Positions 1-64,000 of a stretch of 64,000 nt of DNA are shown here, piece by piece. The stretch covers positions 16,458-80,457 of the forward strand of contig JAFDWK010000020.1 of NCBI GenBank assembly GCA_018268515.1, in the 5' to 3' direction. How positions within the stretch are numbered: the first letter of the stretch is position 1; every line of letters begins with the position of its first letter. The DNA comes from Actinomycetota bacterium (lineage in GTDB: Bacteria; Actinomycetota; Actinomycetes; Actinomycetales; Microbacteriaceae). The notes under the pieces were generated by a model that did not search any database, had not been told where the DNA came from, and worked only from the letters and a program-made list of their open reading frames with translations. Both the position numbers and the translations under genes were made by a program.

Positions 1-1
1 C

Positions 2-610
2 GGCCTCCGCCTGCTGCTGCATGCATGGGGCGTCACCGCGGCGCTCGTGCTCGGCGCGGTGCTGCCCGGCCCCGGCGCGATCCTGCTCGGTGCGGTGCTG
101 CTCTCGCTGACGGGCTGGCTCCTCACGCACGATGTCGCGCGCCGCACGGTCCGGTCCGCGGGCGTCACCCGCTACATGGCGGCATGCATGCTCGGCGGCT
201 ACGTCTGGCTCGCGATCGCCGGCGCGGTGCTGCTGCTCGGATCCCCGGTCTCCCAGCCGCGGTACGACGCTGTGGTGCACGCGGTGTTCCTCGGCTGGAC
301 GTTCTCGATGATCATGGCGCACGCGACGACGATCCTCCCCGCGGTCCTGCACGTCGTGGTGCCGTACCGGCCGGCGTTCTGGGCGCCGGCGGCCCTGCTG
401 CATCTGGCGCTGATCGTGCGGATCTGGTTGGGCGACGGACTCGGCATCACCGCCGCATGGCGCTGGGGAGGCGTGCTGGGTGTCGTCGCGCTGCTGCTGT
501 TCGCACTGACGGCACTGACGAGCGGGCTGCTCGGCGCGAAGAGGACCGCTGCGGAACGCGCGGGCGCGAAGGCGACCGCGACCAGGAGCCCGATCGAGGA
601 GAAGAGATGA
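2..610 (+). CDS. polytopic membrane protein, 5' end cut by the window edge
   Basis: The frame is open from base 2. It has hydrophobic TM-like segments (HAVFLGWTFSMIMAHATTILPAV). The stop TGA at 608-610 overlaps the ATG at 607 of the next gene (ATGA coupling). Confidence 0.5.
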   Translation, partial: GLRLLLHAWGVTAALVLGAVLPGPGAILLGAVLLSLTGWLLTHDVARRTVRSAGVTRYMAACMLGGYVWLAIAGAVLLLGSPVSQPRYDAVVHAVFLGWTFSMIMAHATTILPAVLHVVVPYRPAFWAPAALLHLALIVRIWLGDGLGITAAWRWGGVLGVVALLLFALTALTSGLLGAKRTAAERAGAKATATRSPIEEKR

Positions 611-3324
611 GGATCCCGACCCGACCGGAGCCGCGGGACGGCCGGGCGAGCGAGAAGGCGCCGGCGCGAGGATTCTGGTTCGCGCGCGACGTGCCCACCG
701 CCTTCTGGCTGCTGCTCACGGTGATGGCGGTCCTCGTGCACCGGCAGCTGCCGCAGTCCGGCTGGCTGATGATCCACCTGCTCCTGCTCGGCGCGGTCAC
801 GCACGCGATCCTGGTGTGGAGTCAGTACTTCTCCTTCGCGCTGCTGCGCCGGGCGGTGACGCACACCGACCGCCGGACGCAGAACATCCGCCTCGCGCTG
901 TCGAACGCGGCCGTGGTGCTGGTGCTGCTGGGGGTGCTGCTCGCGATCTGGCCGCTGTCGCTGCTCGGCGCGGCCGCGCTCATCGTCGCCGTCCTCTGGC
1001 ACGCGGCGAGCCTGGTGCGCCGGCTCCGCGGCAGCCTCCCGGGCCGGTTCGGCCGCACAGTCCGGTACTACGTCGCCGCGGCCGGGATGCTGGCGCTCGG
1101 CGCGGCGCTGGGCGGCTGGCTCGCGCGCGGAGACGCCGCACCCCGCCTCGTCCTCGCCCATGCGCTGCTGAACGTGCTCGGCTGGATCGGCCTCGCCGTC
1201 GCCGGCACCGTCGTCACCCTGTGGCCGACGATCCTGCGCACGCGTGCCGACGCCGCCGCCGCCGTGGGGGCCGCACGCGCCCTGCCGCTGCTCGCCGCCG
1301 GCGTGCTCGTCGCCGCAGCCGGCGCGGCCTTCGCGGTGCTCCCGATCATCGCCCTGGGGCTGGCCGGGTATCTTGCCGGGCTCGGCATCATCGGCGTCTC
1401 CCTCGGGCGGGCCGCGCGCAGCAGGCCGCCGAGGTCGTACGCCGCACTGTCCGTCGGGCTCGCGCTGGTCTGGTGGGCGGGATGCGTGGTCGCGCTGATC
1501 GTCGCCCTGCTCGCGGCGAGCGTCGACGGCACCGGCCTCGCGGGCTTCCTGCCGGCGCTCGAGCAGATCGTGCCGTTCCTCGCCGCCGGCTTCGCGGCGC
1601 AGGTGCTGCTCGGGGCGCTCAGCTATCTCGTGCCGGTCGTGCTGGGCGGCGGACCCACGCCGGTGCGGGTCGGCACGTCGTGGTTCGATCGCGCCGGCGT
1701 GCTGCGGGTGACCGTGGCGAACACGGCGCTGGTGGTCTGCGCGCTGCCGGTGTCGAGTCTGACCAGGGTCGCCGCGTCGGTGCTGTACCTGGTGGCGATG
1801 GCGTCGTTCCTGGTCATCATGATGCTCGCGATGCGGGCGCAGCGTCGGGCCAAGGCCGAAGCGGGTGACCCCGCCCGTGCCGCGTCGGCCTCGCCGACTG
1901 TCCGCGGCCCGCGGACCCCGGAGGGGGAGCGGCCGCCCGAAAGCCGCGCGGGGCAGGCCGTGGCGGGGCTGCTCGCGGTGGTGCTCGTCGTCGCGGTCGG
2001 CGCGGCGGTGGATCCGCTCCCGTCCCGTGCGGGCGTCCAGGCGCAGGGCACCGCACAGAGCGACCCGAACGCCCCGGTGAAGACGGTCCAGGTGCACGCC
2101 GCCGACATGCGCTTCACGCCCGACCGGATCGAGGTCCCCGCCGGGACGCGGCTGGTGATCGAGCTCACCAACACCGACAAGGCGCAGGTGCACGACCTCG
2201 TCCTCGCCAACGGCACAGGCGGCACTCGGCTCTCACCCGGACAGTCCGCACGGATCGACGTGGGCGTGATCACGGCGGACGTGGACGGCTGGTGCTCCAT
2301 CATCGGGCATCGGCAGGCGGGGATGACCCTCACTGTCGTCGCGACGGGTGCCGGCGCGTCCGGCGGCGGCCAGGCCGCTCACAGCGGATCCGGATCCGGA
2401 TCCGGATCCGGTGCCGATGCCGGTCGCGGGGCCATGAGTGGCATGAGCGGGATGGGCCAGGCGACGCCGGGACCGGGATTCACCCCGCGCAGCGCGGTGC
2501 TGGATCCGCTGCCGCCCGCCGAGGGGCCCGTCACCCGTCGGGTCACGCTCACCGTGACCGACACGAAGACCGAGGTCGCCCCCGGCGTCGAGCAGACGCT
2601 GTGGACCTACAACGGCACGGCGCCGGGGCCGACCCTGCACGGCCGGGTGGGGGACACCTTCGTGGTCACCCTCGTCAACCACGGCACGATGGGGCACTCC
2701 ATCGACTTCCATGCCGGCTCGCTCGCCCCGGACCGGCCGATGCGCACCATCGCACCGGGGCAGAGCCTGACCTACACGTTCACCGCCACGCGAGCGGGGA
2801 TCTGGGCGTACCACTGCTCGACCATGCCGATGTCGGCGCACATGGCGAACGGCATGATCGGCGCTGTCGTGATCGAACCGCCCGATCTCGCCCCCGTCGA
2901 CCGCAGCTACGTGCTCGTGCAGAGCGAGTTCTACCTCGGAGCGCAAGGCGGCGAGGTCGATGTCGACAAGGTCGACGCAGACACCCCGGATCTGGTCGTG
3001 TTCAACGGCTACGCGAACCAGTACGATCACGCGCCCCTCGTGGCGAAGGTCGGTGAACGCGTGCGGGTGTGGGTGCTCGACGCGGGGCCGAACAGGGCGA
3101 CCGGCTTCCACGTCGTCGGCGGGCAGTTCGACACGGTGTGGGCCGAGGGTGCATTCCTGCTGGACCATTCGCCGAACACCGGCTCACAGGTGCTGGCGCT
3201 CGCGCCGGCGCAGGGAGGGTACGTCGAGCTCGCCTTCCCCGAGGCCGGCGATTACCCGTTCGTCTCGCACTACATGATCGATGCGGAACGGGGCGCGCAT
3301 GGGGTCTTCGCCGTGGCGCCCTGA
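607..3324 (+). CDS. nirK: membrane-anchored copper-containing nitrite reductase (NirK-type multicopper oxidase) with an N-terminal polytopic membrane domain and an extra cupredoxin domain
   Basis: The C-terminal core carries NirK copper-ligand motifs: HSIDFH, YHCSTMPMSAHMANGM, FHVVGGQFD and SHYMIDAERGAHG. The internal cupredoxin-like domain has VHD...WCSIIGHRQAGM. About 430 aa at the N-terminus are TM-rich. I chose ATG 607 over ORF-track start 25 because residues 1-194 of the track ORF are Arg-rich and overlap the better frame-2 ORF. Confidence 0.8.
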   Translation: MRIPTRPEPRDGRASEKAPARGFWFARDVPTAFWLLLTVMAVLVHRQLPQSGWLMIHLLLLGAVTHAILVWSQYFSFALLRRAVTHTDRRTQNIRLALSNAAVVLVLLGVLLAIWPLSLLGAAALIVAVLWHAASLVRRLRGSLPGRFGRTVRYYVAAAGMLALGAALGGWLARGDAAPRLVLAHALLNVLGWIGLAVAGTVVTLWPTILRTRADAAAAVGAARALPLLAAGVLVAAAGAAFAVLPIIALGLAGYLAGLGIIGVSLGRAARSRPPRSYAALSVGLALVWWAGCVVALIVALLAASVDGTGLAGFLPALEQIVPFLAAGFAAQVLLGALSYLVPVVLGGGPTPVRVGTSWFDRAGVLRVTVANTALVVCALPVSSLTRVAASVLYLVAMASFLVIMMLAMRAQRRAKAEAGDPARAASASPTVRGPRTPEGERPPESRAGQAVAGLLAVVLVVAVGAAVDPLPSRAGVQAQGTAQSDPNAPVKTVQVHAADMRFTPDRIEVPAGTRLVIELTNTDKAQVHDLVLANGTGGTRLSPGQSARIDVGVITADVDGWCSIIGHRQAGMTLTVVATGAGASGGGQAAHSGSGSGSGSGADAGRGAMSGMSGMGQATPGPGFTPRSAVLDPLPPAEGPVTRRVTLTVTDTKTEVAPGVEQTLWTYNGTAPGPTLHGRVGDTFVVTLVNHGTMGHSIDFHAGSLAPDRPMRTIAPGQSLTYTFTATRAGIWAYHCSTMPMSAHMANGMIGAVVIEPPDLAPVDRSYVLVQSEFYLGAQGGEVDVDKVDADTPDLVVFNGYANQYDHAPLVAKVGERVRVWVLDAGPNRATGFHVVGGQFDTVWAEGAFLLDHSPNTGSQVLALAPAQGGYVELAFPEAGDYPFVSHYMIDAERGAHGVFAVAP
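2386..2409 (+). repeat. (GGATCC)x4 hexanucleotide microsatellite encoding a (Gly-Ser)4 linker inside nirK
   Basis: Four perfect head-to-tail GGATCC units were read directly; they translate as GSGSGSGS. Confidence 0.95.
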
Positions 3325-3385
3325 TCCGGCGCGTCGATCGTGTCGAGCCGCCCGCGTGCCTGGCGGCGGGCATTAGCGTGGTGAC

Positions 3386-4159
3386 ATGACCAGCACTGCA
3401 GACAAGGCCCGCACCCTCGCCGCGCTCTACGCGGCACCCGAGATCCTCCGCGTCGTGAACGTGTGGGACGTCGTCTCCGCCCGCGCGATCGCCGCTGTGC
3501 CCGAGACCACGGCCATCGCCACCGCCGGGCACTCCATCGCCGCCTCCTACGGCTATGCGGACGGTGCCATCCCGCGCGAGCTGATGCTCGACATGGTCGG
3601 CCGCATCGCCGCCGCGGTCGAGCTGCCGGTGACCGCCGACCTCGACGACGGCTACGGCGATGCGGGGGAGACGGTGCGCCTCGCCATCGGCGCGGGCGTC
3701 GTCGGCGCGAACGTCGAGGACCGGCTGCGTCCGCTCGCCGAAGCCGTGGCGAACGTCGAGGCGATGATCCGAGCCGGTGAGGCGGAGGGCGTGCCTTTCG
3801 TGCTCAACGCCCGCACCGACGCCTTCGTGCGCGGCGGCGGCCGCCCCGCGGAGGAGTCTCTCGCCGATGCGATCGAACGCGGCTGCGCCTTCCTCGACGC
3901 CGGTGCCACCGCGGTCTTCGTGCCGGGCATCCTCGACGCCGACACCACCCGCGCGCTCGTCGACGGCATCGGGCACGGCAAACTCAGCGTGATCGGCCTG
4001 CCCGGGGCGCTCACCTCGACCGAGTACGAGGCTCTGGGCGTCGCCCGCATCTCCTACGGCCCGATGCCTCAGCGCGTCGCGCTCACCGCGCTGCAGGACA
4101 ACGCCGCCGAGATCTACGCCGGCGGGATCATCCCGGCGGGCACCCGCGCGCTGAACTGA
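3386..4159 (+). CDS. isocitrate lyase / PEP mutase family protein (2-methylisocitrate lyase-like)
   Basis: The translation shows family-typical blocks: VVNVWDVVSA, VTADLDDGYGD and GANVEDR. Confidence 0.7.
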   Translation: MTSTADKARTLAALYAAPEILRVVNVWDVVSARAIAAVPETTAIATAGHSIAASYGYADGAIPRELMLDMVGRIAAAVELPVTADLDDGYGDAGETVRLAIGAGVVGANVEDRLRPLAEAVANVEAMIRAGEAEGVPFVLNARTDAFVRGGGRPAEESLADAIERGCAFLDAGATAVFVPGILDADTTRALVDGIGHGKLSVIGLPGALTSTEYEALGVARISYGPMPQRVALTALQDNAAEIYAGGIIPAGTRALN

Positions 4160-4206
4160 GGTGCGCGACAGGCCTGCATCATCGGTGATGCGCGTATGAT
4201 GCGAAC

Positions 4207-4440
4207 ATGCGCACCACTGTCGATCTTCCTCCGCGCACCCACGAACGTGCTCGTGCGCTGGCGAGGGAACGGGGCATCTCCGTCTCGGCGATGGTGGCCG
4301 AGCTCACCGCACGCGGACTCGCGCAGTTCGACGAGCCGCTGACCGTGCTCCGTGACGAGCTGACGGGGCTCCCGGTCATCTCGCTCGGACGTCGGATCAC
4401 GTCCGAACAGGTCGCGAATCTTCTCGATGACGACGCCTGA
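4207..4440 (+). CDS. vapB: type II antitoxin, ribbon-helix-helix/VapB-like
   Basis: It is a 77-aa ORF (MRTTVDLPPRTHERARALARERGISVSAMVAEL) that overlaps the downstream PIN toxin gene by 14 bp. Confidence 0.7.
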   Translation: MRTTVDLPPRTHERARALARERGISVSAMVAELTARGLAQFDEPLTVLRDELTGLPVISLGRRITSEQVANLLDDDA

Positions 4441-4858
4441 CTCTTCGGACGTTCCCGCGGGCGGGTACCTGCTGGACGCGAATGTGCTCATCGCACTGGT
4501 GGTCGTCGAGCACGAGCATCACGAGATCGTACGGCGCTGGTTCACCGAGGTCGACAGGACCTGGTTGTGCTCTCTCGTCGAAGGATCGCTGATCCGCTTC
4601 CTCCTGCGCATCGGCGAGAGCGCGACCGTGGCGCAGGCCGTGCTCACGATGTTGGCGGACGAGCCGAAGGTCGAGTTCTTGACGATCTCGCCGTCCTATC
4701 GAGACGTCGACCTCGGCGGGATCCGTGGACATCGCCAGGTGACCGACGTGTATCTCGCAGGACTGGCCGCATCGCACGGGCTGCGGCTCGCGACCCTGGA
4801 CCGCGCGCTCGCCGAGCTGCGCCCGGTGCACACCTCTCTGATTCAAGGACGACCGTGA
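4427..4858 (+). CDS. vapC: PIN-domain ribonuclease toxin (VapC family)
   Basis: The N-terminus has the YLLDANVLIAL acidic motif. A later TDVYLAGLA...LATLD block is typical of PIN/VapC. It pairs with the upstream antitoxin. Confidence 0.75.
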   Translation: MTTPDSSDVPAGGYLLDANVLIALVVVEHEHHEIVRRWFTEVDRTWLCSLVEGSLIRFLLRIGESATVAQAVLTMLADEPKVEFLTISPSYRDVDLGGIRGHRQVTDVYLAGLAASHGLRLATLDRALAELRPVHTSLIQGRP

Positions 4859-4947
4859 CACGCACTCGGTGCGAACTGAGGCCGTAGCGCGGCCCTGTCC
4901 GTGCAACCCCGCACGGACAGGGCGATCGCCGTCACTAGACTTGCCTG

Positions 4948-6702
4948 GTGGTCACTCGTCTCTCGAACTTCTTCCTCCGCACGCTCCGCGAAGACCCGGC
5001 CGGCGCCGAGGTCGCGAGCCACAAGCTGCTGATCCGCGCCGGATACATCCGACCGCAGGCGGCCGGCATCTTCGCATGGCTGCCGCTGGGACTGCGCGTG
5101 AAGGCGAAGATCGAGACCGTCGTCCGCGAGGAGATGGCGGCGGCGGGTGCGCAGGAGGTGCACTTCCCGGCCCTCATGCCGCGTGAGGCATACGAGGCGA
5201 CGGGTCGCTGGGAGGAGTACGGCGACCTGCTCTTCCGCCTCCAGGACCGCAAGGGCGGCGACTACCTGCTCGCCCCCACGCACGAGGAGGCGTTCACCCT
5301 CCTCGTGAAGGACCTGTACTCGTCGTACAAGGATCTGCCGCTGACGATCTACCAGATCCAGGACAAGTACCGTGACGAGGCGCGTCCCCGTGCGGGCCTC
5401 CTGCGCGGCCGCGAGTTCACGATGAAGGACGCCTACTCGTTCGACGCGAGCGACGCCGGCCTCGACGCCAGCTACCAGGCGCAGCGCGACGCGTACGAGC
5501 GCATCTTCCAGCGCCTGGGCCTCGAGTACGTCATCGTGCAGGCCGACGCCGGTGCCATGGGCGGATCCCGCAGCGAGGAGTTCCTGCACCCGACCCCCGT
5601 CGGCGAGGACACCTTCGTGCGCTCGAGCGGCGGCTATGCGGCGAACGTCGAGGCGTACACGACGGCTGTCCCCGAGCCCATCCCGTTCGACGCGGACGGC
5701 GCCCCTGTGGTCTTCGACTCCCCGGACACGCCCACGATCGAGACGCTCGTGGCGCACTCCAACGCGCACCTGGACGGCGAGTACACGGCTGCCGACACGC
5801 TGAAGAACGTCGTGCTCGCGCTGACCCACCTCGACGGCACCCGTGAGCTGGTCGTGGTCGGCGTCCCCGGCGATCGCGAGGTCGACGAGAAGCGCGCGGA
5901 GGTGGCCTTCGCTCCGGCCGAGGTCGAGCCCGCCACCGCCGACGACTTCGAGAAGCACCCGCTGCTGGTCAAGGGCTACATCGGCCCCTGGTCGCCCGCC
6001 GGAGCGATCCTCGGCGAGGAGTCGGCCACCGGGATCCGCTACCTCCTGGACCCTCGTGTCGTCGAGGGCACGAGCTGGATCACCGGTGCGAACATCGACC
6101 AGAAGCACGCGCACTCCGTCGTCGCCGGGCGCGACTTCGCCGCCGACGGCATCGTCGAGATCGCGAACGTGCGCGAGGGCGATCCGGCGCCCGACGGATC
6201 CGGCCCGGTGCACCTCGCCCGCGGCATGGAGATCGGCCACGTCTTCCAGCTCGGTCGCAAGTATGCCGAGGCCCTGGGACTGAAGGTGCTCGACGAGAAC
6301 GGCAAGCTCGTGACCGTCACCATGGGCTCCTACGGCATCGGCGTGACCCGGATCCTCGCGATCATCGCCGAGCTCAACAACGACGAGAAGGGCCTCATCT
6401 GGCCGGCGTCGGTGGCGCCGTTCGACGTGCACGTCGTGGCCGCAGGCCGTGAGCAGGTCGCCTTCGACGTGGCCGAGGACGTCGCCGCCCGGCTCGAGGC
6501 CGCAGGCCTCGATGTGCTCTATGACGACCGCCCCAAGGTCTCGCCCGGCGTCAAGTTCGGCGACGCCGAGCTCGTCGGCGTGCCGCGCGTGCTCGTCGTG
6601 GGCCGGGGCGCGGCCGACGGGCAGATCGAGCTGTGGGACCGTCGCACCGGCGAGCGCGACACGGTCTCGATCGAGGAGGCGCTGCAGGCGCTGGCGCGCT
6701 GA
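4948..6702 (+). CDS. proS: proline--tRNA ligase
   Basis: GTG start. The N-terminus [28 protein letters not shown] and the class II aaRS blocks ([20 protein letters not shown]) match bacterial ProS with an editing insertion. Confidence 0.95.
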
Positions 6703-6716
6703 GTCGCTGGTCGCCC

Positions 6717-6749
6717 AGGGCCCGGGACGGATCCGTCCGCCCGGGCCCT
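6717..6749 (+). terminator. GC-rich hairpin downstream of proS
   Basis: AGGGCCCGGG...CCCGGGCCCT forms a 10-bp outer stem, with an inner ACGGA/TCCGT pairing. It lies 15 nt after the proS stop. The T-tract is weak. Confidence 0.5.
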
Positions 6750-6857
6750 TGGCGTCCATGTGCGGTCGCGAGGTCGGCGACCCGACGTCCTCCGTGTCAG
6801 CACCCGTTTCCGGTGCACGTCCTTCCGTGGCGCATCCGGGCGCGGGATGATGGCGCC

Positions 6858-8147
6858 ATGAGCAGTTTCCTGCTGACCGCGATGCCGTTCACCGGGCATG
6901 TGGCGCCGATGACCGCGATCGCGGGGGAGCTGGTGCGGCGTGGCCACGACGTGCGGTTCTACACCGGATCCCGGTTCCGCGCCCGGGTCGAGGCGGTCGG
7001 GGCGCGGCTGGTGCCCTGGCGGCAGGCCCCCGATTTCGACGAGACCGACCTCGCCGCGACTTTTCCGCGGCTGATCGGCAAGAAAGGTGTACGGCAGCTC
7101 CTGGTCAACATGGTCGACTGCTTCATCCGCACTGCGCCGGCGCAGGTCGCCGACCTCGTGACCGAGTGGCATCGGGATCCCTGGGATGCGCTCGCGGCGG
7201 ATGAGACCTCGGTCGGCGCGGTGCTGTTCAGCGAGACGATGCACCATCCCTGGAGCACGGTCGCGGTGCTGCCGTTGAACTTGCTCGGGCCCGCGGGCCC
7301 GCCGAGCGGAATGGGCCTGCGCCCCGGCAACACCGCGGTCACGAGGGTGCGGGATGCGGTGCTCCGCGGGCTCGTCCCGGCGCTGTCGCGTCCCCTGGTG
7401 CGCGCGCTCGACGAGGCGGAGCATGCCGTCGGCCTCGAGGCGCGCGGCTGGAGCCTGGACCGGCTGGTGTTCTCGCCGACGCTGATCCTCGCCAGCGGCG
7501 CACCCGCGCTCGACTACGACCGTGCCGATCGTCCGGAGCACGTGCACTTCGTCGGCGAGCTCGCGACCCGTACGAGGGCCACACCGGCGGTGCCACTGCC
7601 GTCATGGTGGGCCGACCTCGATGGCCGCCGGGTGGTGCTGGTCACGCAGGGCACCCTGAACACCGACCCGGAGGACCTGGTCCGCCCCGCGTTGCAGGCC
7701 CTCGACGGACGGGACATGATCGTCGTGGCCACGACCGGTGTGCCCGGCCGCGACGGGCTGTCGTTCCCCGTCCCGGCGAACACGCGCGTCATCGGCATCG
7801 CGCCGTTCGCCGATCTGCTGCCGCGGCTCGACCTCGCGATCACGAACGGCGGCTGGGGTGGCACGCTCGCCACGCTCGCGCAGGGCATCCCGCTGGTGAT
7901 CGCCGGGGGAGACCTGGATAAGCCAGAGGTCGCCGCGCGGGTGGCGTTCACCGGCGCCGGGGTGAACCTGCGCACCGGAACCCCCTCGGCCGGCGCGGTC
8001 GGGGCAGCGGTGGACCGCGTCCTGGGGGAGGGGGGCTTCCGAGATTCCGCCACGCGGGTCGGCTCCGAGTTGCGCGCCCTCGGCGGGGCGGCGCACGCGG
8101 CCGATCTCCTCGAACGAACTGCTCGGGCGTCGGTCAGTCCGTCGTGA
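6858..8147 (+). CDS. MGT-family (UDP-glycosyltransferase, GT1) glycosyltransferase
   Basis: I chose the internal ATG at 6858 (MSSFLLTAMPFTGHVAPM...). The C-terminal nucleotide-sugar motif is TNGGWGGTLATLAQGIPLV. The upstream part of the track ORF overlaps proS and is Arg-rich. Confidence 0.75.
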   Translation: MSSFLLTAMPFTGHVAPMTAIAGELVRRGHDVRFYTGSRFRARVEAVGARLVPWRQAPDFDETDLAATFPRLIGKKGVRQLLVNMVDCFIRTAPAQVADLVTEWHRDPWDALAADETSVGAVLFSETMHHPWSTVAVLPLNLLGPAGPPSGMGLRPGNTAVTRVRDAVLRGLVPALSRPLVRALDEAEHAVGLEARGWSLDRLVFSPTLILASGAPALDYDRADRPEHVHFVGELATRTRATPAVPLPSWWADLDGRRVVLVTQGTLNTDPEDLVRPALQALDGRDMIVVATTGVPGRDGLSFPVPANTRVIGIAPFADLLPRLDLAITNGGWGGTLATLAQGIPLVIAGGDLDKPEVAARVAFTGAGVNLRTGTPSAGAVGAAVDRVLGEGGFRDSATRVGSELRALGGAAHAADLLERTARASVSPS

Positions 8148-8736
8148 ACTCGCACCGCAGGGCGAGCGACGCGTACGACAGGATGTTCGCGCGATACGTG
8201 GCCGCGCCGTGCTCGAGCCCGATCAGCGGATACAGGTCGTAGGCGTCCTCCAGCGCGACGATGTTGCGGGCGATCACGGTGAGCCCGGCGGCCGGGCGGA
8301 ACGCGCCGAGAGCCGCCCCGATCTCGATCGTGGAGCGGTACAGGCTCACCTGGCGCTCCACGATCGACCGGTGCAGCGGTCGGTACTGCGGCTGCTCGCG
8401 CAGCAGCGGGATGCTCTCGTAGGCCATCCGCAGATGGTCGCTGATCTCGTCGGGCACACCCGCCTCGACGAGCTTTGCGAGCCGGCGCACCGGATCCGGT
8501 TCCTGCTCGGCGATCACCCGGCGGTGCTCGTACATCTCCTCCAGCACGCCCTCGACGGTCGCGTACATCAGCTCGTCGAAGCTCGGGAAGTAGTAGAGCA
8601 CGCTGCCGGCGCTCACCGAGGCCTCGGCCGCCACCGCGCGCACGTTGGTGGCAGTCAGCCCGCTGCGGCCGGCGACCCGGCGGGTGGCCGAGATGAGCTC
8701 GGCGCGCCGCGCGCTGTGCTTGTGCGGTGCCGGCAC
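8134..8736 (-). CDS. TetR family transcriptional regulator
   Basis: The N-terminal HTH is RRAELISATRRVAGRSGLTATNVRAVAAEASVSAGSVLYYF. The protein is 200 aa. Confidence 0.85.
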   Translation of the reverse strand: MPAPHKHSARRAELISATRRVAGRSGLTATNVRAVAAEASVSAGSVLYYFPSFDELMYATVEGVLEEMYEHRRVIAEQEPDPVRRLAKLVEAGVPDEISDHLRMAYESIPLLREQPQYRPLHRSIVERQVSLYRSTIEIGAALGAFRPAAGLTVIARNIVALEDAYDLYPLIGLEHGAATYRANILSYASLALRCEFTTD

Positions 8737-8791
8737 GGCGACCCCTTTCCTGCGGACGGCCGGAGTCGTCCACGGATCGTGCGGACCCGGC

Positions 8792-9208
8792 TCAGGACTC
8801 GTCGTCCACGACCACCGTGGTCAGCTCAGCATAGTGCTGGGGATTGCGTACCTTGAGCACGAAGCCGATCACGGCGATCGCGGCGACGGCCTGGGCGAAC
8901 ACGAGCCCCGCGACCCCCACCGAGTACACCGGCAGCGCGAAGTCGAGGAACGGATCCGCGCCGGCGGCGAGCGTGATCACGATGGCGGCGAGCGAGATGA
9001 CGCTCATCACGAGGCTGGCGTGATGCTGGGTCTTGATCTGCGTGCGGGCAAGCCAAGCGGGCAGCAGCCGCTCACGGCCGATCGAGAACAGATAGCGCGT
9101 GCACGCGTTGTGGAAGGCGAGGCGGCGGGCGAGCGCGGTGCCGCCGGTGAGCGCGGGGTCGGCCGGGGCGGTCACCGCGGAATCTACGGGGGAAGGTCGA
9201 GACATCAT
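8792..9208 (-). pseudogene. C-terminal remnant of an APC-family amino acid permease
   Basis: Only about 110 aa resemble the last TM helices of APC transporters (YLFSIGRERLLPAWLART...HHASLVMSVISLAAIV). A full-length APC permease would be about 450-500 aa. The upstream sequence is replaced by a tandem repeat. Confidence 0.55.
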
Positions 9209-9230
9209 CGGCTCCTGGTTCGATCCGCCG

Positions 9231-9370
9231 TGGCGTGCCGTGGCGTGCCGTGGCGTGCCGTGGCGTGCCGTGGCGTGCCGTGGCGTGCCGTGGCGTGCCG
9301 TGGCGTGCCGTGGCGTGCCGTGGCGTGCCGTGCCGTGCCGTGGCGTGGCGTGGCGTGGCGTGGCGTCGGG
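9231..9370. repeat. 10-bp tandem repeat array (TGGCGTGCCG x10 perfect, plus 4 degenerate units)
   Basis: Read directly. There are ten identical units at 9231-9330, followed by TGCCGTGCCG, TGGCGTGGCG x2 and TGGCGTCGGG. Confidence 0.97.
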
Positions 9371-9449
9371 TCGGCGACGGGGCTTGAACAGTGACTCAAG
9401 AGTATTAAGTCGATGCTGTCATGCAGAAATGTAGGATCTGTCCTAGACT

Positions 9450-9467
9450 TCTGAACAATCGTTCAGA
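9450..9467. promoter_or_regulatory. perfect palindrome TCTGAAC-AATC-GTTCAGA in a locally AT-rich stretch (candidate operator)
   Basis: A 7-bp inverted repeat with a 4-bp spacer, read directly. It sits in a ~100-bp low-GC segment (9381-9480) that also holds two shorter palindromes, CTTGA..TCAAG and TAGGA..TCCTA. Confidence 0.35.
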
Positions 9468-9483
9468 GCAGATCGGAGACGTC

Positions 9484-9846
9484 GTGACGTCGCAGCACAG
9501 TTCGCCGCAGCCCGAGGCGCGCGTGCGCGCCCGCGATCTCGGCGTCGCCTTCGACGGCGAGCCCGGCGTGCTGGACGCGATCACCGACGTCCCCGGCCTC
9601 GAGGTGGGCTTCACGACGCTGATCGAGGGGGAAGGCGCCCACGCGGTGCGCAGCGGGGTCACCGCGATCCTGCCGCGGGGCAGCGACGGCGTGGGCGTCG
9701 CCTGCGCGGCGGCCGTGCACTCCTTCAACGGCAACGGCGAGCTGACCGGGCGCAGCTGGATCGACGAGTCCGGATCCCTCGCCCTGCCGATCGCGCTCCC
9801 GCACCACGAGATCCGTGCGGCCGCGGAGCGCATGTCGGTGCGGTGA
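9484..9846 (+). pseudogene. N-terminal remnant of a DmpA/BapA-type (peptidase S58, P1 family) aminopeptidase
   Basis: ARDLGVAFDGEPGVLDAITDVPGLEVGFTTL...VRSGVTAILP...NGNGELTGRSWIDESGSLALPIAL matches the first ~110 aa of the family. The reading frame then ends at about 120 aa, against roughly 350 aa expected. Confidence 0.55.
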
Positions 9847-9883
9847 GGACCGGGCCCGTGCGGGGTCCTGTCAGGATGGGGGC

Positions 9884-10486
9884 ATGCAGACCTCTCCCGG
9901 CGCGTGGCTGAGAGCGCGCCCGTCGCTGACCGGAACCGCACCTGCGCTGCACCCCGCATCCGTGCCGGACGATCCGCTCGCCCTGTTCCTGAACTGGATC
10001 ACCGCGGCGGCGGAGGCCGAGGTGGCAGAGCCGCACGCGGCGACGCTCGCCACGATCGACGCGGACGGGCTGCCGGATGCGCGCACGCTCATCCTCAAGG
10101 ACGTCGACGAGCGCGGCTGGGCGTTCGCCGGAACCCGATCCTCGGCCAAGGGACAGCAGCTGGCGGCGAACCCCCTGGCGGCGCTGAACTTCTGGTGGCA
10201 GCCCGTGCTGCGCGCCGTGCGGGTGCGCGGCAGGGTGCAGGAAGCCACTGCCGCGGAGAGTGCGGCGGATCTGGCCACGCGCTCCCCGTCGGCGCGCGCA
10301 GGCGTGGCGGACGGCGATTGGGTGCTCTGGCGGGTCGTGCCGAGCCGGATCGAGTTCTGGCAGGGGGCGACGGATCGGCGTCACCTCCGCATCATCTACA
10401 CGCGGCGCGCGGACGGCTGGCGCCGCACCTGGCACGGTGACGAAGGCACGGCGCCGATCGGCGCCCGAGAGGAGCGGAACGCATGA
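9884..10486 (+). CDS. pdxH: pyridoxamine 5'-phosphate oxidase family protein
   Basis: I chose ATG 9884. The motifs are ATLATIDADGLPDARTLILKD and the C-terminal IEFWQGATDRRHLRIIY. Confidence 0.7.
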   Translation: MQTSPGAWLRARPSLTGTAPALHPASVPDDPLALFLNWITAAAEAEVAEPHAATLATIDADGLPDARTLILKDVDERGWAFAGTRSSAKGQQLAANPLAALNFWWQPVLRAVRVRGRVQEATAAESAADLATRSPSARAGVADGDWVLWRVVPSRIEFWQGATDRRHLRIIYTRRADGWRRTWHGDEGTAPIGAREERNA

Positions 10487-10923
10487 GCGACTACGAGATC
10501 ACCGAGATCGGCGCACCGGACGAATGGCGCCGGCACCACGGCGGGTTCGATGCGTCGCGCTCGCGCGACGGCCGCCGCGTCGTCGACCACGAACTGGCCA
10601 TGCAGTACATCGGGATGACCGCGAACGCGCTGGAGCCGGGGGAGGAGGCCGGATACTGGCACACCCATTCCCGGATCGAGGAGCTCTACGTGTTCCTCGC
10701 CGGACGCGGGCAGATGGGCGTCGGCGACGAGGTGGTCGAGGTCGGCCCCGGCACCGTGGTCCGTGTGAGGCAGGACGTGCCGCGCACCTGGCGCGCCCTC
10801 CCGGACAGCGCCGGCGAGCTGCGCTGGCTGTGCATCCGCGCCGGCGGCGAGGCGCTGCCGCACCTTCCGGACGACAGCGCGCGCCTGCCGGAACGGCCGA
10901 TGCCGTGGCACGCTGCGGACTGA
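10483..10923 (+). CDS. cupin domain protein
   Basis: It has a GYWHTHSRIEELYVFLAGRG...VVRV cupin-like beta-barrel motif. Its ATGA overlaps the pdxH stop. Confidence 0.6.
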   Translation: MSDYEITEIGAPDEWRRHHGGFDASRSRDGRRVVDHELAMQYIGMTANALEPGEEAGYWHTHSRIEELYVFLAGRGQMGVGDEVVEVGPGTVVRVRQDVPRTWRALPDSAGELRWLCIRAGGEALPHLPDDSARLPERPMPWHAAD

Positions 10924-10999
10924 GCGCGCCCGTCCGACCGGGCTCGGCGGATCCGCGTCGCTTCGCTCCGTGTTCACCGGGGCGTGACACCCTGGAGGC

Positions 11000-12040
11000 A
11001 TGACCGACGAGACCCTGCCTCCGGCCCTCCGTGCCGAGATCAACGCCGTGCTCGACGACGCGGGTGTGCACGCCGATCGGCGCCTGGTGATGCGGATGCT
11101 GCAGACCGCGGTGCTGCTCGGTGAGGATCGCACCGACCGGCTGGACCTGAAGATCGCTTCGGCCGCACTCAGCGAGATGCGCGACGCGTTCCGGCTGTTC
11201 GCGCCGTTCCAGGGCGTCCCCAAGGTCACGGTCTTCGGATCCGCCCGCACCGCTCAGGACGACCCGCTGTACCGGCAGGCTCGCGACGTCGCGGCCGCGC
11301 TCGCCGCGGAGGGCTGGATGGTCGTGACCGGTGCGGGACCCGGGATCATGCAGGCGGCCGCCGAGGGGGCGGGGCAGGAGATGTCGCTCGGCGTGTCGAT
11401 CCGGCTGCCCTTCGAGGAGAAGGCGAATGCGGTCGTCGAAGCGGCCGATCACGTCGTCGCGATGAAGTACTTCTTCACGCGCAAGCTCATGCTCATGAAG
11501 GAGTCGCGCGGGTTCATCTGCCTGCCCGGCGGCTTCGGCACCCTGGATGAGATGTTCGAGCTGCTCACCCTGCAGCAGACCGGCAAGGCCGAGCCCATGC
11601 CGATCGTGCTGCTGGACGAACCGGGCGGCACGTTCTGGCGCGGGCTCGAGCGTTTCGTGCAGGAGGATCTCGCGCCGACCGGGGTCATCTCACCCGGCGA
11701 CTTCGACCGCGTGCAGATCACCGACTCCGTGACCGAGGCGGCCGCGGTGATCACCGGATTCTGGCGCAACTACGACTCGCTGCGCTGGGTCGGGGATCTG
11801 CTGGTGCTGCGCCTGCGAGCCGAGCCGACTCCGGAGGAGATCGCGCGGCTGAACGAGCAGTTCGGATCCCTGCTGTCCTCCGGCCGCATAGAGGCATGCG
11901 GTCCCCAGCCCGCCGAACTGGCCGACAAGGACCGCCTCGAGCTGCCCCGGGTCTCGCTGCATCTGGATCAGCGCACGGTCGGGGGCCTGTTCCGCCTCAT
12001 CGGCGCGATCAACGGGTTCGGATCCGCACCGCAGCGGTGA
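11000..12040 (+). CDS. LOG-family / PpnN-like nucleotide 5'-monophosphate nucleosidase
   Basis: VFGSAR...VVTGAGPGIMQAAAEGA...PGGFGTLDEMFE are LOG/TIGR00730 signature blocks, flanked by extra N- and C-terminal domains. Confidence 0.75.
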   Translation: MTDETLPPALRAEINAVLDDAGVHADRRLVMRMLQTAVLLGEDRTDRLDLKIASAALSEMRDAFRLFAPFQGVPKVTVFGSARTAQDDPLYRQARDVAAALAAEGWMVVTGAGPGIMQAAAEGAGQEMSLGVSIRLPFEEKANAVVEAADHVVAMKYFFTRKLMLMKESRGFICLPGGFGTLDEMFELLTLQQTGKAEPMPIVLLDEPGGTFWRGLERFVQEDLAPTGVISPGDFDRVQITDSVTEAAAVITGFWRNYDSLRWVGDLLVLRLRAEPTPEEIARLNEQFGSLLSSGRIEACGPQPAELADKDRLELPRVSLHLDQRTVGGLFRLIGAINGFGSAPQR

Positions 12041-12067
12041 ACCGCGCCGCCGCGGACGGTGTGCGGT

Positions 12068-12290
12068 TCACCGGGCGACGAGCGCCTCGATCCGGTCGGC
12101 GGCGACCGCGGCCCCGTCCTGGGTGCGCAGTCTCCGCCCCGTGCTCGACACCCGCTCCGCGATGCCTCGATCGGTGAGGATCCGTCGCACCGCATCGCCG
12201 ATGGCGTCGGCCGACGCGGTCCGCGGCAGGGTGAGCCCGAGGCCGTTGTCCTGCACGATCCGCCCGATCAGCGGCTGAGCACGGCGACCG
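12068..12290 (-). pseudogene. C-terminal remnant of a second MGT-family glycosyltransferase
   Basis: QPLIGRIVQDNGLGLTLPRTASADAIGDAVRRILTDRGIAERVSSTGRRLR aligns by eye with the C-terminus of the 6858-8147 protein (KPEVAARVAFTGAGVNLRTGTPSAGAVGAAVDRVLGEGGFRDSATRVGSELR). The frame breaks at about 12270 and nothing recognisable lies upstream. Confidence 0.5.
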
Positions 12291-12660
12291 CGTTGCCCGG
12301 CACGCCGCGGACGACGACGACGGCGAGCGCGATCTGGAACAGTCCGATCGCCGCAGCGACCGTGACCTGGGCGGGCTCGTGGAGCAATGGGCCGCCGGAG
12401 CAGCGCCGTCGCGGTGAGCGTCGCAGCGACGAGCACCAGCGTCGCCCGTGTCGGCCACGACGCGTGCGTCTGCGCAGGGCCCCCAGAGCCGCGTCCATGA
12501 CAGCACCATAGGACCCGCCGCGTCCGGGCGGTATCCGTGTCAGCACGCGGCAGGACGCCGGGGTGACGCCCAGGCGTGTCCGGAGTCGACGCCGAGGGCA
12601 TCGCCTTCCGACCCGGTCAGGCTCGGAAGAGCCCTGATCCCGGCTCCCGCACCAGGAGGA

Positions 12661-12918
12661 ATGATGACCGTCATCGAACCCGCATCCGCCGGCGTCATCG
12701 CCGAGACCGCGCCGACGACCGGATTCCCGCGCGTCTGCGGCGCGATCGCACTGCCGCTGGCGTTCGTCTGCCAGCTGGTGTGCAACAGCCTGTACGCCTG
12801 GACCTCGACGTCCTCCGGACCGGGGGACCAGGGCGGCGCCGTCGAAGCGCAGCGGTTCCATGCCGCGTTCGGTGGCGAGATGGGGCGACGAGGTCATGAC
12901 GGGATCCTTCCTCTCTGA
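12661..12918 (+). CDS. small hypothetical protein (possibly a truncated membrane protein)
   Basis: A strong Shine-Dalgarno sequence (CCAGGAGGA) sits directly before ATGATG. GC3 is high over most of the frame. No recognisable family. Confidence 0.3.
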   Translation: MMTVIEPASAGVIAETAPTTGFPRVCGAIALPLAFVCQLVCNSLYAWTSTSSGPGDQGGAVEAQRFHAAFGGEMGRRGHDGILPL

Positions 12919-12962
12919 CCCCATCCCAGCGGACGCGGTTCCCGGGAGGCCAGGGCAACCGT

Positions 12963-13250
12963 CTACCAGAACCCGGGAAGTCCACCGGGATTCGCGCCCC
13001 CGGATGTCTTCATTCCGCGGATCGCATAGCCCCCGTCGTCCCAGAACCGTTTCGGGAGCTGGAGGAAGATCTTGTCGGACACACCCGTCCCGAGGCGTGC
13101 GATCGGCCTCGCGACCGCGGCGGGCAAGGGCGGCTCGAAGGCGATCGAGCCGGCGGCCGGCGTCCGCGCGCAGGCGGGCCGCGGTGACGCCCGAGATGCC
13201 GGCACCGATCACGATCGGTGCAACGGAATCTTCCGGTCCTCCTGAAGCCG
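12963..13250 (-). pseudogene. internally deleted, frameshifted flavin-containing amine oxidase remnant
   Basis: The FAD dinucleotide-binding motif PIVIGAGISGVTAARLRADAG is in one frame. It is joined directly, in another frame, to a mid/C-terminal block IAFEPPLPAAVARPIARLGTGVSDKIFLQLPKRFWDD. The several hundred codons expected between them are missing. Confidence 0.55.
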
Positions 13251-13353
13251 CGTGGCGAGCGGCCGCCGATCGCGCGCGGGAGCCGGACCAGGGTATCGTT
13301 GTACGGATGTCGTGCGTGCGAGCGCACGACGAGAGCTGAACAGGGAGGCCGCC

Positions 13354-14340
13354 ATGGATATCGATCTCGGATTGCTGCGCACGATCGAGCGGGAGAAGGA
13401 GATCCCCTTCGACGAGCTCATCGCGATCATCGAACAGGCCGTCCTGACCGCCTACGCCAAGCACGACTCGAACGACGGTGTGCTCACCGAGGGCACTCGC
13501 GTCGAGCTCGACCGCAAGACCGGCCACGTGGCCGTCCTCGTGCCGGTCCGCGATGAAGAGGGCGCGATCATCGGCGAGGAGGACTCCACCCCCGACGACT
13601 TCGGCCGCATCGCCGCGTTCGCCGCGAAGCAGGTCATCGGCCAGCGGCTGCGCGACATCGCCGACGACGCCGTGCTCGGCGAGTTCCGCGGCAAGGAGGG
13701 GGACATCGTCGCCGGCGTCATCCAGCAGGGGTCCAACCCGCGGATGATCCACGTCGACCTCGGATCCGTCGAGGCGATCCTGCCGCCGGAGGAGCAGGTC
13801 CCCGGCGAGGAGTACGCGCACGGCAACCGCATCCGCGTGTACGTGACCTCCGTCGCCAAGGGCATGAAGGGCCCGGCGATCACCGTGTCCCGCACGCACC
13901 CCGGGCTCGTTCGCAAGCTGTTCGCGCTCGAGGTGCCGGAGATCGCGGCGGGGCTCGTCGAGATCGTGGCCCTCGCCCGCGAGGCCGGGCACCGCAGCAA
14001 GATCGCGGTGAAGGCGAACGACCCGTCGATCAACGCCAAGGGCGCCTGCATCGGCGAGATGGGCCGACGCGTCCGCGCGGTCACCGAGGAGCTGGCGGGG
14101 GAGAAGATCGACATCGTCGACTACCACCAGGACCTCGCCACGTTCGTCGCTCATGCGCTGTCGCCGGCGAAGGTGACGAGCGCGTTCGTCCTCGACGCGG
14201 GCACCAAGGCCGTGCGCGCGCTCGTGCCCGACTACCAGCTGTCGCTCGCGATCGGCAAGGAGGGGCAGAACGCCCGCCTCGCCGCGAAGCTCACCGGTGC
14301 GAAGATCGACATCCAGCCGGATTCGGTGCTCGACGCGTGA
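13354..14340 (+). CDS. nusA: transcription termination/antitermination factor NusA
   Basis: I chose ATG 13354, preceded by AGGGAGG. The sequence is MDIDLGLLRTIEREKEIPFDELI..., followed by S1 and KH domain blocks. Confidence 0.95.
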   Translation: MDIDLGLLRTIEREKEIPFDELIAIIEQAVLTAYAKHDSNDGVLTEGTRVELDRKTGHVAVLVPVRDEEGAIIGEEDSTPDDFGRIAAFAAKQVIGQRLRDIADDAVLGEFRGKEGDIVAGVIQQGSNPRMIHVDLGSVEAILPPEEQVPGEEYAHGNRIRVYVTSVAKGMKGPAITVSRTHPGLVRKLFALEVPEIAAGLVEIVALAREAGHRSKIAVKANDPSINAKGACIGEMGRRVRAVTEELAGEKIDIVDYHQDLATFVAHALSPAKVTSAFVLDAGTKAVRALVPDYQLSLAIGKEGQNARLAAKLTGAKIDIQPDSVLDA

Positions 14341-14397
14341 GGCCGGGCGGCGACTCCCGCGCTGAGCGCACCCGCCCCCGTCGCCCCGAGGTGTAAG

Positions 14398-14670
14398 ATG
14401 GATGCAGTACGAACGTGTGTCGGTTGCCGCGCTCGTGCATCTCGTGCCGCCCTGCTCAGGGTGGCGATCCGCAACGGTGAACTCGTCTTCGACGAGCAGG
14501 CTGTGCTGCCGGGACGAGGTGCGTGGGTGCATCCGACACGGGAGTGCGTGGATTCCGCCCTGCGGCGCCGCGCCTTCGCCCGTGCGCTCCGTGTGTCCAC
14601 TGCGATGGAATTCCCGGAAACAGAGAACACGCAGACCCTCGAACAGTACCGATTGAAGAACAAGGGCTGA
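14398..14670 (+). CDS. ylxR: YlxR/RnpM (DUF448) RNA-binding protein
   Basis: The RTCVGCR...GRGAWVHP motif, and the conserved position between nusA and infB. Confidence 0.85.
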   Translation: MDAVRTCVGCRARASRAALLRVAIRNGELVFDEQAVLPGRGAWVHPTRECVDSALRRRAFARALRVSTAMEFPETENTQTLEQYRLKNKG

Positions 14671-14764
14671 ACGGCTATGGAAACAAAGTGAACGGCTCGA
14701 AATGAGACCCGTCCGCGACTAGTGGTCTGCCCTGCCAGGGCGGACCGACCCTGACAGGAGAATT

Positions 14765-17527
14765 GTGGCTGGTAAACCACGCGTGCACGAGATCGCCGCT
14801 GAACTCGGCGTCGACAGCAAGTTCGCACTCGCGAAGCTCAAGGAGCTCGGCGAGTTCGTGAAGTCCCCCTCATCCACGATCGAGCCCCCCGTGGCACGCA
14901 AGCTGCGCGCCGCGATCGAGGCCGACAAGCCGGCCGGTGCCGCGCCCGCGAGCGCCCCGGCGGCGAAGCCCGCAGCGGCTTCTTCCGGCGCGCCCAAGCC
15001 CGGTCCCAAGGCGCCGACCCCCGGTCCCAAGCCCGGACCGGTCAAGCCCGCGGAGCCCGCCCCGGCCCCGGTGGCGGAGAAGCCCGCGGCTCTGGCCGCT
15101 CCGGCTGCGCCCGCCGCGGAGAAGCCGGCTGCGGAGAAGTCTTCCGCGCCGAAGCCCGGCGGATCCGGCGCCCCGCGCCCCGGTGCTCCGCGTCCGGGCA
15201 ACAACCCGTTCGCCTCGTCCCAGGGCATGGGCTCGCGCCCGGCAGGGCCGCGCCCGGGCAACAATCCGTTCGCCTCGTCCCAGGGCATGGGCTCGCGCCC
15301 GACCCCGGGCAACATCCCGCGTCCGCAGGCTCCGCGTCCCGGTTCGCCCCGCATCGGCGCTCCGCGGCCCGGCCCGGGCGGTCGTCCCGGCCGTCCCGGT
15401 CAGGGTGGCGGCGGTCGTCCCGGTGCTCCGTTCCAGCAGCGCACCGGCGGCCCCGGTCGCCCGGGCGGTGCCGGTGCAGGTGCCGGTGGTGGCTTCCAGC
15501 GCCCCGGTGGCGCTCCGGCCGGTGGTTTCGCCGGTCGTCCCGGCGGTGGTGGCGGCCGTGGCCGTGGCCCCGGCGGCGGCACGGCAGGCGCCTTCGGCAA
15601 GGGCGGCGGCAAGAGCAAGCAGCGCAAGTCGCGGCGGGCGAAGCGGCAGGAGTTCGAGATGCGGTCGGCGCCGGTCGTCGGCGGCGTCAACGTCTCCAAG
15701 GGCAACGGCGAGATCATCCGTCTGCGCCGCGGTGCCTCCATCGCCGACTTCGCGGACAAGCTCGAGGCGCTGAACGGCTACACCGTGCAGCCCGGAACGC
15801 TCGTCACGATCCTCTTCAACCTCGGTGAGATGGCCACGGCGACGGAGTCGCTGGACGAGGCCACCTTCGAGGTGCTCGGCGCCGAGCTGGGCTACAAGGT
15901 GCAGATGGTCTCGCCCGAGGACGAGGACAAGGAGCTCCTCGAGGGCTTCGGTCTCGACCTCGAGGCCGAGCTGGAGGCGGAGAGCGAGGACGACCTCGAG
16001 ATCCGTCCTCCGGTGGTGACCGTGATGGGCCACGTCGATCACGGTAAGACCCGACTGCTCGACGCGATCCGCAAGACCAACGTCATCGAGGGCGAGGCCG
16101 GAGGCATCACCCAGCACATCGGTGCGTACCAGGTGTGGACCGAGCACGACGGCATCGAGCGCGCGATCACGTTCATCGACACCCCGGGTCACGAGGCGTT
16201 CACCGCCATGCGTGCCCGTGGTGCCCAGGTGACCGACATCGCGATCCTCGTGGTCGCCGCCGACGACGGCATCATGCCGCAGACGGTGGAGGCGCTGAAC
16301 CACGCCCAGGCGGCGGGGGTGCCGATCGTGGTCGCGGTCAACAAGGTCGACAAGCCCGAGGCCAACCCGGCCAAGGTGCGCCAGCAGCTCACCGAGTACG
16401 GGCTGGTCGCCGAGGAGTACGGCGGCGACGTCATGTTCGTCGACGTGTCGGCACGGGCGAACACGGGCATCCAGGACCTCCTGGACGCCGTGCTGCTCAC
16501 CGCCGACGCGGGCCTGGACCTCACGGCGAACCCGAACAAGGCCGCGCGAGGCATCGCCATCGAGGCGAAGCTCGACAAGGGCCGCGGTTCGGTCGCCACG
16601 GTGCTGATCCAGTCCGGAACGCTCCGGGTCGGCGACGCGATCGTCGCGGGCACCGCGTACGGACGCGTCCGCGCCATGATCGACGAGAACGGCGATGCGG
16701 TCGACGCCGCAGCCCCCTCCCGTCCGGTGCAGGTGCAGGGTCTGAACTCGGTCCCGCGCGCCGGCGACGTCTTCATCGTCACCGAGGAAGACCGCATGGC
16801 CCGTCAGATCGCCGAGAAGCGCGAGGCCGTCGAGCGCAACGCCCAGCTGGCCAAGGCCCGCAAGCGCATCTCGCTCGAGGACTTCACCCGTGCTCTGGAA
16901 GAGGGCAAGGTCGAGACGCTCAACCTCATCATCAAGGGCGACGTGTCCGGTGCCGTCGAGGCGCTGGAGGAGTCGCTGCTCAAGATCGAGGTCGACGACT
17001 CGGTGCAGCTGCGCATCATCCACCGCGGTGTCGGTGCGATCACCGAGAGCGACGTGAACCTGGCGACGATCGACAACGCGATCATCGTGGGCTTCAACGT
17101 GCGTCCCGACACCAAGGCCCGTGAGGCCGCGTCCCGCGAGGGCGTGGACGTGCGGTTCTACTCGGTCATCTACACTGCGATCGACGAGATCGAGAACTCC
17201 CTCAAGGGCATGCTCAAGCCGGAGTTCGAAGAGGTCCAGTCGGGTGTCGCCGAGATCCGCGAGGTGTTCCGCTCCTCGAAGTTCGGCAACATCGCCGGTG
17301 TCATCGTCCGCTCGGGCACGATCACGCGCAACGCGAAGGCGCGCGTCATCCGCGACGGAGTGGTCATCGCCGACGGCCTGGCCATCGAGTCGCTGCGCCG
17401 TTTCAAGGACGACGTCACCGAGGTCCGCACGGACTTCGAGGCGGGTATCGGCCTCGGCAAGTACAACGACATCCAGGTCGGCGACGAGATCGAGACCACC
17501 GAGATGGTGGAGAAGCCGCGCGGGTAA
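14765..17527 (+). CDS. infB: translation initiation factor IF-2
   Basis: GTG start. The N-terminus is [18 protein letters not shown], followed by a Pro/Ala/Gly-rich region and the GTPase motifs GHVDHGKT and DTPGH. Confidence 0.97.
15190..15300 (+). repeat. 60-bp tandem duplication inside infB (encodes [17 protein letters not shown] twice)
   Basis: The two ~51-bp cores differ at two positions (C/T in AACAAC/AACAAT, T/C in CGTCC/CGCCC). They were read directly at 15190-15240 and 15250-15300. Confidence 0.9.
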
Positions 17528-17549
17528 CGCCGTCGCGGGTACGCCGTTC

Positions 17550-17620
17550 GGCACCCTGTGCCGGCCTTATGGGGCCCCGGTCCGCTTCGCGGATGCCCCA
17601 AACGGCCGACACAGGGTGCC
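17550..17620 (+). other. long imperfect hairpin in the infB-rbfA spacer (candidate RNA structure or processing site)
   Basis: GGCACCCTGTGCCGGCC ... GGCCGACACAGGGTGCC forms a 17-bp outer stem with one mismatch. It encloses an inner GGGGC/GCCCC stem. Confidence 0.5.
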
Positions 17621-17672
17621 TGTCGGCTCCGTGTTCGGTTTCGCCGCCGGTGAAGAGAGATAGGTTTTGGGA

Positions 17673-18104
17673 ATGGCCGGAGAACGACAGGCACGACTCG
17701 CGGACCGGATCCGCGTCATCCTCGCCGAGCGACTGGAGAAGGGGCTGCGCGATCCGCGCCTCGGCTTCGTGACGATCACCGACGTGCGCGTCACGGGTGA
17801 CCTTCAGCACGCATCCGCGTTCTACACCGTGCTGGGCACGGAGGAGGAGCGCGTGGCCTCGGGGGCGGCGCTCACCGCCGCGACCGGACTGCTGCGCAAG
17901 GAGGTCGGGCGCCAGCTCGCCGTGCGGCTCGTGCCGACGCTCGAGTTCATCCCGGACGCGCTGCCCGAGAACGCCGACCACATCGGCGATCTGCTCCGTC
18001 AGGCGCGCGAGCGCGACGAACAGGTCGCCGGCATCGCCGCGTCCGCCTCGTTCGCGGGTGAGGCCGACCCCTACGTGAAGCCTCGCGAGGACGACGAGGA
18101 GTAG
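17673..18104 (+). CDS. rbfA: ribosome-binding factor A
   Basis: The sequence is RLADRIRVILAERLEKGLRDPRLGFVTITDVRVTGDLQHASAFYTV. I chose ATG 17673. Confidence 0.92.
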   Translation: MAGERQARLADRIRVILAERLEKGLRDPRLGFVTITDVRVTGDLQHASAFYTVLGTEEERVASGAALTAATGLLRKEVGRQLAVRLVPTLEFIPDALPENADHIGDLLRQARERDEQVAGIAASASFAGEADPYVKPREDDEE

Positions 18105-18144
18105 CCCGATCGCGGCGGCCGCCGCCGCTGAGAGATCGATCCGC

Positions 18145-18177
18145 AGAGGCCCCGGGAACAGCGTTCCCGGGGCCTCT
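18145..18177 (+). terminator. hairpin terminator after rbfA
   Basis: AGAGGCCCCGGGAAC-AGC-GTTCCCGGGGCCTCT forms a 15-bp perfect stem. Confidence 0.7.
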
Positions 18178-18281
18178 CTGCGCACCCGGACGTGGCACGG
18201 GTTCCTCAACCGGGTACAAGAACTTTGGAATCTGCTGGGAGTCTTGTTAGCATCCAACCCACGTGCGCGAAGACGCGCGCG

Positions 18282-20492
18282 ATGACGGGGGGCTGCGCGA
18301 CGATGGATGGCGCGACGACGGCGACAGCGCAGGAAGAGACCGCGAGCGACGCGGGCGGCGCACGACGACAGGGATCCGAGGGGCGCCGGATCGGCATCGC
18401 CGATGTCGTTCCGCACGTGCGATCCATCCTCGAGCGTCACTGCGGTGGCGACGCGACCGCGATCGCGCAGATGCTGGCGGCACTGGATCCCGAGCAGCGC
18501 CGAGGGTGGCGGATCCTGCCGGACCCGCTTCCGGCAGTCCCCGCGTTGGCCGCGCACGCCGAGCGGATCCTGCCCGTCGATGCCGATCCGGAACAGGTGC
18601 TGAGTCTCGCCGTGTGCGGCGCCGGATCGGTGCGGGTGCTGGCCGCGATCGCGGGATGCGCGCCCGATCGGATCCCGCAGTCGCCGCTGGCCGGTCTCGT
18701 CGACGTGCGCGGTGGGCGGTTCCGCTTCGTCGACGCGGCTCTGCGTGCGCACGTTCTCGCGGCGGCGACGCCGCAGGAGCGGCTGCGGGCGCACCGCCGG
18801 CTGGTGCCCCTGATCGCCGGGGCCGGAGCCGAGGCCGGAGATGAGGGCGCCGTGGCCTGGCACCGCGCCCGCGGCGCCCTGGCCGGTGACCCTGCCCTGG
18901 TCGAGCCGCTTCTCGGCCGGGCGTGCGACGCCCTGCGGTCGGGCGACGCCGAGCGCGCGTGGCGCGGCGCGGCGGAAGCCGCGGAGCACGCCCGGCCCGG
19001 CACGCCCGCGCACGCCCGGGCTCTGCTGTGCGGCGGACGCGCGGCGCTGGCCGGAGGATGGGTCGCCGACGCCGTGGAGCGCATCGAGCAGGCGCTGCGG
19101 ATCGAGGGCGGGCACCAGGGGGAGGCGACGGCCGCGCTCGTCCTCGCGCACGCCCTGCGCCACGGCTCGGTGCCGGCGCCGGACCAGCTGATGCCCGCCG
19201 CTGCGACCGGCCGAGGGTTCCGGCGTGCGGCGGCGCTGGGCGCGTCGCTCAGTGCGGAGCGCGGCGATCGCGAACGCCGCGCGCAATGGCTGGCCGTAGG
19301 AGCACGGCTCGGCCGGGATCCGGACGACCGCGCGACCCTGCTGGGGTGGTGCGATGCGCTGGCCGGGGATGCGCCGGTGGGCGACGCGGGTACCGGGTCG
19401 GTCGGCGATGCTGGACCGGCCCACCGCGTGGCGCACGCGCTGTGCGCGGGTCTCGACGGTGATCCGGATGCCGGAGTGCGCGCGCTGACCGAGCCGGGCG
19501 CGACCGACGTGGCGGACCCGGTCCTCGGCTTGTACGAGCACAGTCCGCTGCTGCGCGCGCGCCGTGCCGTCGTGGAGGTGATGCTGCATGTCTGGGCGGG
19601 ACGGATCGGCGCCGCATACGAGCTGCTGGCCGCATCGGCGGCGGAGCTTCCCGTGGCCCTGCCGTTCGCAGGCATCGCCGTCGCACTGTCCCGGCGGCTC
19701 GACCTCGCCGTGGACGGCCGCATCGGGACGCTCTCCCGGGAGCTGGCGGCCGGCGTGCCGTGGACGCAGGCGCCCGATGGGTTCGTGGACAGGGCGATCG
19801 ACGCCTACCTGCAGGGACGCAGCGACGAGGCCGCCGTGCACATGGCGCTGTGGGCCGACCGCGGGTGCCCCGGCGAGCTTCTCGGTCTTCCCGGCCTGGA
19901 CGAGATCGGGCCGCTGAGCACGTCGGCCGCTCCCGAGCCTCCGGACGCCGCGGACGCGCGTGCGCTGCGGGAGCGCGTCCGCGCGGCACGCGAGTCATCC
20001 TGGCGCACCGACCTCGACGTGGTGGCGGAGGAGAGCCGAGGCATCCGCTCCGCCTTCGAACGGGCCAGGGTCGAGGCGCTGCTGGGGTCGACCTGCGCGG
20101 CGCGAGGAGATCGAGGACGCGGCGTGCGGCATCTGCGGGCGGCTCGGAGCCTGTTCGACGAGTCCGGGGCGCGGGCGTGGCGGGGCATGGTCGACCGCCG
20201 GCTGCGGATGATGGCGGAGCGACGCCGGCGAGGTGCGGCGGACGACGAGACGCGCGCCGCGCCGCCGTCACTGGAGGTCTGCCGCGCGACGTGGGAGCCC
20301 GTGCTGACCGTGCGTGAGCTCGAGGTCGCGCTGCTCATCGCGGAGGGGCGGACGAACCGCGAGATCGCCGATGCCCTGCACGTGTCCGTGCGGACCGTCG
20401 AGGTGCACGGCGGGCGGATCTTCGCGAAGCTCGATGTGCGCACCCGTCACGAGCTGACCGTGCTCGCGCACCGCACGGACCAGCACCTCTGA
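18282..20492 (+). CDS. large LuxR-family transcriptional regulator with no recognisable Walker A motif
   Basis: The C-terminal HTH is LTVRELEVALLIAEGRTNREIADALHVSVRTVEVHGGRIFAKL. The Ala/Leu-rich repeat region is LAL-like. The start is uncertain (18192, 18282 or 18303). Confidence 0.75.
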   Translation: MTGGCATMDGATTATAQEETASDAGGARRQGSEGRRIGIADVVPHVRSILERHCGGDATAIAQMLAALDPEQRRGWRILPDPLPAVPALAAHAERILPVDADPEQVLSLAVCGAGSVRVLAAIAGCAPDRIPQSPLAGLVDVRGGRFRFVDAALRAHVLAAATPQERLRAHRRLVPLIAGAGAEAGDEGAVAWHRARGALAGDPALVEPLLGRACDALRSGDAERAWRGAAEAAEHARPGTPAHARALLCGGRAALAGGWVADAVERIEQALRIEGGHQGEATAALVLAHALRHGSVPAPDQLMPAAATGRGFRRAAALGASLSAERGDRERRAQWLAVGARLGRDPDDRATLLGWCDALAGDAPVGDAGTGSVGDAGPAHRVAHALCAGLDGDPDAGVRALTEPGATDVADPVLGLYEHSPLLRARRAVVEVMLHVWAGRIGAAYELLAASAAELPVALPFAGIAVALSRRLDLAVDGRIGTLSRELAAGVPWTQAPDGFVDRAIDAYLQGRSDEAAVHMALWADRGCPGELLGLPGLDEIGPLSTSAAPEPPDAADARALRERVRAARESSWRTDLDVVAEESRGIRSAFERARVEALLGSTCAARGDRGRGVRHLRAARSLFDESGARAWRGMVDRRLRMMAERRRRGAADDETRAAPPSLEVCRATWEPVLTVRELEVALLIAEGRTNREIADALHVSVRTVEVHGGRIFAKLDVRTRHELTVLAHRTDQHL

Positions 20493-20554
20493 CCGCGTCG
20501 CGCCTCTGGAGCGCCGGGCCGCACGCCGCGAACCGGACGGCGCCCGCGCCCGCG

Positions 20555-21451
20555 TCAGCGCGGCAGCAGCAGCTCGCCGTCCGTGGCCTCGAGGAGCCCA
20601 TCCGCGATGAGCGAGTCGATCGCCCTGTCGCGCTGCACGGCGTCCGGCCAGCCCGCGAGCACGGCGACGGCGGGCAGGCGATGGCCGTCGGCGTGCCGCA
20701 GCGCGCGCAGCACCCCGCCGCGCGCCTGCCGGTCCGACCCCTCGTACTTCGCCTGTCGTCGCCGGCGATCCTCGCCGTCGGGGAACCCTGCGGTGCGCCA
20801 GGCGCAGAGCGCGGCGAGAGGGCAGCGTGCGCAGTCCGCGCTGCGCGCGGTGCACACCGTCGCGCCGAGCTCCATGGTCGCGGCGTTCACGACGGCAGCG
20901 GCGCCGGGGTCGTCCGGCAGCAGGGCGAGCATGTCGTCCAGATCCCGGCGGGAGGGCGGATCCGGTTGGGCACGCCCGTGCACCGCGCGCGCGATCACGC
21001 GGCGCGTGTTCGTGTCGACCACGGGATGGCGGTCGCCGAACGCGAACACCGCGACGGCGCGAGCCGTGTAGTCGCCGATGCCGGGCAGCGCCAGCAGGGA
21101 CGGCACCTCGTGCGGGGTGATGCCGCCGTGCTCGTCGCGGATGGCGACCGCCGCGCGATGCAGCCACAGCGCACGGCGCGGGTAGCCGAGGTTCGCCCAT
21201 TGCTGCAGCACCTCGGCCGGGGTCGCCGCGGCGAGCGAAAGCGGATCCGGCCAGCGCGCGAGCCAGGCCTCGAGGTGCGGGATCACGCGGTTCACGGGGG
21301 TCTGCTGCAGCATGAACTCGCTGACCAGCACGCCCCACGCGCCGTACTCCGCGAGATACTCCGCGCGTCGCCAGGGCAGATCCCGCGCATGCTCCCGGTA
21401 CCAGGCGATCAGCTCTGGCGCGATCGACGCGGAGGCGGGGGAGTCGGGCAC
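20555..21451 (-). CDS. mutY: A/G-specific adenine DNA glycosylase
   Basis: The motifs are WYREHARDLPWRR, LPGIGDYTARAV and the 4Fe-4S cluster CTARSADCARCPLAALC. GTG 21451 is the proposed start. The rest of the 574-aa track ORF is antisense to truB. Confidence 0.85.
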   Translation of the reverse strand: MPDSPASASIAPELIAWYREHARDLPWRRAEYLAEYGAWGVLVSEFMLQQTPVNRVIPHLEAWLARWPDPLSLAAATPAEVLQQWANLGYPRRALWLHRAAVAIRDEHGGITPHEVPSLLALPGIGDYTARAVAVFAFGDRHPVVDTNTRRVIARAVHGRAQPDPPSRRDLDDMLALLPDDPGAAAVVNAATMELGATVCTARSADCARCPLAALCAWRTAGFPDGEDRRRRQAKYEGSDRQARGGVLRALRHADGHRLPAVAVLAGWPDAVQRDRAIDSLIADGLLEATDGELLLPR

Positions 21452-21511
21452 GGGAGTCCACGCTACCGCCCGCCGTTCGGGCGCGGCGCGCCCACGCTCT
21501 AGGCTGGGGGG

Positions 21512-22423
21512 ATGCCAGCCAGCGGGATCCTGCTCGTCGACAAACCGGGCGGGATGACGAGTCATGACGTCGTCGCCCGCACCCGCCGGGCCTTCGGCAC
21601 CCGCAAGGTCGGGCACGCCGGCACCCTCGACCCGATGGCGACGGGCCTGCTGGTGGTCGGGATCGAAGCGGCCACGCGTCTGCTCACCTTCGTGGTCGGC
21701 GCGGACAAGACCTACCACGCGACGATCCGGCTCGGGCAGAGCACCGGCACGGATGACGCCGACGGCGAGATCGTCGCCTCCGCCGACCCGGCGCGGGTGG
21801 CGGCCATCACCGCGGCGGAGATCGCCGCGGGCGTGGCCGCCCTCACCGGCGCCATCTCGCAGGTGCCGAGCTCCGTCTCCGCGATCAAGGTCGACGGGCG
21901 CCGTGCCTACGATCGCGTCCGGGCGGGGGAGGACGTGGTGCTCGCGGCCCGTGAGGTGGTCGTCTCCCGCTTCGACGTGCTCGACGACCGCCCCGCCCCG
22001 GCCGCGGACCCTGCGGTCGGAGTACGCGACCTGGACGTCGTGGTCGACTGCTCCTCCGGCACGTACATCCGCGCCCTCGCCCGCGACCTCGGCGTCGCCC
22101 TGGGCGTCGGCGCGCACCTCACGGCGCTGCGGCGCACGCGGGTGGGGTCGTTCGACGTCGCGGACGCGGTCGGCCTGGACGGTCTCGCCGAGGCGCAGCC
22201 CCTCACGGCCGCCGCGGCCGCCGCCAGGATCCTGCCCGTGCTCGATGTCACGGCGCAGGAGGCGATCGATCTGCGGCACGGCAAGCGGCTCGCCGGGCAG
22301 TGGGACCGGCTCGAGGGCGCCCGCGCGGCGGCCATCGACCCGGAGGGCGCGCTGATCGGGATCGTGGAGCGTCGCGGAAACGATCTGAAGAGCGCCATGA
22401 ACATGCCCGAGGGCGCGTCATGA
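21512..22423 (+). CDS. truB: tRNA pseudouridine(55) synthase
   Basis: The sequence is GILLVDKPGGMTSHDVVARTRRAFGTRKVGHAGTLDPMATGLLVVG. Confidence 0.95.
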   Translation: MPASGILLVDKPGGMTSHDVVARTRRAFGTRKVGHAGTLDPMATGLLVVGIEAATRLLTFVVGADKTYHATIRLGQSTGTDDADGEIVASADPARVAAITAAEIAAGVAALTGAISQVPSSVSAIKVDGRRAYDRVRAGEDVVLAAREVVVSRFDVLDDRPAPAADPAVGVRDLDVVVDCSSGTYIRALARDLGVALGVGAHLTALRRTRVGSFDVADAVGLDGLAEAQPLTAAAAAARILPVLDVTAQEAIDLRHGKRLAGQWDRLEGARAAAIDPEGALIGIVERRGNDLKSAMNMPEGAS

Positions 22424-22791
22424 TCCTGTGGTTCACCGTCGTCCAGCTCGCCGTCGCGGTGGCGGCGGGGCTGTTCTGCCTGGTCATGGGTTTCGCGGGC
22501 AAGCGTCCGAACGACTGGACCGTCGGCTCGCTCGCCCTGATCGAGGTGCTGCTGATCGTGCAGGTGGTGATGGCGATCGTGTCGCCGCTCGCTGGGAATC
22601 CCGCACTCGGCGACCCGCTGGAGTACGGCGTGTACCTCGTCTCGGCCGTGCTCCTCCCGATCGGCGGCGGTGTCTGGGCGCTTCTGGAACGCTCCCGCTG
22701 GAGCACGGTGATCATGGGCGTGGTCGCGCTGGCGCTGGCGGTGATGATCTGGCGGATGCAGGTGATCTGGATCACGCCGATGGGTGGCTGA
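22420..22791 (+). CDS. small integral membrane protein
   Basis: The ATGA overlaps the truB stop. There are four hydrophobic segments (MILWFTVVQLAVAVAAGLFCLV...). Confidence 0.6.
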   Translation: MILWFTVVQLAVAVAAGLFCLVMGFAGKRPNDWTVGSLALIEVLLIVQVVMAIVSPLAGNPALGDPLEYGVYLVSAVLLPIGGGVWALLERSRWSTVIMGVVALALAVMIWRMQVIWITPMGG

Positions 22792-22846
22792 GAGCACCTG
22801 CGCCCTGCGGATCACCGCCCGGCGGTTCCGTAGAATGGACCCCGCC

Positions 22847-23362
22847 ATGAGCACTGCGCCCCACTCGACCCCATCCGACTCCGCCTCTTCGCCGGACGCG
22901 GTATCCGCTGCGCCGGTGCGGCCGCGCATGCGTGGCGTGGGCCGTGTCCTGGTGATCGTCTACGCCGTGATGGCGCTCGGTGCGACCGGACGCTCGTTCG
23001 TGCAGATCGCGCGCGCCTTCGACGAGGCGCCGCTCGCGTACTCGCTGTCCGCCGCGTCCGCGGTCGTCTACATCGTCGCGACGCTCGCCCTCATCCTCTC
23101 GGCGCGGCCAGGGTGGTACCGGGTCGCCTGGGTCGCCATCGTCTTCGAGATGCTCGGCGTGCTGGTGGTGGGGACGCTGAGTCTGACCCATCCCGCGCTC
23201 TTCCAGCACCAGACCGTGTGGTCGCAGTTCGGCCTCGGCTACGTGCTGATCCCGCTGTTCCTGCCCATGGTCGGGCTGTGGTGGCTCGTGCAGCACCGTC
23301 CGTCGCGTGCGGTGCCGACGATGCCGGCCGTATCCGCGTCGTCGGAGGGATCCGGCGCATGA
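22847..23362 (+). CDS. integral membrane protein
   Basis: It has TM-rich segments (RVLVIVYAVMALGATG..., VAWVAIVFEMLGVLVVGTL...). Its stop overlaps the ribF start (ATGA). The start is uncertain (22835 or 22847). Confidence 0.55.
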   Translation: MSTAPHSTPSDSASSPDAVSAAPVRPRMRGVGRVLVIVYAVMALGATGRSFVQIARAFDEAPLAYSLSAASAVVYIVATLALILSARPGWYRVAWVAIVFEMLGVLVVGTLSLTHPALFQHQTVWSQFGLGYVLIPLFLPMVGLWWLVQHRPSRAVPTMPAVSASSEGSGA

Positions 23363-24330
23363 TCGTCTTCCGGGATCCGGCCGAGATCCCCGCGGACTTC
23401 GGCCGCACGGTCGCCGCTATCGGCAAGTTCGACGGCGTGCACTCCGGGCACCGCGCGGTGTTCCGTCGCGCCCGGCAGGACGCGACGCGGATCGGTGCGA
23501 AGACGGTGGCGGTCACGTTCGACCGCAACCCGCTGAGCGTGCTGCGACCCGACCGCTGCCCGGACGACCTCATGTCCGTCGAGCGCAAGATCGAGCTGCT
23601 CTCCGGATGCGGGCTCGACGCCGTGCTCGTGCTCACCTTCGACGAGCAGCTCGCCGCGCGCACGGCGGAGGACTTCGCGCAGGCGATCCTCGTCGACGCC
23701 CTGCACGTCGCCACCGTGCTGGTCGGCCGCGACTTCCGCTTCGGCCGGGGCGGCAGCGGCACGCCCGCGCTGCTGGCCGAACTCGGCGCAGCGGGCGACT
23801 TCACGGTGGACGTGATCGAGGACGTGTTCCTCGAGGGCACCGACCGCCGGGTCTCGTCCTCGTGGGTGCGCGAGCTGCTCGCCGCCGGGGACGTCACCCT
23901 CGCGGGCGCGGTGCTCGGGCGACCGGTGTCGGTGCGCGGCGAGGTCGTGCACGGTCTCGAACGCGGGCGAGAGCTCGGGTTCCCGACGGCGAACCTTCCC
24001 GCGCTGCTCGACGAGCTGGCGCCGGCCGACGGCGTCTATGCGGGCCGGCTGGTCGACCACACCACCGGGCTCGCCCATCCCGCGGCGATCTCGGTCGGCA
24101 CCAACCCCACGTTCGACGACGTGCTGCAGCGCCAGGTCGAGGCGCACGCGATCGACAGCCCGGGTCTGGACCTGTACGGCCACGACGTCACCGTGGAGTT
24201 CTCCCACCGCCTGCGCGGGATGACGGCGTTCGACAGCATGGAGGCGCTCGTCGCGGGGATCGCGTCGGACGTGGAGCAGGCGAGGGCCCTTCTGGGCATG
24301 CCGGATCCGGCGGACTCGCGCACGGAGTGA
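23359..24330 (+). CDS. ribF: bifunctional riboflavin kinase / FMN adenylyltransferase
   Basis: The blocks are AIGKFDGVHSGHRAV, GFPTANL and PTFD. Confidence 0.93.
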   Translation: MIVFRDPAEIPADFGRTVAAIGKFDGVHSGHRAVFRRARQDATRIGAKTVAVTFDRNPLSVLRPDRCPDDLMSVERKIELLSGCGLDAVLVLTFDEQLAARTAEDFAQAILVDALHVATVLVGRDFRFGRGGSGTPALLAELGAAGDFTVDVIEDVFLEGTDRRVSSSWVRELLAAGDVTLAGAVLGRPVSVRGEVVHGLERGRELGFPTANLPALLDELAPADGVYAGRLVDHTTGLAHPAAISVGTNPTFDDVLQRQVEAHAIDSPGLDLYGHDVTVEFSHRLRGMTAFDSMEALVAGIASDVEQARALLGMPDPADSRTE

Positions 24331-24547
24331 CTCCAAGAGGGCTCGCGTGGCGTAAACTGGCCGCGAACCCGCTGTGACCGACGTGCGCGATGCACGCCCA
24401 CGGGGTTCTCGTCCGCCCGGGTCCGCGAAGCCTGCCGGCAGCCGCCCGTCCGTGGACACCGCGTCGTCGGGATGAGCACTGTCCGGGCGATGGATGTTCG
24501 GAACAGTCGCCGTCCTCTTCGAGACGGCCTCCACGCTCAGGAGGAGC

Positions 24548-26710
24548 ATGCCGACCACGGCGACCGCCACCCGGCGGAAGAAGACGTCGCGCCGAGACGA
24601 GGACGCGCCGCTGATCCCGATCCTCGCGCGAAAGGTCCGCGAGATCGAGGCCAAGGCCCAGCACGGGAAACTCGGGCCCACCAACCGCGTCAAGTTCCAG
24701 GTGATCGCGTTTCTGGTGCGCGAGGAGCGCGCCAGGGTCAAGAGCGACGCGGAGCTCGGCGATTCCGCCCGTGCCGAGCTCCTGAAACGCCTGGACGGCG
24801 TGGCGACGATCCTCGCGAAGACCGCGGCGCGCGACACCTCGCTGATCCAGCTGCTCGAGGCGGATCAGGCGACCAGCCCGGTCGCGAAGCGGATGCGCCG
24901 CGACTGGTTGCTGGAGTCCGGCGCCGAGCTGGCCCCGGAAGAGCTCGTGATCGCCGACGTCGCCCGCGTGCAGCAGGCGCCCGTGGTGCCGGCAGCCCTC
25001 GCGGAGCGCCAGGTCACACCGCCGTCCGTGGAGTCGCGCATGCTCGCGAACCCCTTCCACGCCCCGGATCTCACGCCCCGGGCGGCGGCTACGCCCCGCC
25101 GTCGGCTCGACGGCTGGGAGCTGATGGGGCCGCTGTACAAGGCGTTCGAGTCGGGCGCCGGGGGATCGGCGGCTTCGATGGAGCTGCCGCCGCTGCCCGA
25201 GTACGACCACCTCTCGCCCAAGGGCCTCGAGGTGATGGTGCACCAATCCCGGTTCGTGGAGTCGGTGCGGGCGGGGCACCGGTCGTTCCTGCTCGCCGAC
25301 GAGCCGGGGCTCGGCAAGACCGCGCAGTCGGTGCTCGCCGCCTCCATCGCGAACGCCTATCCGCTGCTGGTGGTCGTGCCGAACGTCGTGAAGATGAACT
25401 GGGCGCGCGAGGTGGAGCGGTGGACCCCGCAGCGCCGCGCCGCGGTGATCCAGGGCGACGGTCAGGACGTCGACGCCTTCGCGGACGTCTTCATCGTGAA
25501 CTACGAGATCCTCGACCGGCACCTGTCCTGGCTCGGCGAGATCGGCCTGCGCGGCATGGTCGTCGACGAGGCGCACTTCATCAAGAACCTCTCCTCGCAG
25601 CGCTCGCAGAACGTGCTCGCCCTCGCGGCCCGGATCCGCGAGCAGTCGCCGGGCGGTCACCCGCTGCTCATGGCGCTCACCGGAACGCCGCTGATCAACG
25701 ACGTCGAGGATTTCGACGCGATCTGGCGGTTCCTCGGCTGGACCAACGGCGAGCGGCCCTCGGCCGAGCTCGCGGACAAGCTCGACGCGACCGGGCTCAC
25801 CCCCGCGGACAAGGCGTTCTACGGCGAGGCCAGGGACGCCGTCATCTCGATGGGCATCGTGCGCCGCAAGAAGAAGGACGTGGCCGCCGACCTGCCCGAC
25901 AAGCTCATCGCCGATCTGCCCGTGCAGCTCGACGACGAGTTCGGCCGCAGCATCCGCCAGGCCGAGGCCGAACTGGGCGCCCGGATGGCGGCGAAGTACC
26001 GCCGGATCATCGAGGCACGCGGCGAGCGCGGTGCCGACCGGTCCCTGAGCCTGTCGAAGGGCGAGATCGACGAGGACATCGTGCGCCTGGTCGCGCACGG
26101 CGAGCTCGAGGAGTCGAAGGCGGCGGGCACCGGCGGGGACAACGTCTTCACCATGGTCCGCAAGATCGGCCAGGCCAAGGCCCTCCTCGCGGCGGACTAC
26201 GCCGCACAGCTGCAGCGCTCGGTCGGCAAGGTGGTGTTCTTCGCCAAGCACGTCGACGTGATGGACCAGGCCGAGGCGCATTTCGCGGCGGCCGGGATCC
26301 GTTCCGTCTCGCTGCGCGGCGACCAGACCGCGATCGCCCGGCAGCAGGCGGTCGACGCGTTCAACGGCGACCCCGAGGTCGGGATCGCCGTCTGCTCGCT
26401 GACCGCGGCGGGCGTCGGCGTCAACCTGCAGACGGCCTCGAACGTGGTGCTGGCCGAGCTCAGCTGGACCGCGGCGGAGCAGACCCAGGCGATCGACCGG
26501 GTGCACCGGATCGGGCAGGACGAGCCGGTCACGGCGTGGCGGATCATCGCCGCGCACACGCTCGACACGAAGATCGCCGAGCTCATCGACCAGAAGCAGT
26601 CCCTCGCCGCGCGCGCTCTCGATGGGGAGGCCGTGGAGGAGGGCGCGAGCGAGTCGGTGCAGCTGGCGGCGCTCATGCACCTGCTGCGCGAGGCTCTCGG
26701 CGGCGATTGA
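24548..26710 (+). CDS. SNF2-family DEAD/DEAH-box helicase
   Basis: The motifs are LADEPGLGKTAQS, VVDEAHFIKN, LTGTPLIND and a helicase-C block QAIDRVHRIGQ. AGGAGG precedes ATG 24548. Confidence 0.85.
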   Translation: MPTTATATRRKKTSRRDEDAPLIPILARKVREIEAKAQHGKLGPTNRVKFQVIAFLVREERARVKSDAELGDSARAELLKRLDGVATILAKTAARDTSLIQLLEADQATSPVAKRMRRDWLLESGAELAPEELVIADVARVQQAPVVPAALAERQVTPPSVESRMLANPFHAPDLTPRAAATPRRRLDGWELMGPLYKAFESGAGGSAASMELPPLPEYDHLSPKGLEVMVHQSRFVESVRAGHRSFLLADEPGLGKTAQSVLAASIANAYPLLVVVPNVVKMNWAREVERWTPQRRAAVIQGDGQDVDAFADVFIVNYEILDRHLSWLGEIGLRGMVVDEAHFIKNLSSQRSQNVLALAARIREQSPGGHPLLMALTGTPLINDVEDFDAIWRFLGWTNGERPSAELADKLDATGLTPADKAFYGEARDAVISMGIVRRKKKDVAADLPDKLIADLPVQLDDEFGRSIRQAEAELGARMAAKYRRIIEARGERGADRSLSLSKGEIDEDIVRLVAHGELEESKAAGTGGDNVFTMVRKIGQAKALLAADYAAQLQRSVGKVVFFAKHVDVMDQAEAHFAAAGIRSVSLRGDQTAIARQQAVDAFNGDPEVGIAVCSLTAAGVGVNLQTASNVVLAELSWTAAEQTQAIDRVHRIGQDEPVTAWRIIAAHTLDTKIAELIDQKQSLAARALDGEAVEEGASESVQLAALMHLLREALGGD

Positions 26711-26731
26711 CCGCACCGGTCACAGGATGTC

Positions 26732-26779
26732 AAGAACGGCGCTTCTTCTCCCGACTCTGAGGGGTGAGGCGCCGTTCTT
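26732..26779. other. 11-bp perfect inverted repeat AAGAACGGCGC / GCGCCGTTCTT with a 26-nt loop, between the SNF2 gene and pfkA
   Basis: Read directly. It is flanked by the direct repeat GTCAAGAA. Confidence 0.4.
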
Positions 26780-26926
26780 CGTCAAGAAGCCGGGAACTCC
26801 GCGAGGTCGTGTGTAAGAACTCCGCTTTTCGGCACCGCGGAATGGCGCCCGGCGGCCGATCGGCACTAGGGTCGAACGAGGCAACGGCGCCGCGCTTCCA
26901 TCCCCTTTCCCCTTTGAGGACGTCCC

Positions 26927-27955
26927 ATGAAGATCGGCATCCTGACCAGCGGTGGCGACTGCCCCGGCCTGAACGCGGTCATCCGCGGCATCGTGCTCAA
27001 GGGCACCACCACGTACCAGCTCGAGTTCGTCGGCATCCGCGACGGCTGGCGCGGAGTCGTCGACGGCGACTTCTTCCCGCTCACCCGGCACGAGGTGAAG
27101 GGCCTGAGCAAGGTCGGCGGCACGATCCTCGGCACGAGCCGCACGAACCCGTACGAGGGGCCGCGCGGAGGCGCCGAGAACATCGCGAAGACCCTTGCCA
27201 AGCACGGCATCGACGGCATCGTCGCAATCGGCGGCGAGGGCACGCTGGCCGCCGCGGACCGGCTGGCGAACGACGGCATCAACGTGCTCGGCGTGCCGAA
27301 GACCATCGACAACGACCTGCGCGCGACCGACTACTCCTTCGGCTTCGACACCGCGGTGAACATCGCGACGGACGCCATGGACCGGCTGCGCACCACCGGC
27401 GACTCGCACCAGCGCTGCATGATCGCCGAGGTCATGGGCCGCCACGTGGGCTGGATCGCCCTGCACGCCGGCATGGCCGCCGGAGCCCACGCGATCTGCA
27501 TCCCCGAGGTGCCGATGTCGATCGAGGAGATCTGCGACCTCGTCACGCAGGCGAGCGATCGCGGTCGTGCGCCGCTGGTCGTGGTGTCCGAGGGATTCAA
27601 GCTCAAGGGCATGGATCAGGCCTTCAGCGACAAGGGCCTCGACGCGTTCAACCGCCCGCGCCTCGGCGGCATCAGCGAGATCCTCGCGCCGGAGATCGAG
27701 AAGCGCACCGGCATCGAGACCCGCTCCACGGTGCTCGGCCACATCCAGCGCGGCGGATCGCCCTCCGGCTTCGACCGCGTGCTCGCGACCCGTCTCGGCC
27801 TGCACGCCGCCGACGCCCTCGTGGACGGCGCCTGGGGCCAGATGGTGGCACTGCGCGGCACCGACATCGTGCGCGTGCCGTTCGCCGAGGCGCTCGGCGA
27901 ACTGAACACCGTCCCGCTGCAGCGCTACGAGGAGGCCGCCGCGCTGTTCGGCTGA
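26927..27955 (+). CDS. pfkA: 6-phosphofructokinase
   Basis: The sequence is MKIGILTSGGDCPGLNAVIRG...GIPKTIDND-like (GVPKTIDNDL). Confidence 0.93.
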   Translation: MKIGILTSGGDCPGLNAVIRGIVLKGTTTYQLEFVGIRDGWRGVVDGDFFPLTRHEVKGLSKVGGTILGTSRTNPYEGPRGGAENIAKTLAKHGIDGIVAIGGEGTLAAADRLANDGINVLGVPKTIDNDLRATDYSFGFDTAVNIATDAMDRLRTTGDSHQRCMIAEVMGRHVGWIALHAGMAAGAHAICIPEVPMSIEEICDLVTQASDRGRAPLVVVSEGFKLKGMDQAFSDKGLDAFNRPRLGGISEILAPEIEKRTGIETRSTVLGHIQRGGSPSGFDRVLATRLGLHAADALVDGAWGQMVALRGTDIVRVPFAEALGELNTVPLQRYEEAAALFG

Positions 27956-27988
27956 GCAACAGGCCGACGCGACCGGATCTCCGCGAAG

Positions 27989-28021
27989 GTGCAGGGCAGG
28001 ATCTCGGATCCTGTCCTGCAC
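27989..28021. terminator. bidirectional hairpin between the convergent genes pfkA and ptrB
   Basis: GTGCAGGGCAGGATC-TCG-GATCCTGTCCTGCAC forms a 15-bp stem with one mismatch. Confidence 0.6.
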
Positions 28022-28064
28022 AAACGCCTCCGGCCTCGAAAGGCGCGGCCTTGAGACGCCGGGT

Positions 28065-30197
28065 TCAGGCCGCGGCGACGCCCAGGCGGTCCAGGATCCA
28101 GGCCAGTTCGAACGCGCGCTCGCGCCAGGAGTTGTACCGGCCGCTGACGCCGCCGTGGCCCGCCACCATCTCGCACTTGAGCAGCACGTCATCCGCCCCC
28201 GCGTCGCGCAGACGCGCCACCCATTTGGCGGGCTCCACGTACAGCACGCGCGTGTCGTTGAGCGAGGTGACGGCGAGGATCGACGGATAGACGACGTCGT
28301 CCTGTACGTTCTCGTACGGGGTGTACGACTTCATGTAGGCGTACACCTCGGCGTCGTGCAGCGGGTCGCCCCACTCGTCCCACTCGATCACGGTGAGCGG
28401 GAGCGACGGATCCAGGATCGTCGTCAGCGCGTCCACGAACGGCACCGAGGCGAGGATGCCCGTGAACAGCTCGGGCGCGAGGTTCGCGACCGCTCCCACG
28501 AGCAGACCGCCGGCGCTGCCGCCCTCCGCGACCAGACGGTCCGCGGCGGTGACGCCCGCGGCGACCAGATGCCGCGCCACGGCGACGAAATTGGTGAACG
28601 TGTTCCGTTTCTGGCCGAGCTTGCCGTCCTCGTACCACTGCCGGCCCATCTCCCCGCCGCCGCGCACATGCGCGACCGCGAACACCACGCCGCGGTCCAG
28701 CTCCGACAGGCGCATGACGGACAGGCCGGGATCGATCGAGTGCTCATACGAGCCGTAGCCGTACAGATGCACCGGGCGCGGCGCGGATCCTGGTTCGCCG
28801 AACGAGCGCTTCCAGACCAGCGAGATCGGGATCCGCGTTCCGTCCTCGGCCACGGCCCAGTCCCGCCGCTGCCCGTAGTCGGCCGGGTCGTAGCCGCCCA
28901 GCACCGGCTGGCGCTTGCGCAGATGCAGCGTGCGGGTGGCGAGCTCCAGGTCGTAGACGGTCGATGGGGTGACGAAGGAGCCGTAGCCCAGGCGCAGGAA
29001 CGGCGCGGCCCATTCGGGATTGCCGCCGAAGCCGGCGGAGTACAGCGGCTCGTCGAAGCCGAGCTCGTCGAGCACGCCCGTGGCCGGATCCATCAGCGCG
29101 ATGCGCTCGAGGCCCTCGAAGCGGTAGGCGACCACCGTGATGTCGCGGAAGGCGTCGACGTCCAGCAGGCGTCGTCCCGGCGTGTGCGGCAGGATCATGC
29201 GGCGCTCGCCCTGCGGATCGTCGGCTGACACGGCCACCAGCTCGAAATCCAGCGCCCCGTCGTTGTGCAGCACGAGCAGCTCGTCCCGGCCGTCGACCAC
29301 CGCGTGCTCGATCGAGTACTCCACGCCCTCGCGGCGCGGCCACACCACGCGCGGGGGAGCGGTGAGGTCGCCGAGGTCGACGAGGAGCTCTTCGCTGGTG
29401 ATGCTGGATCCGACGCCGATCACGAGGTAGCGGCGGCTGCGGGTGATCCCGGCGCCGAGCCAGAACCGCTCGTCCGGCTCGTGGAACAGCTGCACGTCGT
29501 CGGACACATCCGTGCCGATCCGGTGCAGCCAGAGGGTGTCCGGGCGCCACGAGTCGTCGACCGTCGTGTAGATCACGGCCTCGCCATCGGGCGTGAAGAA
29601 GGCGCCGGACGTCCCGGGGATCTCGTCGGCGAAGGTCGTGCCGGTGACGAGGTCGCGCACGCGCACCGTGTAGCGCTCGTCGCCCTCGAAATCGGTGGAC
29701 CAGAGCAGCCGGGTGGCGTCGTCGGACACGTCGAACGCGCCCATGGCGAAGAACTCATGCCCCTCCGCCTCAGCGTTGCTGTCCAGGAGGACCTGCTCGC
29801 CGGGCACGGGCACGGCGGGATCCAGCACGGGCGGCGTCCAGTCATCGGGGGAGGCGACGGCGGCCCGGCACTGCAGGCCGTACTGCTGCCCCTCGACGGT
29901 GCGCCCGTAGTACCACCAGTCGCCGCGACGGGTCGGCACCGAGAGATCCGACTCCTGCACGCGCCCCTTGATCTCCTGGAACAGGGTCTCGCGCAGCGGC
30001 TCGAGGTGCGCGAGACGGGCGTCGGTGTACGCGTTCTCGGCTTCGAGGTGCGAGATCACCTCCGGATCCTCCTTCGCGCGCATCCAGTCGTACGGATCGT
30101 CGAAGACGTCGCCGTGATGACGGCGGATCAGCGAGCGGCGAGCGGCTCGCGGCGGGACGGGCAGGGAGACCGGGACGGGGTCGGAGACGGAGGTCAC
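28065..30197 (-). CDS. ptrB: oligopeptidase B / prolyl oligopeptidase family (S9A) serine peptidase
   Basis: A 710-aa protein with a beta-propeller N-terminal part and the catalytic block GGSAGGLLVGAV. Confidence 0.85.
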   Translation of the reverse strand: MTSVSDPVPVSLPVPPRAARRSLIRRHHGDVFDDPYDWMRAKEDPEVISHLEAENAYTDARLAHLEPLRETLFQEIKGRVQESDLSVPTRRGDWWYYGRTVEGQQYGLQCRAAVASPDDWTPPVLDPAVPVPGEQVLLDSNAEAEGHEFFAMGAFDVSDDATRLLWSTDFEGDERYTVRVRDLVTGTTFADEIPGTSGAFFTPDGEAVIYTTVDDSWRPDTLWLHRIGTDVSDDVQLFHEPDERFWLGAGITRSRRYLVIGVGSSITSEELLVDLGDLTAPPRVVWPRREGVEYSIEHAVVDGRDELLVLHNDGALDFELVAVSADDPQGERRMILPHTPGRRLLDVDAFRDITVVAYRFEGLERIALMDPATGVLDELGFDEPLYSAGFGGNPEWAAPFLRLGYGSFVTPSTVYDLELATRTLHLRKRQPVLGGYDPADYGQRRDWAVAEDGTRIPISLVWKRSFGEPGSAPRPVHLYGYGSYEHSIDPGLSVMRLSELDRGVVFAVAHVRGGGEMGRQWYEDGKLGQKRNTFTNFVAVARHLVAAGVTAADRLVAEGGSAGGLLVGAVANLAPELFTGILASVPFVDALTTILDPSLPLTVIEWDEWGDPLHDAEVYAYMKSYTPYENVQDDVVYPSILAVTSLNDTRVLYVEPAKWVARLRDAGADDVLLKCEMVAGHGGVSGRYNSWRERAFELAWILDRLGVAAA

Positions 30198-30363
30198 GGA
30201 TCCACGCTAGCCGAGGCCATGCGGGTCGGCTCCGAGGCGTCGTACAGGGACGTCGAGTTGACCGGCCTGGGCCGGGGTGGGAGGATGCAATCGGCCCGTT
30301 AACGGATGCTGAACCCCCGGTGAACTCTTCGTTCGTCACGTCCCTCGACTCCGAAAGCGATCG

Positions 30364-31596
30364 GTGGAAACCGCAGCCCTCATCGTCGTGCTGGTGATCC
30401 TGCTGGCACTGTTCTTCGACTTCACCAACGGGTTCCACGACACGGCGAACGCCATGGCGACGCCCATCGCGACCGGCGCGCTCAAGCCCAAAGTCGCGGT
30501 GATGCTGGCCGCCGGGCTGAACCTCGTCGGCGCCTTCCTCTCCACAGAGGTGTCCAAGACCATCTCCGGCGGCATCGTGCGCGAGGACCAGATCCACGGG
30601 GACCTGTTCCCCGCACTGATCTTCGCCGGCCTGATCGGCGCGATCACCTGGAACATGCTCACGTGGCTGCTCGGGCTCCCGTCCAGTTCCTCGCACGCCC
30701 TGTTCGGCGGCCTGATCGGTGCGACCCTCGTCGGGATCGGGATGAAGGGCATCGACTTCGGCGCCGTGCTGTCCAAGGTCGTGCTGCCGGCCCTCATCGC
30801 ACCCGTCACGGCCGGACTCATCGCCTACCTCGCCACCAAGCTCGCCTATCTGGTCACGCGCCGCTACGACGGCAAGCCCGACGGCCGCTCCGGGTTCCGG
30901 TGGGGGCAGATCTTCACGTCCTCGCTGGTGGCGCTCGCGCACGGGACGAACGACGCGCAGAAGACGATGGGCGTGATCACCCTCGCCCTGATCACCGTCG
31001 GATGGCAGTCCGGCGCGCACCACGAGCCCCAGCTGTGGGTGATCATCGCCTGCGCCTGCACGATCGCGCTGGGCACCTACCTCGGCGGCTGGCGCATCAT
31101 CCGCACGCTCGGCAAAGGCCTCACCGACGTCAAGCCCGCACAGGGCTTCGCGGCCGAGACGTCGACCGCGGCCACGATCCTCGCCTCCAGCGCCCTCGGC
31201 TTCGCACTGTCGACCACGCAGGTCGCCTCCGGATCGGTGATCGGGTCCGGACTCGGCCGCCGCGGATCGACCGTGCGCTGGCGCACGGCGGGTCGCATCG
31301 CCATCGGCTGGGTGCTCACCCTCCCGGCGGCGGCCGCGGTCGGCGCGGTCGCGGCGCTCATCGTCGTGCTCGGCGGCGGCTGGGGCGTGCTGATCGATGC
31401 GATCCTCGCGATCGCGGTGATCATCGCCCTGTTCGCGCGCTCGCGCCGCAACGCCGTGACGGCGAACAACGCGTTCAGCGAGGTGGCCGCCTCCGGTCAC
31501 GCGATCGACGTGCCCGAGGCGCCGCCGCTCACTCCGCGGCAGGCGAGGGCTCAGCGTGCGCGCGAGCGCGCGAAGGCGAAGGGGGCCGGACGATGA
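30364..31596 (+). CDS. pit: inorganic phosphate transporter, PiT family
   Basis: It has FFDFTNGFHDTANAMAT and the repeated GTNDAQKTMG signature. Confidence 0.9.
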   Translation: METAALIVVLVILLALFFDFTNGFHDTANAMATPIATGALKPKVAVMLAAGLNLVGAFLSTEVSKTISGGIVREDQIHGDLFPALIFAGLIGAITWNMLTWLLGLPSSSSHALFGGLIGATLVGIGMKGIDFGAVLSKVVLPALIAPVTAGLIAYLATKLAYLVTRRYDGKPDGRSGFRWGQIFTSSLVALAHGTNDAQKTMGVITLALITVGWQSGAHHEPQLWVIIACACTIALGTYLGGWRIIRTLGKGLTDVKPAQGFAAETSTAATILASSALGFALSTTQVASGSVIGSGLGRRGSTVRWRTAGRIAIGWVLTLPAAAAVGAVAALIVVLGGGWGVLIDAILAIAVIIALFARSRRNAVTANNAFSEVAASGHAIDVPEAPPLTPRQARAQRARERAKAKGAGR

Positions 31597-31925
31597 CCGT
31601 GGTGATCCACTGGGAGGCCTTCTTCGAGGTTCTCGGAGCGGCCCTCATCGGCACCCTCCTCGTGGTCGGCTTCTACGCGCTCGGCCTGCGGATGATGGTG
31701 CGCGCCGGCCGTTCGCCGGTGGTCACGCCCGCGGAGTTCACCGACGCGATCACCGTGATCAGCGACAAGGAGGCCAGGCGTGCGGCGAAGGCGGCCGCCA
31801 AGGCCGCGCGCAAGAGCCCGCTCAGCGAGGGGCAGAAGACCCTCGCCCAGATCGCGGCCTACGCCTGCTTCGTCGTCTGCGCGGCCGCGGTGCTCGGCGG
31901 CATCCTGCTCATCGTCGTGAAGTAG
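31593..31925 (+). CDS. small membrane protein translationally coupled to pit
   Basis: ATGA overlap with pit. It has two hydrophobic helices flanking a Lys/Ala-rich loop. Confidence 0.5.
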   Translation: MTVVIHWEAFFEVLGAALIGTLLVVGFYALGLRMMVRAGRSPVVTPAEFTDAITVISDKEARRAAKAAAKAARKSPLSEGQKTLAQIAAYACFVVCAAAVLGGILLIVVK

Positions 31926-31982
31926 CCCGCCCATGCGTCGTCGCGCCGGGAGGGATCCCGTCGCGGCGCTAGCCTGGGCACC

Positions 31983-32885
31983 ATGACAGTGCAGTTCGGT
32001 CGATACGCACCGCCCACGCACACCCTGGTGCATGTCAGCGACCCGCACCTGCTGGCCGGGGGAGCAGCCCTCGGCGGGCGCTTCGACGTGGACCGCACCC
32101 TGGCCCGCACGCTCGCCGCGATCGAGAGCGCCGTGCAGCGCCCCGACGCGATCGTGGTCACCGGAGACCTCGCCGACCTCGGCGAGCCGGACGCGTACCG
32201 GCGTCTGCGGTCCGTCGTGGAGCCCGTGTCCGAGCGCCTCGGCGCACCCCTGATCTGGGTCGCCGGCAATCATGACGAGCGCCCGGCGATGCGGGAGCAC
32301 CTGCTGGACTCGGCTCCCACCGAGGATCCGGTCACCGGGGTCTGGGATCTGAACGGCCTGCGGGTGATCGCGCTGGATTCCACGGTCCCCGGCTGGCACC
32401 ACGGCGATCTCGACCCCGGCCAGCTCGCCTGGCTCGGCGATCAGCTGCGCACGCCGGCGCCGCACGGCACCCTGCTCGCGATGCATCATCCGCCGGTGCC
32501 GAGCCACATCCCGTTCTTCGACATCCTCGAGCTGCGCCACCAGGACGAGCTCGCCGACGTGCTGCGCGGGTCCGATGTGCGCGGGATCCTCGCCGGTCAC
32601 CTGCATTATCCGCTGCACGCCACGTTCGCCGGCATCCCGGTGAGCGTGGCGAGCGCCACCTGCTACACCATGGACGTCGCGAGTCCCGCCGATCGGGTGA
32701 ACGGCATGGACGCCGCGCAGTCGTTCCAGCTGGTGCACGTACGGCCCCAGACCATCACGCACACGGTGGTCCCCGTGGTCGAGGCGGCGCCGGTCGACAC
32801 CTTCGGCCCGGAGTGGGTGGCGCGGATGGCCGGGCTCACGCCCGAACAGCGGCTGGAGGCGTTCTCGCGCAAGCCGGGACGGTGA
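31983..32885 (+). CDS. metallophosphoesterase, CpdA/Rv0805-like cyclic nucleotide phosphodiesterase
   Basis: It has VSDPHL, TGDLAD, GNHDE and GHLH metallophosphatase motifs. Confidence 0.75.
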   Translation: MTVQFGRYAPPTHTLVHVSDPHLLAGGAALGGRFDVDRTLARTLAAIESAVQRPDAIVVTGDLADLGEPDAYRRLRSVVEPVSERLGAPLIWVAGNHDERPAMREHLLDSAPTEDPVTGVWDLNGLRVIALDSTVPGWHHGDLDPGQLAWLGDQLRTPAPHGTLLAMHHPPVPSHIPFFDILELRHQDELADVLRGSDVRGILAGHLHYPLHATFAGIPVSVASATCYTMDVASPADRVNGMDAAQSFQLVHVRPQTITHTVVPVVEAAPVDTFGPEWVARMAGLTPEQRLEAFSRKPGR

Positions 32886-32943
32886 GCCGGGATGGGTAGG
32901 ATGAAGGCATCCCCCTTCCCTGTTCGCCATCACCCACGAGGAT

Positions 32944-34410
32944 GTGTCCATGGCCGCCGTTGCGCCTGCCGCCCGTACCGAAACCGACTCCCTGGGAAGC
33001 AAGGAGATCCCGGCCGACGCGTATTGGGGGATCCATACGCTCCGCGCCGCCGAGAACTTCCCGATCACCAAGCGCCCGATCTCCGTCTACCCGGAGCTGA
33101 TCGAGGCACTGGCGATGGTCAAGCAGGCCAGCGCCCGCGCGAACAAGGAGATCGGCGCCCTCGACCCGGAGAAGGCGGACCTCATCGACGCCGCCGCGCA
33201 GAAGGTCATCAACGGCGAGTTCCACGACCAGTTCATCGTCGGCGTCATCCAGGGCGGGGCCGGCACCTCGACCAACATGAACGCGAACGAGGTCATCACC
33301 AACATCGCGCTCGAGCTGGCCGGCCGGGAGAAGGGCGATTACGCCTTCCTCTCGCCGATCGACCACACGAACCGCAGCCAGTCCACGAACGACGTCTACC
33401 CGACGGCGATCAAGATCGGCCTGTCGCTCAACCTGCGCTCGCTGCTGGACGAGCTCGACCTGCTGCGCGTGTCGTTCCTGAACAAGGCGCGCGAGTTCCA
33501 CGACGTGCTCAAGGTCGGTCGCACCCAGCTGCAGGACGCGGTGCCGATGACCCTCGGCCAGGAGTTCCACGGCTTCGCCTCGACCCTCGGCTACGATCAC
33601 ACGCGTCTCACCGAGAACGCCTGGCTCATGTACGAGATCAACATGGGCGCGACCGCGATCGGCACGGGCATCACCACGCACCCGGCCTACGCCCCGTCCG
33701 TGCTGAAGCACCTGCGCGAGATCTCGGGGCTGGACCTGGCCACCGCGAGCGACCTGGTCGAGGCGACCAGCGACACCGGATCGTTCATGTCGTTCTCCTC
33801 GTCGCTCAAGCGCAACGCGATGAAGCTCTCCAAGATCTGCAACGACCTGCGCCTGCTCTCCTCGGGCCCGCAGGCCGGTCTCGGCGAGATCAACCTGCCC
33901 GCGATGCAGGCCGGCTCCAGCATCATGCCGGGCAAGGTCAACCCGGTCATCCCCGAGGTCGTGAACCAGGTGGCGTTCGCCGTCGCCGGATCCGACATGA
34001 CGGTCACGATGGCCGCCGAGGCCGGTCAGCTGCAGCTGAACGCCTTCGAGCCCGTGATCGCGCACTCGATCTTCCAGTCCATCACCTGGATGCGCCAGGC
34101 CATGTGGACCCTGCGCGTGAACTGCGTCGACGGCATCACCGCCAACCGCGACCGCCTCGGCGCGATGGTCGGATCCTCGGTCGGCGTGATCACCGCGCTC
34201 ACCCCGTTCATCGGCTACGCTGCGTCGGCCGCGCTCGCCAAGACCGCGCTGCTGACCAACCGCAACGTCGCCGACCTCGTGGTCGAGGCGGGTCTGATGT
34301 CGCGCGACGAAGTCACCAAGCAGCTGTCGCCGGCGCGCCTGTCGGGCCTGGAGACCATCACCTCGGCGATCCCGGTGATCCCGTCGAAAGACGTCGACGC
34401 GGGAGCCTGA
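32944..34410 (+). CDS. aspA: aspartate ammonia-lyase
   Basis: It has the class II fumarase/aspartase fold with QSTNDVYPTA and GSSIMPGKVNPVIPE. The start is 32944 (GTG) or 32950 (ATG). Confidence 0.85.
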   Translation: MSMAAVAPAARTETDSLGSKEIPADAYWGIHTLRAAENFPITKRPISVYPELIEALAMVKQASARANKEIGALDPEKADLIDAAAQKVINGEFHDQFIVGVIQGGAGTSTNMNANEVITNIALELAGREKGDYAFLSPIDHTNRSQSTNDVYPTAIKIGLSLNLRSLLDELDLLRVSFLNKAREFHDVLKVGRTQLQDAVPMTLGQEFHGFASTLGYDHTRLTENAWLMYEINMGATAIGTGITTHPAYAPSVLKHLREISGLDLATASDLVEATSDTGSFMSFSSSLKRNAMKLSKICNDLRLLSSGPQAGLGEINLPAMQAGSSIMPGKVNPVIPEVVNQVAFAVAGSDMTVTMAAEAGQLQLNAFEPVIAHSIFQSITWMRQAMWTLRVNCVDGITANRDRLGAMVGSSVGVITALTPFIGYAASAALAKTALLTNRNVADLVVEAGLMSRDEVTKQLSPARLSGLETITSAIPVIPSKDVDAGA

Positions 34411-34427
34411 CCCCTGTCGAACGTCGA

Positions 34428-34461
34428 AACGGCCCGTCGCTCTCCACAGCGGCGGGCCGTT
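34428..34461. terminator. bidirectional hairpin between aspA and the convergent FAH-family gene
   Basis: AACGGCCCGTCGC-TCTCCACA-GCGGCGGGCCGTT forms a 13-bp stem with one G-U pair. Confidence 0.6.
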
Positions 34462-34485
34462 GTCGTCCCTCGGGGCCGGATCCGA

Positions 34486-35355
34486 TCAGTCCAGGATCCG
34501 GCAGTGCGTCGTGAGCTCGCCGATACCGTCGATGCCGACCGTGACGGTCGAACGGTCGCGGAGGAAGATCTGCGGGTCCCGGGAGTATCCGGCGCCGCCG
34601 GGGCTGCCGGTGGAGATGAGCGTGCCCGGCCGCAGGGTGAGCGAGCGCGACAGGTGAGCGATGAGGGCGGACACCGGCCGCACCATCTGCCCGGTCGTGG
34701 CGTCCTGCACCCGGTGTCCGTCGACGACCGTCCAGATGTGCAGGTCCTGCGGATCCGGGATCTCGTCGGCCGTGACGACCACCGGACCGGTGGGGGAGAA
34801 GCCGTCGAAGGATTTGCAGCGCGACCACTGCGCCTCGGCGAACTGGATGTCGCGCGCGGTGATGTCGTTGACCACCGTGTATCCCCAGACGTGGTCGAGC
34901 GCGTCCTCGGCCGACACGTCCTTCGCGGCGGCTCCGATCACGACGCCGAGCTCGGCCTCGTAGTCCACGGACTCGGACAGAGCCCGCGGCCAGGACGTGG
35001 TCTGCCCGTGCCCGGCGAGGGAGTTCGGCCACAGCGTGAACACGGTCGGGGCGGTGTCGGTCTTGAGCCCGAGCTCGCTCGAGTGCGCGGCGTAGTTCAG
35101 GCCCACCGCCAGCACGACCGGAGGTGCGAGGACGGCCGCGCTGTACGCGAAGCCGTCGAGCGGGTGCACCGGCGCCTCGCCGCGGGCGTGCGCGGTGCGG
35201 ACGGCGTCGAGAAGGACGTCGCCGCCCTCGATGAGATGCTGGAGGGTGGCAGGGGCCGGATCCACGAGATCGGAGACGAGCGTCGCGCCCGAGCCATCGA
35301 TGACGGCGAGGGCAGGAAGGCCGGATTCGGGACGGCGCAGATGAGCGAACCGCAT
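34486..35355 (-). CDS. fumarylacetoacetate hydrolase family protein
   Basis: It has family blocks VGLNYAAH, DYEAELGVVIG and GTLISTGSPGG. Confidence 0.85.
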   Translation of the reverse strand: MRFAHLRRPESGLPALAVIDGSGATLVSDLVDPAPATLQHLIEGGDVLLDAVRTAHARGEAPVHPLDGFAYSAAVLAPPVVLAVGLNYAAHSSELGLKTDTAPTVFTLWPNSLAGHGQTTSWPRALSESVDYEAELGVVIGAAAKDVSAEDALDHVWGYTVVNDITARDIQFAEAQWSRCKSFDGFSPTGPVVVTADEIPDPQDLHIWTVVDGHRVQDATTGQMVRPVSALIAHLSRSLTLRPGTLISTGSPGGAGYSRDPQIFLRDRSTVTVGIDGIGELTTHCRILD

Positions 35356-35414
35356 GACTCCACGCTACCCGGCGCACCCGGTGCCCCGCCGCTGCGAGCC
35401 TCTAGGCTTTGGGC

Positions 35415-36797
35415 ATGAGCTTTGGAGGACACGGCGATCCCGCCGCGCAGCGCCCGGCGTCGCGTCCGTCGCCGCCCGTGCAGGCGTCGTATCGGCCGCC
35501 GATCGCGCAGCCGTCGTACGGACAGCAGCCGGCGGGCGCCTATCAGCCTCCCCGATATGCGCAGCAGCCGCAGTATGTGCAGCCGCAGGCCTATCCGCAG
35601 ACGGCGTCGACGCCGGTCGCGCCGGTCTACGGATCGGTGCTCGCCCGGCGCCCGGAGCATCACGGCGCCGTGGCCTACGACACCTACACGCCGCCCGCGC
35701 CCGTGCAGGCGGTGCCCGCGCTGCCGGTGCCGTCGGCGAAGGGAAGGCACGCATCGGTGTGGGCGTTCGGCGCGCTCGGCTTCGTGCTGCTCGGGCTCAT
35801 CGCCTACTTCGTCTGGGCGCTCGGGCCTTCCGCCTCCCTGATCGGCATGGTCCTGGCGCTCGTACCGCTGACGATCGTCTTCTTCGGGGTGTTCTTCATC
35901 GATCGCTGGGAGCCCGAGCCCAGGTCGCTGGTCGCCTTCGCGATCGCCTGGGGGGCCATCGCCTCGGTCGGGCTCGCGCTGCTCGTCGACCTGCTGCTCA
36001 CGCTGCTCGTCGGGCGGCGCGGCGACGGGCTGGCCGCCGTGATCCAGGCGCCCATCGTGGAGGAGAGCGCCAAGGGCCTCGGCGTGTTCCTGATCTTCCT
36101 GATGGCGCGGCGCGCCTTCGACGGCCCGATCGACGGCATCGTCTACGGAGCGCTGGTCGGTGCGGGCTTCGCATTCACCGAGAACATCCAGTACTTCGCG
36201 ATCAGCCTGATCGAGGGCGGCGCGCCCGATCTCACCGTGACGTTCGTGCTGCGCGGGCTCATGTCGCCGTTCGCCCACGCCATGTTCACCTCGGTGACCG
36301 GGTTCGCGATCGGGCTGGCCGCACGCCGAGGGGCGTCGGCGGGGCGTGTGCTCGGTGCCGCAGTGCTGGGACTGATCGGCGCGATGGCGCTGCACGCGCT
36401 GTGGAACGGCTCGTCGATGATCGGCAATTTCTTCGTGCTGTACCTCGTGCTGCAGGTTCCGCTCTTCGCCGGCTTCATCATCGCGATCATCCTGTTGCGC
36501 AAGGAGGAGGCGCGGCTCACCTTCGCCCGGTTGAGCGACTACGCGACCGCCGGATGGTTCACGACGCAGGAGGTGCTCATGCTCGCCACCCCGGCGGGTC
36601 GGCGCGCCGGCATGCGGTGGGCGGCCGGGCTTCGCGGAGACCGCCGGCCGATCATGCGCGGCTTCATCAAGGATGCGACCACGCTCGCCTCGGTGCGTCA
36701 GCGCATCATCACGGGGCGGGATCCGCTCGCGAGTCAGGACGAGCGGGCGCTGCTGCAGCGTACGCACGCCGCCCGCGACGCCCTGCTCGCGGTGTGA
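35415..36797 (+). CDS. PrsW-family intramembrane metalloprotease with a Gln/Pro/Tyr-rich N-terminal region
   Basis: It has DRWEPEP, the EESAKG motif and FAFTENIQY. Confidence 0.8.
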   Translation: MSFGGHGDPAAQRPASRPSPPVQASYRPPIAQPSYGQQPAGAYQPPRYAQQPQYVQPQAYPQTASTPVAPVYGSVLARRPEHHGAVAYDTYTPPAPVQAVPALPVPSAKGRHASVWAFGALGFVLLGLIAYFVWALGPSASLIGMVLALVPLTIVFFGVFFIDRWEPEPRSLVAFAIAWGAIASVGLALLVDLLLTLLVGRRGDGLAAVIQAPIVEESAKGLGVFLIFLMARRAFDGPIDGIVYGALVGAGFAFTENIQYFAISLIEGGAPDLTVTFVLRGLMSPFAHAMFTSVTGFAIGLAARRGASAGRVLGAAVLGLIGAMALHALWNGSSMIGNFFVLYLVLQVPLFAGFIIAIILLRKEEARLTFARLSDYATAGWFTTQEVLMLATPAGRRAGMRWAAGLRGDRRPIMRGFIKDATTLASVRQRIITGRDPLASQDERALLQRTHAARDALLAV

Positions 36798-36903
36798 CGG
36801 CGGGCGGAGGTTCCGCCTCGCTCCGCCCTCGGCGGTGCTCGCTCGACCTTGCCGTGACGATGACTCACGTCCGCTGCGCGGCCGGGAGCCGTCGCGGAGC
36901 AAG

Positions 36904-36954
36904 ACTCAGCGCCCGGTGCTGCGGCGATGCCTGCAAGTCCTCCGGGCGCTGAGT
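36904..36954. other. 13-bp perfect inverted repeat ACTCAGCGCCCGG / CCGGGCGCTGAGT (25-nt loop) in a 300-bp gap
   Basis: Read directly. It lies between PrsW and the FKBP gene. Confidence 0.4.
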
Positions 36955-37096
36955 TGGCCTGAGATCAGGGTGCACCCCTCTGGCGGAGAAGTCAAGGATT
37001 CGACGCCGATCCCGACGATGCCGAGATCCGGCCTGTTCGCCGTCGGCGCATCCGCTCGCGTTGACCGCTCCGGAACCGTCGGGTTGGATGGAGGAC

Positions 37097-37465
37097 ATGA
37101 CTGAGCGCACCAAGCCCGAGTTCGACGCCCCCACCGGACCCGCTCCTGCGGAGCTCGTGATCCGCGACCTCATCGAGGGAAACGGTGACGAGGCCAAGCC
37201 CGGCGACACCGTCACCGTGCACTACGCCGGTGTCGAGCACGACACCGGCGAGGAGTTCGACTCCTCGTGGGGCCGTGGCGAGACCATCCAGTTCCCGCTG
37301 CGCGGCCTGATCCAGGGCTGGCAGGAAGGCATCCCCGGCATGAAGGTCGGCGGGCGGCGTGAGCTGACCATCCCTCCGCACCTCGCCTACGGACCCGCCG
37401 GATCCGGGCACTTCCTGGGGGGCAAGACCCTCATCTTCATCATCGACCTCGTCGCCGTCGGCTGA
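37097..37465 (+). CDS. FKBP-type peptidyl-prolyl cis-trans isomerase
   Basis: It has VHYAGV...GEEFDSSW.RG....F.LG...I.GW.EG..GM.VGGRR.L.IP..LAYG. GGAGGAC precedes ATG 37097. Confidence 0.88.
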   Translation: MTERTKPEFDAPTGPAPAELVIRDLIEGNGDEAKPGDTVTVHYAGVEHDTGEEFDSSWGRGETIQFPLRGLIQGWQEGIPGMKVGGRRELTIPPHLAYGPAGSGHFLGGKTLIFIIDLVAVG

Positions 37466-37477
37466 CGATCGCGATCC

Positions 37478-37507
37478 CGAAGGCCCTGTCCGCGGACAGG
37501 GCCTTCG
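37478..37507 (+). terminator. perfect 14-bp palindromic hairpin after the FKBP gene
   Basis: The sequence is CGAAGGCCCTGTCC-GC-GGACAGGGCCTTCG. Confidence 0.65.
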
Positions 37508-37629
37508 TCGTGTGCGGGCAGGGCCGCGAAGAAAAGTCAGACGGATCGGGAATGCATTCACACGCATGTAAGTTGAACCATGATGTCGCCGCAGCAGCGG
37601 TGGCGGAGATCTTCCGACGAGGAGCACCA

Positions 37630-38178
37630 ATGAGCATCGACATCCCCGGCTACCGCAGCGGCACCTGGACCCTGGACCCCGCCCACAGCGAGGTCACGTT
37701 CAGTGTGCGTCACATGATGATCTCGAAGGTGCGCGGCACCTTCGGCGTGAAGAGCGCCACCCTCGTCGCTCCGGAGAACCCGCTCGAGGCGCGCGTCGAG
37801 GCGAGCGTCGACGTGACCTCGCTGAGCACCGGTGACGCCGGTCGTGACGGCCACCTGCTCTCGGGCGACTTCTTCGACGTCGAGAAGTACCCGACGATGG
37901 ACTTCGTCTCGACCGGTGCGCGCGCCGAGGGCGGCGAGCTGTACGTCGACGGCGACCTGACCATCCACGGCGTCACCAAGCCGGTCACCTTCGAACTGGA
38001 CTTCGGCGGCTTCGGCGCCGACCCGTACGGCAACTACAAGGCCGGTGCATCGGCGAAGGCCGTCATCAACCGCGAGGACTTCGGCCTCACCTGGAATGCG
38101 GCGCTGGAGACCGGTGGTGTGCTCGTCGGCAAGGACGTCACGATCACCCTCGACCTGCAGGGCGCACTGCAGGCGTAA
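37630..38178 (+). CDS. YceI family polyisoprenoid-binding protein
   Basis: It has WTLDPAHSEVTFSVRHMMISKVRGTF and RDGHLLSGDFFDVEKYPTM. Confidence 0.85.
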   Translation: MSIDIPGYRSGTWTLDPAHSEVTFSVRHMMISKVRGTFGVKSATLVAPENPLEARVEASVDVTSLSTGDAGRDGHLLSGDFFDVEKYPTMDFVSTGARAEGGELYVDGDLTIHGVTKPVTFELDFGGFGADPYGNYKAGASAKAVINREDFGLTWNAALETGGVLVGKDVTITLDLQGALQA

Positions 38179-38191
38179 TCCGAGATGGCCT

Positions 38192-38229
38192 CGAGGGGCG
38201 GGCGTCGCACCACGCGGCGCCGCCCCTCG
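38192..38229. terminator. imperfect bidirectional hairpin between the YceI-family gene and the convergent glycosylase gene
   Basis: CGAGGGGCGGGCG...CGCCGCCCCTCG forms a roughly 12-bp stem with one bulge. Confidence 0.45.
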
Positions 38230-38263
38230 GCGTCCGGGCGCATCCGTCATCCGGACGCCGGGA

Positions 38264-39166
38264 TCACGCGCCTTGGATGGATCGGTCGTCGACGAGCCGG
38301 GATCCGATCGCGCGCAGCGACACGGCCGCCCAGGTGCGGAAGGGGCGCCACGCCTCGGCGATCCGCTCCAGTTCGGCATCGCCCGGCTCATGGTCCAGGC
38401 CGTACAGCGCTTGGACCGCGACCCGGGTGTGCTCCGCCTGCATGGACATCGCATCGGCGAGCCCGCAGGCGCGGAGCACGATCAGCGCACTGTAGAACGG
38501 TCCGATCCCGGGCAGGCGCTGCACGTCGAGCATCGCCTCCTCCGGCTCCATGCCGGTCAGCCGGGCGACGTCGAGCTGTCCGTCCAGCGCCGCACGCGCG
38601 ATCGCATGAAGCCGGGGGACGCGATCCGCCGGAAGCCCCGGGAACCCGTCGATCTGCAGCAGCTGCTCGGGCAGCGGCAGTGCCGCCTCCGCACGTCCGG
38701 CGAGCTCGAAGACCGCCCCGTGCTGTGCCGAGAGGCGCTGCCGCAGCGCGATGCCCTGTCGGCGGGCGCGCCGCGCCGACACCACCGCCCACACCGCCGC
38801 CTCGTACGGACTGCAGAAATTCGAGGGGCGGAAACCCGGTGCCTCCGCATGCACGCGCGCGAGAACCGGATCCGCCGCGCACACGCCCGCCCAGGCGTTG
38901 CCGTCGTGGTCGGCGGAGACCACGCGCGCGACCTGCGCGGTGATCGCGTCGAGGTCGCCGTCGCCGTGCACGGTCAGCGCCAGGCCGTCGGCCTCCTGGC
39001 GGACCTCGACGCCGACCTGGGAATCGAGGGCGTCGGTGCAGAACGCCAGGCGCATGACCCCGTCGAAAGACGACTCGTCGCGATGACCGAATCCCATGAG
39101 TGCGACCTCACGGAGGTCGTATGGCCCGATGACAGGCAGCGTGGTGGTGCGGATGGGCGTGCTCAT
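38264..39166 (-). CDS. DNA-3-methyladenine glycosylase 2 (AlkA-like, HhH-GPD) family protein
   Basis: It has the helix-hairpin-helix block LPGIGPFYSALIVLRACG and a C-terminal WRPFRTWAAVSLR. I chose ATG 39166. Confidence 0.7.
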   Translation of the reverse strand: MSTPIRTTTLPVIGPYDLREVALMGFGHRDESSFDGVMRLAFCTDALDSQVGVEVRQEADGLALTVHGDGDLDAITAQVARVVSADHDGNAWAGVCAADPVLARVHAEAPGFRPSNFCSPYEAAVWAVVSARRARRQGIALRQRLSAQHGAVFELAGRAEAALPLPEQLLQIDGFPGLPADRVPRLHAIARAALDGQLDVARLTGMEPEEAMLDVQRLPGIGPFYSALIVLRACGLADAMSMQAEHTRVAVQALYGLDHEPGDAELERIAEAWRPFRTWAAVSLRAIGSRLVDDRSIQGA

Positions 39167-39272
39167 GCCGACAGCATGCGCCAGGGGTCGGACATCCGTC
39201 CGTCCGGCAGATGCGGAGTCTGGCCGCGGTCCGCCGGGCCGAAGCCCCGGGCCGCGGACATCGGGCGCGGGC

Positions 39273-40142
39273 TCAGACCGGCAGGGACAGCGCGGCCACA
39301 CGCTCCGGCCCGGCGAACGCGTCGATCGCGGCGATCCGGTCGCCGTCGACGTCGAACGCCATCACCGAGACGGCGCGCCCGTCGATCGTCACGATGACGC
39401 CCGGCAGACCGTCCACGAGGACCGGTCGCAGCACAGCGGCGGGCGCGGCGAACATGAGCGCCCGGCTCGCGACGGCCGAGCCGCCGCGCACCAGCGCAGT
39501 CGCGGACAGGCCTTGATCGATCCGCAGCTGGACCTCCGGGGAGAGCAGCGAGACCAGGCGATCGAAGTCGCCCGCGCGTGCGGCCGCGAAGAACGCGTCG
39601 ACGACCGGGCGCCGCTCACGCGCGGGCCGGATGCCGGCGACGTCCGCCGACCGCACCCGGCGTCGTGCCCGGCTGGCCAGCTGCCGCACCGCGTCCGGGG
39701 TGCGCTCCAGCAGATCCGCGATCTGCTCGAAGGGCACCTCGAACGAGTCGTGCAGCACGAACGCGACCCGTTCGGCGGGGGAGAGGCGCTCGTGCACCAC
39801 CGTCATCGCGGCTCCGACCGCATCGGCGCGCTGCGCCTGCTCGGCAGGATCCGCCGCTTCCCGGGCTCCTTCGATGACCGGATCCGTGCCCTCATCATCG
39901 AGGGGGATCTCGCCGCGCCCGGCGCGAGCGCGCAGCACGTTCAGGCAGGCGCGCGAGGCGATGGTGGTCAGCCAGCCCCCGAAGTTCTCCACATCGTCCG
40001 CGCCCGCGGCGGAGACCCGCAGCCACACGTCCTGCACCACGTCATCGATCTCGGCCGTGGATCCGAGCATGCGCTGCGCAAGCCGGCGCAGCCGTGGACG
40101 ATGCTCCTCGAAGCGCTCGGCGAGAATCTTCTGATCGGTCAT
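39273..40142 (-). CDS. ECF sigma-70 factor with a fused C-terminal SnoaL/NTF2-like extension (ECF41/ECF56-type, SigJ-like)
   Basis: Sigma-2 region: DDVVQDVWLRV...GWLTTIASRACLNVLR. Sigma-4 region: SPAERVAFVLHDSFEVPFEQIADLLERTPDAVRQLASRAR. A further ~110 aa follow. No anti-sigma gene is adjacent. Confidence 0.8.
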   Translation of the reverse strand: MTDQKILAERFEEHRPRLRRLAQRMLGSTAEIDDVVQDVWLRVSAAGADDVENFGGWLTTIASRACLNVLRARAGRGEIPLDDEGTDPVIEGAREAADPAEQAQRADAVGAAMTVVHERLSPAERVAFVLHDSFEVPFEQIADLLERTPDAVRQLASRARRRVRSADVAGIRPARERRPVVDAFFAAARAGDFDRLVSLLSPEVQLRIDQGLSATALVRGGSAVASRALMFAAPAAVLRPVLVDGLPGVIVTIDGRAVSVMAFDVDGDRIAAIDAFAGPERVAALSLPV

Positions 40143-40168
40143 GTCACATATCCTCCGGCCCGCGTGTC
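40142..40168 (+). promoter_or_regulatory. candidate ECF41-type promoter TGTCACA-N16-TGTC upstream of the CMD-family gene
   Basis: TGTCACA lies at 40142-40148, then a 16-nt spacer, then TGTC at 40165-40168. The reported ECF41 consensus, as I recall it, is TGTCACA-N16-CGTC. The site is about 60 nt upstream of ATG 40228. Confidence 0.45.
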
Positions 40169-40227
40169 ATCAGAGTGACCGTCCGAAACGCGACGGCATC
40201 TGACACCAAGAACGGGAAGAGTCTGAC

Positions 40228-40722
40228 ATGACCATCGACCAGACCATCGACACCACGGCCGCCGTCGCGATCAAGGCGCGGATGCCGCACCCCGCGTTCC
40301 TGCTCGAGGGCGGTTTCGACGCGCTCTCGAAGCTCAGTGCCGTGGCGGGCTCCACCGATCTGCCGGAGGAGCTGCTGCACCTCGTGCACCTGCGGGCCAG
40401 CCAGATCAACGGCTGCAGCTGGTGCACGATCGAGCACTCCAAGGAGATGCGCGCCGACGGCGCGAGCGACGAGCGCGTGTTCGGCGTCGCAGCGTGGCGC
40501 GAAGCGCCGTTGTTCACCGCTCGGGAGCGGGCCGCGCTGGCTTTCACCGAGGCGCTGACGCGCATCGCCGACACCTCCGAGCCGGTGCCGGACGCGTTGT
40601 GGGCCGAGGTGTCCGCGCATTTCGACAAGCGTCAGCTGTCGGCCCTGATCCTGGCGATCAGCGCGATCAACGTGTGGAACCGCATCAACGTCGCCATCCG
40701 TCAGCCCGCGGGGCAGCGCTGA
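40228..40722 (+). CDS. carboxymuconolactone decarboxylase (AhpD-like) family protein
   Basis: It has the HLRASQINGCSWCTIEH CxxC motif typical of the CMD/AhpD fold. Confidence 0.85.
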   Translation: MTIDQTIDTTAAVAIKARMPHPAFLLEGGFDALSKLSAVAGSTDLPEELLHLVHLRASQINGCSWCTIEHSKEMRADGASDERVFGVAAWREAPLFTARERAALAFTEALTRIADTSEPVPDALWAEVSAHFDKRQLSALILAISAINVWNRINVAIRQPAGQR

Positions 40723-40728
40723 GACGCA

Positions 40729-40797
40729 GGAGGATCCGCCGCCCGTCGGTCAGGGCTGCGGATCCTCCGCCCGTCGGTCAGGGCTGCGGATCCTCCG
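40729..40797. repeat. 28-bp tandem duplication containing GGAGGATCCGC / GCGGATCCTCC hairpin arms, between the convergent CMD and MFS genes
   Basis: CGCCCGTCGGTCAGGGCTGCGGATCCTC occurs twice in tandem. The second copy supplies the last codons and stop of the MFS gene. The inverted arms could form a bidirectional terminator. Confidence 0.7.
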
Positions 40798-42064
40798 CGT
40801 CGTACGCGCGGAATCGCGGGCTGAGGCGCACGAGCACCGCGACCAGGCCGATCACGAGCAGTCCGCCCAGCAGAGGCGGGAACCACAGGGCGGTGAGCGA
40901 GGCCAGCACTCCCGCGTAGAGCGCGCCCAGGCGGGGCCCGCCGGCGACCACGATGACGAAGACGCCCTGCAGACGCCCGCGCATGGCGTCGGGCACCGCC
41001 GCCTGCATCATGGTGTTCCGGTAGATCGAGCTGACGTTGTCGGCGGCGCCCGAGAACGCCAGGGCGACGCAGGCGAGCGCGATCAGCAGCAGGTTCGGCG
41101 AGGACGCCGTGGCGCGGCCGGCGGGGAGCATCGCCCCCACGAGCAGGACGACACCGAACAGGGCGATCGTCGTGCCGTAGGCCTGCACGGCCCTGGCGAT
41201 CCCGCGGCCGTGCCAGCGGTAGTGCACGATGCGCCCGGAGAGCAGGCTCGACAGGAACGTGCCGACCGCGACGGATGCGGTGAGCAGGCCGGTGGTGACC
41301 GCGCCGCCGCCCAGGATCACGGTGCCGAGCGCGGGGAAGAGGGCGAGCGGCTGACCGAACGTCATGGCGCAGATGTCGAGGAGGTACTGCATCCGGATGT
41401 TGCCGGCGCGGCGCAGGAAGCGCCAGCCGTCGACGAGGGAGGCGATTCCCGGGCGCACGATCTCGCCCTCCGGCTTGAGCGCCGGCAGCGTCCACAGCCC
41501 GAGGAACATCGAAAGCATCAGGATCACGTCGATCGTGTACGTCCATCCGTAGCCGGTCAGGGCCACGAGGATGCCGGCCAGGGCGGGGCCGGCCATCACC
41601 GTCATGCCGAACGCGACGCCGTTGAGGGCCGAGGCCGGCGCCAGCATCTCGCGGGGGAGCAGTCGCGGGATGATCGCCGTGCGCGTCGCCATCCCGACCG
41701 AGTTCGCGGCGGCGATGATCATGCTGAGCGCGTAGAGCCACCAGATCGTCTCCGCGTGCGTCCAGGTGAGCGTCGCGAGCAGCGCGGTCGCGGCGAACGT
41801 GACGACCGCGGCGATGAGCGCGACCCGTCGTCGGTCGAAGGCGTCGGCGAGCATGCCGCCGTAGAGCCCGGCGAGGATCATCGGCACGAGCCCCGCCACC
41901 GCGATCATCGAGACGGCGAACGTGCTGTGCGTGAGTGCGAACACGTGCAGCATGACGGTGACGACGGTGAGCTGACCGCCGATGCCGCTGAGCGTGGACC
42001 CGATCCACATCCGGGCGAATGCCGGGCTCCGCCGGAACGGGCTCAGATCGATCAGATGGCTCAC
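40778..42064 (-). CDS. MFS transporter
   Basis: A 428-aa protein with about 12 hydrophobic segments and typical MFS loops (GMLADAFDRRR). Confidence 0.85.
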   Translation of the reverse strand: MSHLIDLSPFRRSPAFARMWIGSTLSGIGGQLTVVTVMLHVFALTHSTFAVSMIAVAGLVPMILAGLYGGMLADAFDRRRVALIAAVVTFAATALLATLTWTHAETIWWLYALSMIIAAANSVGMATRTAIIPRLLPREMLAPASALNGVAFGMTVMAGPALAGILVALTGYGWTYTIDVILMLSMFLGLWTLPALKPEGEIVRPGIASLVDGWRFLRRAGNIRMQYLLDICAMTFGQPLALFPALGTVILGGGAVTTGLLTASVAVGTFLSSLLSGRIVHYRWHGRGIARAVQAYGTTIALFGVVLLVGAMLPAGRATASSPNLLLIALACVALAFSGAADNVSSIYRNTMMQAAVPDAMRGRLQGVFVIVVAGGPRLGALYAGVLASLTALWFPPLLGGLLVIGLVAVLVRLSPRFRAYDAEDPQP

Positions 42065-42226
42065 TCATCGAGCGTATCGGTGCGCGGGCAGACCCGGATC
42101 CGGTCCGGCGCGCGGAGCCGTCCTGTGCTGATAGACTTGTGCGGTTGCCGTTCGATCGGCCGCGGATAAAGAGAGCCCACGCAGTCGGCGTCGGGCACCG
42201 CGCAGCAAAGAGGAAGGGGATCACCT

Positions 42227-42496
42227 ATGGCACTGGATGCAGACGTCAAGAAGGCGATCATCGAAGAGTACGCGACGCACCCCGGTGACACCGGATCCCC
42301 CGAGGTGCAGGTTGCCATGCTGACGCAGCGCATCAAGGACCTCACCGAGCACCTCAAGGAGCACAAGCACGACCACCACTCGCGTCGTGGCCTGTTCCTG
42401 CTCGTCGGTCAGCGCCGTCGTCTGCTCGGCTACCTCCAGGATGTCGACATCGAGCGTTACCGCTCGCTGATCGAGCGACTGGGGCTCCGCCGCTAA
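42227..42496 (+). CDS. rpsO: 30S ribosomal protein S15
   Basis: The sequence is [56 protein letters not shown]. Confidence 0.97.
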
Positions 42497-42535
42497 GCAG
42501 CGCAGCCAGCGTGATATCGCGCGAAACATTCTTGC

Positions 42536-42566
42536 GAGGCCCGTCCCACGGTGTGGGGCGGGCCTC
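42536..42566 (+). terminator. hairpin terminator after rpsO
   Basis: GAGGCCCGTCCCA-CGGTG-TGGGGCGGGCCTC forms a 13-bp stem with one G-U pair, followed by GACCTTTG. Confidence 0.65.
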
Positions 42567-42699
42567 GACCTTTGTCCGGAGTGTGGTCGGCCGCGCCATG
42601 AAACACCATTTCCCGCATGAGACATCACGTCAGACGTGGTTTCTCGTGCAGGGAGCGGTTTCTCGCGCGGCGAGCCCGGACTCGTCGACGCTCGGCGGC

Positions 42700-43704
42700 T
42701 CAGACCGGGGCGCCGACCAGGTCCGCGTGGTGGATCGCGGCGACGTCGGGGTGCGCGCGCAGGCGCGACTTCAGCGCGTTCTCGCCGTAGAGCGCGTGGA
42801 TCGGGTTCGACGGATCCTTCGTCACACCGCGCGCCTGGCCGGCCAGATCCGCCGGCAGGTCGATCAGCGGCAGGCGGGCGTCGAGGGCGGGATTGAAGAA
42901 GAACGGGATCGAGATCCGCTCGTCCGGCGCCTGCGGTGAGACCACGCGGTGGTTCGTCGCCTTGAGGTAGCCGTCCGTGGCGTACTCGAGCAGCTCGCCG
43001 ATGTTCACGACGAAGGCGCCGTCGACCGGCGGAGCGTCGACCCACGCGCCGTCGCGCTCGACCTGCAGGCCGCCCTTGCCCGGCTCCACCCAGAGCAGGG
43101 TGAGCACTCCGGAGTCCTTGTGCGCTCCGACCCCCTGCTGCGGCTCGGGTTCGTGCGTGCCCGGGTAGCGGACGATCTTGATGAGCGTGGACGGATCCCC
43201 GAAGTTCTGCTCGAAGTAGGTCTCCTCGGCGCCGAGCGCGAGCGCCCAGGCGCGCAGCAGCTTCCGCGCCACGCCGGACAGATGCTCGTGCCATTCCGAG
43301 ACGACCTCGCGCAGCTCGGGCTGAGCGTCCGGCCACAGATTCGGGCCGATCAGCCGGTTGTAGCCGGGGCCGCCGTCGACGGACTCCCGTTCCGGGCCGA
43401 TGTCGATCTGCTCGCGCCAGTCGACCCTGCCCTGCGTGCGCTCGCCGCCGATCCGCGTGTACCCGCGGAAGTGCGGGCTCTTCACGTTCTCGATCGCGAG
43501 CTTGTCCGCCTCGGGCAGCGCGAAGAAGTCCTTGGCCGCCTGGTGCAGGCGTCGTTCCAGCGCCGGGGTCACGCCGGTGCCGGTCAGGTAGAAGAACCCG
43601 ACGTCGTGGGTGGCGGTGCGCAGGTCGTCGCGGAAGGCCGCCGCAGCTTGCGGTCCGGCGTCGAGCTGGGAGAGGTCAAGGATCGGCAGGGTGAGTTCGG
43701 CCAT
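42700..43704 (-). CDS. 2-oxoglutarate/Fe(II)-dependent oxygenase (isopenicillin N synthase family)
   Basis: The N-terminus is LPILDLSQL...GFFYLTGTGV. The H.D...H facial-triad region is GVGAHKDSGVLTLL...ATNHRV. Confidence 0.8.
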   Translation of the reverse strand: MAELTLPILDLSQLDAGPQAAAAFRDDLRTATHDVGFFYLTGTGVTPALERRLHQAAKDFFALPEADKLAIENVKSPHFRGYTRIGGERTQGRVDWREQIDIGPERESVDGGPGYNRLIGPNLWPDAQPELREVVSEWHEHLSGVARKLLRAWALALGAEETYFEQNFGDPSTLIKIVRYPGTHEPEPQQGVGAHKDSGVLTLLWVEPGKGGLQVERDGAWVDAPPVDGAFVVNIGELLEYATDGYLKATNHRVVSPQAPDERISIPFFFNPALDARLPLIDLPADLAGQARGVTKDPSNPIHALYGENALKSRLRAHPDVAAIHHADLVGAPV

Positions 43705-43822
43705 GAGGCGAGGCTAGGCCGGGTCTGGAGGACGGCGGCGGTTTGTTGCCGAGGATTACCTCGCCGGATGCCGTGCCCGTCCTCGGGTCGGGAGCACGGT
43801 CGAGCGGATGCTAGGGTCATTG

Positions 43823-43842
43823 AGGTAAGGCATTCCTTACCT
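43823..43842. promoter_or_regulatory. palindrome AGGTAAGG-CATT-CCTTACCT in an AT-rich stretch 30 nt upstream of efeU (candidate metal-regulator operator)
   Basis: An 8-bp perfect inverted repeat, read directly. The half-sites resemble IdeR/DtxR-type AGGTTAGG half-sites, but the spacing differs. Confidence 0.4.
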
Positions 43843-43871
43843 AAGACTTCCTCCTGGAAAAGTGCTTCCCT

Positions 43872-44876
43872 GTGTTCGCCACCTTCCTCATCGGCCTTCG
43901 TGAAGGCCTCGAAGCCGCGCTCGTCGTCGGCATCCTCGTCGCCTACCTGAAGCGTCTCGGTCGGCGGGACGTGCTGCCGCGCCTCTGGGCCGGTGTCGGG
44001 GCCGCGGTGCTGCTGGCACTCGTGATCGGCGCCGTGCTCACCTTCGGCGCCTACGCGCTCACCTTCCAGGGGCAGGAGATCATCGGGGGCACGTTGTCGC
44101 TGGTCGCCGTCGGCATGGTCACCTGGATGATCTTCTGGATGCGCAAGGCCGGACGCACCATGAAGGCCACGCTGCAGGGCGGCGTCGATCGCGCGCTCGA
44201 GGCCGGCACGGTCTGGGCGCTCGTACTGGTCGGGTTCGTCTCCGTGGCCCGCGAAGGCGTGGAGACCACGTTGCTGCTGTGGTCGATGGTGCAGTCCTTC
44301 GGGGATGCGCCCTCGGCGATCCTCGGCGCCGCACTCGGTCTCGTCGTGGCCGTGCTGGCCGGCTGGCTGCTCGCCCGAGGCGCCGTCCGCCTCGACCTGT
44401 CCCGTTTCTTCACCTGGACCGGCGGCTTCCTCGTCATCATCGCGGCCGGCGTCCTCGCCTATGCGATCAGCGACCTGCAGGAGGCCGGCGTGATCCCGGG
44501 GCCGTTCACGTCGGCCGCCCCGCTCGATGCCGCGGGTGCCGTGCTCGTCGGCTGGTCCGGTCTGCCGTTCGGCTGGGCGTTCGACGTCACCTCAGTGATC
44601 CGCCCCGACAGCGCCCTCGCGGTGCTGCTGCAGGCCACCGTCGGCTTCATGCCGCGGATGAGCTGGCTCCAGGTCATCGCCTGGGTGCTGTACCTCGTGG
44701 TCGTCGGATCCCTGTTCGTGCGCGGACTGCGCCGCCCGTCGCCGCGTGCCGCCTCCTCCTCGTCTTCCCCGTCCATCCCCGGGTCGGCGTCGTCCGCCGT
44801 GCCCGCCGCCGTGGAGTCGCCGGCCGTTCGTGCCGCGTCGACGACCGCCTCGCCCACCCCTGAAGGAGCCTCATGA
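43872..44876 (+). CDS. efeU: iron permease EfeU (FTR1 family)
   Basis: GTG start. Both REGLE-type motifs are present (LREGLEAALV and AREGVETTLL). The C-terminal tail is Ser/Ala/Pro-rich. Confidence 0.88.
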   Translation: MFATFLIGLREGLEAALVVGILVAYLKRLGRRDVLPRLWAGVGAAVLLALVIGAVLTFGAYALTFQGQEIIGGTLSLVAVGMVTWMIFWMRKAGRTMKATLQGGVDRALEAGTVWALVLVGFVSVAREGVETTLLLWSMVQSFGDAPSAILGAALGLVVAVLAGWLLARGAVRLDLSRFFTWTGGFLVIIAAGVLAYAISDLQEAGVIPGPFTSAAPLDAAGAVLVGWSGLPFGWAFDVTSVIRPDSALAVLLQATVGFMPRMSWLQVIAWVLYLVVVGSLFVRGLRRPSPRAASSSSSPSIPGSASSAVPAAVESPAVRAASTTASPTPEGAS

Positions 44877-46105
44877 CCATCGCCCTCCGACCGGTCGCCG
44901 TCCTCGGCGCCGTCGCCGCCCTCGGCCTCTCCCTCACCGGGTGCGTCGCCAAGTCCGACGTCGCCGCCGGCGGACGTCTGACCGTCTCGTCCACGGCGGA
45001 TGCATGCAGCGTCTCCGCAGGCACCGCGACCAGCGGCACGCTCGCGTTCGACGTGAGCAACAAGGGCGAGGAGGTCACCGAGTTCTATCTGCTGGCCGAG
45101 GACGGCGTGCGCATCGTCGGCGAGGTAGAGAACGTGGCGCCCGGCGCGTCGCGGACCCTCACCGTCGTCGCGCAGCCCGGGAAGTACTTCACGGTCTGCA
45201 AACCGGGCATGATCGGATCCGGCATCGGCAAGACCGCTTTCGCCGTGAGTGGCGAGAAGGTCGCCGAGACCGGTGGCGACGCGGCGCAGAAGCAGAAGGC
45301 CGTCACCCAGTACGCCGCATATGTGAAAGATCAGGTCGACCAGCTGCTCCCTGCCGCGAAGACCTTCGCCGACGCCTACCGGGGCGGCGACGACACCGCC
45401 GCGAAGGCGCAGTTCTCGACCGTGCGCTCCTACTACGAGCGCATCGAACCGGTCGCCGACAAGCTCGGCACGCTGGATCCGCGCCTGGACTTCCGGGAGC
45501 TCGACGCCAAGGCCGACGGTCTCGACTGGACCGGCTTCCACCGCATCGAGAAGGACCTGTGGGCCCCGGCCGCCGGCGCCATGAACTCCGACGGCACGAC
45601 CCCGGCGACCCAGGACTGGGCGCCGTCGACGCCCGCCGAGCGCGCCGTCTACGCGGACAAGCTCCTCGCGGACCTGCAGGAGCTGTACGACCACGTGCAC
45701 TCGGACGCCTTCCTGAAGGATCTCGACGCGCAGGGCATCGCCGGCATCTCCAACGGCGCGATCTCGCTGCTGGACGAGGTCGCCAACGGCAAGATCACCG
45801 GCGAGGAGGACTGGTGGTCCGGCACCGACCTGTCCGACTTCGCGGCCAACGTCGAGGGATCCAAGATGGCGTTCTCCGTCGTCCGCGAGTTCGCGGAGGG
45901 CAAGGGCGCCGAGGGCAAGAAGCTCGTGCAGCAGATCGACCGCGGCTTCTCGTCGCTGGAGGCCGAGCTCGCCGTGCACGGATCCCTGAAGGACGGGTTC
46001 GCCCCGTACTCCACCGTCACCGAGACGCAGAAGCGCGACCTCACCGACCTGCTGAACGCGCTCGCCGAGCCGCTCTCCAAGCTCACCAGCACGATCCTCG
46101 GCTGA
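44873..46105 (+). CDS. efeO: iron uptake system component EfeO (cupredoxin-like N-terminal domain plus imelysin/M75-like domain), lipoprotein-like
   Basis: ATGA overlap with efeU. It has an LSLTGC lipobox. The domain order and the position between efeU and efeB fit EfeO. Confidence 0.8.
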   Translation: MTIALRPVAVLGAVAALGLSLTGCVAKSDVAAGGRLTVSSTADACSVSAGTATSGTLAFDVSNKGEEVTEFYLLAEDGVRIVGEVENVAPGASRTLTVVAQPGKYFTVCKPGMIGSGIGKTAFAVSGEKVAETGGDAAQKQKAVTQYAAYVKDQVDQLLPAAKTFADAYRGGDDTAAKAQFSTVRSYYERIEPVADKLGTLDPRLDFRELDAKADGLDWTGFHRIEKDLWAPAAGAMNSDGTTPATQDWAPSTPAERAVYADKLLADLQELYDHVHSDAFLKDLDAQGIAGISNGAISLLDEVANGKITGEEDWWSGTDLSDFAANVEGSKMAFSVVREFAEGKGAEGKKLVQQIDRGFSSLEAELAVHGSLKDGFAPYSTVTETQKRDLTDLLNALAEPLSKLTSTILG

Positions 46106-46106
46106 G

Positions 46107-47483
46107 ATGACCGCATCCGACCCTGTCGACGGGGCCGTGCCGCCTGCCGGCTCGGCGCCCGTCGAGACCCCGGCCCCGGCGGATGCGCCGCTCCCCGGCG
46201 GGACGTCGACCCCGGCGGCTTTCGAGGGGGCCGCACCCGAGGAGACCCGGCGTCCGGCCATCACCAGGCGCGGCCTGCTCGGCTGGGCGCTCGGCAGCGG
46301 CGTCGCCGGCATCGCCGTCGGTGCGGGCGGTGCGGCGGCCGTCGCTTCGAGCGGCGTGCTGTCCGGATCCGCCCCCGAGGACGAGTTCGCCTTCGAGGGC
46401 GCTCACCAGGCAGGCATCACCACGCGCGTGCAGGAGCACCTGCACTTCGCGAGCTTCGATATGATGCCGCGCGCGAGCCGGGATGACCTCATCTCGCTTC
46501 TGCAGGACTGGAGCTACGCCGCGTCGCGCCTCGCCAAGGGGCTCGACGTCAGCGCGTCCGGCGCCGTCGGCGGATCTCCCCAGGCGCCCCCGGACGACAC
46601 CGGCGAGGCGCAGGGGCTCTCGGCGGCGGGGCTGACGATCACGTTCGGTCTCGGTCCGTCGCTGTTCCTCGCTGAGGGCGACAGGTTCGGGATCGCGGAT
46701 CGACGTCCCCCCGCGCTCGCCGACCTGCCGGGGTTCGTCGGGGACGCGCTCGACCGGGCCTACACCGGAGGCGACCTGTGCATCCAGGCGTGCGCGGACG
46801 ACCCCCAGGTGGCCGTGCACGCGGTGCGCAACCTCAGCCGCATCGCCTTCGGCCGCGCGCGGCTGCGCTGGTCGCAGCTCGGTTTCGGGCGCACCTCGCG
46901 GACGTCGTCCGATCAGCAGACGCCTCGCAACCTGTTCGGCTACAAGGACGGCACGGCGAACATCCTCGCCGACGACGCGAGAGCGCTCACGGACCACGTC
47001 TGGGTGGGGGAGAAGGACGAACCCGCCTGGATGGCGGGAGGCTCCTACCTCGTCGCGCGCAAGATCGCGATGCTCATCGAGACCTGGGATCGGCTGCGCC
47101 TCGCCGAGCAGGACCGCACCATCGGTCGCGCCAAGGGCAGCGGCGCGCCGTTGTCCGGCGGTGATGAGAACACCGAGCCGTCGTTCCACGGCCGCATCGA
47201 CGAGCATGCGCACGTCCGCCTCGCGCACCCGACGGTCAACGACGGCATCCGGATCCTGCGCCGCGGCTACAACTACGTCGACGGCAACAACGATCTCGGG
47301 CGCCTCGACGCGGGGCTGTTCTTCCTCTCGTACCAGCGGCGGCCCGAGCAGTTCGTCACGCTGCAGAAGCGGCTGTCCACCGACCTGATGAGCGAGTACA
47401 TCAAGCACATCGGATCCGGGATCTGGGCGATCCCGCCCGGTGCCGGGAAGGGCTCCTACGTCGGGGCGGGGCTGTTCGCCTGA
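46107..47483 (+). CDS. efeB: Dyp-type peroxidase EfeB with a Tat signal
   Basis: The twin-arginine motif is TRRGLLGW. The Dyp blocks are GYKDGTAN and RRGYNY. Confidence 0.88.
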   Translation: MTASDPVDGAVPPAGSAPVETPAPADAPLPGGTSTPAAFEGAAPEETRRPAITRRGLLGWALGSGVAGIAVGAGGAAAVASSGVLSGSAPEDEFAFEGAHQAGITTRVQEHLHFASFDMMPRASRDDLISLLQDWSYAASRLAKGLDVSASGAVGGSPQAPPDDTGEAQGLSAAGLTITFGLGPSLFLAEGDRFGIADRRPPALADLPGFVGDALDRAYTGGDLCIQACADDPQVAVHAVRNLSRIAFGRARLRWSQLGFGRTSRTSSDQQTPRNLFGYKDGTANILADDARALTDHVWVGEKDEPAWMAGGSYLVARKIAMLIETWDRLRLAEQDRTIGRAKGSGAPLSGGDENTEPSFHGRIDEHAHVRLAHPTVNDGIRILRRGYNYVDGNNDLGRLDAGLFFLSYQRRPEQFVTLQKRLSTDLMSEYIKHIGSGIWAIPPGAGKGSYVGAGLFA

Positions 47484-47515
47484 CACTGGAGAGGCCGCGC
47501 GATCGCCGGAGTAGC

Positions 47516-47983
47516 GTGGAAGGCATGCTCCGCGTGGTGAACCTCCTGCGTCTCGTCGTGCCCGCCGTCTGGATCGGCCTGATCGGCGGGCTGTCGTTCA
47601 TCGAGACGCCGCTGAAGTTCCTCGCTCCCGGCATCACGCTTCCGCTGGGGCTGGGCATCGGACGGCTGGTGTTCAACGCGCTCTCGATCGCCGGGGTGGT
47701 GCTCCTCGTCGCCCTCATCGTGCTGGGCCTGCTCGCACCGAGGGAGGATCGGCGCGGGTGGATCCTGATCGGTGCGGTCCTGGTGGTCAGTGCGATCCAG
47801 GATCTCGGGATCCGTCCCGCGCTGAACGCGCGCAGCGACATCATCATCGGGGGCGGAGACCCCGGCCCGTCCTGGCTGCACTACGGCTACATCGCCGCCG
47901 AGCTCGTGCTGCTCGCGCTGCTGGTCTGGTACATCGCACACGCGTGGAATGGGACGCGTCGCGCTGTTGCGATCTCCAGCTGA
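47516..47983 (+). CDS. small integral membrane protein (DUF4149-like)
   Basis: Four hydrophobic helices, immediately downstream of efeB. The start is 47516 (GTG) or 47525 (ATG). Confidence 0.5.
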   Translation: MEGMLRVVNLLRLVVPAVWIGLIGGLSFIETPLKFLAPGITLPLGLGIGRLVFNALSIAGVVLLVALIVLGLLAPREDRRGWILIGAVLVVSAIQDLGIRPALNARSDIIIGGGDPGPSWLHYGYIAAELVLLALLVWYIAHAWNGTRRAVAISS

Positions 47984-48061
47984 ACGGATCGGGGAATAGT
48001 CCTGACTTTCTCCGGTTCTACCAGATATATTCAAGTGAATAGAAATCTGAAGGAGACAGCA

Positions 48062-49321
48062 GTGAGCGAGTCGAGCACCTGGTCGGGTATGCAGTTCGGC
48101 CTCATGTCGGTCAGCGACATCACCCGCAACCCGGTCACGGGTGAGACCCCGAGTGAGCGGGAGCGGATCCAGAACACCCTCACGATCGCCAGGCACTCGG
48201 AAGAGGTGGGCCTCGACGTCTTCGCCATCGGCGAGCACCACAATCCGCCGTTCTGGTCGTCGAGCCCCACGACGTTCCTCGCCGCACTCGCCGCGCAGAC
48301 CGAGCGCCTGATCGTCTCGACCTCCACGACGCTCATCACCACGAACGACCCGGTGAAGATCGCCGAGGACTACGCGATGCTGCAGCACGTGTCGGGCGGC
48401 CGCATGGACCTCATGATGGGCCGCGGCAACACCGGCCCGGTCTACCCCTGGTTCGGTAAGGACATCCGTCAGGGCCTGCCGCTCGCGATCGAGAACTACG
48501 CGCTGCTGCACGAGCTGTGGACCAAGGACGTCGTGGACTTCGACGGCAAGTTCCGCACCTCGCTGCAGGGCTTCACGTCGACCCCGCGCCCCCTCGACGG
48601 CGTCGCGCCGTTCGTGTGGCACGGATCCATCCGCACGCCCGAGATCGCCGAGCAGGCCGCCTACTACGGTGACGGCTTCTTCGCGAACAACATCTTCTGG
48701 CCCAAGGAGCACTACCAGCGCCTGATCGAGCTGTATCGGCAGCGCTGGGCGCACTACGGACACGGCGCACCCGAGACCGCGATCGTCGGTCTCGGCGGGC
48801 AGGCGTTCATCCGCCCGAACTCGCAGGACGCGGTGAACGACTTCCGTCCCTATTTCGACAACGCCCCGGTCTACGGCCACGGCCCGTCGATGGAGGACTT
48901 CACGGAGATGACGCCGCTCACCGTCGGCTCGCCGCAGCAGGTGATCGACCGCTACGCCGCGATGCGCGACCACTTCGGCGACTACCAGCGCCAGCTGTTC
49001 CTGATGGACCACGCCGGCCTGCCGCTGAAGACCGTGCTCGAGCAGATCGACCTGCTGGGAGGCGAGGTCGTGCCGGTGCTCCGGAAGGAGCTCGCACAGA
49101 ACCGTCCCGACATGGTGCCGGACGCGCCGACCCACGCCGACCGCGTCAGGGCCGTGTACGGCGACGGTCCGTCGCGCGAGGCGCGTCCCGGTGCGAACCG
49201 CGGCGACAACCTCACCGCGGGCTCGCCTTATCAGGACGGCGGTGCGGTTCCGGCCGCGGCGGTCGCTGAGCCTGTGCAAGGATCCTCGTTCGGCGCCGCG
49301 GCCATGAAGGGGGCGAACTGA
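48062..49321 (+). CDS. luciferase-like FMN-dependent monooxygenase (CE1758-family-like LLM)
   Basis: AAGGAG precedes GTG 48062. The sequence is MQFGLMSVSDITRNPVTGETPSERERIQ...GLDVFAIGEHHNPPF. Confidence 0.8.
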   Translation: MSESSTWSGMQFGLMSVSDITRNPVTGETPSERERIQNTLTIARHSEEVGLDVFAIGEHHNPPFWSSSPTTFLAALAAQTERLIVSTSTTLITTNDPVKIAEDYAMLQHVSGGRMDLMMGRGNTGPVYPWFGKDIRQGLPLAIENYALLHELWTKDVVDFDGKFRTSLQGFTSTPRPLDGVAPFVWHGSIRTPEIAEQAAYYGDGFFANNIFWPKEHYQRLIELYRQRWAHYGHGAPETAIVGLGGQAFIRPNSQDAVNDFRPYFDNAPVYGHGPSMEDFTEMTPLTVGSPQQVIDRYAAMRDHFGDYQRQLFLMDHAGLPLKTVLEQIDLLGGEVVPVLRKELAQNRPDMVPDAPTHADRVRAVYGDGPSREARPGANRGDNLTAGSPYQDGGAVPAAAVAEPVQGSSFGAAAMKGAN

Positions 49322-49322
49322 G

Positions 49323-49967
49323 ATGAGCGCACGTCGCATCGCGGTGATCTCCGCGGGGCTCAGCAATCCGTCCTCCACGCGCATGCTCGCCGACCGCCTC
49401 GCGGCGGAGACCGCCCGGCGGCTCACCGAGCTCGGCTCCGAGGTCAGCGTCGACGTGATCGAGCTGCGCGACCTCGCGCATGACATCACGAACAACCTGC
49501 TCACCGGGTTCGCGCCGCCGGCCCTCGACTCGGCGATCAACACGGTGATCTCGGCCGACGGACTGATCGCCGTCACGCCGATCTTCTCGACGAGCTATTC
49601 CGGTCTGTTCAAGTCGTTCATCGACGTCCTGGATCCGGACGCGCTCACGGGCAAGCCGGTGCTGATCGGGGCGAACGCGGGTACGGCGCGGCACTCGCTC
49701 GCGATCGACTACGCGATCCGGCCGCTGTTCACCTACCTGCACGCCGAGCCCGTGCCGACCGGTGTGTTCGCCGCGTCGAGCGACTGGGGCGCGAACGCCG
49801 ACGAGGTGGCTCCGCTCAGCACCCGGGTCGAGCGCGGCGCGCGGGAGCTCGCCGAGGCGATGGCCCGGCGCGAGCCGGCGGCCGACAAGGATCCCTTCGA
49901 TCCGGGCAACTATCTGGGCGAAGGACGCTCCTTCGGGCACCTGCTGGGGGGCCTCGCGGGGGAGTAG
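49323..49967 (+). CDS. NAD(P)H-dependent FMN reductase (CE1759-family-like partner of the LLM)
   Basis: It has RIAVISAGLSNPSSTRMLAD...TPIFSTSYSGLFKSFIDV. The gene starts 2 nt after the LLM stop. Confidence 0.8.
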   Translation: MSARRIAVISAGLSNPSSTRMLADRLAAETARRLTELGSEVSVDVIELRDLAHDITNNLLTGFAPPALDSAINTVISADGLIAVTPIFSTSYSGLFKSFIDVLDPDALTGKPVLIGANAGTARHSLAIDYAIRPLFTYLHAEPVPTGVFAASSDWGANADEVAPLSTRVERGARELAEAMARREPAADKDPFDPGNYLGEGRSFGHLLGGLAGE

Positions 49968-50565
49968 GCGGGGCTCGCGCCCAGGGGGTGTGACGCCGCC
50001 GGGAATGTCCGTGGGGGCATCCCCGGGTGGCGTCATCCCCTTCTCTCTGCCTTCGACGCCCTCGACCGTGCGCGGGACGGAACGCTGCTGCTGCCCTGCG
50101 GTGACGGCTTCGACACCGCCCGTCGGCCGTCGAACCTCACGAGGCGCTGTCCGCGGACGGCGCGGACGGCGCGGCCGCCGCGCTCCTCGACGGTGTGCGC
50201 CGCGCCGGCACCGTGCAGCGCGAGATGTCCGGCGCGACGTCGCCGGCTGCACTCGCGGTCGCGTCGGGGGAGCTGACCGAACCGACCGCGGGTCGCGGCG
50301 CGTCCCTCGCACTCGACGAGCTCGACGATGCCCCGATCGACGCGCGCGTGGACTTCCGTCAGGCACCTGCGCGGTCGACGATCGTCGGGATCGATCTGCG
50401 CATGCTGGGTGGAGCTCCCGACGCCCCGCGCCGTTCCGGCCTCGCCTCCCTGGTCTCGGCCGGCCGGCTCCTGCACGCGCTCGTGCCGAACTCCCCGGGG
50501 GCGCCGTCCGAGCCGGGCGACGCCGGCATCGCGGGGCTGGTCGAGCTGCTCTTTCCGCGGGTCGG

Positions 50566-51910
<1,345 letters not shown>

Positions 51911-51914
<4 letters not shown>

Positions 51915-53206
51915 CCTGTCCTCCCCTCGGCACGGACGCCGGGCAGCGTCACGCGGAACGCGGTCGGGTCGGCGGACAGCTCGATGCTGCCGCCCGCGGT
52001 CGTCACGATGTCGCGCACGAGGGCGAGTCCGACGCCCCGCCCGGAGCGGTCGCTCGGCTTGGTGGAGAAGCCGTGCTCGAAGATCTGCTCGCGGACGTCC
52101 GCGGGGATGCCGGGACCGCCGTCCGAGACCGTGATGGTGACCGCGCCGCCGTCGGCCCCTGTCACGTCGACCCGCACCCAGCGGTCGGCGCCCGTCTCGG
52201 CCTGAGGCGCGGCGTCGAGCGCGTTGTCGATGAGGTTGCCGACCACGGCGACCGCATCGACCGGGGTCAGATCCGCGCGGGGAGCCGCGGGATCCACGTG
52301 CACCTGCCAGCGCACGCCCCGCTCCTTCGCCTGCGAGGCCTTGCCCAGCAGCAGTGCGCCGAGCGTCGGATCCCCGTCCCGGAGCGTCATCTGGTCGATC
52401 ACGGACTGGCTCTGCAGGGACGATTCGGACAGCAGCGCGATCGCCTCGTCGCGCCGGTCGAGCTCCAGCAGCGACAGGGCGGTGTGCAGGCGATTGCCGT
52501 GCTCGTGCGTCTGCGCCCGGAGCGCCTCGCCGAGCGTGCGCACCGACTCGTATCCGGCCACGGCCTCGCGCACGTCGCGGGCGTCCAGATCGCCGGTGAT
52601 GCGCCGCGTCGCGAGCCGTGCGAGCACAGCCCCGATCGCGCCCAGCGCCACGACGGCGAGGGACAGCAGCACGATCACGGGCAGGCGCCGCAGCAGCGCC
52701 CCGGCGAGCGATTCCACCGTCACCCCCGCCGACACCCAGCCGACGACCGCGCCGCTCGCGTCGTGCACGGGGGCGATCGTGCGCACGGACGGACCGAGCG
52801 TGCCCGTGTACTGCTCGGTGAGGGGGCGACCATCTGCGGGGATCGTGCCGAGATACCTCTCGCCGATGCGCGCCGGATCAGGGTGCGTGAGGCGCACGCC
52901 GTCGCGGTCCATGACGGTGATGAAGTCGAGCCCCGCCCCGGTGCGCACGGACTCGACGTACGCGCGCAGATCCTCCTCGGCCGACGGGCGGTCGGTCGCG
53001 GTCACGGCGGCCTCGATCGCGGGAGCCGCCGAGAGCGCGTGCGCGATCGCCGCGGTGACGTGCTCGGCCTCCTGCCGCGCCGAGGCCTGCGCCTCCCCGG
53101 TGAGGAACGCCCCGATCGCGGCGCCGATCACCAGGACGGATCCGATCAGCAGCGCGAACACCCGTGATGCCGCGCTGCGCGCGCCGCCGCGTCTTGTCGT
53201 CGCCAT
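51911..53206 (-). CDS. sensor histidine kinase, CitA/DcuS family
   Basis: It has two TM segments flanking a periplasmic sensing domain, the H-box THEHGNRLHTALSLLEL, and an ATPase domain with NLIDNALDA and DGGPGI. ATGA overlap with the response regulator gene. Confidence 0.85.
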
Positions 53207-53383
53207 CGCCGATCGGACCTCCTCAGCCAGTATGCGCGAGCTCCTGCGGCCGGCGGCGACCCGGACGGGATCCGTGCTGGTTTCAATACGACCAGAACTC
53301 GCCGCGCAGTGCCGCGGACCCGCACGATGGTCGGCACGGCCCGCCCGCAGCGGTGCGGGCGTCACGTTCACTCAGCGGAGGCG

Positions 53384-54829
53384 ATGATGGCTCTCACCGA
53401 AGGTTTCACTCTCCCGCGGCACGATTGGCGCCGCGGCAAGAACTCCTGGGACAAGCACACCTGGCTCTATGTGTCGGTGCTCATCGCCGTGGGTCTCGGG
53501 ATCGCGGTGGGGCTCCTGTTCCCGCAGTTCGCGCAGGGCCTCGAACCCGTCGGCAAGGGATTCGTGAGCCTCATCAAGATGATGATCGCGCCGATCATCT
53601 TCTGCACGATCGTGATCGGCGTCGGGTCCATCGCGAAGGCGGCGACGGTCGGCAAGATCGGCGGGCTCGCGCTCGTCTACTTCATGGTGATGTCGACGTT
53701 CGCCCTGGCGATCGGCCTGGTCGTGGGCAACATCATCCACCCCGGTGAGGGACTGCACATGGCTGGCGCGACCTACCAGGTGGCGACGACCGAGGCGAAG
53801 ACGACGCAGGACTTCATCCTCGGCATCATCCCGGCCACGTTCTTCGGCGCCTTCACCGGCGAGAGCGTGCTGCAGGTGCTCTTCATCGCGCTGCTCGTCG
53901 GGTTCGCGCTGCAGGGGCTGGGGGAGCGCGGCGCCCCCGTCATGACGGCGATCAAGCACCTGCAGACGCTCGTGTTCCGCGTGCTCGGCATGATCCTCTG
54001 GCTCGCGCCGCTCGGCGCCTTCGGTGCGATCGCCGCCGTGGTCGGCAGGACCGGTGTCGCCGCGATCTGGAGCCTCGGGATCCTCCTCGGCGCGTTCTAT
54101 CTCACCTGCATCGTGTTCATCGTCGTGGTGCTCGGCGGAGTGCTGCTGCTCGTGGCACGGGTGAACATCTTCCAGCTCATGAGATACCTGGCGCGCGAGT
54201 ACCTGCTGATCGTCGGGACCTCGTCTTCCGAGTCGGCGCTGCCCCGGCTGATCGCCAAGATGGAGCACCTGGGCGTGGCGAAGCCGGTCGTGGGCATCAC
54301 CGTGCCGACCGGATACTCGTTCAACCTCGACGGCACGGCGATCTATCTGACGATGGCATCGCTGTTCATCGCGACGGGCCTCGGCCAGCCGATGTCGATC
54401 CCCGAGCAGATCGGCCTGCTCGTCTTCATGATCATCGCGAGCAAGGGTGCTGCGGGGGTCACCGGCGCCGGGCTCGCGACGCTGGCGGGCGGCCTGCAGG
54501 CGTATCGTCCCGACCTCGTGAACGGCGTGGGCGTGATCGTGGGCATCGACCGCTTCATGTCCGAGGGGCGCGCATTGACCAACTTCACCGGCAATGCCGT
54601 CGCCACGATCCTCATCGGCACCTGGACGAAGCAGATCGACGCGGAGCAGGTGCGTCTGGTGCTCTCCGGGGCACGACCGTTCGATGAGTCGGCGCTGGAC
54701 GGCGTCGATTCGCACGCCGGCGGCGCACCGACCATGGAGCCGGTCGGCACCGAGACGCTCGGGCGCGCCGCTGTCCACGAGATGGCCGCGAAGCGGGAGC
54801 GCGCGAGGGAGCGCGTCGTGCGCCGCTGA
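53384..54829 (+). CDS. dctA: C4-dicarboxylate / cation symporter
   Basis: The sequence is SLIKMMIAPIIFCTIVIGV...GTSSSESALP...ASKGAAGVTGAG. GGAGG precedes ATG 53384. Confidence 0.9.
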   Translation: MMALTEGFTLPRHDWRRGKNSWDKHTWLYVSVLIAVGLGIAVGLLFPQFAQGLEPVGKGFVSLIKMMIAPIIFCTIVIGVGSIAKAATVGKIGGLALVYFMVMSTFALAIGLVVGNIIHPGEGLHMAGATYQVATTEAKTTQDFILGIIPATFFGAFTGESVLQVLFIALLVGFALQGLGERGAPVMTAIKHLQTLVFRVLGMILWLAPLGAFGAIAAVVGRTGVAAIWSLGILLGAFYLTCIVFIVVVLGGVLLLVARVNIFQLMRYLAREYLLIVGTSSSESALPRLIAKMEHLGVAKPVVGITVPTGYSFNLDGTAIYLTMASLFIATGLGQPMSIPEQIGLLVFMIIASKGAAGVTGAGLATLAGGLQAYRPDLVNGVGVIVGIDRFMSEGRALTNFTGNAVATILIGTWTKQIDAEQVRLVLSGARPFDESALDGVDSHAGGAPTMEPVGTETLGRAAVHEMAAKRERARERVVRR

Positions 54830-54845
54830 TCCGGAAACCGGAACG

Positions 54846-54884
54846 GACATGGGGAGGAGTGCCGATGAGCGCCCTCCCCATGTC
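54846..54884. terminator. bidirectional hairpin between dctA and the convergent transglycosylase gene
   Basis: GACATGGGGAGG-15 nt-CCTCCCCATGTC forms a 12-bp perfect stem. Confidence 0.6.
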
Positions 54885-54886
54885 TG

Positions 54887-56137
54887 TCAGTACCAGTTGT
54901 TCGCGACCTCATGCGCCCAGGCGCCGCACGGGGATCCGTAGCGGTTCTGGATGTAGTTCAGGCCCCAGTCGATCTGGGTGTTCCCGTTGGTGCGCCAGTC
55001 CGCTCCGGCCGCGGCGAGCTTCGACGCGGGAAGGGCCTGCGGGATGCCGTATGCGCCGCTGTCGGGATTCAGCGCGTCGGCCCGCCAGCTGGATTCCTGC
55101 ATCCACAGCCGGTACAGGCAGGGGAACTGGTCCTGTCCCCAGCCGTAGTTGCCCAGCTGGCCCGCCGCATAGGCCTGCGCACCGGCCGGATCGACGTTGA
55201 CGCCGCTGGTGTCCACCCAGCCGGAGTCTCCGGAACCGCTACCGCTGCCGGAGCTGCTGGAGCCGCTGCTGTCCGCGGCCTGCCGGGCCTGACGATCGCG
55301 CTCCGCCTGCTCGGCCGCGGACTGTGCGGCAACCTGCTGGCCGATCTGATAACGCCGTTCCACATCGGCGGTGGTGTTCTTCAGCGTGGCGAGCTGCGCG
55401 TACATCGTGGCCTGGTGACCCTGCAGATCCTTCACGGCCGCCGCTTCTGCGTCCGCCTCGTCCTGGGCCTTCTGCGCGGCCTGTGCCGCAGCGGTCGCGA
55501 GCGCGTCGCGTGCCGAGCGGGCGGTCTGCGCCTGGCTCTGCAGGGAGGTGGCGACCCCCTGCTCGGCGATCGCGCGCTCCCCGATCGTCGCCCAGGTCGC
55601 GTCGAGCTTCTGCATGACGCCGAGGCGGGTGAGCAGCTCGTCCGGATCCGCCGAGGTGAACAACCGCACCGCCAGCGGCGATGCGGTCTCGGTGCGGGCG
55701 CGCTGGGCGACGACGGTGCCGACCTGCTCATGGGTCTGCTGCACCGCCTGCTCCGCGGCATCGGCCTGCGCGGTGAGCTGCTCGGCGCGCTGTGCCGCCG
55801 AACGGGCCTCGGTGCGCGCGGCATCCGCGGCCTGGGCGGCTTTCATCGCGGCCGTCGACGCATCTGCGGCCTTCTGCTGCGTGGTGGCGAGCGCGTCGTT
55901 GATCTTCGTGATCTGATCCTGCGTGGCCTGCTCGTTCCCCTGGGCGTTCTGCACGTCCTGCCAGGAGGGGTAGTCGTCGGCGTAGGCAGGGGCGGCCACC
56001 GACAGCGGGATCACGAGCGCCGTGCCGATCGCCAGAGTCAGCGCCGCCCGCGCCGCGCGCACGCGGTGCGGGCGTGCGGGGGCAGGATGCGAGGCGGTCA
56101 CGACTTCGACGCTAATCCCACTGCCTGTGATCCGCAT
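54887..56137 (-). CDS. secreted coiled-coil protein with a C-terminal lytic transglycosylase-like domain
   Basis: The signal peptide is ...VIPLSVAAPAYA/DD. A long Ala/Gln-rich coiled coil and a Ser/Gly linker follow. The C-terminus is LWMQESSWRADALNPDSGAYGIPQALP. Confidence 0.8.
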   Translation of the reverse strand: MRITGSGISVEVVTASHPAPARPHRVRAARAALTLAIGTALVIPLSVAAPAYADDYPSWQDVQNAQGNEQATQDQITKINDALATTQQKAADASTAAMKAAQAADAARTEARSAAQRAEQLTAQADAAEQAVQQTHEQVGTVVAQRARTETASPLAVRLFTSADPDELLTRLGVMQKLDATWATIGERAIAEQGVATSLQSQAQTARSARDALATAAAQAAQKAQDEADAEAAAVKDLQGHQATMYAQLATLKNTTADVERRYQIGQQVAAQSAAEQAERDRQARQAADSSGSSSSGSGSGSGDSGWVDTSGVNVDPAGAQAYAAGQLGNYGWGQDQFPCLYRLWMQESSWRADALNPDSGAYGIPQALPASKLAAAGADWRTNGNTQIDWGLNYIQNRYGSPCGAWAHEVANNWY

Positions 56138-56140
56138 CCT

Positions 56141-56196
56141 CTTCTTCGCCGGACCGATGCTTCTTCGCCGGACCGGTGCTTCTCGCCGGACCGATG
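56141..56196. repeat. three tandem copies of a 19-bp unit (CTTCTTCGCCGGACCGATG) abutting the transglycosylase start codon
   Basis: The copies lie at 56141-56159, 56160-56178 (one A>G change) and 56179-56196 (one T deleted). Read directly. Confidence 0.9.
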
Positions 56197-56234
56197 CGCA
56201 GGGGCGCCGACGATCGTTCGTCGACGCCCCTGCG
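56197..56234 (-). terminator. 17-bp-stem hairpin downstream of the DUF5302-like gene
   Basis: CGCAGGGGCGCCGACGA-TCGT-TCGTCGACGCCCCTGCG, with one mismatch. Confidence 0.6.
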
Positions 56235-56246
56235 AGGGAGTCGGGA

Positions 56247-56414
56247 TCAGCCGCTCTTGCGGCGGAACTCGCGCCTGGTCTGCGCGCCGTGCGCGCTGTG
56301 AACGGCGGAGTCGCCGTCCAGATGCGCCTCGCCCCGGTGCTGCTGAGCGTTCTTCTTGTCGAGCGCCTCCTTGAACTTGCGCTTCATGTCGGCGGCGGTG
56401 TCGTCGGTACTCAT
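56247..56414 (-). CDS. small basic protein (DUF5302-like)
   Basis: A 55-aa ORF, MSTDDTAADMKRKFKEALDKKNAQQHRGEAHLDGDS...RREFRRKSG. The rest of the 232-aa track ORF is Arg-rich noise. Confidence 0.6.
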   Translation of the reverse strand: MSTDDTAADMKRKFKEALDKKNAQQHRGEAHLDGDSAVHSAHGAQTRREFRRKSG

Positions 56415-56596
56415 GCGCGCCAGCCTATGGCGTGCTGCACCTCCGCGGCCAGGGCGCCACGACGGGGAACGGAATCGGACGTGCAGGCGGCGTGGTGGAG
56501 GACGCCGGGTGACCTCGGGCCGTGCATCCGGTGAACACTGCGCGACGTCGGCCGTTCCCGGCGATCGGGGGCGGATGGGAGCGGGATCCTGATCTC

Positions 56597-58537
56597 GTGA
56601 GAGCAGCGATCGTGACGGAGTCCTTCCTCCCGCACATGAACGGCGTGACCGGGTCCGTCCTGCAGATCCTCCGCCATCTCGAGCGCCACGGGCATGAGGC
56701 CCGGGTGTACGCCCCCGCCGCCGCGGACATGCCGCGGATGATCGGGCACGCCCGGATCGAGGCGATCCCCTCGGTCGCCCTCCCCGGCTATCGCACCGTG
56801 CGCGTGGGCACCTCGAGCGCGCACCGGCTGTCCGGGGCCCTCGCGCGCTTCGAACCCGACGTCGTGCATCTCGCCTCGCCGTTCGCCCTCGGCTGGAGGG
56901 GCGCGCTCGCGGCCGAGCGGATCGGCGTTCCGGCGGTCGCCGCATACCAGACCGACGTGGCCGCCTACGCCGCCCGCTACGGGGTCTCGCTCACCACGGC
57001 GCTCGCCGAGGCGCACATCGCGCGGCTGCACCGACGCGCCACGCTCACGCTCGCCCCATCGTCCGAATCGGAGGAGCAGCTCGTCCGGCTCGGCGTCGAT
57101 CGGGTGCGACGATGGGGCCGCGGCGTCGACGCAGAGCGGTTCCATCCCGACCGTCGGGCGAACGGGGGGGAGCACCGTGCCGGCGCCGAGGTGGTGGTGG
57201 GTTACGTGGGCCGGCTCGCGCCGGAGAAGCAGGTGGAGGACCTGGCAGTCCTCGCGGATCTGCCCGGCGTGCGGCTCGTGATCGTCGGCGACGGTCCGTC
57301 CCGCCCGCGACTGGAGGCGCTGCTGCCCGCAGCGGCGTTCCTCGGGCATCTCAGCGGGCCGCAGCTCGCCGAGGTCATGGCGTCCTTCGACGTCTTCGTG
57401 CACCCGGGCGAGAGCGAGACGTTCGGTCAGACGCTGCAGGAGGCGCACGCGAGCGGGATCCCTGTGGTCGCGACCGGCCGGGGCGGACCGCTCGACCTGG
57501 TGCGGCAGGGCATCGACGGCTGGCTGTACCGCCCGGGCGACCTGCAGGATCTGCGCGAGCGCGTGCGGGATCTCGCCGGCGATGCGCGCAAGCGCCAGGC
57601 GTTCGGCCGCGCCGGACGCGAGGCGGTGGAGGGTCGCAGCTGGAGCGCGGTGTGCGACCAGCTCCTGGACCACTTCGCCGAGGCGCAGGAGCTGCACCGT
57701 GTCGATGCGGGCTTGCGGGCGCCTCGCGCCGTGCGTCCGGAGCCGACGCCCGCGGGGGAGCGCAAGCACTGGCGGCGCTATGTGGCCCTCGGCGACTCCC
57801 TCACCGAGGGACTGTGCGACCCCGGACCCGACGGAGCGCTGCGCGGCTGGGCGGACCGCCTCGCGCTGCTGCTGGCCGCACAGGAGCCGCTGGACTACGC
57901 CAATCTCGCCATCCGATCCAAGCGCGTCCAGGACGTGTGCGGGACGCAGCTGCACCGCGCGCTGCAGCTGCGCCCGGATCTGGTCTCGATCCTGGTCGGT
58001 GCGAACGATCTGGTGAAGCAGCGCGTCTCGGTGCCGCTCCTGGCTGTGCGCCTCGAGGATGCCGTGCGACAGCTGCGCGAAGCCGGCGCCGACGTGCTCC
58101 TGGTGACGGCGTTCCTGCCGGGCAACCCGGCGGCCCGGGTCTACACCCGCCGATTCTCGGCCTGGGCCACCGCGCTCGCCGGCATCGCCCGGCGCCAGGG
58201 TGCGATCCTCCTCGACACGGACCTGCACCCGCAGCTCGCCGAGCGGCCGAACTGGGGCGAGGATCTCGTCCACCTCTCCAGCCGCGGGCACCGCTTCCTC
58301 GCCTACCGAGCGGGCGTCGCACTCGGCGTGCCCCTGGCGGATGAGCTCGGCGCGCTCGACGAGGCCCTGCACGAGACCGAGCGCACCGGGGCAGGCGTGT
58401 GGTGGCGGCGGCACGCGCTGCCGTGGGTCTGGCGCCGGCTGCACGGGCGCGCGGCCGGGGACGGCCGCAGCGCCAAGCACGACGACTATGTGCGCCTGGG
58501 GCGCGAGCGCGGCGTGCGCGAACCCAGCGAGGTGTGA
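56597..58537 (+). CDS. fusion protein: GT4-family glycosyltransferase (N-terminal) plus SGNH/GDSL hydrolase (C-terminal)
   Basis: GT4 part: IVTESFLPHMNGVTGSV...ESETFGQTLQEAHASGIPVVA. SGNH part: YVALGDSLTEG...GANDL...DLVHLS. No stop codon lies between them. The start is uncertain (GTG 56597 or 56612). Confidence 0.7.
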   Translation: MRAAIVTESFLPHMNGVTGSVLQILRHLERHGHEARVYAPAAADMPRMIGHARIEAIPSVALPGYRTVRVGTSSAHRLSGALARFEPDVVHLASPFALGWRGALAAERIGVPAVAAYQTDVAAYAARYGVSLTTALAEAHIARLHRRATLTLAPSSESEEQLVRLGVDRVRRWGRGVDAERFHPDRRANGGEHRAGAEVVVGYVGRLAPEKQVEDLAVLADLPGVRLVIVGDGPSRPRLEALLPAAAFLGHLSGPQLAEVMASFDVFVHPGESETFGQTLQEAHASGIPVVATGRGGPLDLVRQGIDGWLYRPGDLQDLRERVRDLAGDARKRQAFGRAGREAVEGRSWSAVCDQLLDHFAEAQELHRVDAGLRAPRAVRPEPTPAGERKHWRRYVALGDSLTEGLCDPGPDGALRGWADRLALLLAAQEPLDYANLAIRSKRVQDVCGTQLHRALQLRPDLVSILVGANDLVKQRVSVPLLAVRLEDAVRQLREAGADVLLVTAFLPGNPAARVYTRRFSAWATALAGIARRQGAILLDTDLHPQLAERPNWGEDLVHLSSRGHRFLAYRAGVALGVPLADELGALDEALHETERTGAGVWWRRHALPWVWRRLHGRAAGDGRSAKHDDYVRLGRERGVREPSEV

Positions 58538-58570
58538 CCGCGCCTCGCGGCCGGTGCGCGTGCCGTTCGC

Positions 58571-58960
58571 TCAGACCGAGAACACGTCGTCGAGCCAGTC
58601 CAGCGCGCGACGGTTGAGCAGCGACCGGTTCTTCATCTCGCAGTGCATCCCTGCGCCCTCGGCCGCCGTGAAGTCGACCGGGGCCCTCGAAGATGAGGCA
58701 GTGGTAGCCGCGACGACTCGCAGCCACGCCCGAGGCGAAGTGGAGATCGGCCGCGGTCGCGTCGTATCCGTTCACGAGGACGATCAGCGGCCGGCTCTCG
58801 GTCTCCCGCCACTCGGCCGGCACAGGTAGGCCCGCATCGCGGCGCCTTCGAACGGGATGTCGAACGCCAGCGCCCCCGCGGGCCGCAGCACGAGGCCCGC
58901 CTCGAAGGCGGCGCGCTCACGCCGACGGCGAGCGGTCGCGACACCCGCACTGATAGCATC
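58571..58960 (-). pseudogene. alpha/beta-hydrolase remnant (frameshifted, with a large internal deletion)
   Basis: Three family-like pieces lie in three different frames: [56 protein letters not shown] and PVDFTAAEGAGMHCEMKNRSLLNRRALDWLDDVFSV*. The catalytic middle of the protein is absent. Confidence 0.55.
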
Positions 58961-58991
58961 GAACAGGATGCCTCTGTGCGCATCCGTCCAT

Positions 58992-59018
58992 GCTCGCGCT
59001 CCACACGGGAGAGCGAGC
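58992..59018 (+). promoter_or_regulatory. stem-loop in the pnp 5' leader
   Basis: GCTCGCGCTCC-ACACG-GGAGAGCGAGC forms an 11-bp stem with one mismatch. It ends 24 nt before the pnp start codon and just before the GAAGGAGAG ribosome-binding site. Confidence 0.45.
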
Positions 59019-59041
59019 CTAAACAAAGAAGGAGAGACCTC

Positions 59042-61318
59042 TTGGAAGGTCCTGAAATCACCGCCACCGAGGCCGTTCTCGACAACGGCCGCTTCGGCAC
59101 CCGCACCGTCCGCTTCGAGACGGGTCGCCTCGCGCAGCAGGCGCAGGGCGCGGTCGCCGCCTACCTCGACGAGGAGACGATGCTGCTCTCGGCGACGAGC
59201 GCCAGCAAGTCGCCGCGCGAGGGCTTCGACTTCTTCCCGCTGACCGTCGACGTGGAGGAGCGCTCCTACGCCGCCGGCAAGATCCCCGGCTCGTTCTTCC
59301 GCCGCGAGGGCCGCCCCTCGACCGAGGCGATCCTCGTCTGCCGTCTCATCGACCGCCCGCTGCGCCCGTCGTTCGTCGACGGCCTCCGCAACGAGGTGCA
59401 GATCGTGATCACCGTCCTGAGCATCGCTCCGGGCGAGTACTACGACGCGCTGGCGATCAACGCGGCCTCCGCCTCGACCCAGATCTCGGGTCTGCCGTTC
59501 TCCGGCCCGATCGCCGGTGTGCGCCTCGCGTTCATCCCCGGTCACGGCGAGCACGCGGACCAGTGGGTCGTGTTCCCGAACGCGGAGCAGGTCGAGCAGG
59601 CCGTCTTCGATCTCGTCGTCGCCGGTCGCGTCGTCACCAAGGGTGACGGCACCGAGGACGTCGCGATCATGATGGTCGAGGCCGAGGCCACCGAGGGCAG
59701 CTGGAACCTGATCAAGGCCGGCGCCACCAAGCCCAGCGAGGACATCGTCGCGCAGGGCCTCGAGGCCGCCAAGCCCTTCATCTCGCAGCTGGTCAAGGCT
59801 CAGGCCGAGCTCGCCGCCCAGGCCTCGAAGGAGCCGGGCGTCTACCCGGTCTTCCTGCCGTACAGCGAGGGCACCTACGACTTCGTGGCAGAGCGCGCGT
59901 ACGCCGAGCTCGTCGACGTCTACCAGATCGCCGACAAGCAGGAGCGCCAGAACGCGGACGACCGCGTCAAGGACCGCGTCAAGGCCGAGCTCGTCGCCGC
60001 CGTCGAGGCGGGCGAGCAGCCCGAGGCCGCGCTCGCCGAGTTCTCCGGCGCCTACAAGTCCGTCACGAAGAAGATCGTGCGCGGCCGGATCCTCACCGAG
60101 GGCGTCCGCATCGACGGTCGAGGACTGGCGGACATCCGCCCGCTCGACGCCGAGGTGCAGGTCATCCCGCGCGTGCACGGCTCCGCGATCTTCCAGCGCG
60201 GCGAGACACAGATCCTGGGCGTCACCACGCTGAACATGCTCAAGATGGAGCAGCAGATCGACTCGCTGTCCCCGACGACGAGCAAGCGCTACATGCACCA
60301 CTACAACTTCCCGCCCTACTCGACCGGTGAGACCGGCCGGGTGGGCTCGCCGAAGCGTCGCGAGATCGGGCACGGCTTCCTCGCCGAGCGCGCGCTCGTG
60401 CCGGTGCTGCCGACCCGCGAGGAGTTCCCGTACGCGATCCGTCAGGTCTCCGAGGCGCTCAGCTCCAACGGATCCACCTCGATGGGCTCCGTCTGCGCCT
60501 CGACCCTGTCGCTGCTGAACGCGGGTGTGCCGCTGCGCGCACCGGTCGCCGGCATCGCGATGGGCCTCGTGTCCGACCAGGTCGACGGTGAGACCCGCTA
60601 CGCGGCGCTCACCGACATCCTCGGCGCCGAGGACGCCCTCGGCGACATGGACTTCAAGGTCGCCGGCACGAGCGAGTTCGTCACCGCGATCCAGCTGGAC
60701 ACGAAGCTCGACGGCATCCCCTCCGAGGTGCTCGCCGGCGCGCTGACCCAGGCCAAGGAAGCGCGTCTGACGATCCTGAACGTGCTGAACGCGGCGATCG
60801 ACAGCCCGGACGAGATGGCGCCGACCGCGCCGCGCGTGATCAGCGTGCAGATCCCGGTCGACAAGATCGGCGAGCTGATCGGCCCCAAGGGCAAGACGAT
60901 CAACGCGATCCAGGACGAGACCGGCGCGCAGATCTCCATCGAGGAGGACGGCACCGTCTACATCGGCGCGACCGACGGCCCCTCGGCCGAGGCCGCCCGC
61001 GCCCAGGTCAACGCGATCGCCAACCCGACCAACCCGGAGGTCGGCGAGCAGTTCCTGGGCACGGTCGTCAAGATCGCGACGTTCGGTGCGTTCGTCTCCC
61101 TGCTCCCGGGCAAGGACGGTCTGCTGCACGTCACCGAGGTGCGCAAGCTCGCCGGTGGCAAGCGCGTGGAGAACGTCGACGACGTGCTCTCCGTCGGCCA
61201 GAAGATCCTCGTGAAGATCACGAAGATCGACGACCGCGGCAAGCTCTCGCTCGAGCCCGTGATCGACGAGGCTCCGGCCGAGGCCGCAGCGCCGGCCGCG
61301 GAGACCGCCGAGGCCTGA
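59042..61318 (+). CDS. pnp: polyribonucleotide nucleotidyltransferase (PNPase)
   Basis: TTG 59042 is preceded by GAAGGAGAG. The sequence is [31 protein letters not shown]..., followed by two RNase PH domains, a KH domain and an S1 domain. Confidence 0.95.
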
Positions 61319-61333
61319 CCCTTCGCACGAAAG

Positions 61334-61376
61334 GGCCCGTCTTGTCCACCGAAAGGGGGACAAGACGGGCCTTTTT
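61334..61376 (+). terminator. rho-independent terminator of pnp
   Basis: GGCCCGTCTTGTCC-10 nt-GGACAAGACGGGCC forms a 14-bp perfect stem followed by TTTTT. Confidence 0.9.
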
Positions 61377-61520
61377 CCGTTCCTGTGATCGAAACGTTAC
61401 ACGTTGTTCGCCTCCTGGACGACTCAATGAACGGAACTGTCCGCGGCCTCCCTTACTCTCGAAGGGACGCACCGGGGGGTGCGTCCCAGAACACAACGCA
61501 GCAGACACGGGGGTGATCGC

Positions 61521-62573
61521 ATGCGTCTCTTCAGCGTCGGATCCGGAACCGGATCCGCAGTCGGTGGTGGTTCGCCTGCCGTCACGACCGCGTCCGCGGT
61601 GGTCACGCCGCATCCGTCGGCGCCGATCCCGGTGGTCGGCCCCGGCATCGGAACCAGCCTGCGCGTGCCGCTCGCCGAAACCGGCATCCGCACGTTCCCG
61701 CTCATCCTCGGCGGCGCCGAGTTCGGGTGGAACACCGACGCCGACACCGCGGTGCACATCCTCGACCGCTATGCCGACTTCGGCGGCAACGCCGTGCACA
61801 CGGCCGACAGCTTCGCCGCAGGCCGCAGCGAGCACATCATCGGCCGGTGGCTGGCGTCGCGCCGCAACCGCGAGGACATCGTCCTGAGCGTGCGCGTCGG
61901 CGGCCATCCCGACAATCCGGGCATCGGATCGGTGAACCTGGTGCGCGCGGCCGAGGCCTCTCTGACACGCCTCGGCGTGGAGCGCATCGACGTGCTCTAC
62001 CTCGACGGCACGGTTGACGACGGCAGCGCCCTGGAAGACACGCTGGCCACCGCCGAGTGGCTCGTCGAGACCGGCAAGGTGCGGGCGCTCGGCGCCTTCG
62101 GCTTCACGGCGGAGCGTCTCGTGGAGGCGCGGATCCTGGCCTCGGCCGGCTACCCGCGCATCGAGGTGCTGGACGAGCCGTACAACCTGATGCGCCGCTC
62201 AGGCTTCGAGGGAGACCTCCGGCTCGTCGCCGCCGCTCAGGGGCTCGCGGTCACCCCGTCGCACGCCCTCGAGCACGGCTTCCTGTCCGGTCGGCATCGC
62301 TCGAAGCAGTCGCTGCAGGGCGTGCGGGGCATGCAGCTGCGCGGCAACATCAACCGCCGGGGCATCAAGGTGCTGCGGGCGCTCGACATCGCCGCGGGGG
62401 AGCTGCAGGTTCCCGTCGCCGCGGTCGCGATCGGCTGGCTGCTCGCGCAGCGCACGATCGCGGCGCCCATCGTGAACGCCTTCGCCACCGAGCAGGTCGA
62501 CGAGCTCATGCAGGGCGCGGGTGTCGCCCTCGGCCGAGCGCAGCTGGCCGAGCTCACCCGGGCGGCGAGCTGA
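61521..62573 (+). CDS. aldo/keto reductase
   Basis: The sequence is LILGGAEFGW...AVHTADSFAAGRSEHIIGRWL...IDVLYLD. The N-terminal ~45 aa are low-complexity, so the true start may be further downstream. Confidence 0.75.
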   Translation: MRLFSVGSGTGSAVGGGSPAVTTASAVVTPHPSAPIPVVGPGIGTSLRVPLAETGIRTFPLILGGAEFGWNTDADTAVHILDRYADFGGNAVHTADSFAAGRSEHIIGRWLASRRNREDIVLSVRVGGHPDNPGIGSVNLVRAAEASLTRLGVERIDVLYLDGTVDDGSALEDTLATAEWLVETGKVRALGAFGFTAERLVEARILASAGYPRIEVLDEPYNLMRRSGFEGDLRLVAAAQGLAVTPSHALEHGFLSGRHRSKQSLQGVRGMQLRGNINRRGIKVLRALDIAAGELQVPVAAVAIGWLLAQRTIAAPIVNAFATEQVDELMQGAGVALGRAQLAELTRAAS

Positions 62574-62656
62574 CCCGACCCGGGGTCGCCGTGTCCGATC
62601 CGTGACATAGGCTGGAAGCATCCCGGCCGCGGAGCCGGAGACGAGGCGAGCGAGTT

Positions 62657-63259
62657 GTGACGCATTACATCTATCTGGTCCGGCACGGCGAGCATCAGGA
62701 CGCCGAGTACGGCCTCGCCGACGGACCCCTCTCGCCGCGCGGTCGCCGCCAGGCCGAACTGATCGCCGACCGTCTGTCAGGGCTCCCGCTCGACGCGATC
62801 TGGCATTCCCCGCTGCTGCGCGCGGCGGAGACGGCCCGCGCGATCTCGGAGCGGATCCCGTCGGTGGAGGCGGAGCCGTCCGCGTTGCTGTTCGACTGCG
62901 TGCCGACCGGGATGACGGATGAGACCCCCGCCGTCTTCGAACCGTTCTTCGGATCCGTCACGGATGCGGAGATCGAGGCCGGGCGGGCGCAGATGGGCGA
63001 CGCGGTGAACGAGTTCCTGGTGCGCCGGCCAGGAGACGTGCACGAGGTGCTCATCACGCACAACTTCGTGATCAGCTGGTTCGTGCGCGAGGTGCTGGAA
63101 GCGCCGGACTGGCGCTGGATGACCCTGAATCAGGCCAACTGCGGTCTCACCGTGATCTCGCAGAAGCAGGGCCGTCCATGGAGTCTGCTCGCGCACAACG
63201 ACCTGAGTCACCTCCCGATGGAGCTGCGCACGGGTCTGCCGGATCCGCTCCTGGTCTGA
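62657..63259 (+). CDS. histidine phosphatase (phosphoglycerate mutase-like) family protein
   Basis: GTG start. It has the YLVRHGEH catalytic RHG motif and a later SPLLRAAETA block. Confidence 0.8.
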   Translation: MTHYIYLVRHGEHQDAEYGLADGPLSPRGRRQAELIADRLSGLPLDAIWHSPLLRAAETARAISERIPSVEAEPSALLFDCVPTGMTDETPAVFEPFFGSVTDAEIEAGRAQMGDAVNEFLVRRPGDVHEVLITHNFVISWFVREVLEAPDWRWMTLNQANCGLTVISQKQGRPWSLLAHNDLSHLPMELRTGLPDPLLV

Positions 63260-63363
63260 TCAGGTCCGGACCCGTTCCCCGTCCGCGACCGGGCCGTCCA
63301 CGACCGTGAACAGCGGATGCGGCGTCGGGAGGGGGATCGCGCGCCAGCGCTCCGACCACAGCC

Positions 63364-63843
63364 TCATCCTTGGACCGTCAGATCCTTGCGATACCAGCGC
63401 GTCGCGTTCGGATTGGCGTTGTAGCGCGGGATCCCGGTGAAGCCGCTGTTGCGGTACAGGTGCCCGGCCGCCTCGAGGGTGTGGTGGGTGTCGAGCACGA
63501 GGGCCCGGGCGCCCCGTCGGCGCGCGCGGCGCTCCAGCTCGTCCAGCAGCAGCCGGCCCCAGCCCCTGCCTCGGGTCTCGGGGCGAAGGAAGACGTGCTT
63601 GATCTCGAACACGTCCTTCTCACCGCCCGGCATCACGACCCGGCGGATCCCGCCGCAGCCGACGATCGCGCCCTCGTCCTCGAGCAGGAGGAAGACGCCG
63701 TCCGGATCCTGGAACGCCGCAGCCGTCGGATAGGCGGGGGAGTAGCCGCCGCCGGGGAACTCCGCCGCGCGCAGCGCGAAGTAGTCGCCGAGCACGGCGT
63801 GGGCGTCGGCGTCCTCGGGGGACGCGATGCGGAACGTGGGCAT
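63364..63843 (-). CDS. GNAT family N-acetyltransferase
   Basis: It has the acetyl-CoA binding block RGRGWGRLLLDELERRARRRGA. I chose ATG 63843. Confidence 0.8.
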   Translation of the reverse strand: MPTFRIASPEDADAHAVLGDYFALRAAEFPGGGYSPAYPTAAAFQDPDGVFLLLEDEGAIVGCGGIRRVVMPGGEKDVFEIKHVFLRPETRGRGWGRLLLDELERRARRRGARALVLDTHHTLEAAGHLYRNSGFTGIPRYNANPNATRWYRKDLTVQG

Positions 63844-63957
63844 GCTCCGACGGTAACCGATGCCGCGGATCCTGCGGGTCCGACGTCTCGGGAGCCTCCG
63901 CGGCCGGCCGCACCGGCGCGCGCCGCGCCGCGTCGGACCCCTGAATAGACTGAGGGC

Positions 63958-64000
63958 ATGACGACGCACGTGGCCCTGGTGGGCGCCTCCGGCAAGCTCG
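63958..64000 (+). CDS. start of an NAD(P)-binding (Rossmann, NmrA/SDR-like) protein, cut by the window edge
   Basis: MTTHVALVGASGKL... has a GxxGxxG-like N-terminus. Only 14 codons are visible. Confidence 0.3.
   Translation, partial: MTTHVALVGASGKL

Follow-up and report, generated by a model that had tools for sequence, protein, structure and literature searches.

GGATCC is a HIP-like highly iterated palindrome of one Microbacterium clade

The window analysed here, a stretch of 64 kb with a G+C content of 70.95%, holds among other genes one for a cupredoxin/multicopper-oxidase-domain protein (607-3321, Pfam domains), proS, nusA (13354..14337, + strand) and a minus-strand gene at 40781-42064. 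The palindrome GGATCC occurs 115 times in it (one per 556 bp) and the octamer CGGATCCG, which always contains GGATCC, 36 times; both exact counts equal those tallied by eye in the preliminary description, where about one site per 550 bp was given. The sites start at 239, 611, 2010, 2386, 2392, 2398, 2404, 2502, 4719, 5563, 6032, 6196, 6350, 6729, 6966, 7175, 8492, 8952, 9772, 10949, 11237, 11864, 12020, 12178, 12902, 13762, 15161, 17707, 18372, 18485, 18511, 18565, 18670, 19316, 20958, 21243, 21525, 22227, 23348, 23373, 24303, 25632, 26295, 28006, 28094, 28408, 28785, 28829, 29086, 29406, 29818, 30064, 30198, 31953, 32324, 32584, 33029, 33988, 34171, 34478, 34494, 34751, 35258, 36719, 37400, 38300, 38868, 39847, 39880, 40059, 40732, 40760, 40788, 42096, 42293, 42812, 43193, 44706, 45215, 45475, 45857, 45980, 46365, 47251, 47412, 47760, 47808, 48165, 48623, 49280, 49631, 49889, 50755, 51726, 52290, 52368, 53138, 53268, 54078, 54932, 55644, 56584, 57456, 60087, 60470, 61539, 61551, 62131, 62853, 62951, 63241, 63429, 63645, 63704 and 63867. 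Over the whole window their spacing could not be told from random (CV 0.95, with 2631 bp as the largest gap); it was not even, and so gives no hint that regular marks are selected for.

Several sites were inspected individually. The cupredoxin-domain gene contains a (GGATCC)x4 hexanucleotide array (2386..2409, + strand) that is read in frame as four GGA-TCC dicodons and forms a (Gly-Ser)4 linker (SGSGSGSG encoded). In-frame Gly-Ser was likewise found at 5563, 11237, 13762, 45215 and 47412, and Asp-Pro in the form xxG-GAT-CCx at 2010, 2502 and 18485, all as previously described. The site at 13762 lies in nusA; it is written GGA-TCC in the window and in species L002, GGC-TCC or GGT-TCG in the other members of the clade defined below, and most other species have Gly-Thr (GGC-ACS) at this position. 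Inverted repeats place further sites in hairpins on the + strand. A terminator-like hairpin right behind the stop codon of proS (6708..6758; -44.1 kcal/mol, z -5.5) carries GGATCC 6729 at its apex. A second one between convergent genes (27989..28021; -25 kcal/mol, z -6.1) has arms of 15 nt that are 93% complementary and end in GGATC and GATCC, with GGATCC 28006 beginning the 3' arm. The third is a 28-bp tandem duplication (40729..40798) with three sites (40732, 40760 and 40788), recognised by direct and inverted repeats, the adjacent copies of which pair as a strong hairpin (-56.2 kcal/mol, z -4.3). Of the sites said to lie in intergenic hairpins, 6729, 28006, 40732 and 40760 are indeed non-coding and in strong hairpins, but this last repeat reaches into the 3' end of the minus-strand gene, and 40788 falls barely inside it.

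The excess of GGATCC was compared with several null models. Base composition predicts 21.4 copies of GGATCC and 2.7 of CGGATCCG, close to the earlier estimates of about 20 and 3; GATC alone was observed 753 times against 170 (4.4x), so this null looked suspect. Under a maximal-order Markov model 68.4 GGATCC sites were expected (O/E 1.68), and the word ranked first of all 4096 hexamers. When coding sequences were shuffled synonymously with proteins and codon usage kept, 22-25 sites were expected in coding DNA and 101 were observed (O/E 4.0-4.5 and not about 1; z 18-19), GGATCC again ranking top, and CGGATCCG was found 30 times in coding DNA against about 4. The same shuffle gave O/E 0.76-0.88 for GGATCC in sister species and is thus calibrated. 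CGATCG is as frequent as GGATCC in the window; in the table of xGATCy words G..C stood at 115 against 68 expected, and GGATCG and CGATCC were depleted. The enrichment of GGATCC is real under all nulls tried. The emphasis that the preliminary description placed on CGGATCCG holds as a mild C/G flank preference (cGGATCCg) but not as a distinct 8-mer: at freely variable flanks C was preferred at -1 (38/42 vs 59/85, p = 0.008), and given its 7-mers the octamer carries no extra Markov signal (O/E 0.96).

As had been noted, the sites fall in all three codon phases (39/31/31, plus 14 non-coding), and each phase exceeds its shuffle expectation (3.8/14.1/7.6). GGA-TCC was the commonest single form of the Gly-Ser dicodon, used in 39 of 104 cases vs 4.7% in sister species, and the share of GGA among glycine codons overall was not raised. 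The triplet [RGW]-Ile-[LPHQR] was written with GGATCC in 30 of 52 cases (18.6% in sister species) and x-Asp-Pro in 31 of 63 (9.5%). Altogether GGATCC was realised at about 46% of the synonymous opportunities in the window; the 75 other species of Microbacterium realised about 9%. Non-coding DNA was enriched as strongly as coding DNA (1.73/kb in the window vs 0.35/kb in sister species).

The syntenic region of 80 Microbacterium species, fetched via nusA, served as comparison set. GGATCC density was 1.5-2.1/kb in L001-L004 and had a median of about 0.33/kb in about 75 other species; the 0.34/kb found in 75 other species equals the base-composition figure used in the preliminary description. Of all hexamers GGATCC showed the strongest clade enrichment (5.4x, z 35), and of all octamers CGGATCCG (11x). 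The excess is therefore specific to a clade, which comprises the window, Microbacterium sp. 2MCAF23, M. capsulatum and M. panaciterrae and was monophyletic in 40/40 bootstraps; the MAG SZAS-7, left out of the tree, showed the same enrichment. The trait recurs in assemblies made independently by different laboratories and so does not stem from cloning or linkers. The closest species shared 11 sites with the window (5.4 expected) and the next one 8 (6.4 expected), and the realised fraction was 0.44-0.47 across five species whose 4-fold sites are just 61-67% identical to the window. Individual sites thus turn over while their density persists. In sister species the chief precursors are one or more transversions away from GGATCC. 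Among them GCATCC (C to G) makes up -1.0/kb of the +1.49/kb gain; GGCTCC and GGCTCG (C to A and G to C) also belong here. Among T-containing words one change away, GGATCT/AGATCC stood at 1.25x and was not depleted, and GGATTC/GAATCC stood at 0.85x.

The closest analogue proposed earlier, HIP1, is supported by these tests of pressure at the level of the word. HIP1 (GCGATCGC) and the alternative highly iterated palindromes of cyanobacteria (Robinson; Elhai 2015, PMC4390886; Xu et al. 2018, PMC5861425) were used for comparison. Like GGATCC, HIP1 is a palindrome rich in G+C that is built around GATC and extends palindromically into its flanks; it is confined to certain lineages, stands out among all words, occurs in coding DNA in all frames as well as in non-coding DNA, and turns over at single sites with its density held; the approximately 1800 GGATCC sites per Mb lie within the 300-2700 per Mb of HIP1 (PMC4390886). 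However, GGATCC is another word in another phylum (Actinomycetota), a 6-mer with a weak 8-mer preference and, unlike HIP1, without detected periodicity in the window. Its enrichment of about 5x, against 55-228x (Elhai, PMC4390886) or 15-300x (Xu, PMC5861425), is 10-50x weaker. A methyltransferase has been linked to HIP in cyanobacteria (PMC4390886), whereas for GGATCC such an enzyme is a candidate only.

A parallel exists in subcluster B3 mycobacteriophages, for which genome-wide over-representation of GATC/GGATCC was published without explanation (PMC4841201). The B3 phage Pipefish, isolated on M. smegmatis, carries GGATCC 107 times in 69 kb, where the Markov model expects 67, and holds 24 copies of CGGATCCG, with all three phases enriched (realised fractions 34/137, 33/50 and 31/90). 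It is a phage genome and not a bacterial chromosome, and its realised fraction is 0.35 vs 0.46 in the window; still, word and statistics are the same or nearly so, and sister subclusters lack the enrichment (Rosebush, 8 in 50 kb). No annotated methyltransferase was found in Pipefish. The Arthrobacter phage Salgado has 0 GGATCC sites against 16.7 expected, which marks GGATCC as a restriction-relevant word among actinobacterial hosts. A B3-specific ParB-like/PAPS-reductase-like module was rejected as the cause, as Salgado carries the same module.

The palindrome and its symmetric flank preference point to a symmetric dsDNA-binding enzyme. Our preferred but tentative explanation is that the GGATCC palindrome of this clade is driven via symmetric recognition, the likeliest candidate being a GGATCC-specific DNA methyltransferase, either orphan or in a restriction-modification system. 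Neither the ten largest nor the unannotated proteins of the window included a methyltransferase, a restriction enzyme, a Vsr or a MutH-like protein, a motif scan gave none either, and no homologues of the BamHI restriction or modification enzyme were found when the window and 1.5 Mb of sequence from relatives were searched; the best 120 matches listed in database searches with R.BamHI and M.BamHI were Firmicutes-type homologues. It also counts against this explanation that restriction-modification systems normally bring avoidance of their own site, not enrichment, as do the random spacing, the lack of an annotated methyltransferase in Pipefish and an enrichment so far below that of HIP1.

It is unlikely that, without any DNA modification, selection favours the sites because they are bound by an abundant protein with symmetric DNA recognition, such as a nucleoid-associated or chromosome-organising factor acquired or retuned in the ancestor of the clade. 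The palindrome with its symmetric flanks, the frame-independent genome-wide density and the single phylogenetic origin agree with such a factor, but the sites are randomly spaced and show no positional preference, the same enrichment in a phage lineage would be left unexplained, no candidate gene was seen, and we know of no actinobacterial nucleoid protein of this specificity. A self-recognition or recombination signal like Chi or the DNA-uptake sequences (DUS/USS) appears equally improbable. GGATCC would here attenuate a host exonuclease or bias DNA uptake or recombination, fragments carrying it would be preferentially retained by molecular drive, and the phages that infect these hosts would mimic the word. 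The excess of about 5x in all phases at about 1.8 sites/kb resembles the statistics of Chi and DUS/USS, which occur about once per kb in all reading frames, are maintained by a weak drive and are sometimes recruited to terminator hairpins, as GGATCC is; the signature is present in a phage as well. Chi and DUS/USS are, however, words of 8-12 nt tied to competence machinery or RecBCD/AddAB; all those known to us are non-palindromic, Chi is strand-skewed, and we know of no natural competence in Microbacterium. In favour of this reading, a recent preprint ties HIP1 to transformation efficiency (bioRxiv 10.1101/2024.09.10.611283).

Classical very-short-patch repair, one of the drivers suggested in the preliminary description, would combine an m5C methyltransferase at GGATCC with a Vsr endonuclease converting T:G to C:G, as with Dcm/Vsr at the palindromic, over-represented CCWGG of E. 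coli. To our knowledge Dcm/Vsr, a repair bias at a methylation site, is the sole mechanistically proven precedent, and very-short-patch repair the only experimentally established mechanism over-representing such a site. It acts on T:G mismatches only, and the mainly transversional precursors, the undepleted T-containing neighbours and a 5x excess exceeding that of CCWGG in E. coli make it very improbable; turnover, random spacing and gains via several change types argue against it and against a single hotspot. A by-product of composition (codon usage, dinucleotide or GATC bias, 71% G+C) or of one context-dependent mutational hotspot, to which the GATC excess, the equally frequent CGATCG and the modest Markov ratio might point, is refuted by sister species that share G+C content, codon usage and GATC/CGATCG excess and keep GGATCC at the base-composition level, besides the shuffle z of about 18, the equal non-coding enrichment and the several mutation types among the gains.

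Returning to the candidate methyltransferase, the enzyme would have been gained by the ancestor of the clade, and GGATCC sites would then win a small transmission advantage by one of two routes: a methyl-directed process may require marks denser than the one per 3 kb or so that chance provides, or, as in Elhai's HIP model, a site-recognising nuclease may correct heteroduplexes toward the cognate word. Such a host-imposed process would also account for the B3 mycobacteriophage signature. Shuffles, phases, non-coding excess and clade comparison bear out the earlier proposal that the pressure acts on the DNA word and not on the protein. Realised and unrealised sites set against sister species gave an odds ratio of about 8, which suggests a scaled per-site advantage of roughly S = 2, probably of the order of codon-usage selection or biased gene conversion. 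The counts from the window and the syntenic regions demonstrate a weak, persistent and presumably genome-wide directional force on a double-stranded DNA word, whatever the frame or coding status, that keeps about 45% of synonymous opportunities, plus an equal non-coding excess, as GGATCC.

Exact counting in the window (64,000 bp, G+C 70.95%) yielded 115 copies of GGATCC and 36 of the 8-mer palindrome CGGATCCG, which contains it. These numbers agreed with the preliminary description, in which about 115 and 36 copies had been tallied by eye against base-composition expectations of about 20 and 3 (computed values: 21.4 and 2.7). The tetramer GATC was itself 4.4-fold over base composition (753 observed, 170 expected), and nulls stricter than base composition were therefore needed. 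Under a Markov model of maximal order, a check that had been proposed at the outset, 68.4 copies of GGATCC were expected (observed/expected ratio, O/E, 1.68) and the word ranked first among 4096 hexamers, well ahead of all other palindromes; CGATCG, which is similarly frequent, matched its expectation (118 observed, 115.6 expected). The signal itself inflates the 5-mers GGATC and GATCC, the latter being 2.1-fold more frequent in the enriched clade than in sister Microbacterium species, which keeps the Markov ratio down to 1.68; this value was retained as a conservative bound. Tabulation of all xGATCy words revealed that the outer bases are coupled: G..C occurred 115 times versus 68 expected, and GGATCG and CGATCC were depleted.

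In the window 55 genes were called (85% coding) and their synonymous codons were shuffled with proteins and codon usage preserved. The coding sequences contained 101 GGATCC versus 22.5-25.4 expected (z 18-19, shuffle maximum 38; rank 1 of 4096) and 30 copies of CGGATCCG versus about 4. The excess of GGATCC was thus 4.0-4.5x over synonymous shuffles, not near one, and about 5x over base composition or sister species. All three codon phases contributed, as had been claimed: GGA-TCC (39 observed, 3.8 expected), xGG-ATC-Cxx (31 and 14.1) and xxG-GAT-CCx (31 and 7.6). The identical shuffle applied to 24 sister-species loci gave O/E values of 0.76-0.88 for GGATCC and about 1.5 everywhere for CGATCG, which indicates that the shuffle null is calibrated and that the CGATCG/GATC excess is a genus-wide background. 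The special weight that the preliminary description had placed on CGGATCCG was justified in part: the 8-mer is strongly enriched over shuffles and, at 11x, over sister species, but given its 7-mers it carries no extra Markov signal, so that a separate 8-mer target was rejected in favor of a mild flank preference only. A periodic or regular spacing of GGATCC was also rejected, the coefficient of variation (0.95) and the largest gap (2631 bp) being as random placement predicts.

Several other words deviated from expectation. Across the window and the 80 syntenic Microbacterium loci, AGCGCT (Markov O/E 0.5-0.65), GGWCC (0.76-0.82) and CACGTG (0.67-0.87) were depleted and CGATCG was about 1.5x over synonymous shuffles; these patterns are genus-wide and were rejected as clade signals. 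In the window coding sequences some words were two- to five-fold rarer than in shuffles, namely the Shine-Dalgarno-like GGAGGT (0.38) and CGGAGG (0.51), the CCTGG-containing TCCTGG (0.43) and CCTGGC (0.43), and GGCCCA (0.18). Since CCWGG is undepleted under the Markov model, this rarity looks like a codon-context effect.

Every individual coding site named beforehand was confirmed in frame. Gly-Ser is encoded by GGATCC at 5563, 11237, 13762, 45215 and 47412 and by four consecutive GGA-TCC dicodons, (Gly-Ser)4, at 2386-2409 in a cupredoxin/multicopper-oxidase-domain protein; Asp-Pro is encoded in the xxG-GAT-CCx phase at 2010, 2502 and 18485. The copies at 6729, 28006, 40732 and 40760 are non-coding and, as had been proposed, lie in hairpins, which are far more stable than shuffled controls: 6708-6758 with GGATCC at the apex (-44.1 kcal/mol, z -5.5), 27990-28020 (-25 kcal/mol, z -6.1) and 40729-40768, where two GGATCC copies pair mutually within a -56 kcal/mol fold. 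The latter hairpin lies between convergent genes in a tandem duplication (40729-40798) of the 28-bp unit GGATCCkCCGCCCGTCGGTCAGGGCTGC, which takes in the stop-codon region of a minus-strand transporter-like gene (40781-42064). Some neighboring genes were noted as well. The genes of the block 6813-10920 (small ORFs and one gene for an EryCIII-like glycosyltransferase) have counterparts in none or in one to five of the 80 syntenic relatives; the block is probably a lineage-specific insertion, and its GGATCC density is nevertheless about 1.2/kb. Between rbfA and truB, a protein of 729 aa with a LuxR/GerE helix-turn-helix at its C terminus (18303-20489, six GGATCC) evolves very fast, with 80, 60, 63 and 43% identity to its counterparts in the loci L002, L003, L004 and L005 (neighbors 81-97%). 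Downstream of ribF, a SNF2-family helicase (24494-26707; SNF2-related, Helicase_C and ResIII-like domains) showed no evident link to GGATCC.

The comparison with related Microbacteriaceae was made by retrieving, with NusA as the query, the syntenic region from 80 Microbacterium species and metagenome-assembled genomes (MAGs), 12-21 kb per relative; the window genes include proS, nusA, infB, rbfA, truB, ribF, rpsO and pnp. The enrichment of GGATCC turned out to be clade-specific. The density of the word was 1.8/kb in the window and 1.5-2.1/kb in its four closest relatives, MAG SZAS-7 (L001, JAFDWM01), Microbacterium sp. 2MCAF23 (L002, JBFRGY01), M. capsulatum ASV81 (L003, JAVFCB01) and M. panaciterrae JCM 17839 (L004, BAABGP01), 1.4/kb in M. 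resistens (L006) and 0.05-0.9/kb in about 75 other Microbacterium species, whose Markov O/E was 0.96 and whose pooled density of 0.34/kb equals the base-composition expectation. Enrichment was the same in non-coding (1.73 versus 0.35/kb, clade versus sisters) and coding DNA (1.89 versus 0.33/kb). Together with the synonymous shuffles and the occupation of all phases, this supports the initial view that the pressure acts on the DNA word and not on the protein. When the sister species served as empirical null, GGATCC led all hexamers in clade enrichment (5.4x, z 35) and CGGATCCG led all octamers. The words most depleted in the clade, GCATCC (0.54x), GGCATCC (0.28x) and CGGCATCC (0.21x), are xGC-ATC-C precursors of xGG-ATC-C. 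In a neighbor-joining tree of nine proteins (2929 columns) the window, L002, L003 and L004 were monophyletic in 40 of 40 bootstraps, with M. resistens outside the clade at sister-species distance; the placement of M. panaciterrae outside the clade in a first tree of two proteins was overturned by per-gene identities and by this bootstrapped tree.

The degree of saturation was assessed as the realized fraction, i.e., the share of peptide contexts able to encode GGATCC synonymously that do so. In the window 39/104 Gly-Ser (sisters 4.7%), 30/52 [RGW]-Ile-[LPHQR] (sisters 18.6%) and 31/63 x-Asp-Pro contexts (sisters 9.5%) were realized, and GGA-TCC was the commonest Gly-Ser dicodon, ahead of the other codon pairs. 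The share of GGA among Gly codons was not raised overall; this rare codon is concentrated in the GGATCC context. The realized fraction was 0.46 in the window and 0.47, 0.44, 0.46 and 0.47 in L001 to L004, with a median of 0.094 in the remaining species. Intermediate values were found outside the clade in M. resistens NBRC 103078 (0.27), the MAG L078 (0.28) and Microbacterium sp. SYP-A9085 (L037, 0.25), which may have gained the sites independently, may retain a decaying remnant of the trait or may owe these values to sampling noise. In a comparison aimed at a drive on the amino acids, encodable sites were just 1.19x commoner in orthologues, a weak shift at the protein level. Fewer opportunities were realized in large housekeeping genes (infB 1/6, pnp 2/8, nusA 1/3, the gene at 26927-27952 0/3); this would fit codon selection opposing GGATCC.

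Identity to the window at four-fold sites was just 65-67% for L002-L004, which indicates that the clade is old relative to synonymous turnover (L001 61%, a short locus with n=561; sisters 56-61%). The closest species shared 11 GGATCC sites with the window versus 5.4 expected by independence, an excess that had nearly vanished in the next species (8 versus 6.4); this implies that a continuing force maintains the density while positions turn over. Clade and sisters differ by an odds ratio of about 8, from which a scaled advantage of about 2 per site was inferred; codon-usage selection and biased gene conversion are forces of similar order. At free flanking positions the clade preferred C at -1 (38/42 versus 59/85, p = 0.008) and tended to G at +6 (51/65 versus 77/116, p = 0.09), a preference absent in sister species. 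GGATCC is the target, and the context cGGATCCg is mildly preferred. These results demonstrated a weak, persistent, clade-specific and frame-independent directional force on the double-stranded word GGATCC.

The analogy drawn in the preliminary description to HIP1, the iterated palindrome of cyanobacteria, held in most respects. GGATCC is a G+C-rich palindrome ranking first of 4096 in the Markov, shuffle and clade/sister comparisons; its density of about 1800 copies per Mb lies inside the HIP range of 300-2700 per Mb (PMC4390886); it overrides codon preference, being present in every frame as well as between genes; and its enrichment is lineage-restricted and missing from close relatives. The trait thus shares most of the defining HIP features. 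The analogy failed in magnitude: O/E is 55-228x for HIP1 and about 15x for the alternative HIP GGCGCC (PMC4390886), whereas the ratio of about 5x for GGATCC is an order of magnitude under HIP1 and below the tens to hundreds that define such words. A full-text search of the literature yielded no earlier description of enriched GGATCC in Microbacterium; new here are a HIP-like word in Actinomycetota and its identity with the word enriched in B3 mycobacteriophages.

For these subcluster B3 phages an unexplained, genome-wide four-fold excess of GATC and GGATCC has been described (PMC4841201). The B3 phage Pipefish (DQ398049) contained 107 GGATCC in 69 kb (Markov expectation 67.4) and 24 CGGATCCG, and its realized opportunities were 34/137, 33/50 and 31/90; these figures come close to those of the window. 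Counts of other hexamer palindromes in Pipefish and the window were nearly alike as well, with 122 and 118 for CGATCG, 78 and 82 for GTCGAC, and 27 and 19 for TGATCA. The match between window and phage suggests that the host may impose the force on any DNA residing in it, and hints that B3 phages may have evolved in a host bearing the GGATCC signature and not in M. smegmatis. The B2 phage Rosebush (AY129334, 1-50000), a relative of Pipefish, had 8 GGATCC in 50 kb (realized fraction 0.05) and a single CGATCG; 7-deazaguanine-type genes (queuine tRNA-ribosyltransferase, QueC-like, GTP cyclohydrolase I) lie at its left end. No methyltransferase is annotated in Pipefish. A B3-specific module with ParB-like and PAPS-reductase-like genes has a counterpart of 48% identity in Arthrobacter phage Salgado (KU160664, 1-50000). 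The module was rejected as the driver since Salgado lacks GGATCC altogether over 50 kb, where base composition predicts 16.7 copies. This avoidance marks GGATCC as a restriction-relevant word among actinobacterial hosts; the strong avoidance of GGATCC by Salgado and of CGATCG by Rosebush is presumably anti-restriction. The over-representation in the window has the opposite sign to such avoidance.

The palindrome and its symmetric flank preference suggest recognition by a symmetric enzyme acting on double-stranded DNA. The likeliest explanation, put forward tentatively, is a putative GGATCC-specific methyltransferase that the clade's ancestor would have acquired, coupled either to a process that gains from marks denser than the chance level of 1 per 3 kb or to heteroduplex correction favoring the cognate strand. 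This preference rests on analogy, because in cyanobacteria HIPs correlate with cognate methyltransferases (PMC4390886); a host-imposed process of this kind would also account for the phage parallel. In Sulfolobus acidocaldarius, adenine methylation at GGATCC/AGATCC was found by SMRT sequencing, and a role in another defense system was rejected by the authors (PMC5809426). The random, irregular spacing of GGATCC counts against the methyltransferase scenario. Neither Pfam analysis of ten proteins nor a motif scan detected a methyltransferase in the window, and tblastn with R.BamHI (query checked against PDB 1BAM) and M.BamHI (from a Bacillus locus) gave no match in the window and the 80 loci (1.5 Mb of relatives). 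Database searches with both queries in any organism returned only Firmicutes-type homologues among the 120 closest matches listed.

Recognition by a symmetric DNA-binding protein without any modification is unlikely. The same low probability is given to a Chi-like or uptake-like drive through recombination or self-recognition: the known DUS/USS and Chi words are non-palindromic, act in one orientation and, for Chi, are strand-skewed, whereas GGATCC is a perfect palindrome, for which orientation and skew are undefined. Actinobacteria possess a NucS-type mismatch repair that is independent of MutS/MutL. An ancestral, host-encoded repair or strand-marking system that recognizes GGATCC and writes its own site into chromosomal and phage DNA, possibly as a methyl-directed or cognate-strand-favoring partner of this pathway, is rather improbable.

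Very short patch (VSP) repair, suggested as a driver in the preliminary description, was disfavored by the substitutions behind the gains. At aligned positions GGATCC replaced mainly GCATCC, GGCTCC and GGCTCG of the sisters, and occasionally another dipeptide (Gly-Thr, GGCACS, at 13762). The change from GCATCC is C to G (sister state in 60/71, 58/71, 44/58 and 36/53 species at four sites); 14/35 GCATCC opportunities were converted, and the loss of GCATCC (-1.0/kb versus sisters) amounts to two thirds of the GGATCC gain (+1.49/kb). The precursors GGCTCC and GGCTCG require C to A and G to C changes. As several mutation types including transversions reach one word, a single mutational hotspot is excluded, and the classical Vsr mechanism, restricted to T:G, is argued against. 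Dcm/Vsr repair would yield gains by T to C (A to G) only and deplete the T-containing one-off words; the main gains were instead transversions, and these words were not depleted: GGATCT/AGATCC stood at 1.25x and GGATTC/GAATCC at 0.85x of the sisters. Classical VSP repair is therefore highly improbable. A compositional artefact is refuted by the sister-species control and has a negligible probability.

HIP1-type iterated palindromes were described some three decades ago, to our knowledge with no consensus on their mechanism since. The present signal is of the HIP kind in a different phylum and with a different, restriction-relevant word, and the sister species are clean controls with the same G+C, the same codon usage and GGATCC at chance level; this contrast makes the origin of iterated palindromes directly testable. 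For species of the clade, BamHI-based cloning, genome-signature binning and codon-optimization tables are affected. If the force is imposed by the host, the GGATCC signature could mark phage host range. If a repair or strand-marking system is indeed responsible, it would provide a first mechanistic handle on the origin of iterated palindromes and might bear on strand choice in actinobacterial mismatch repair.
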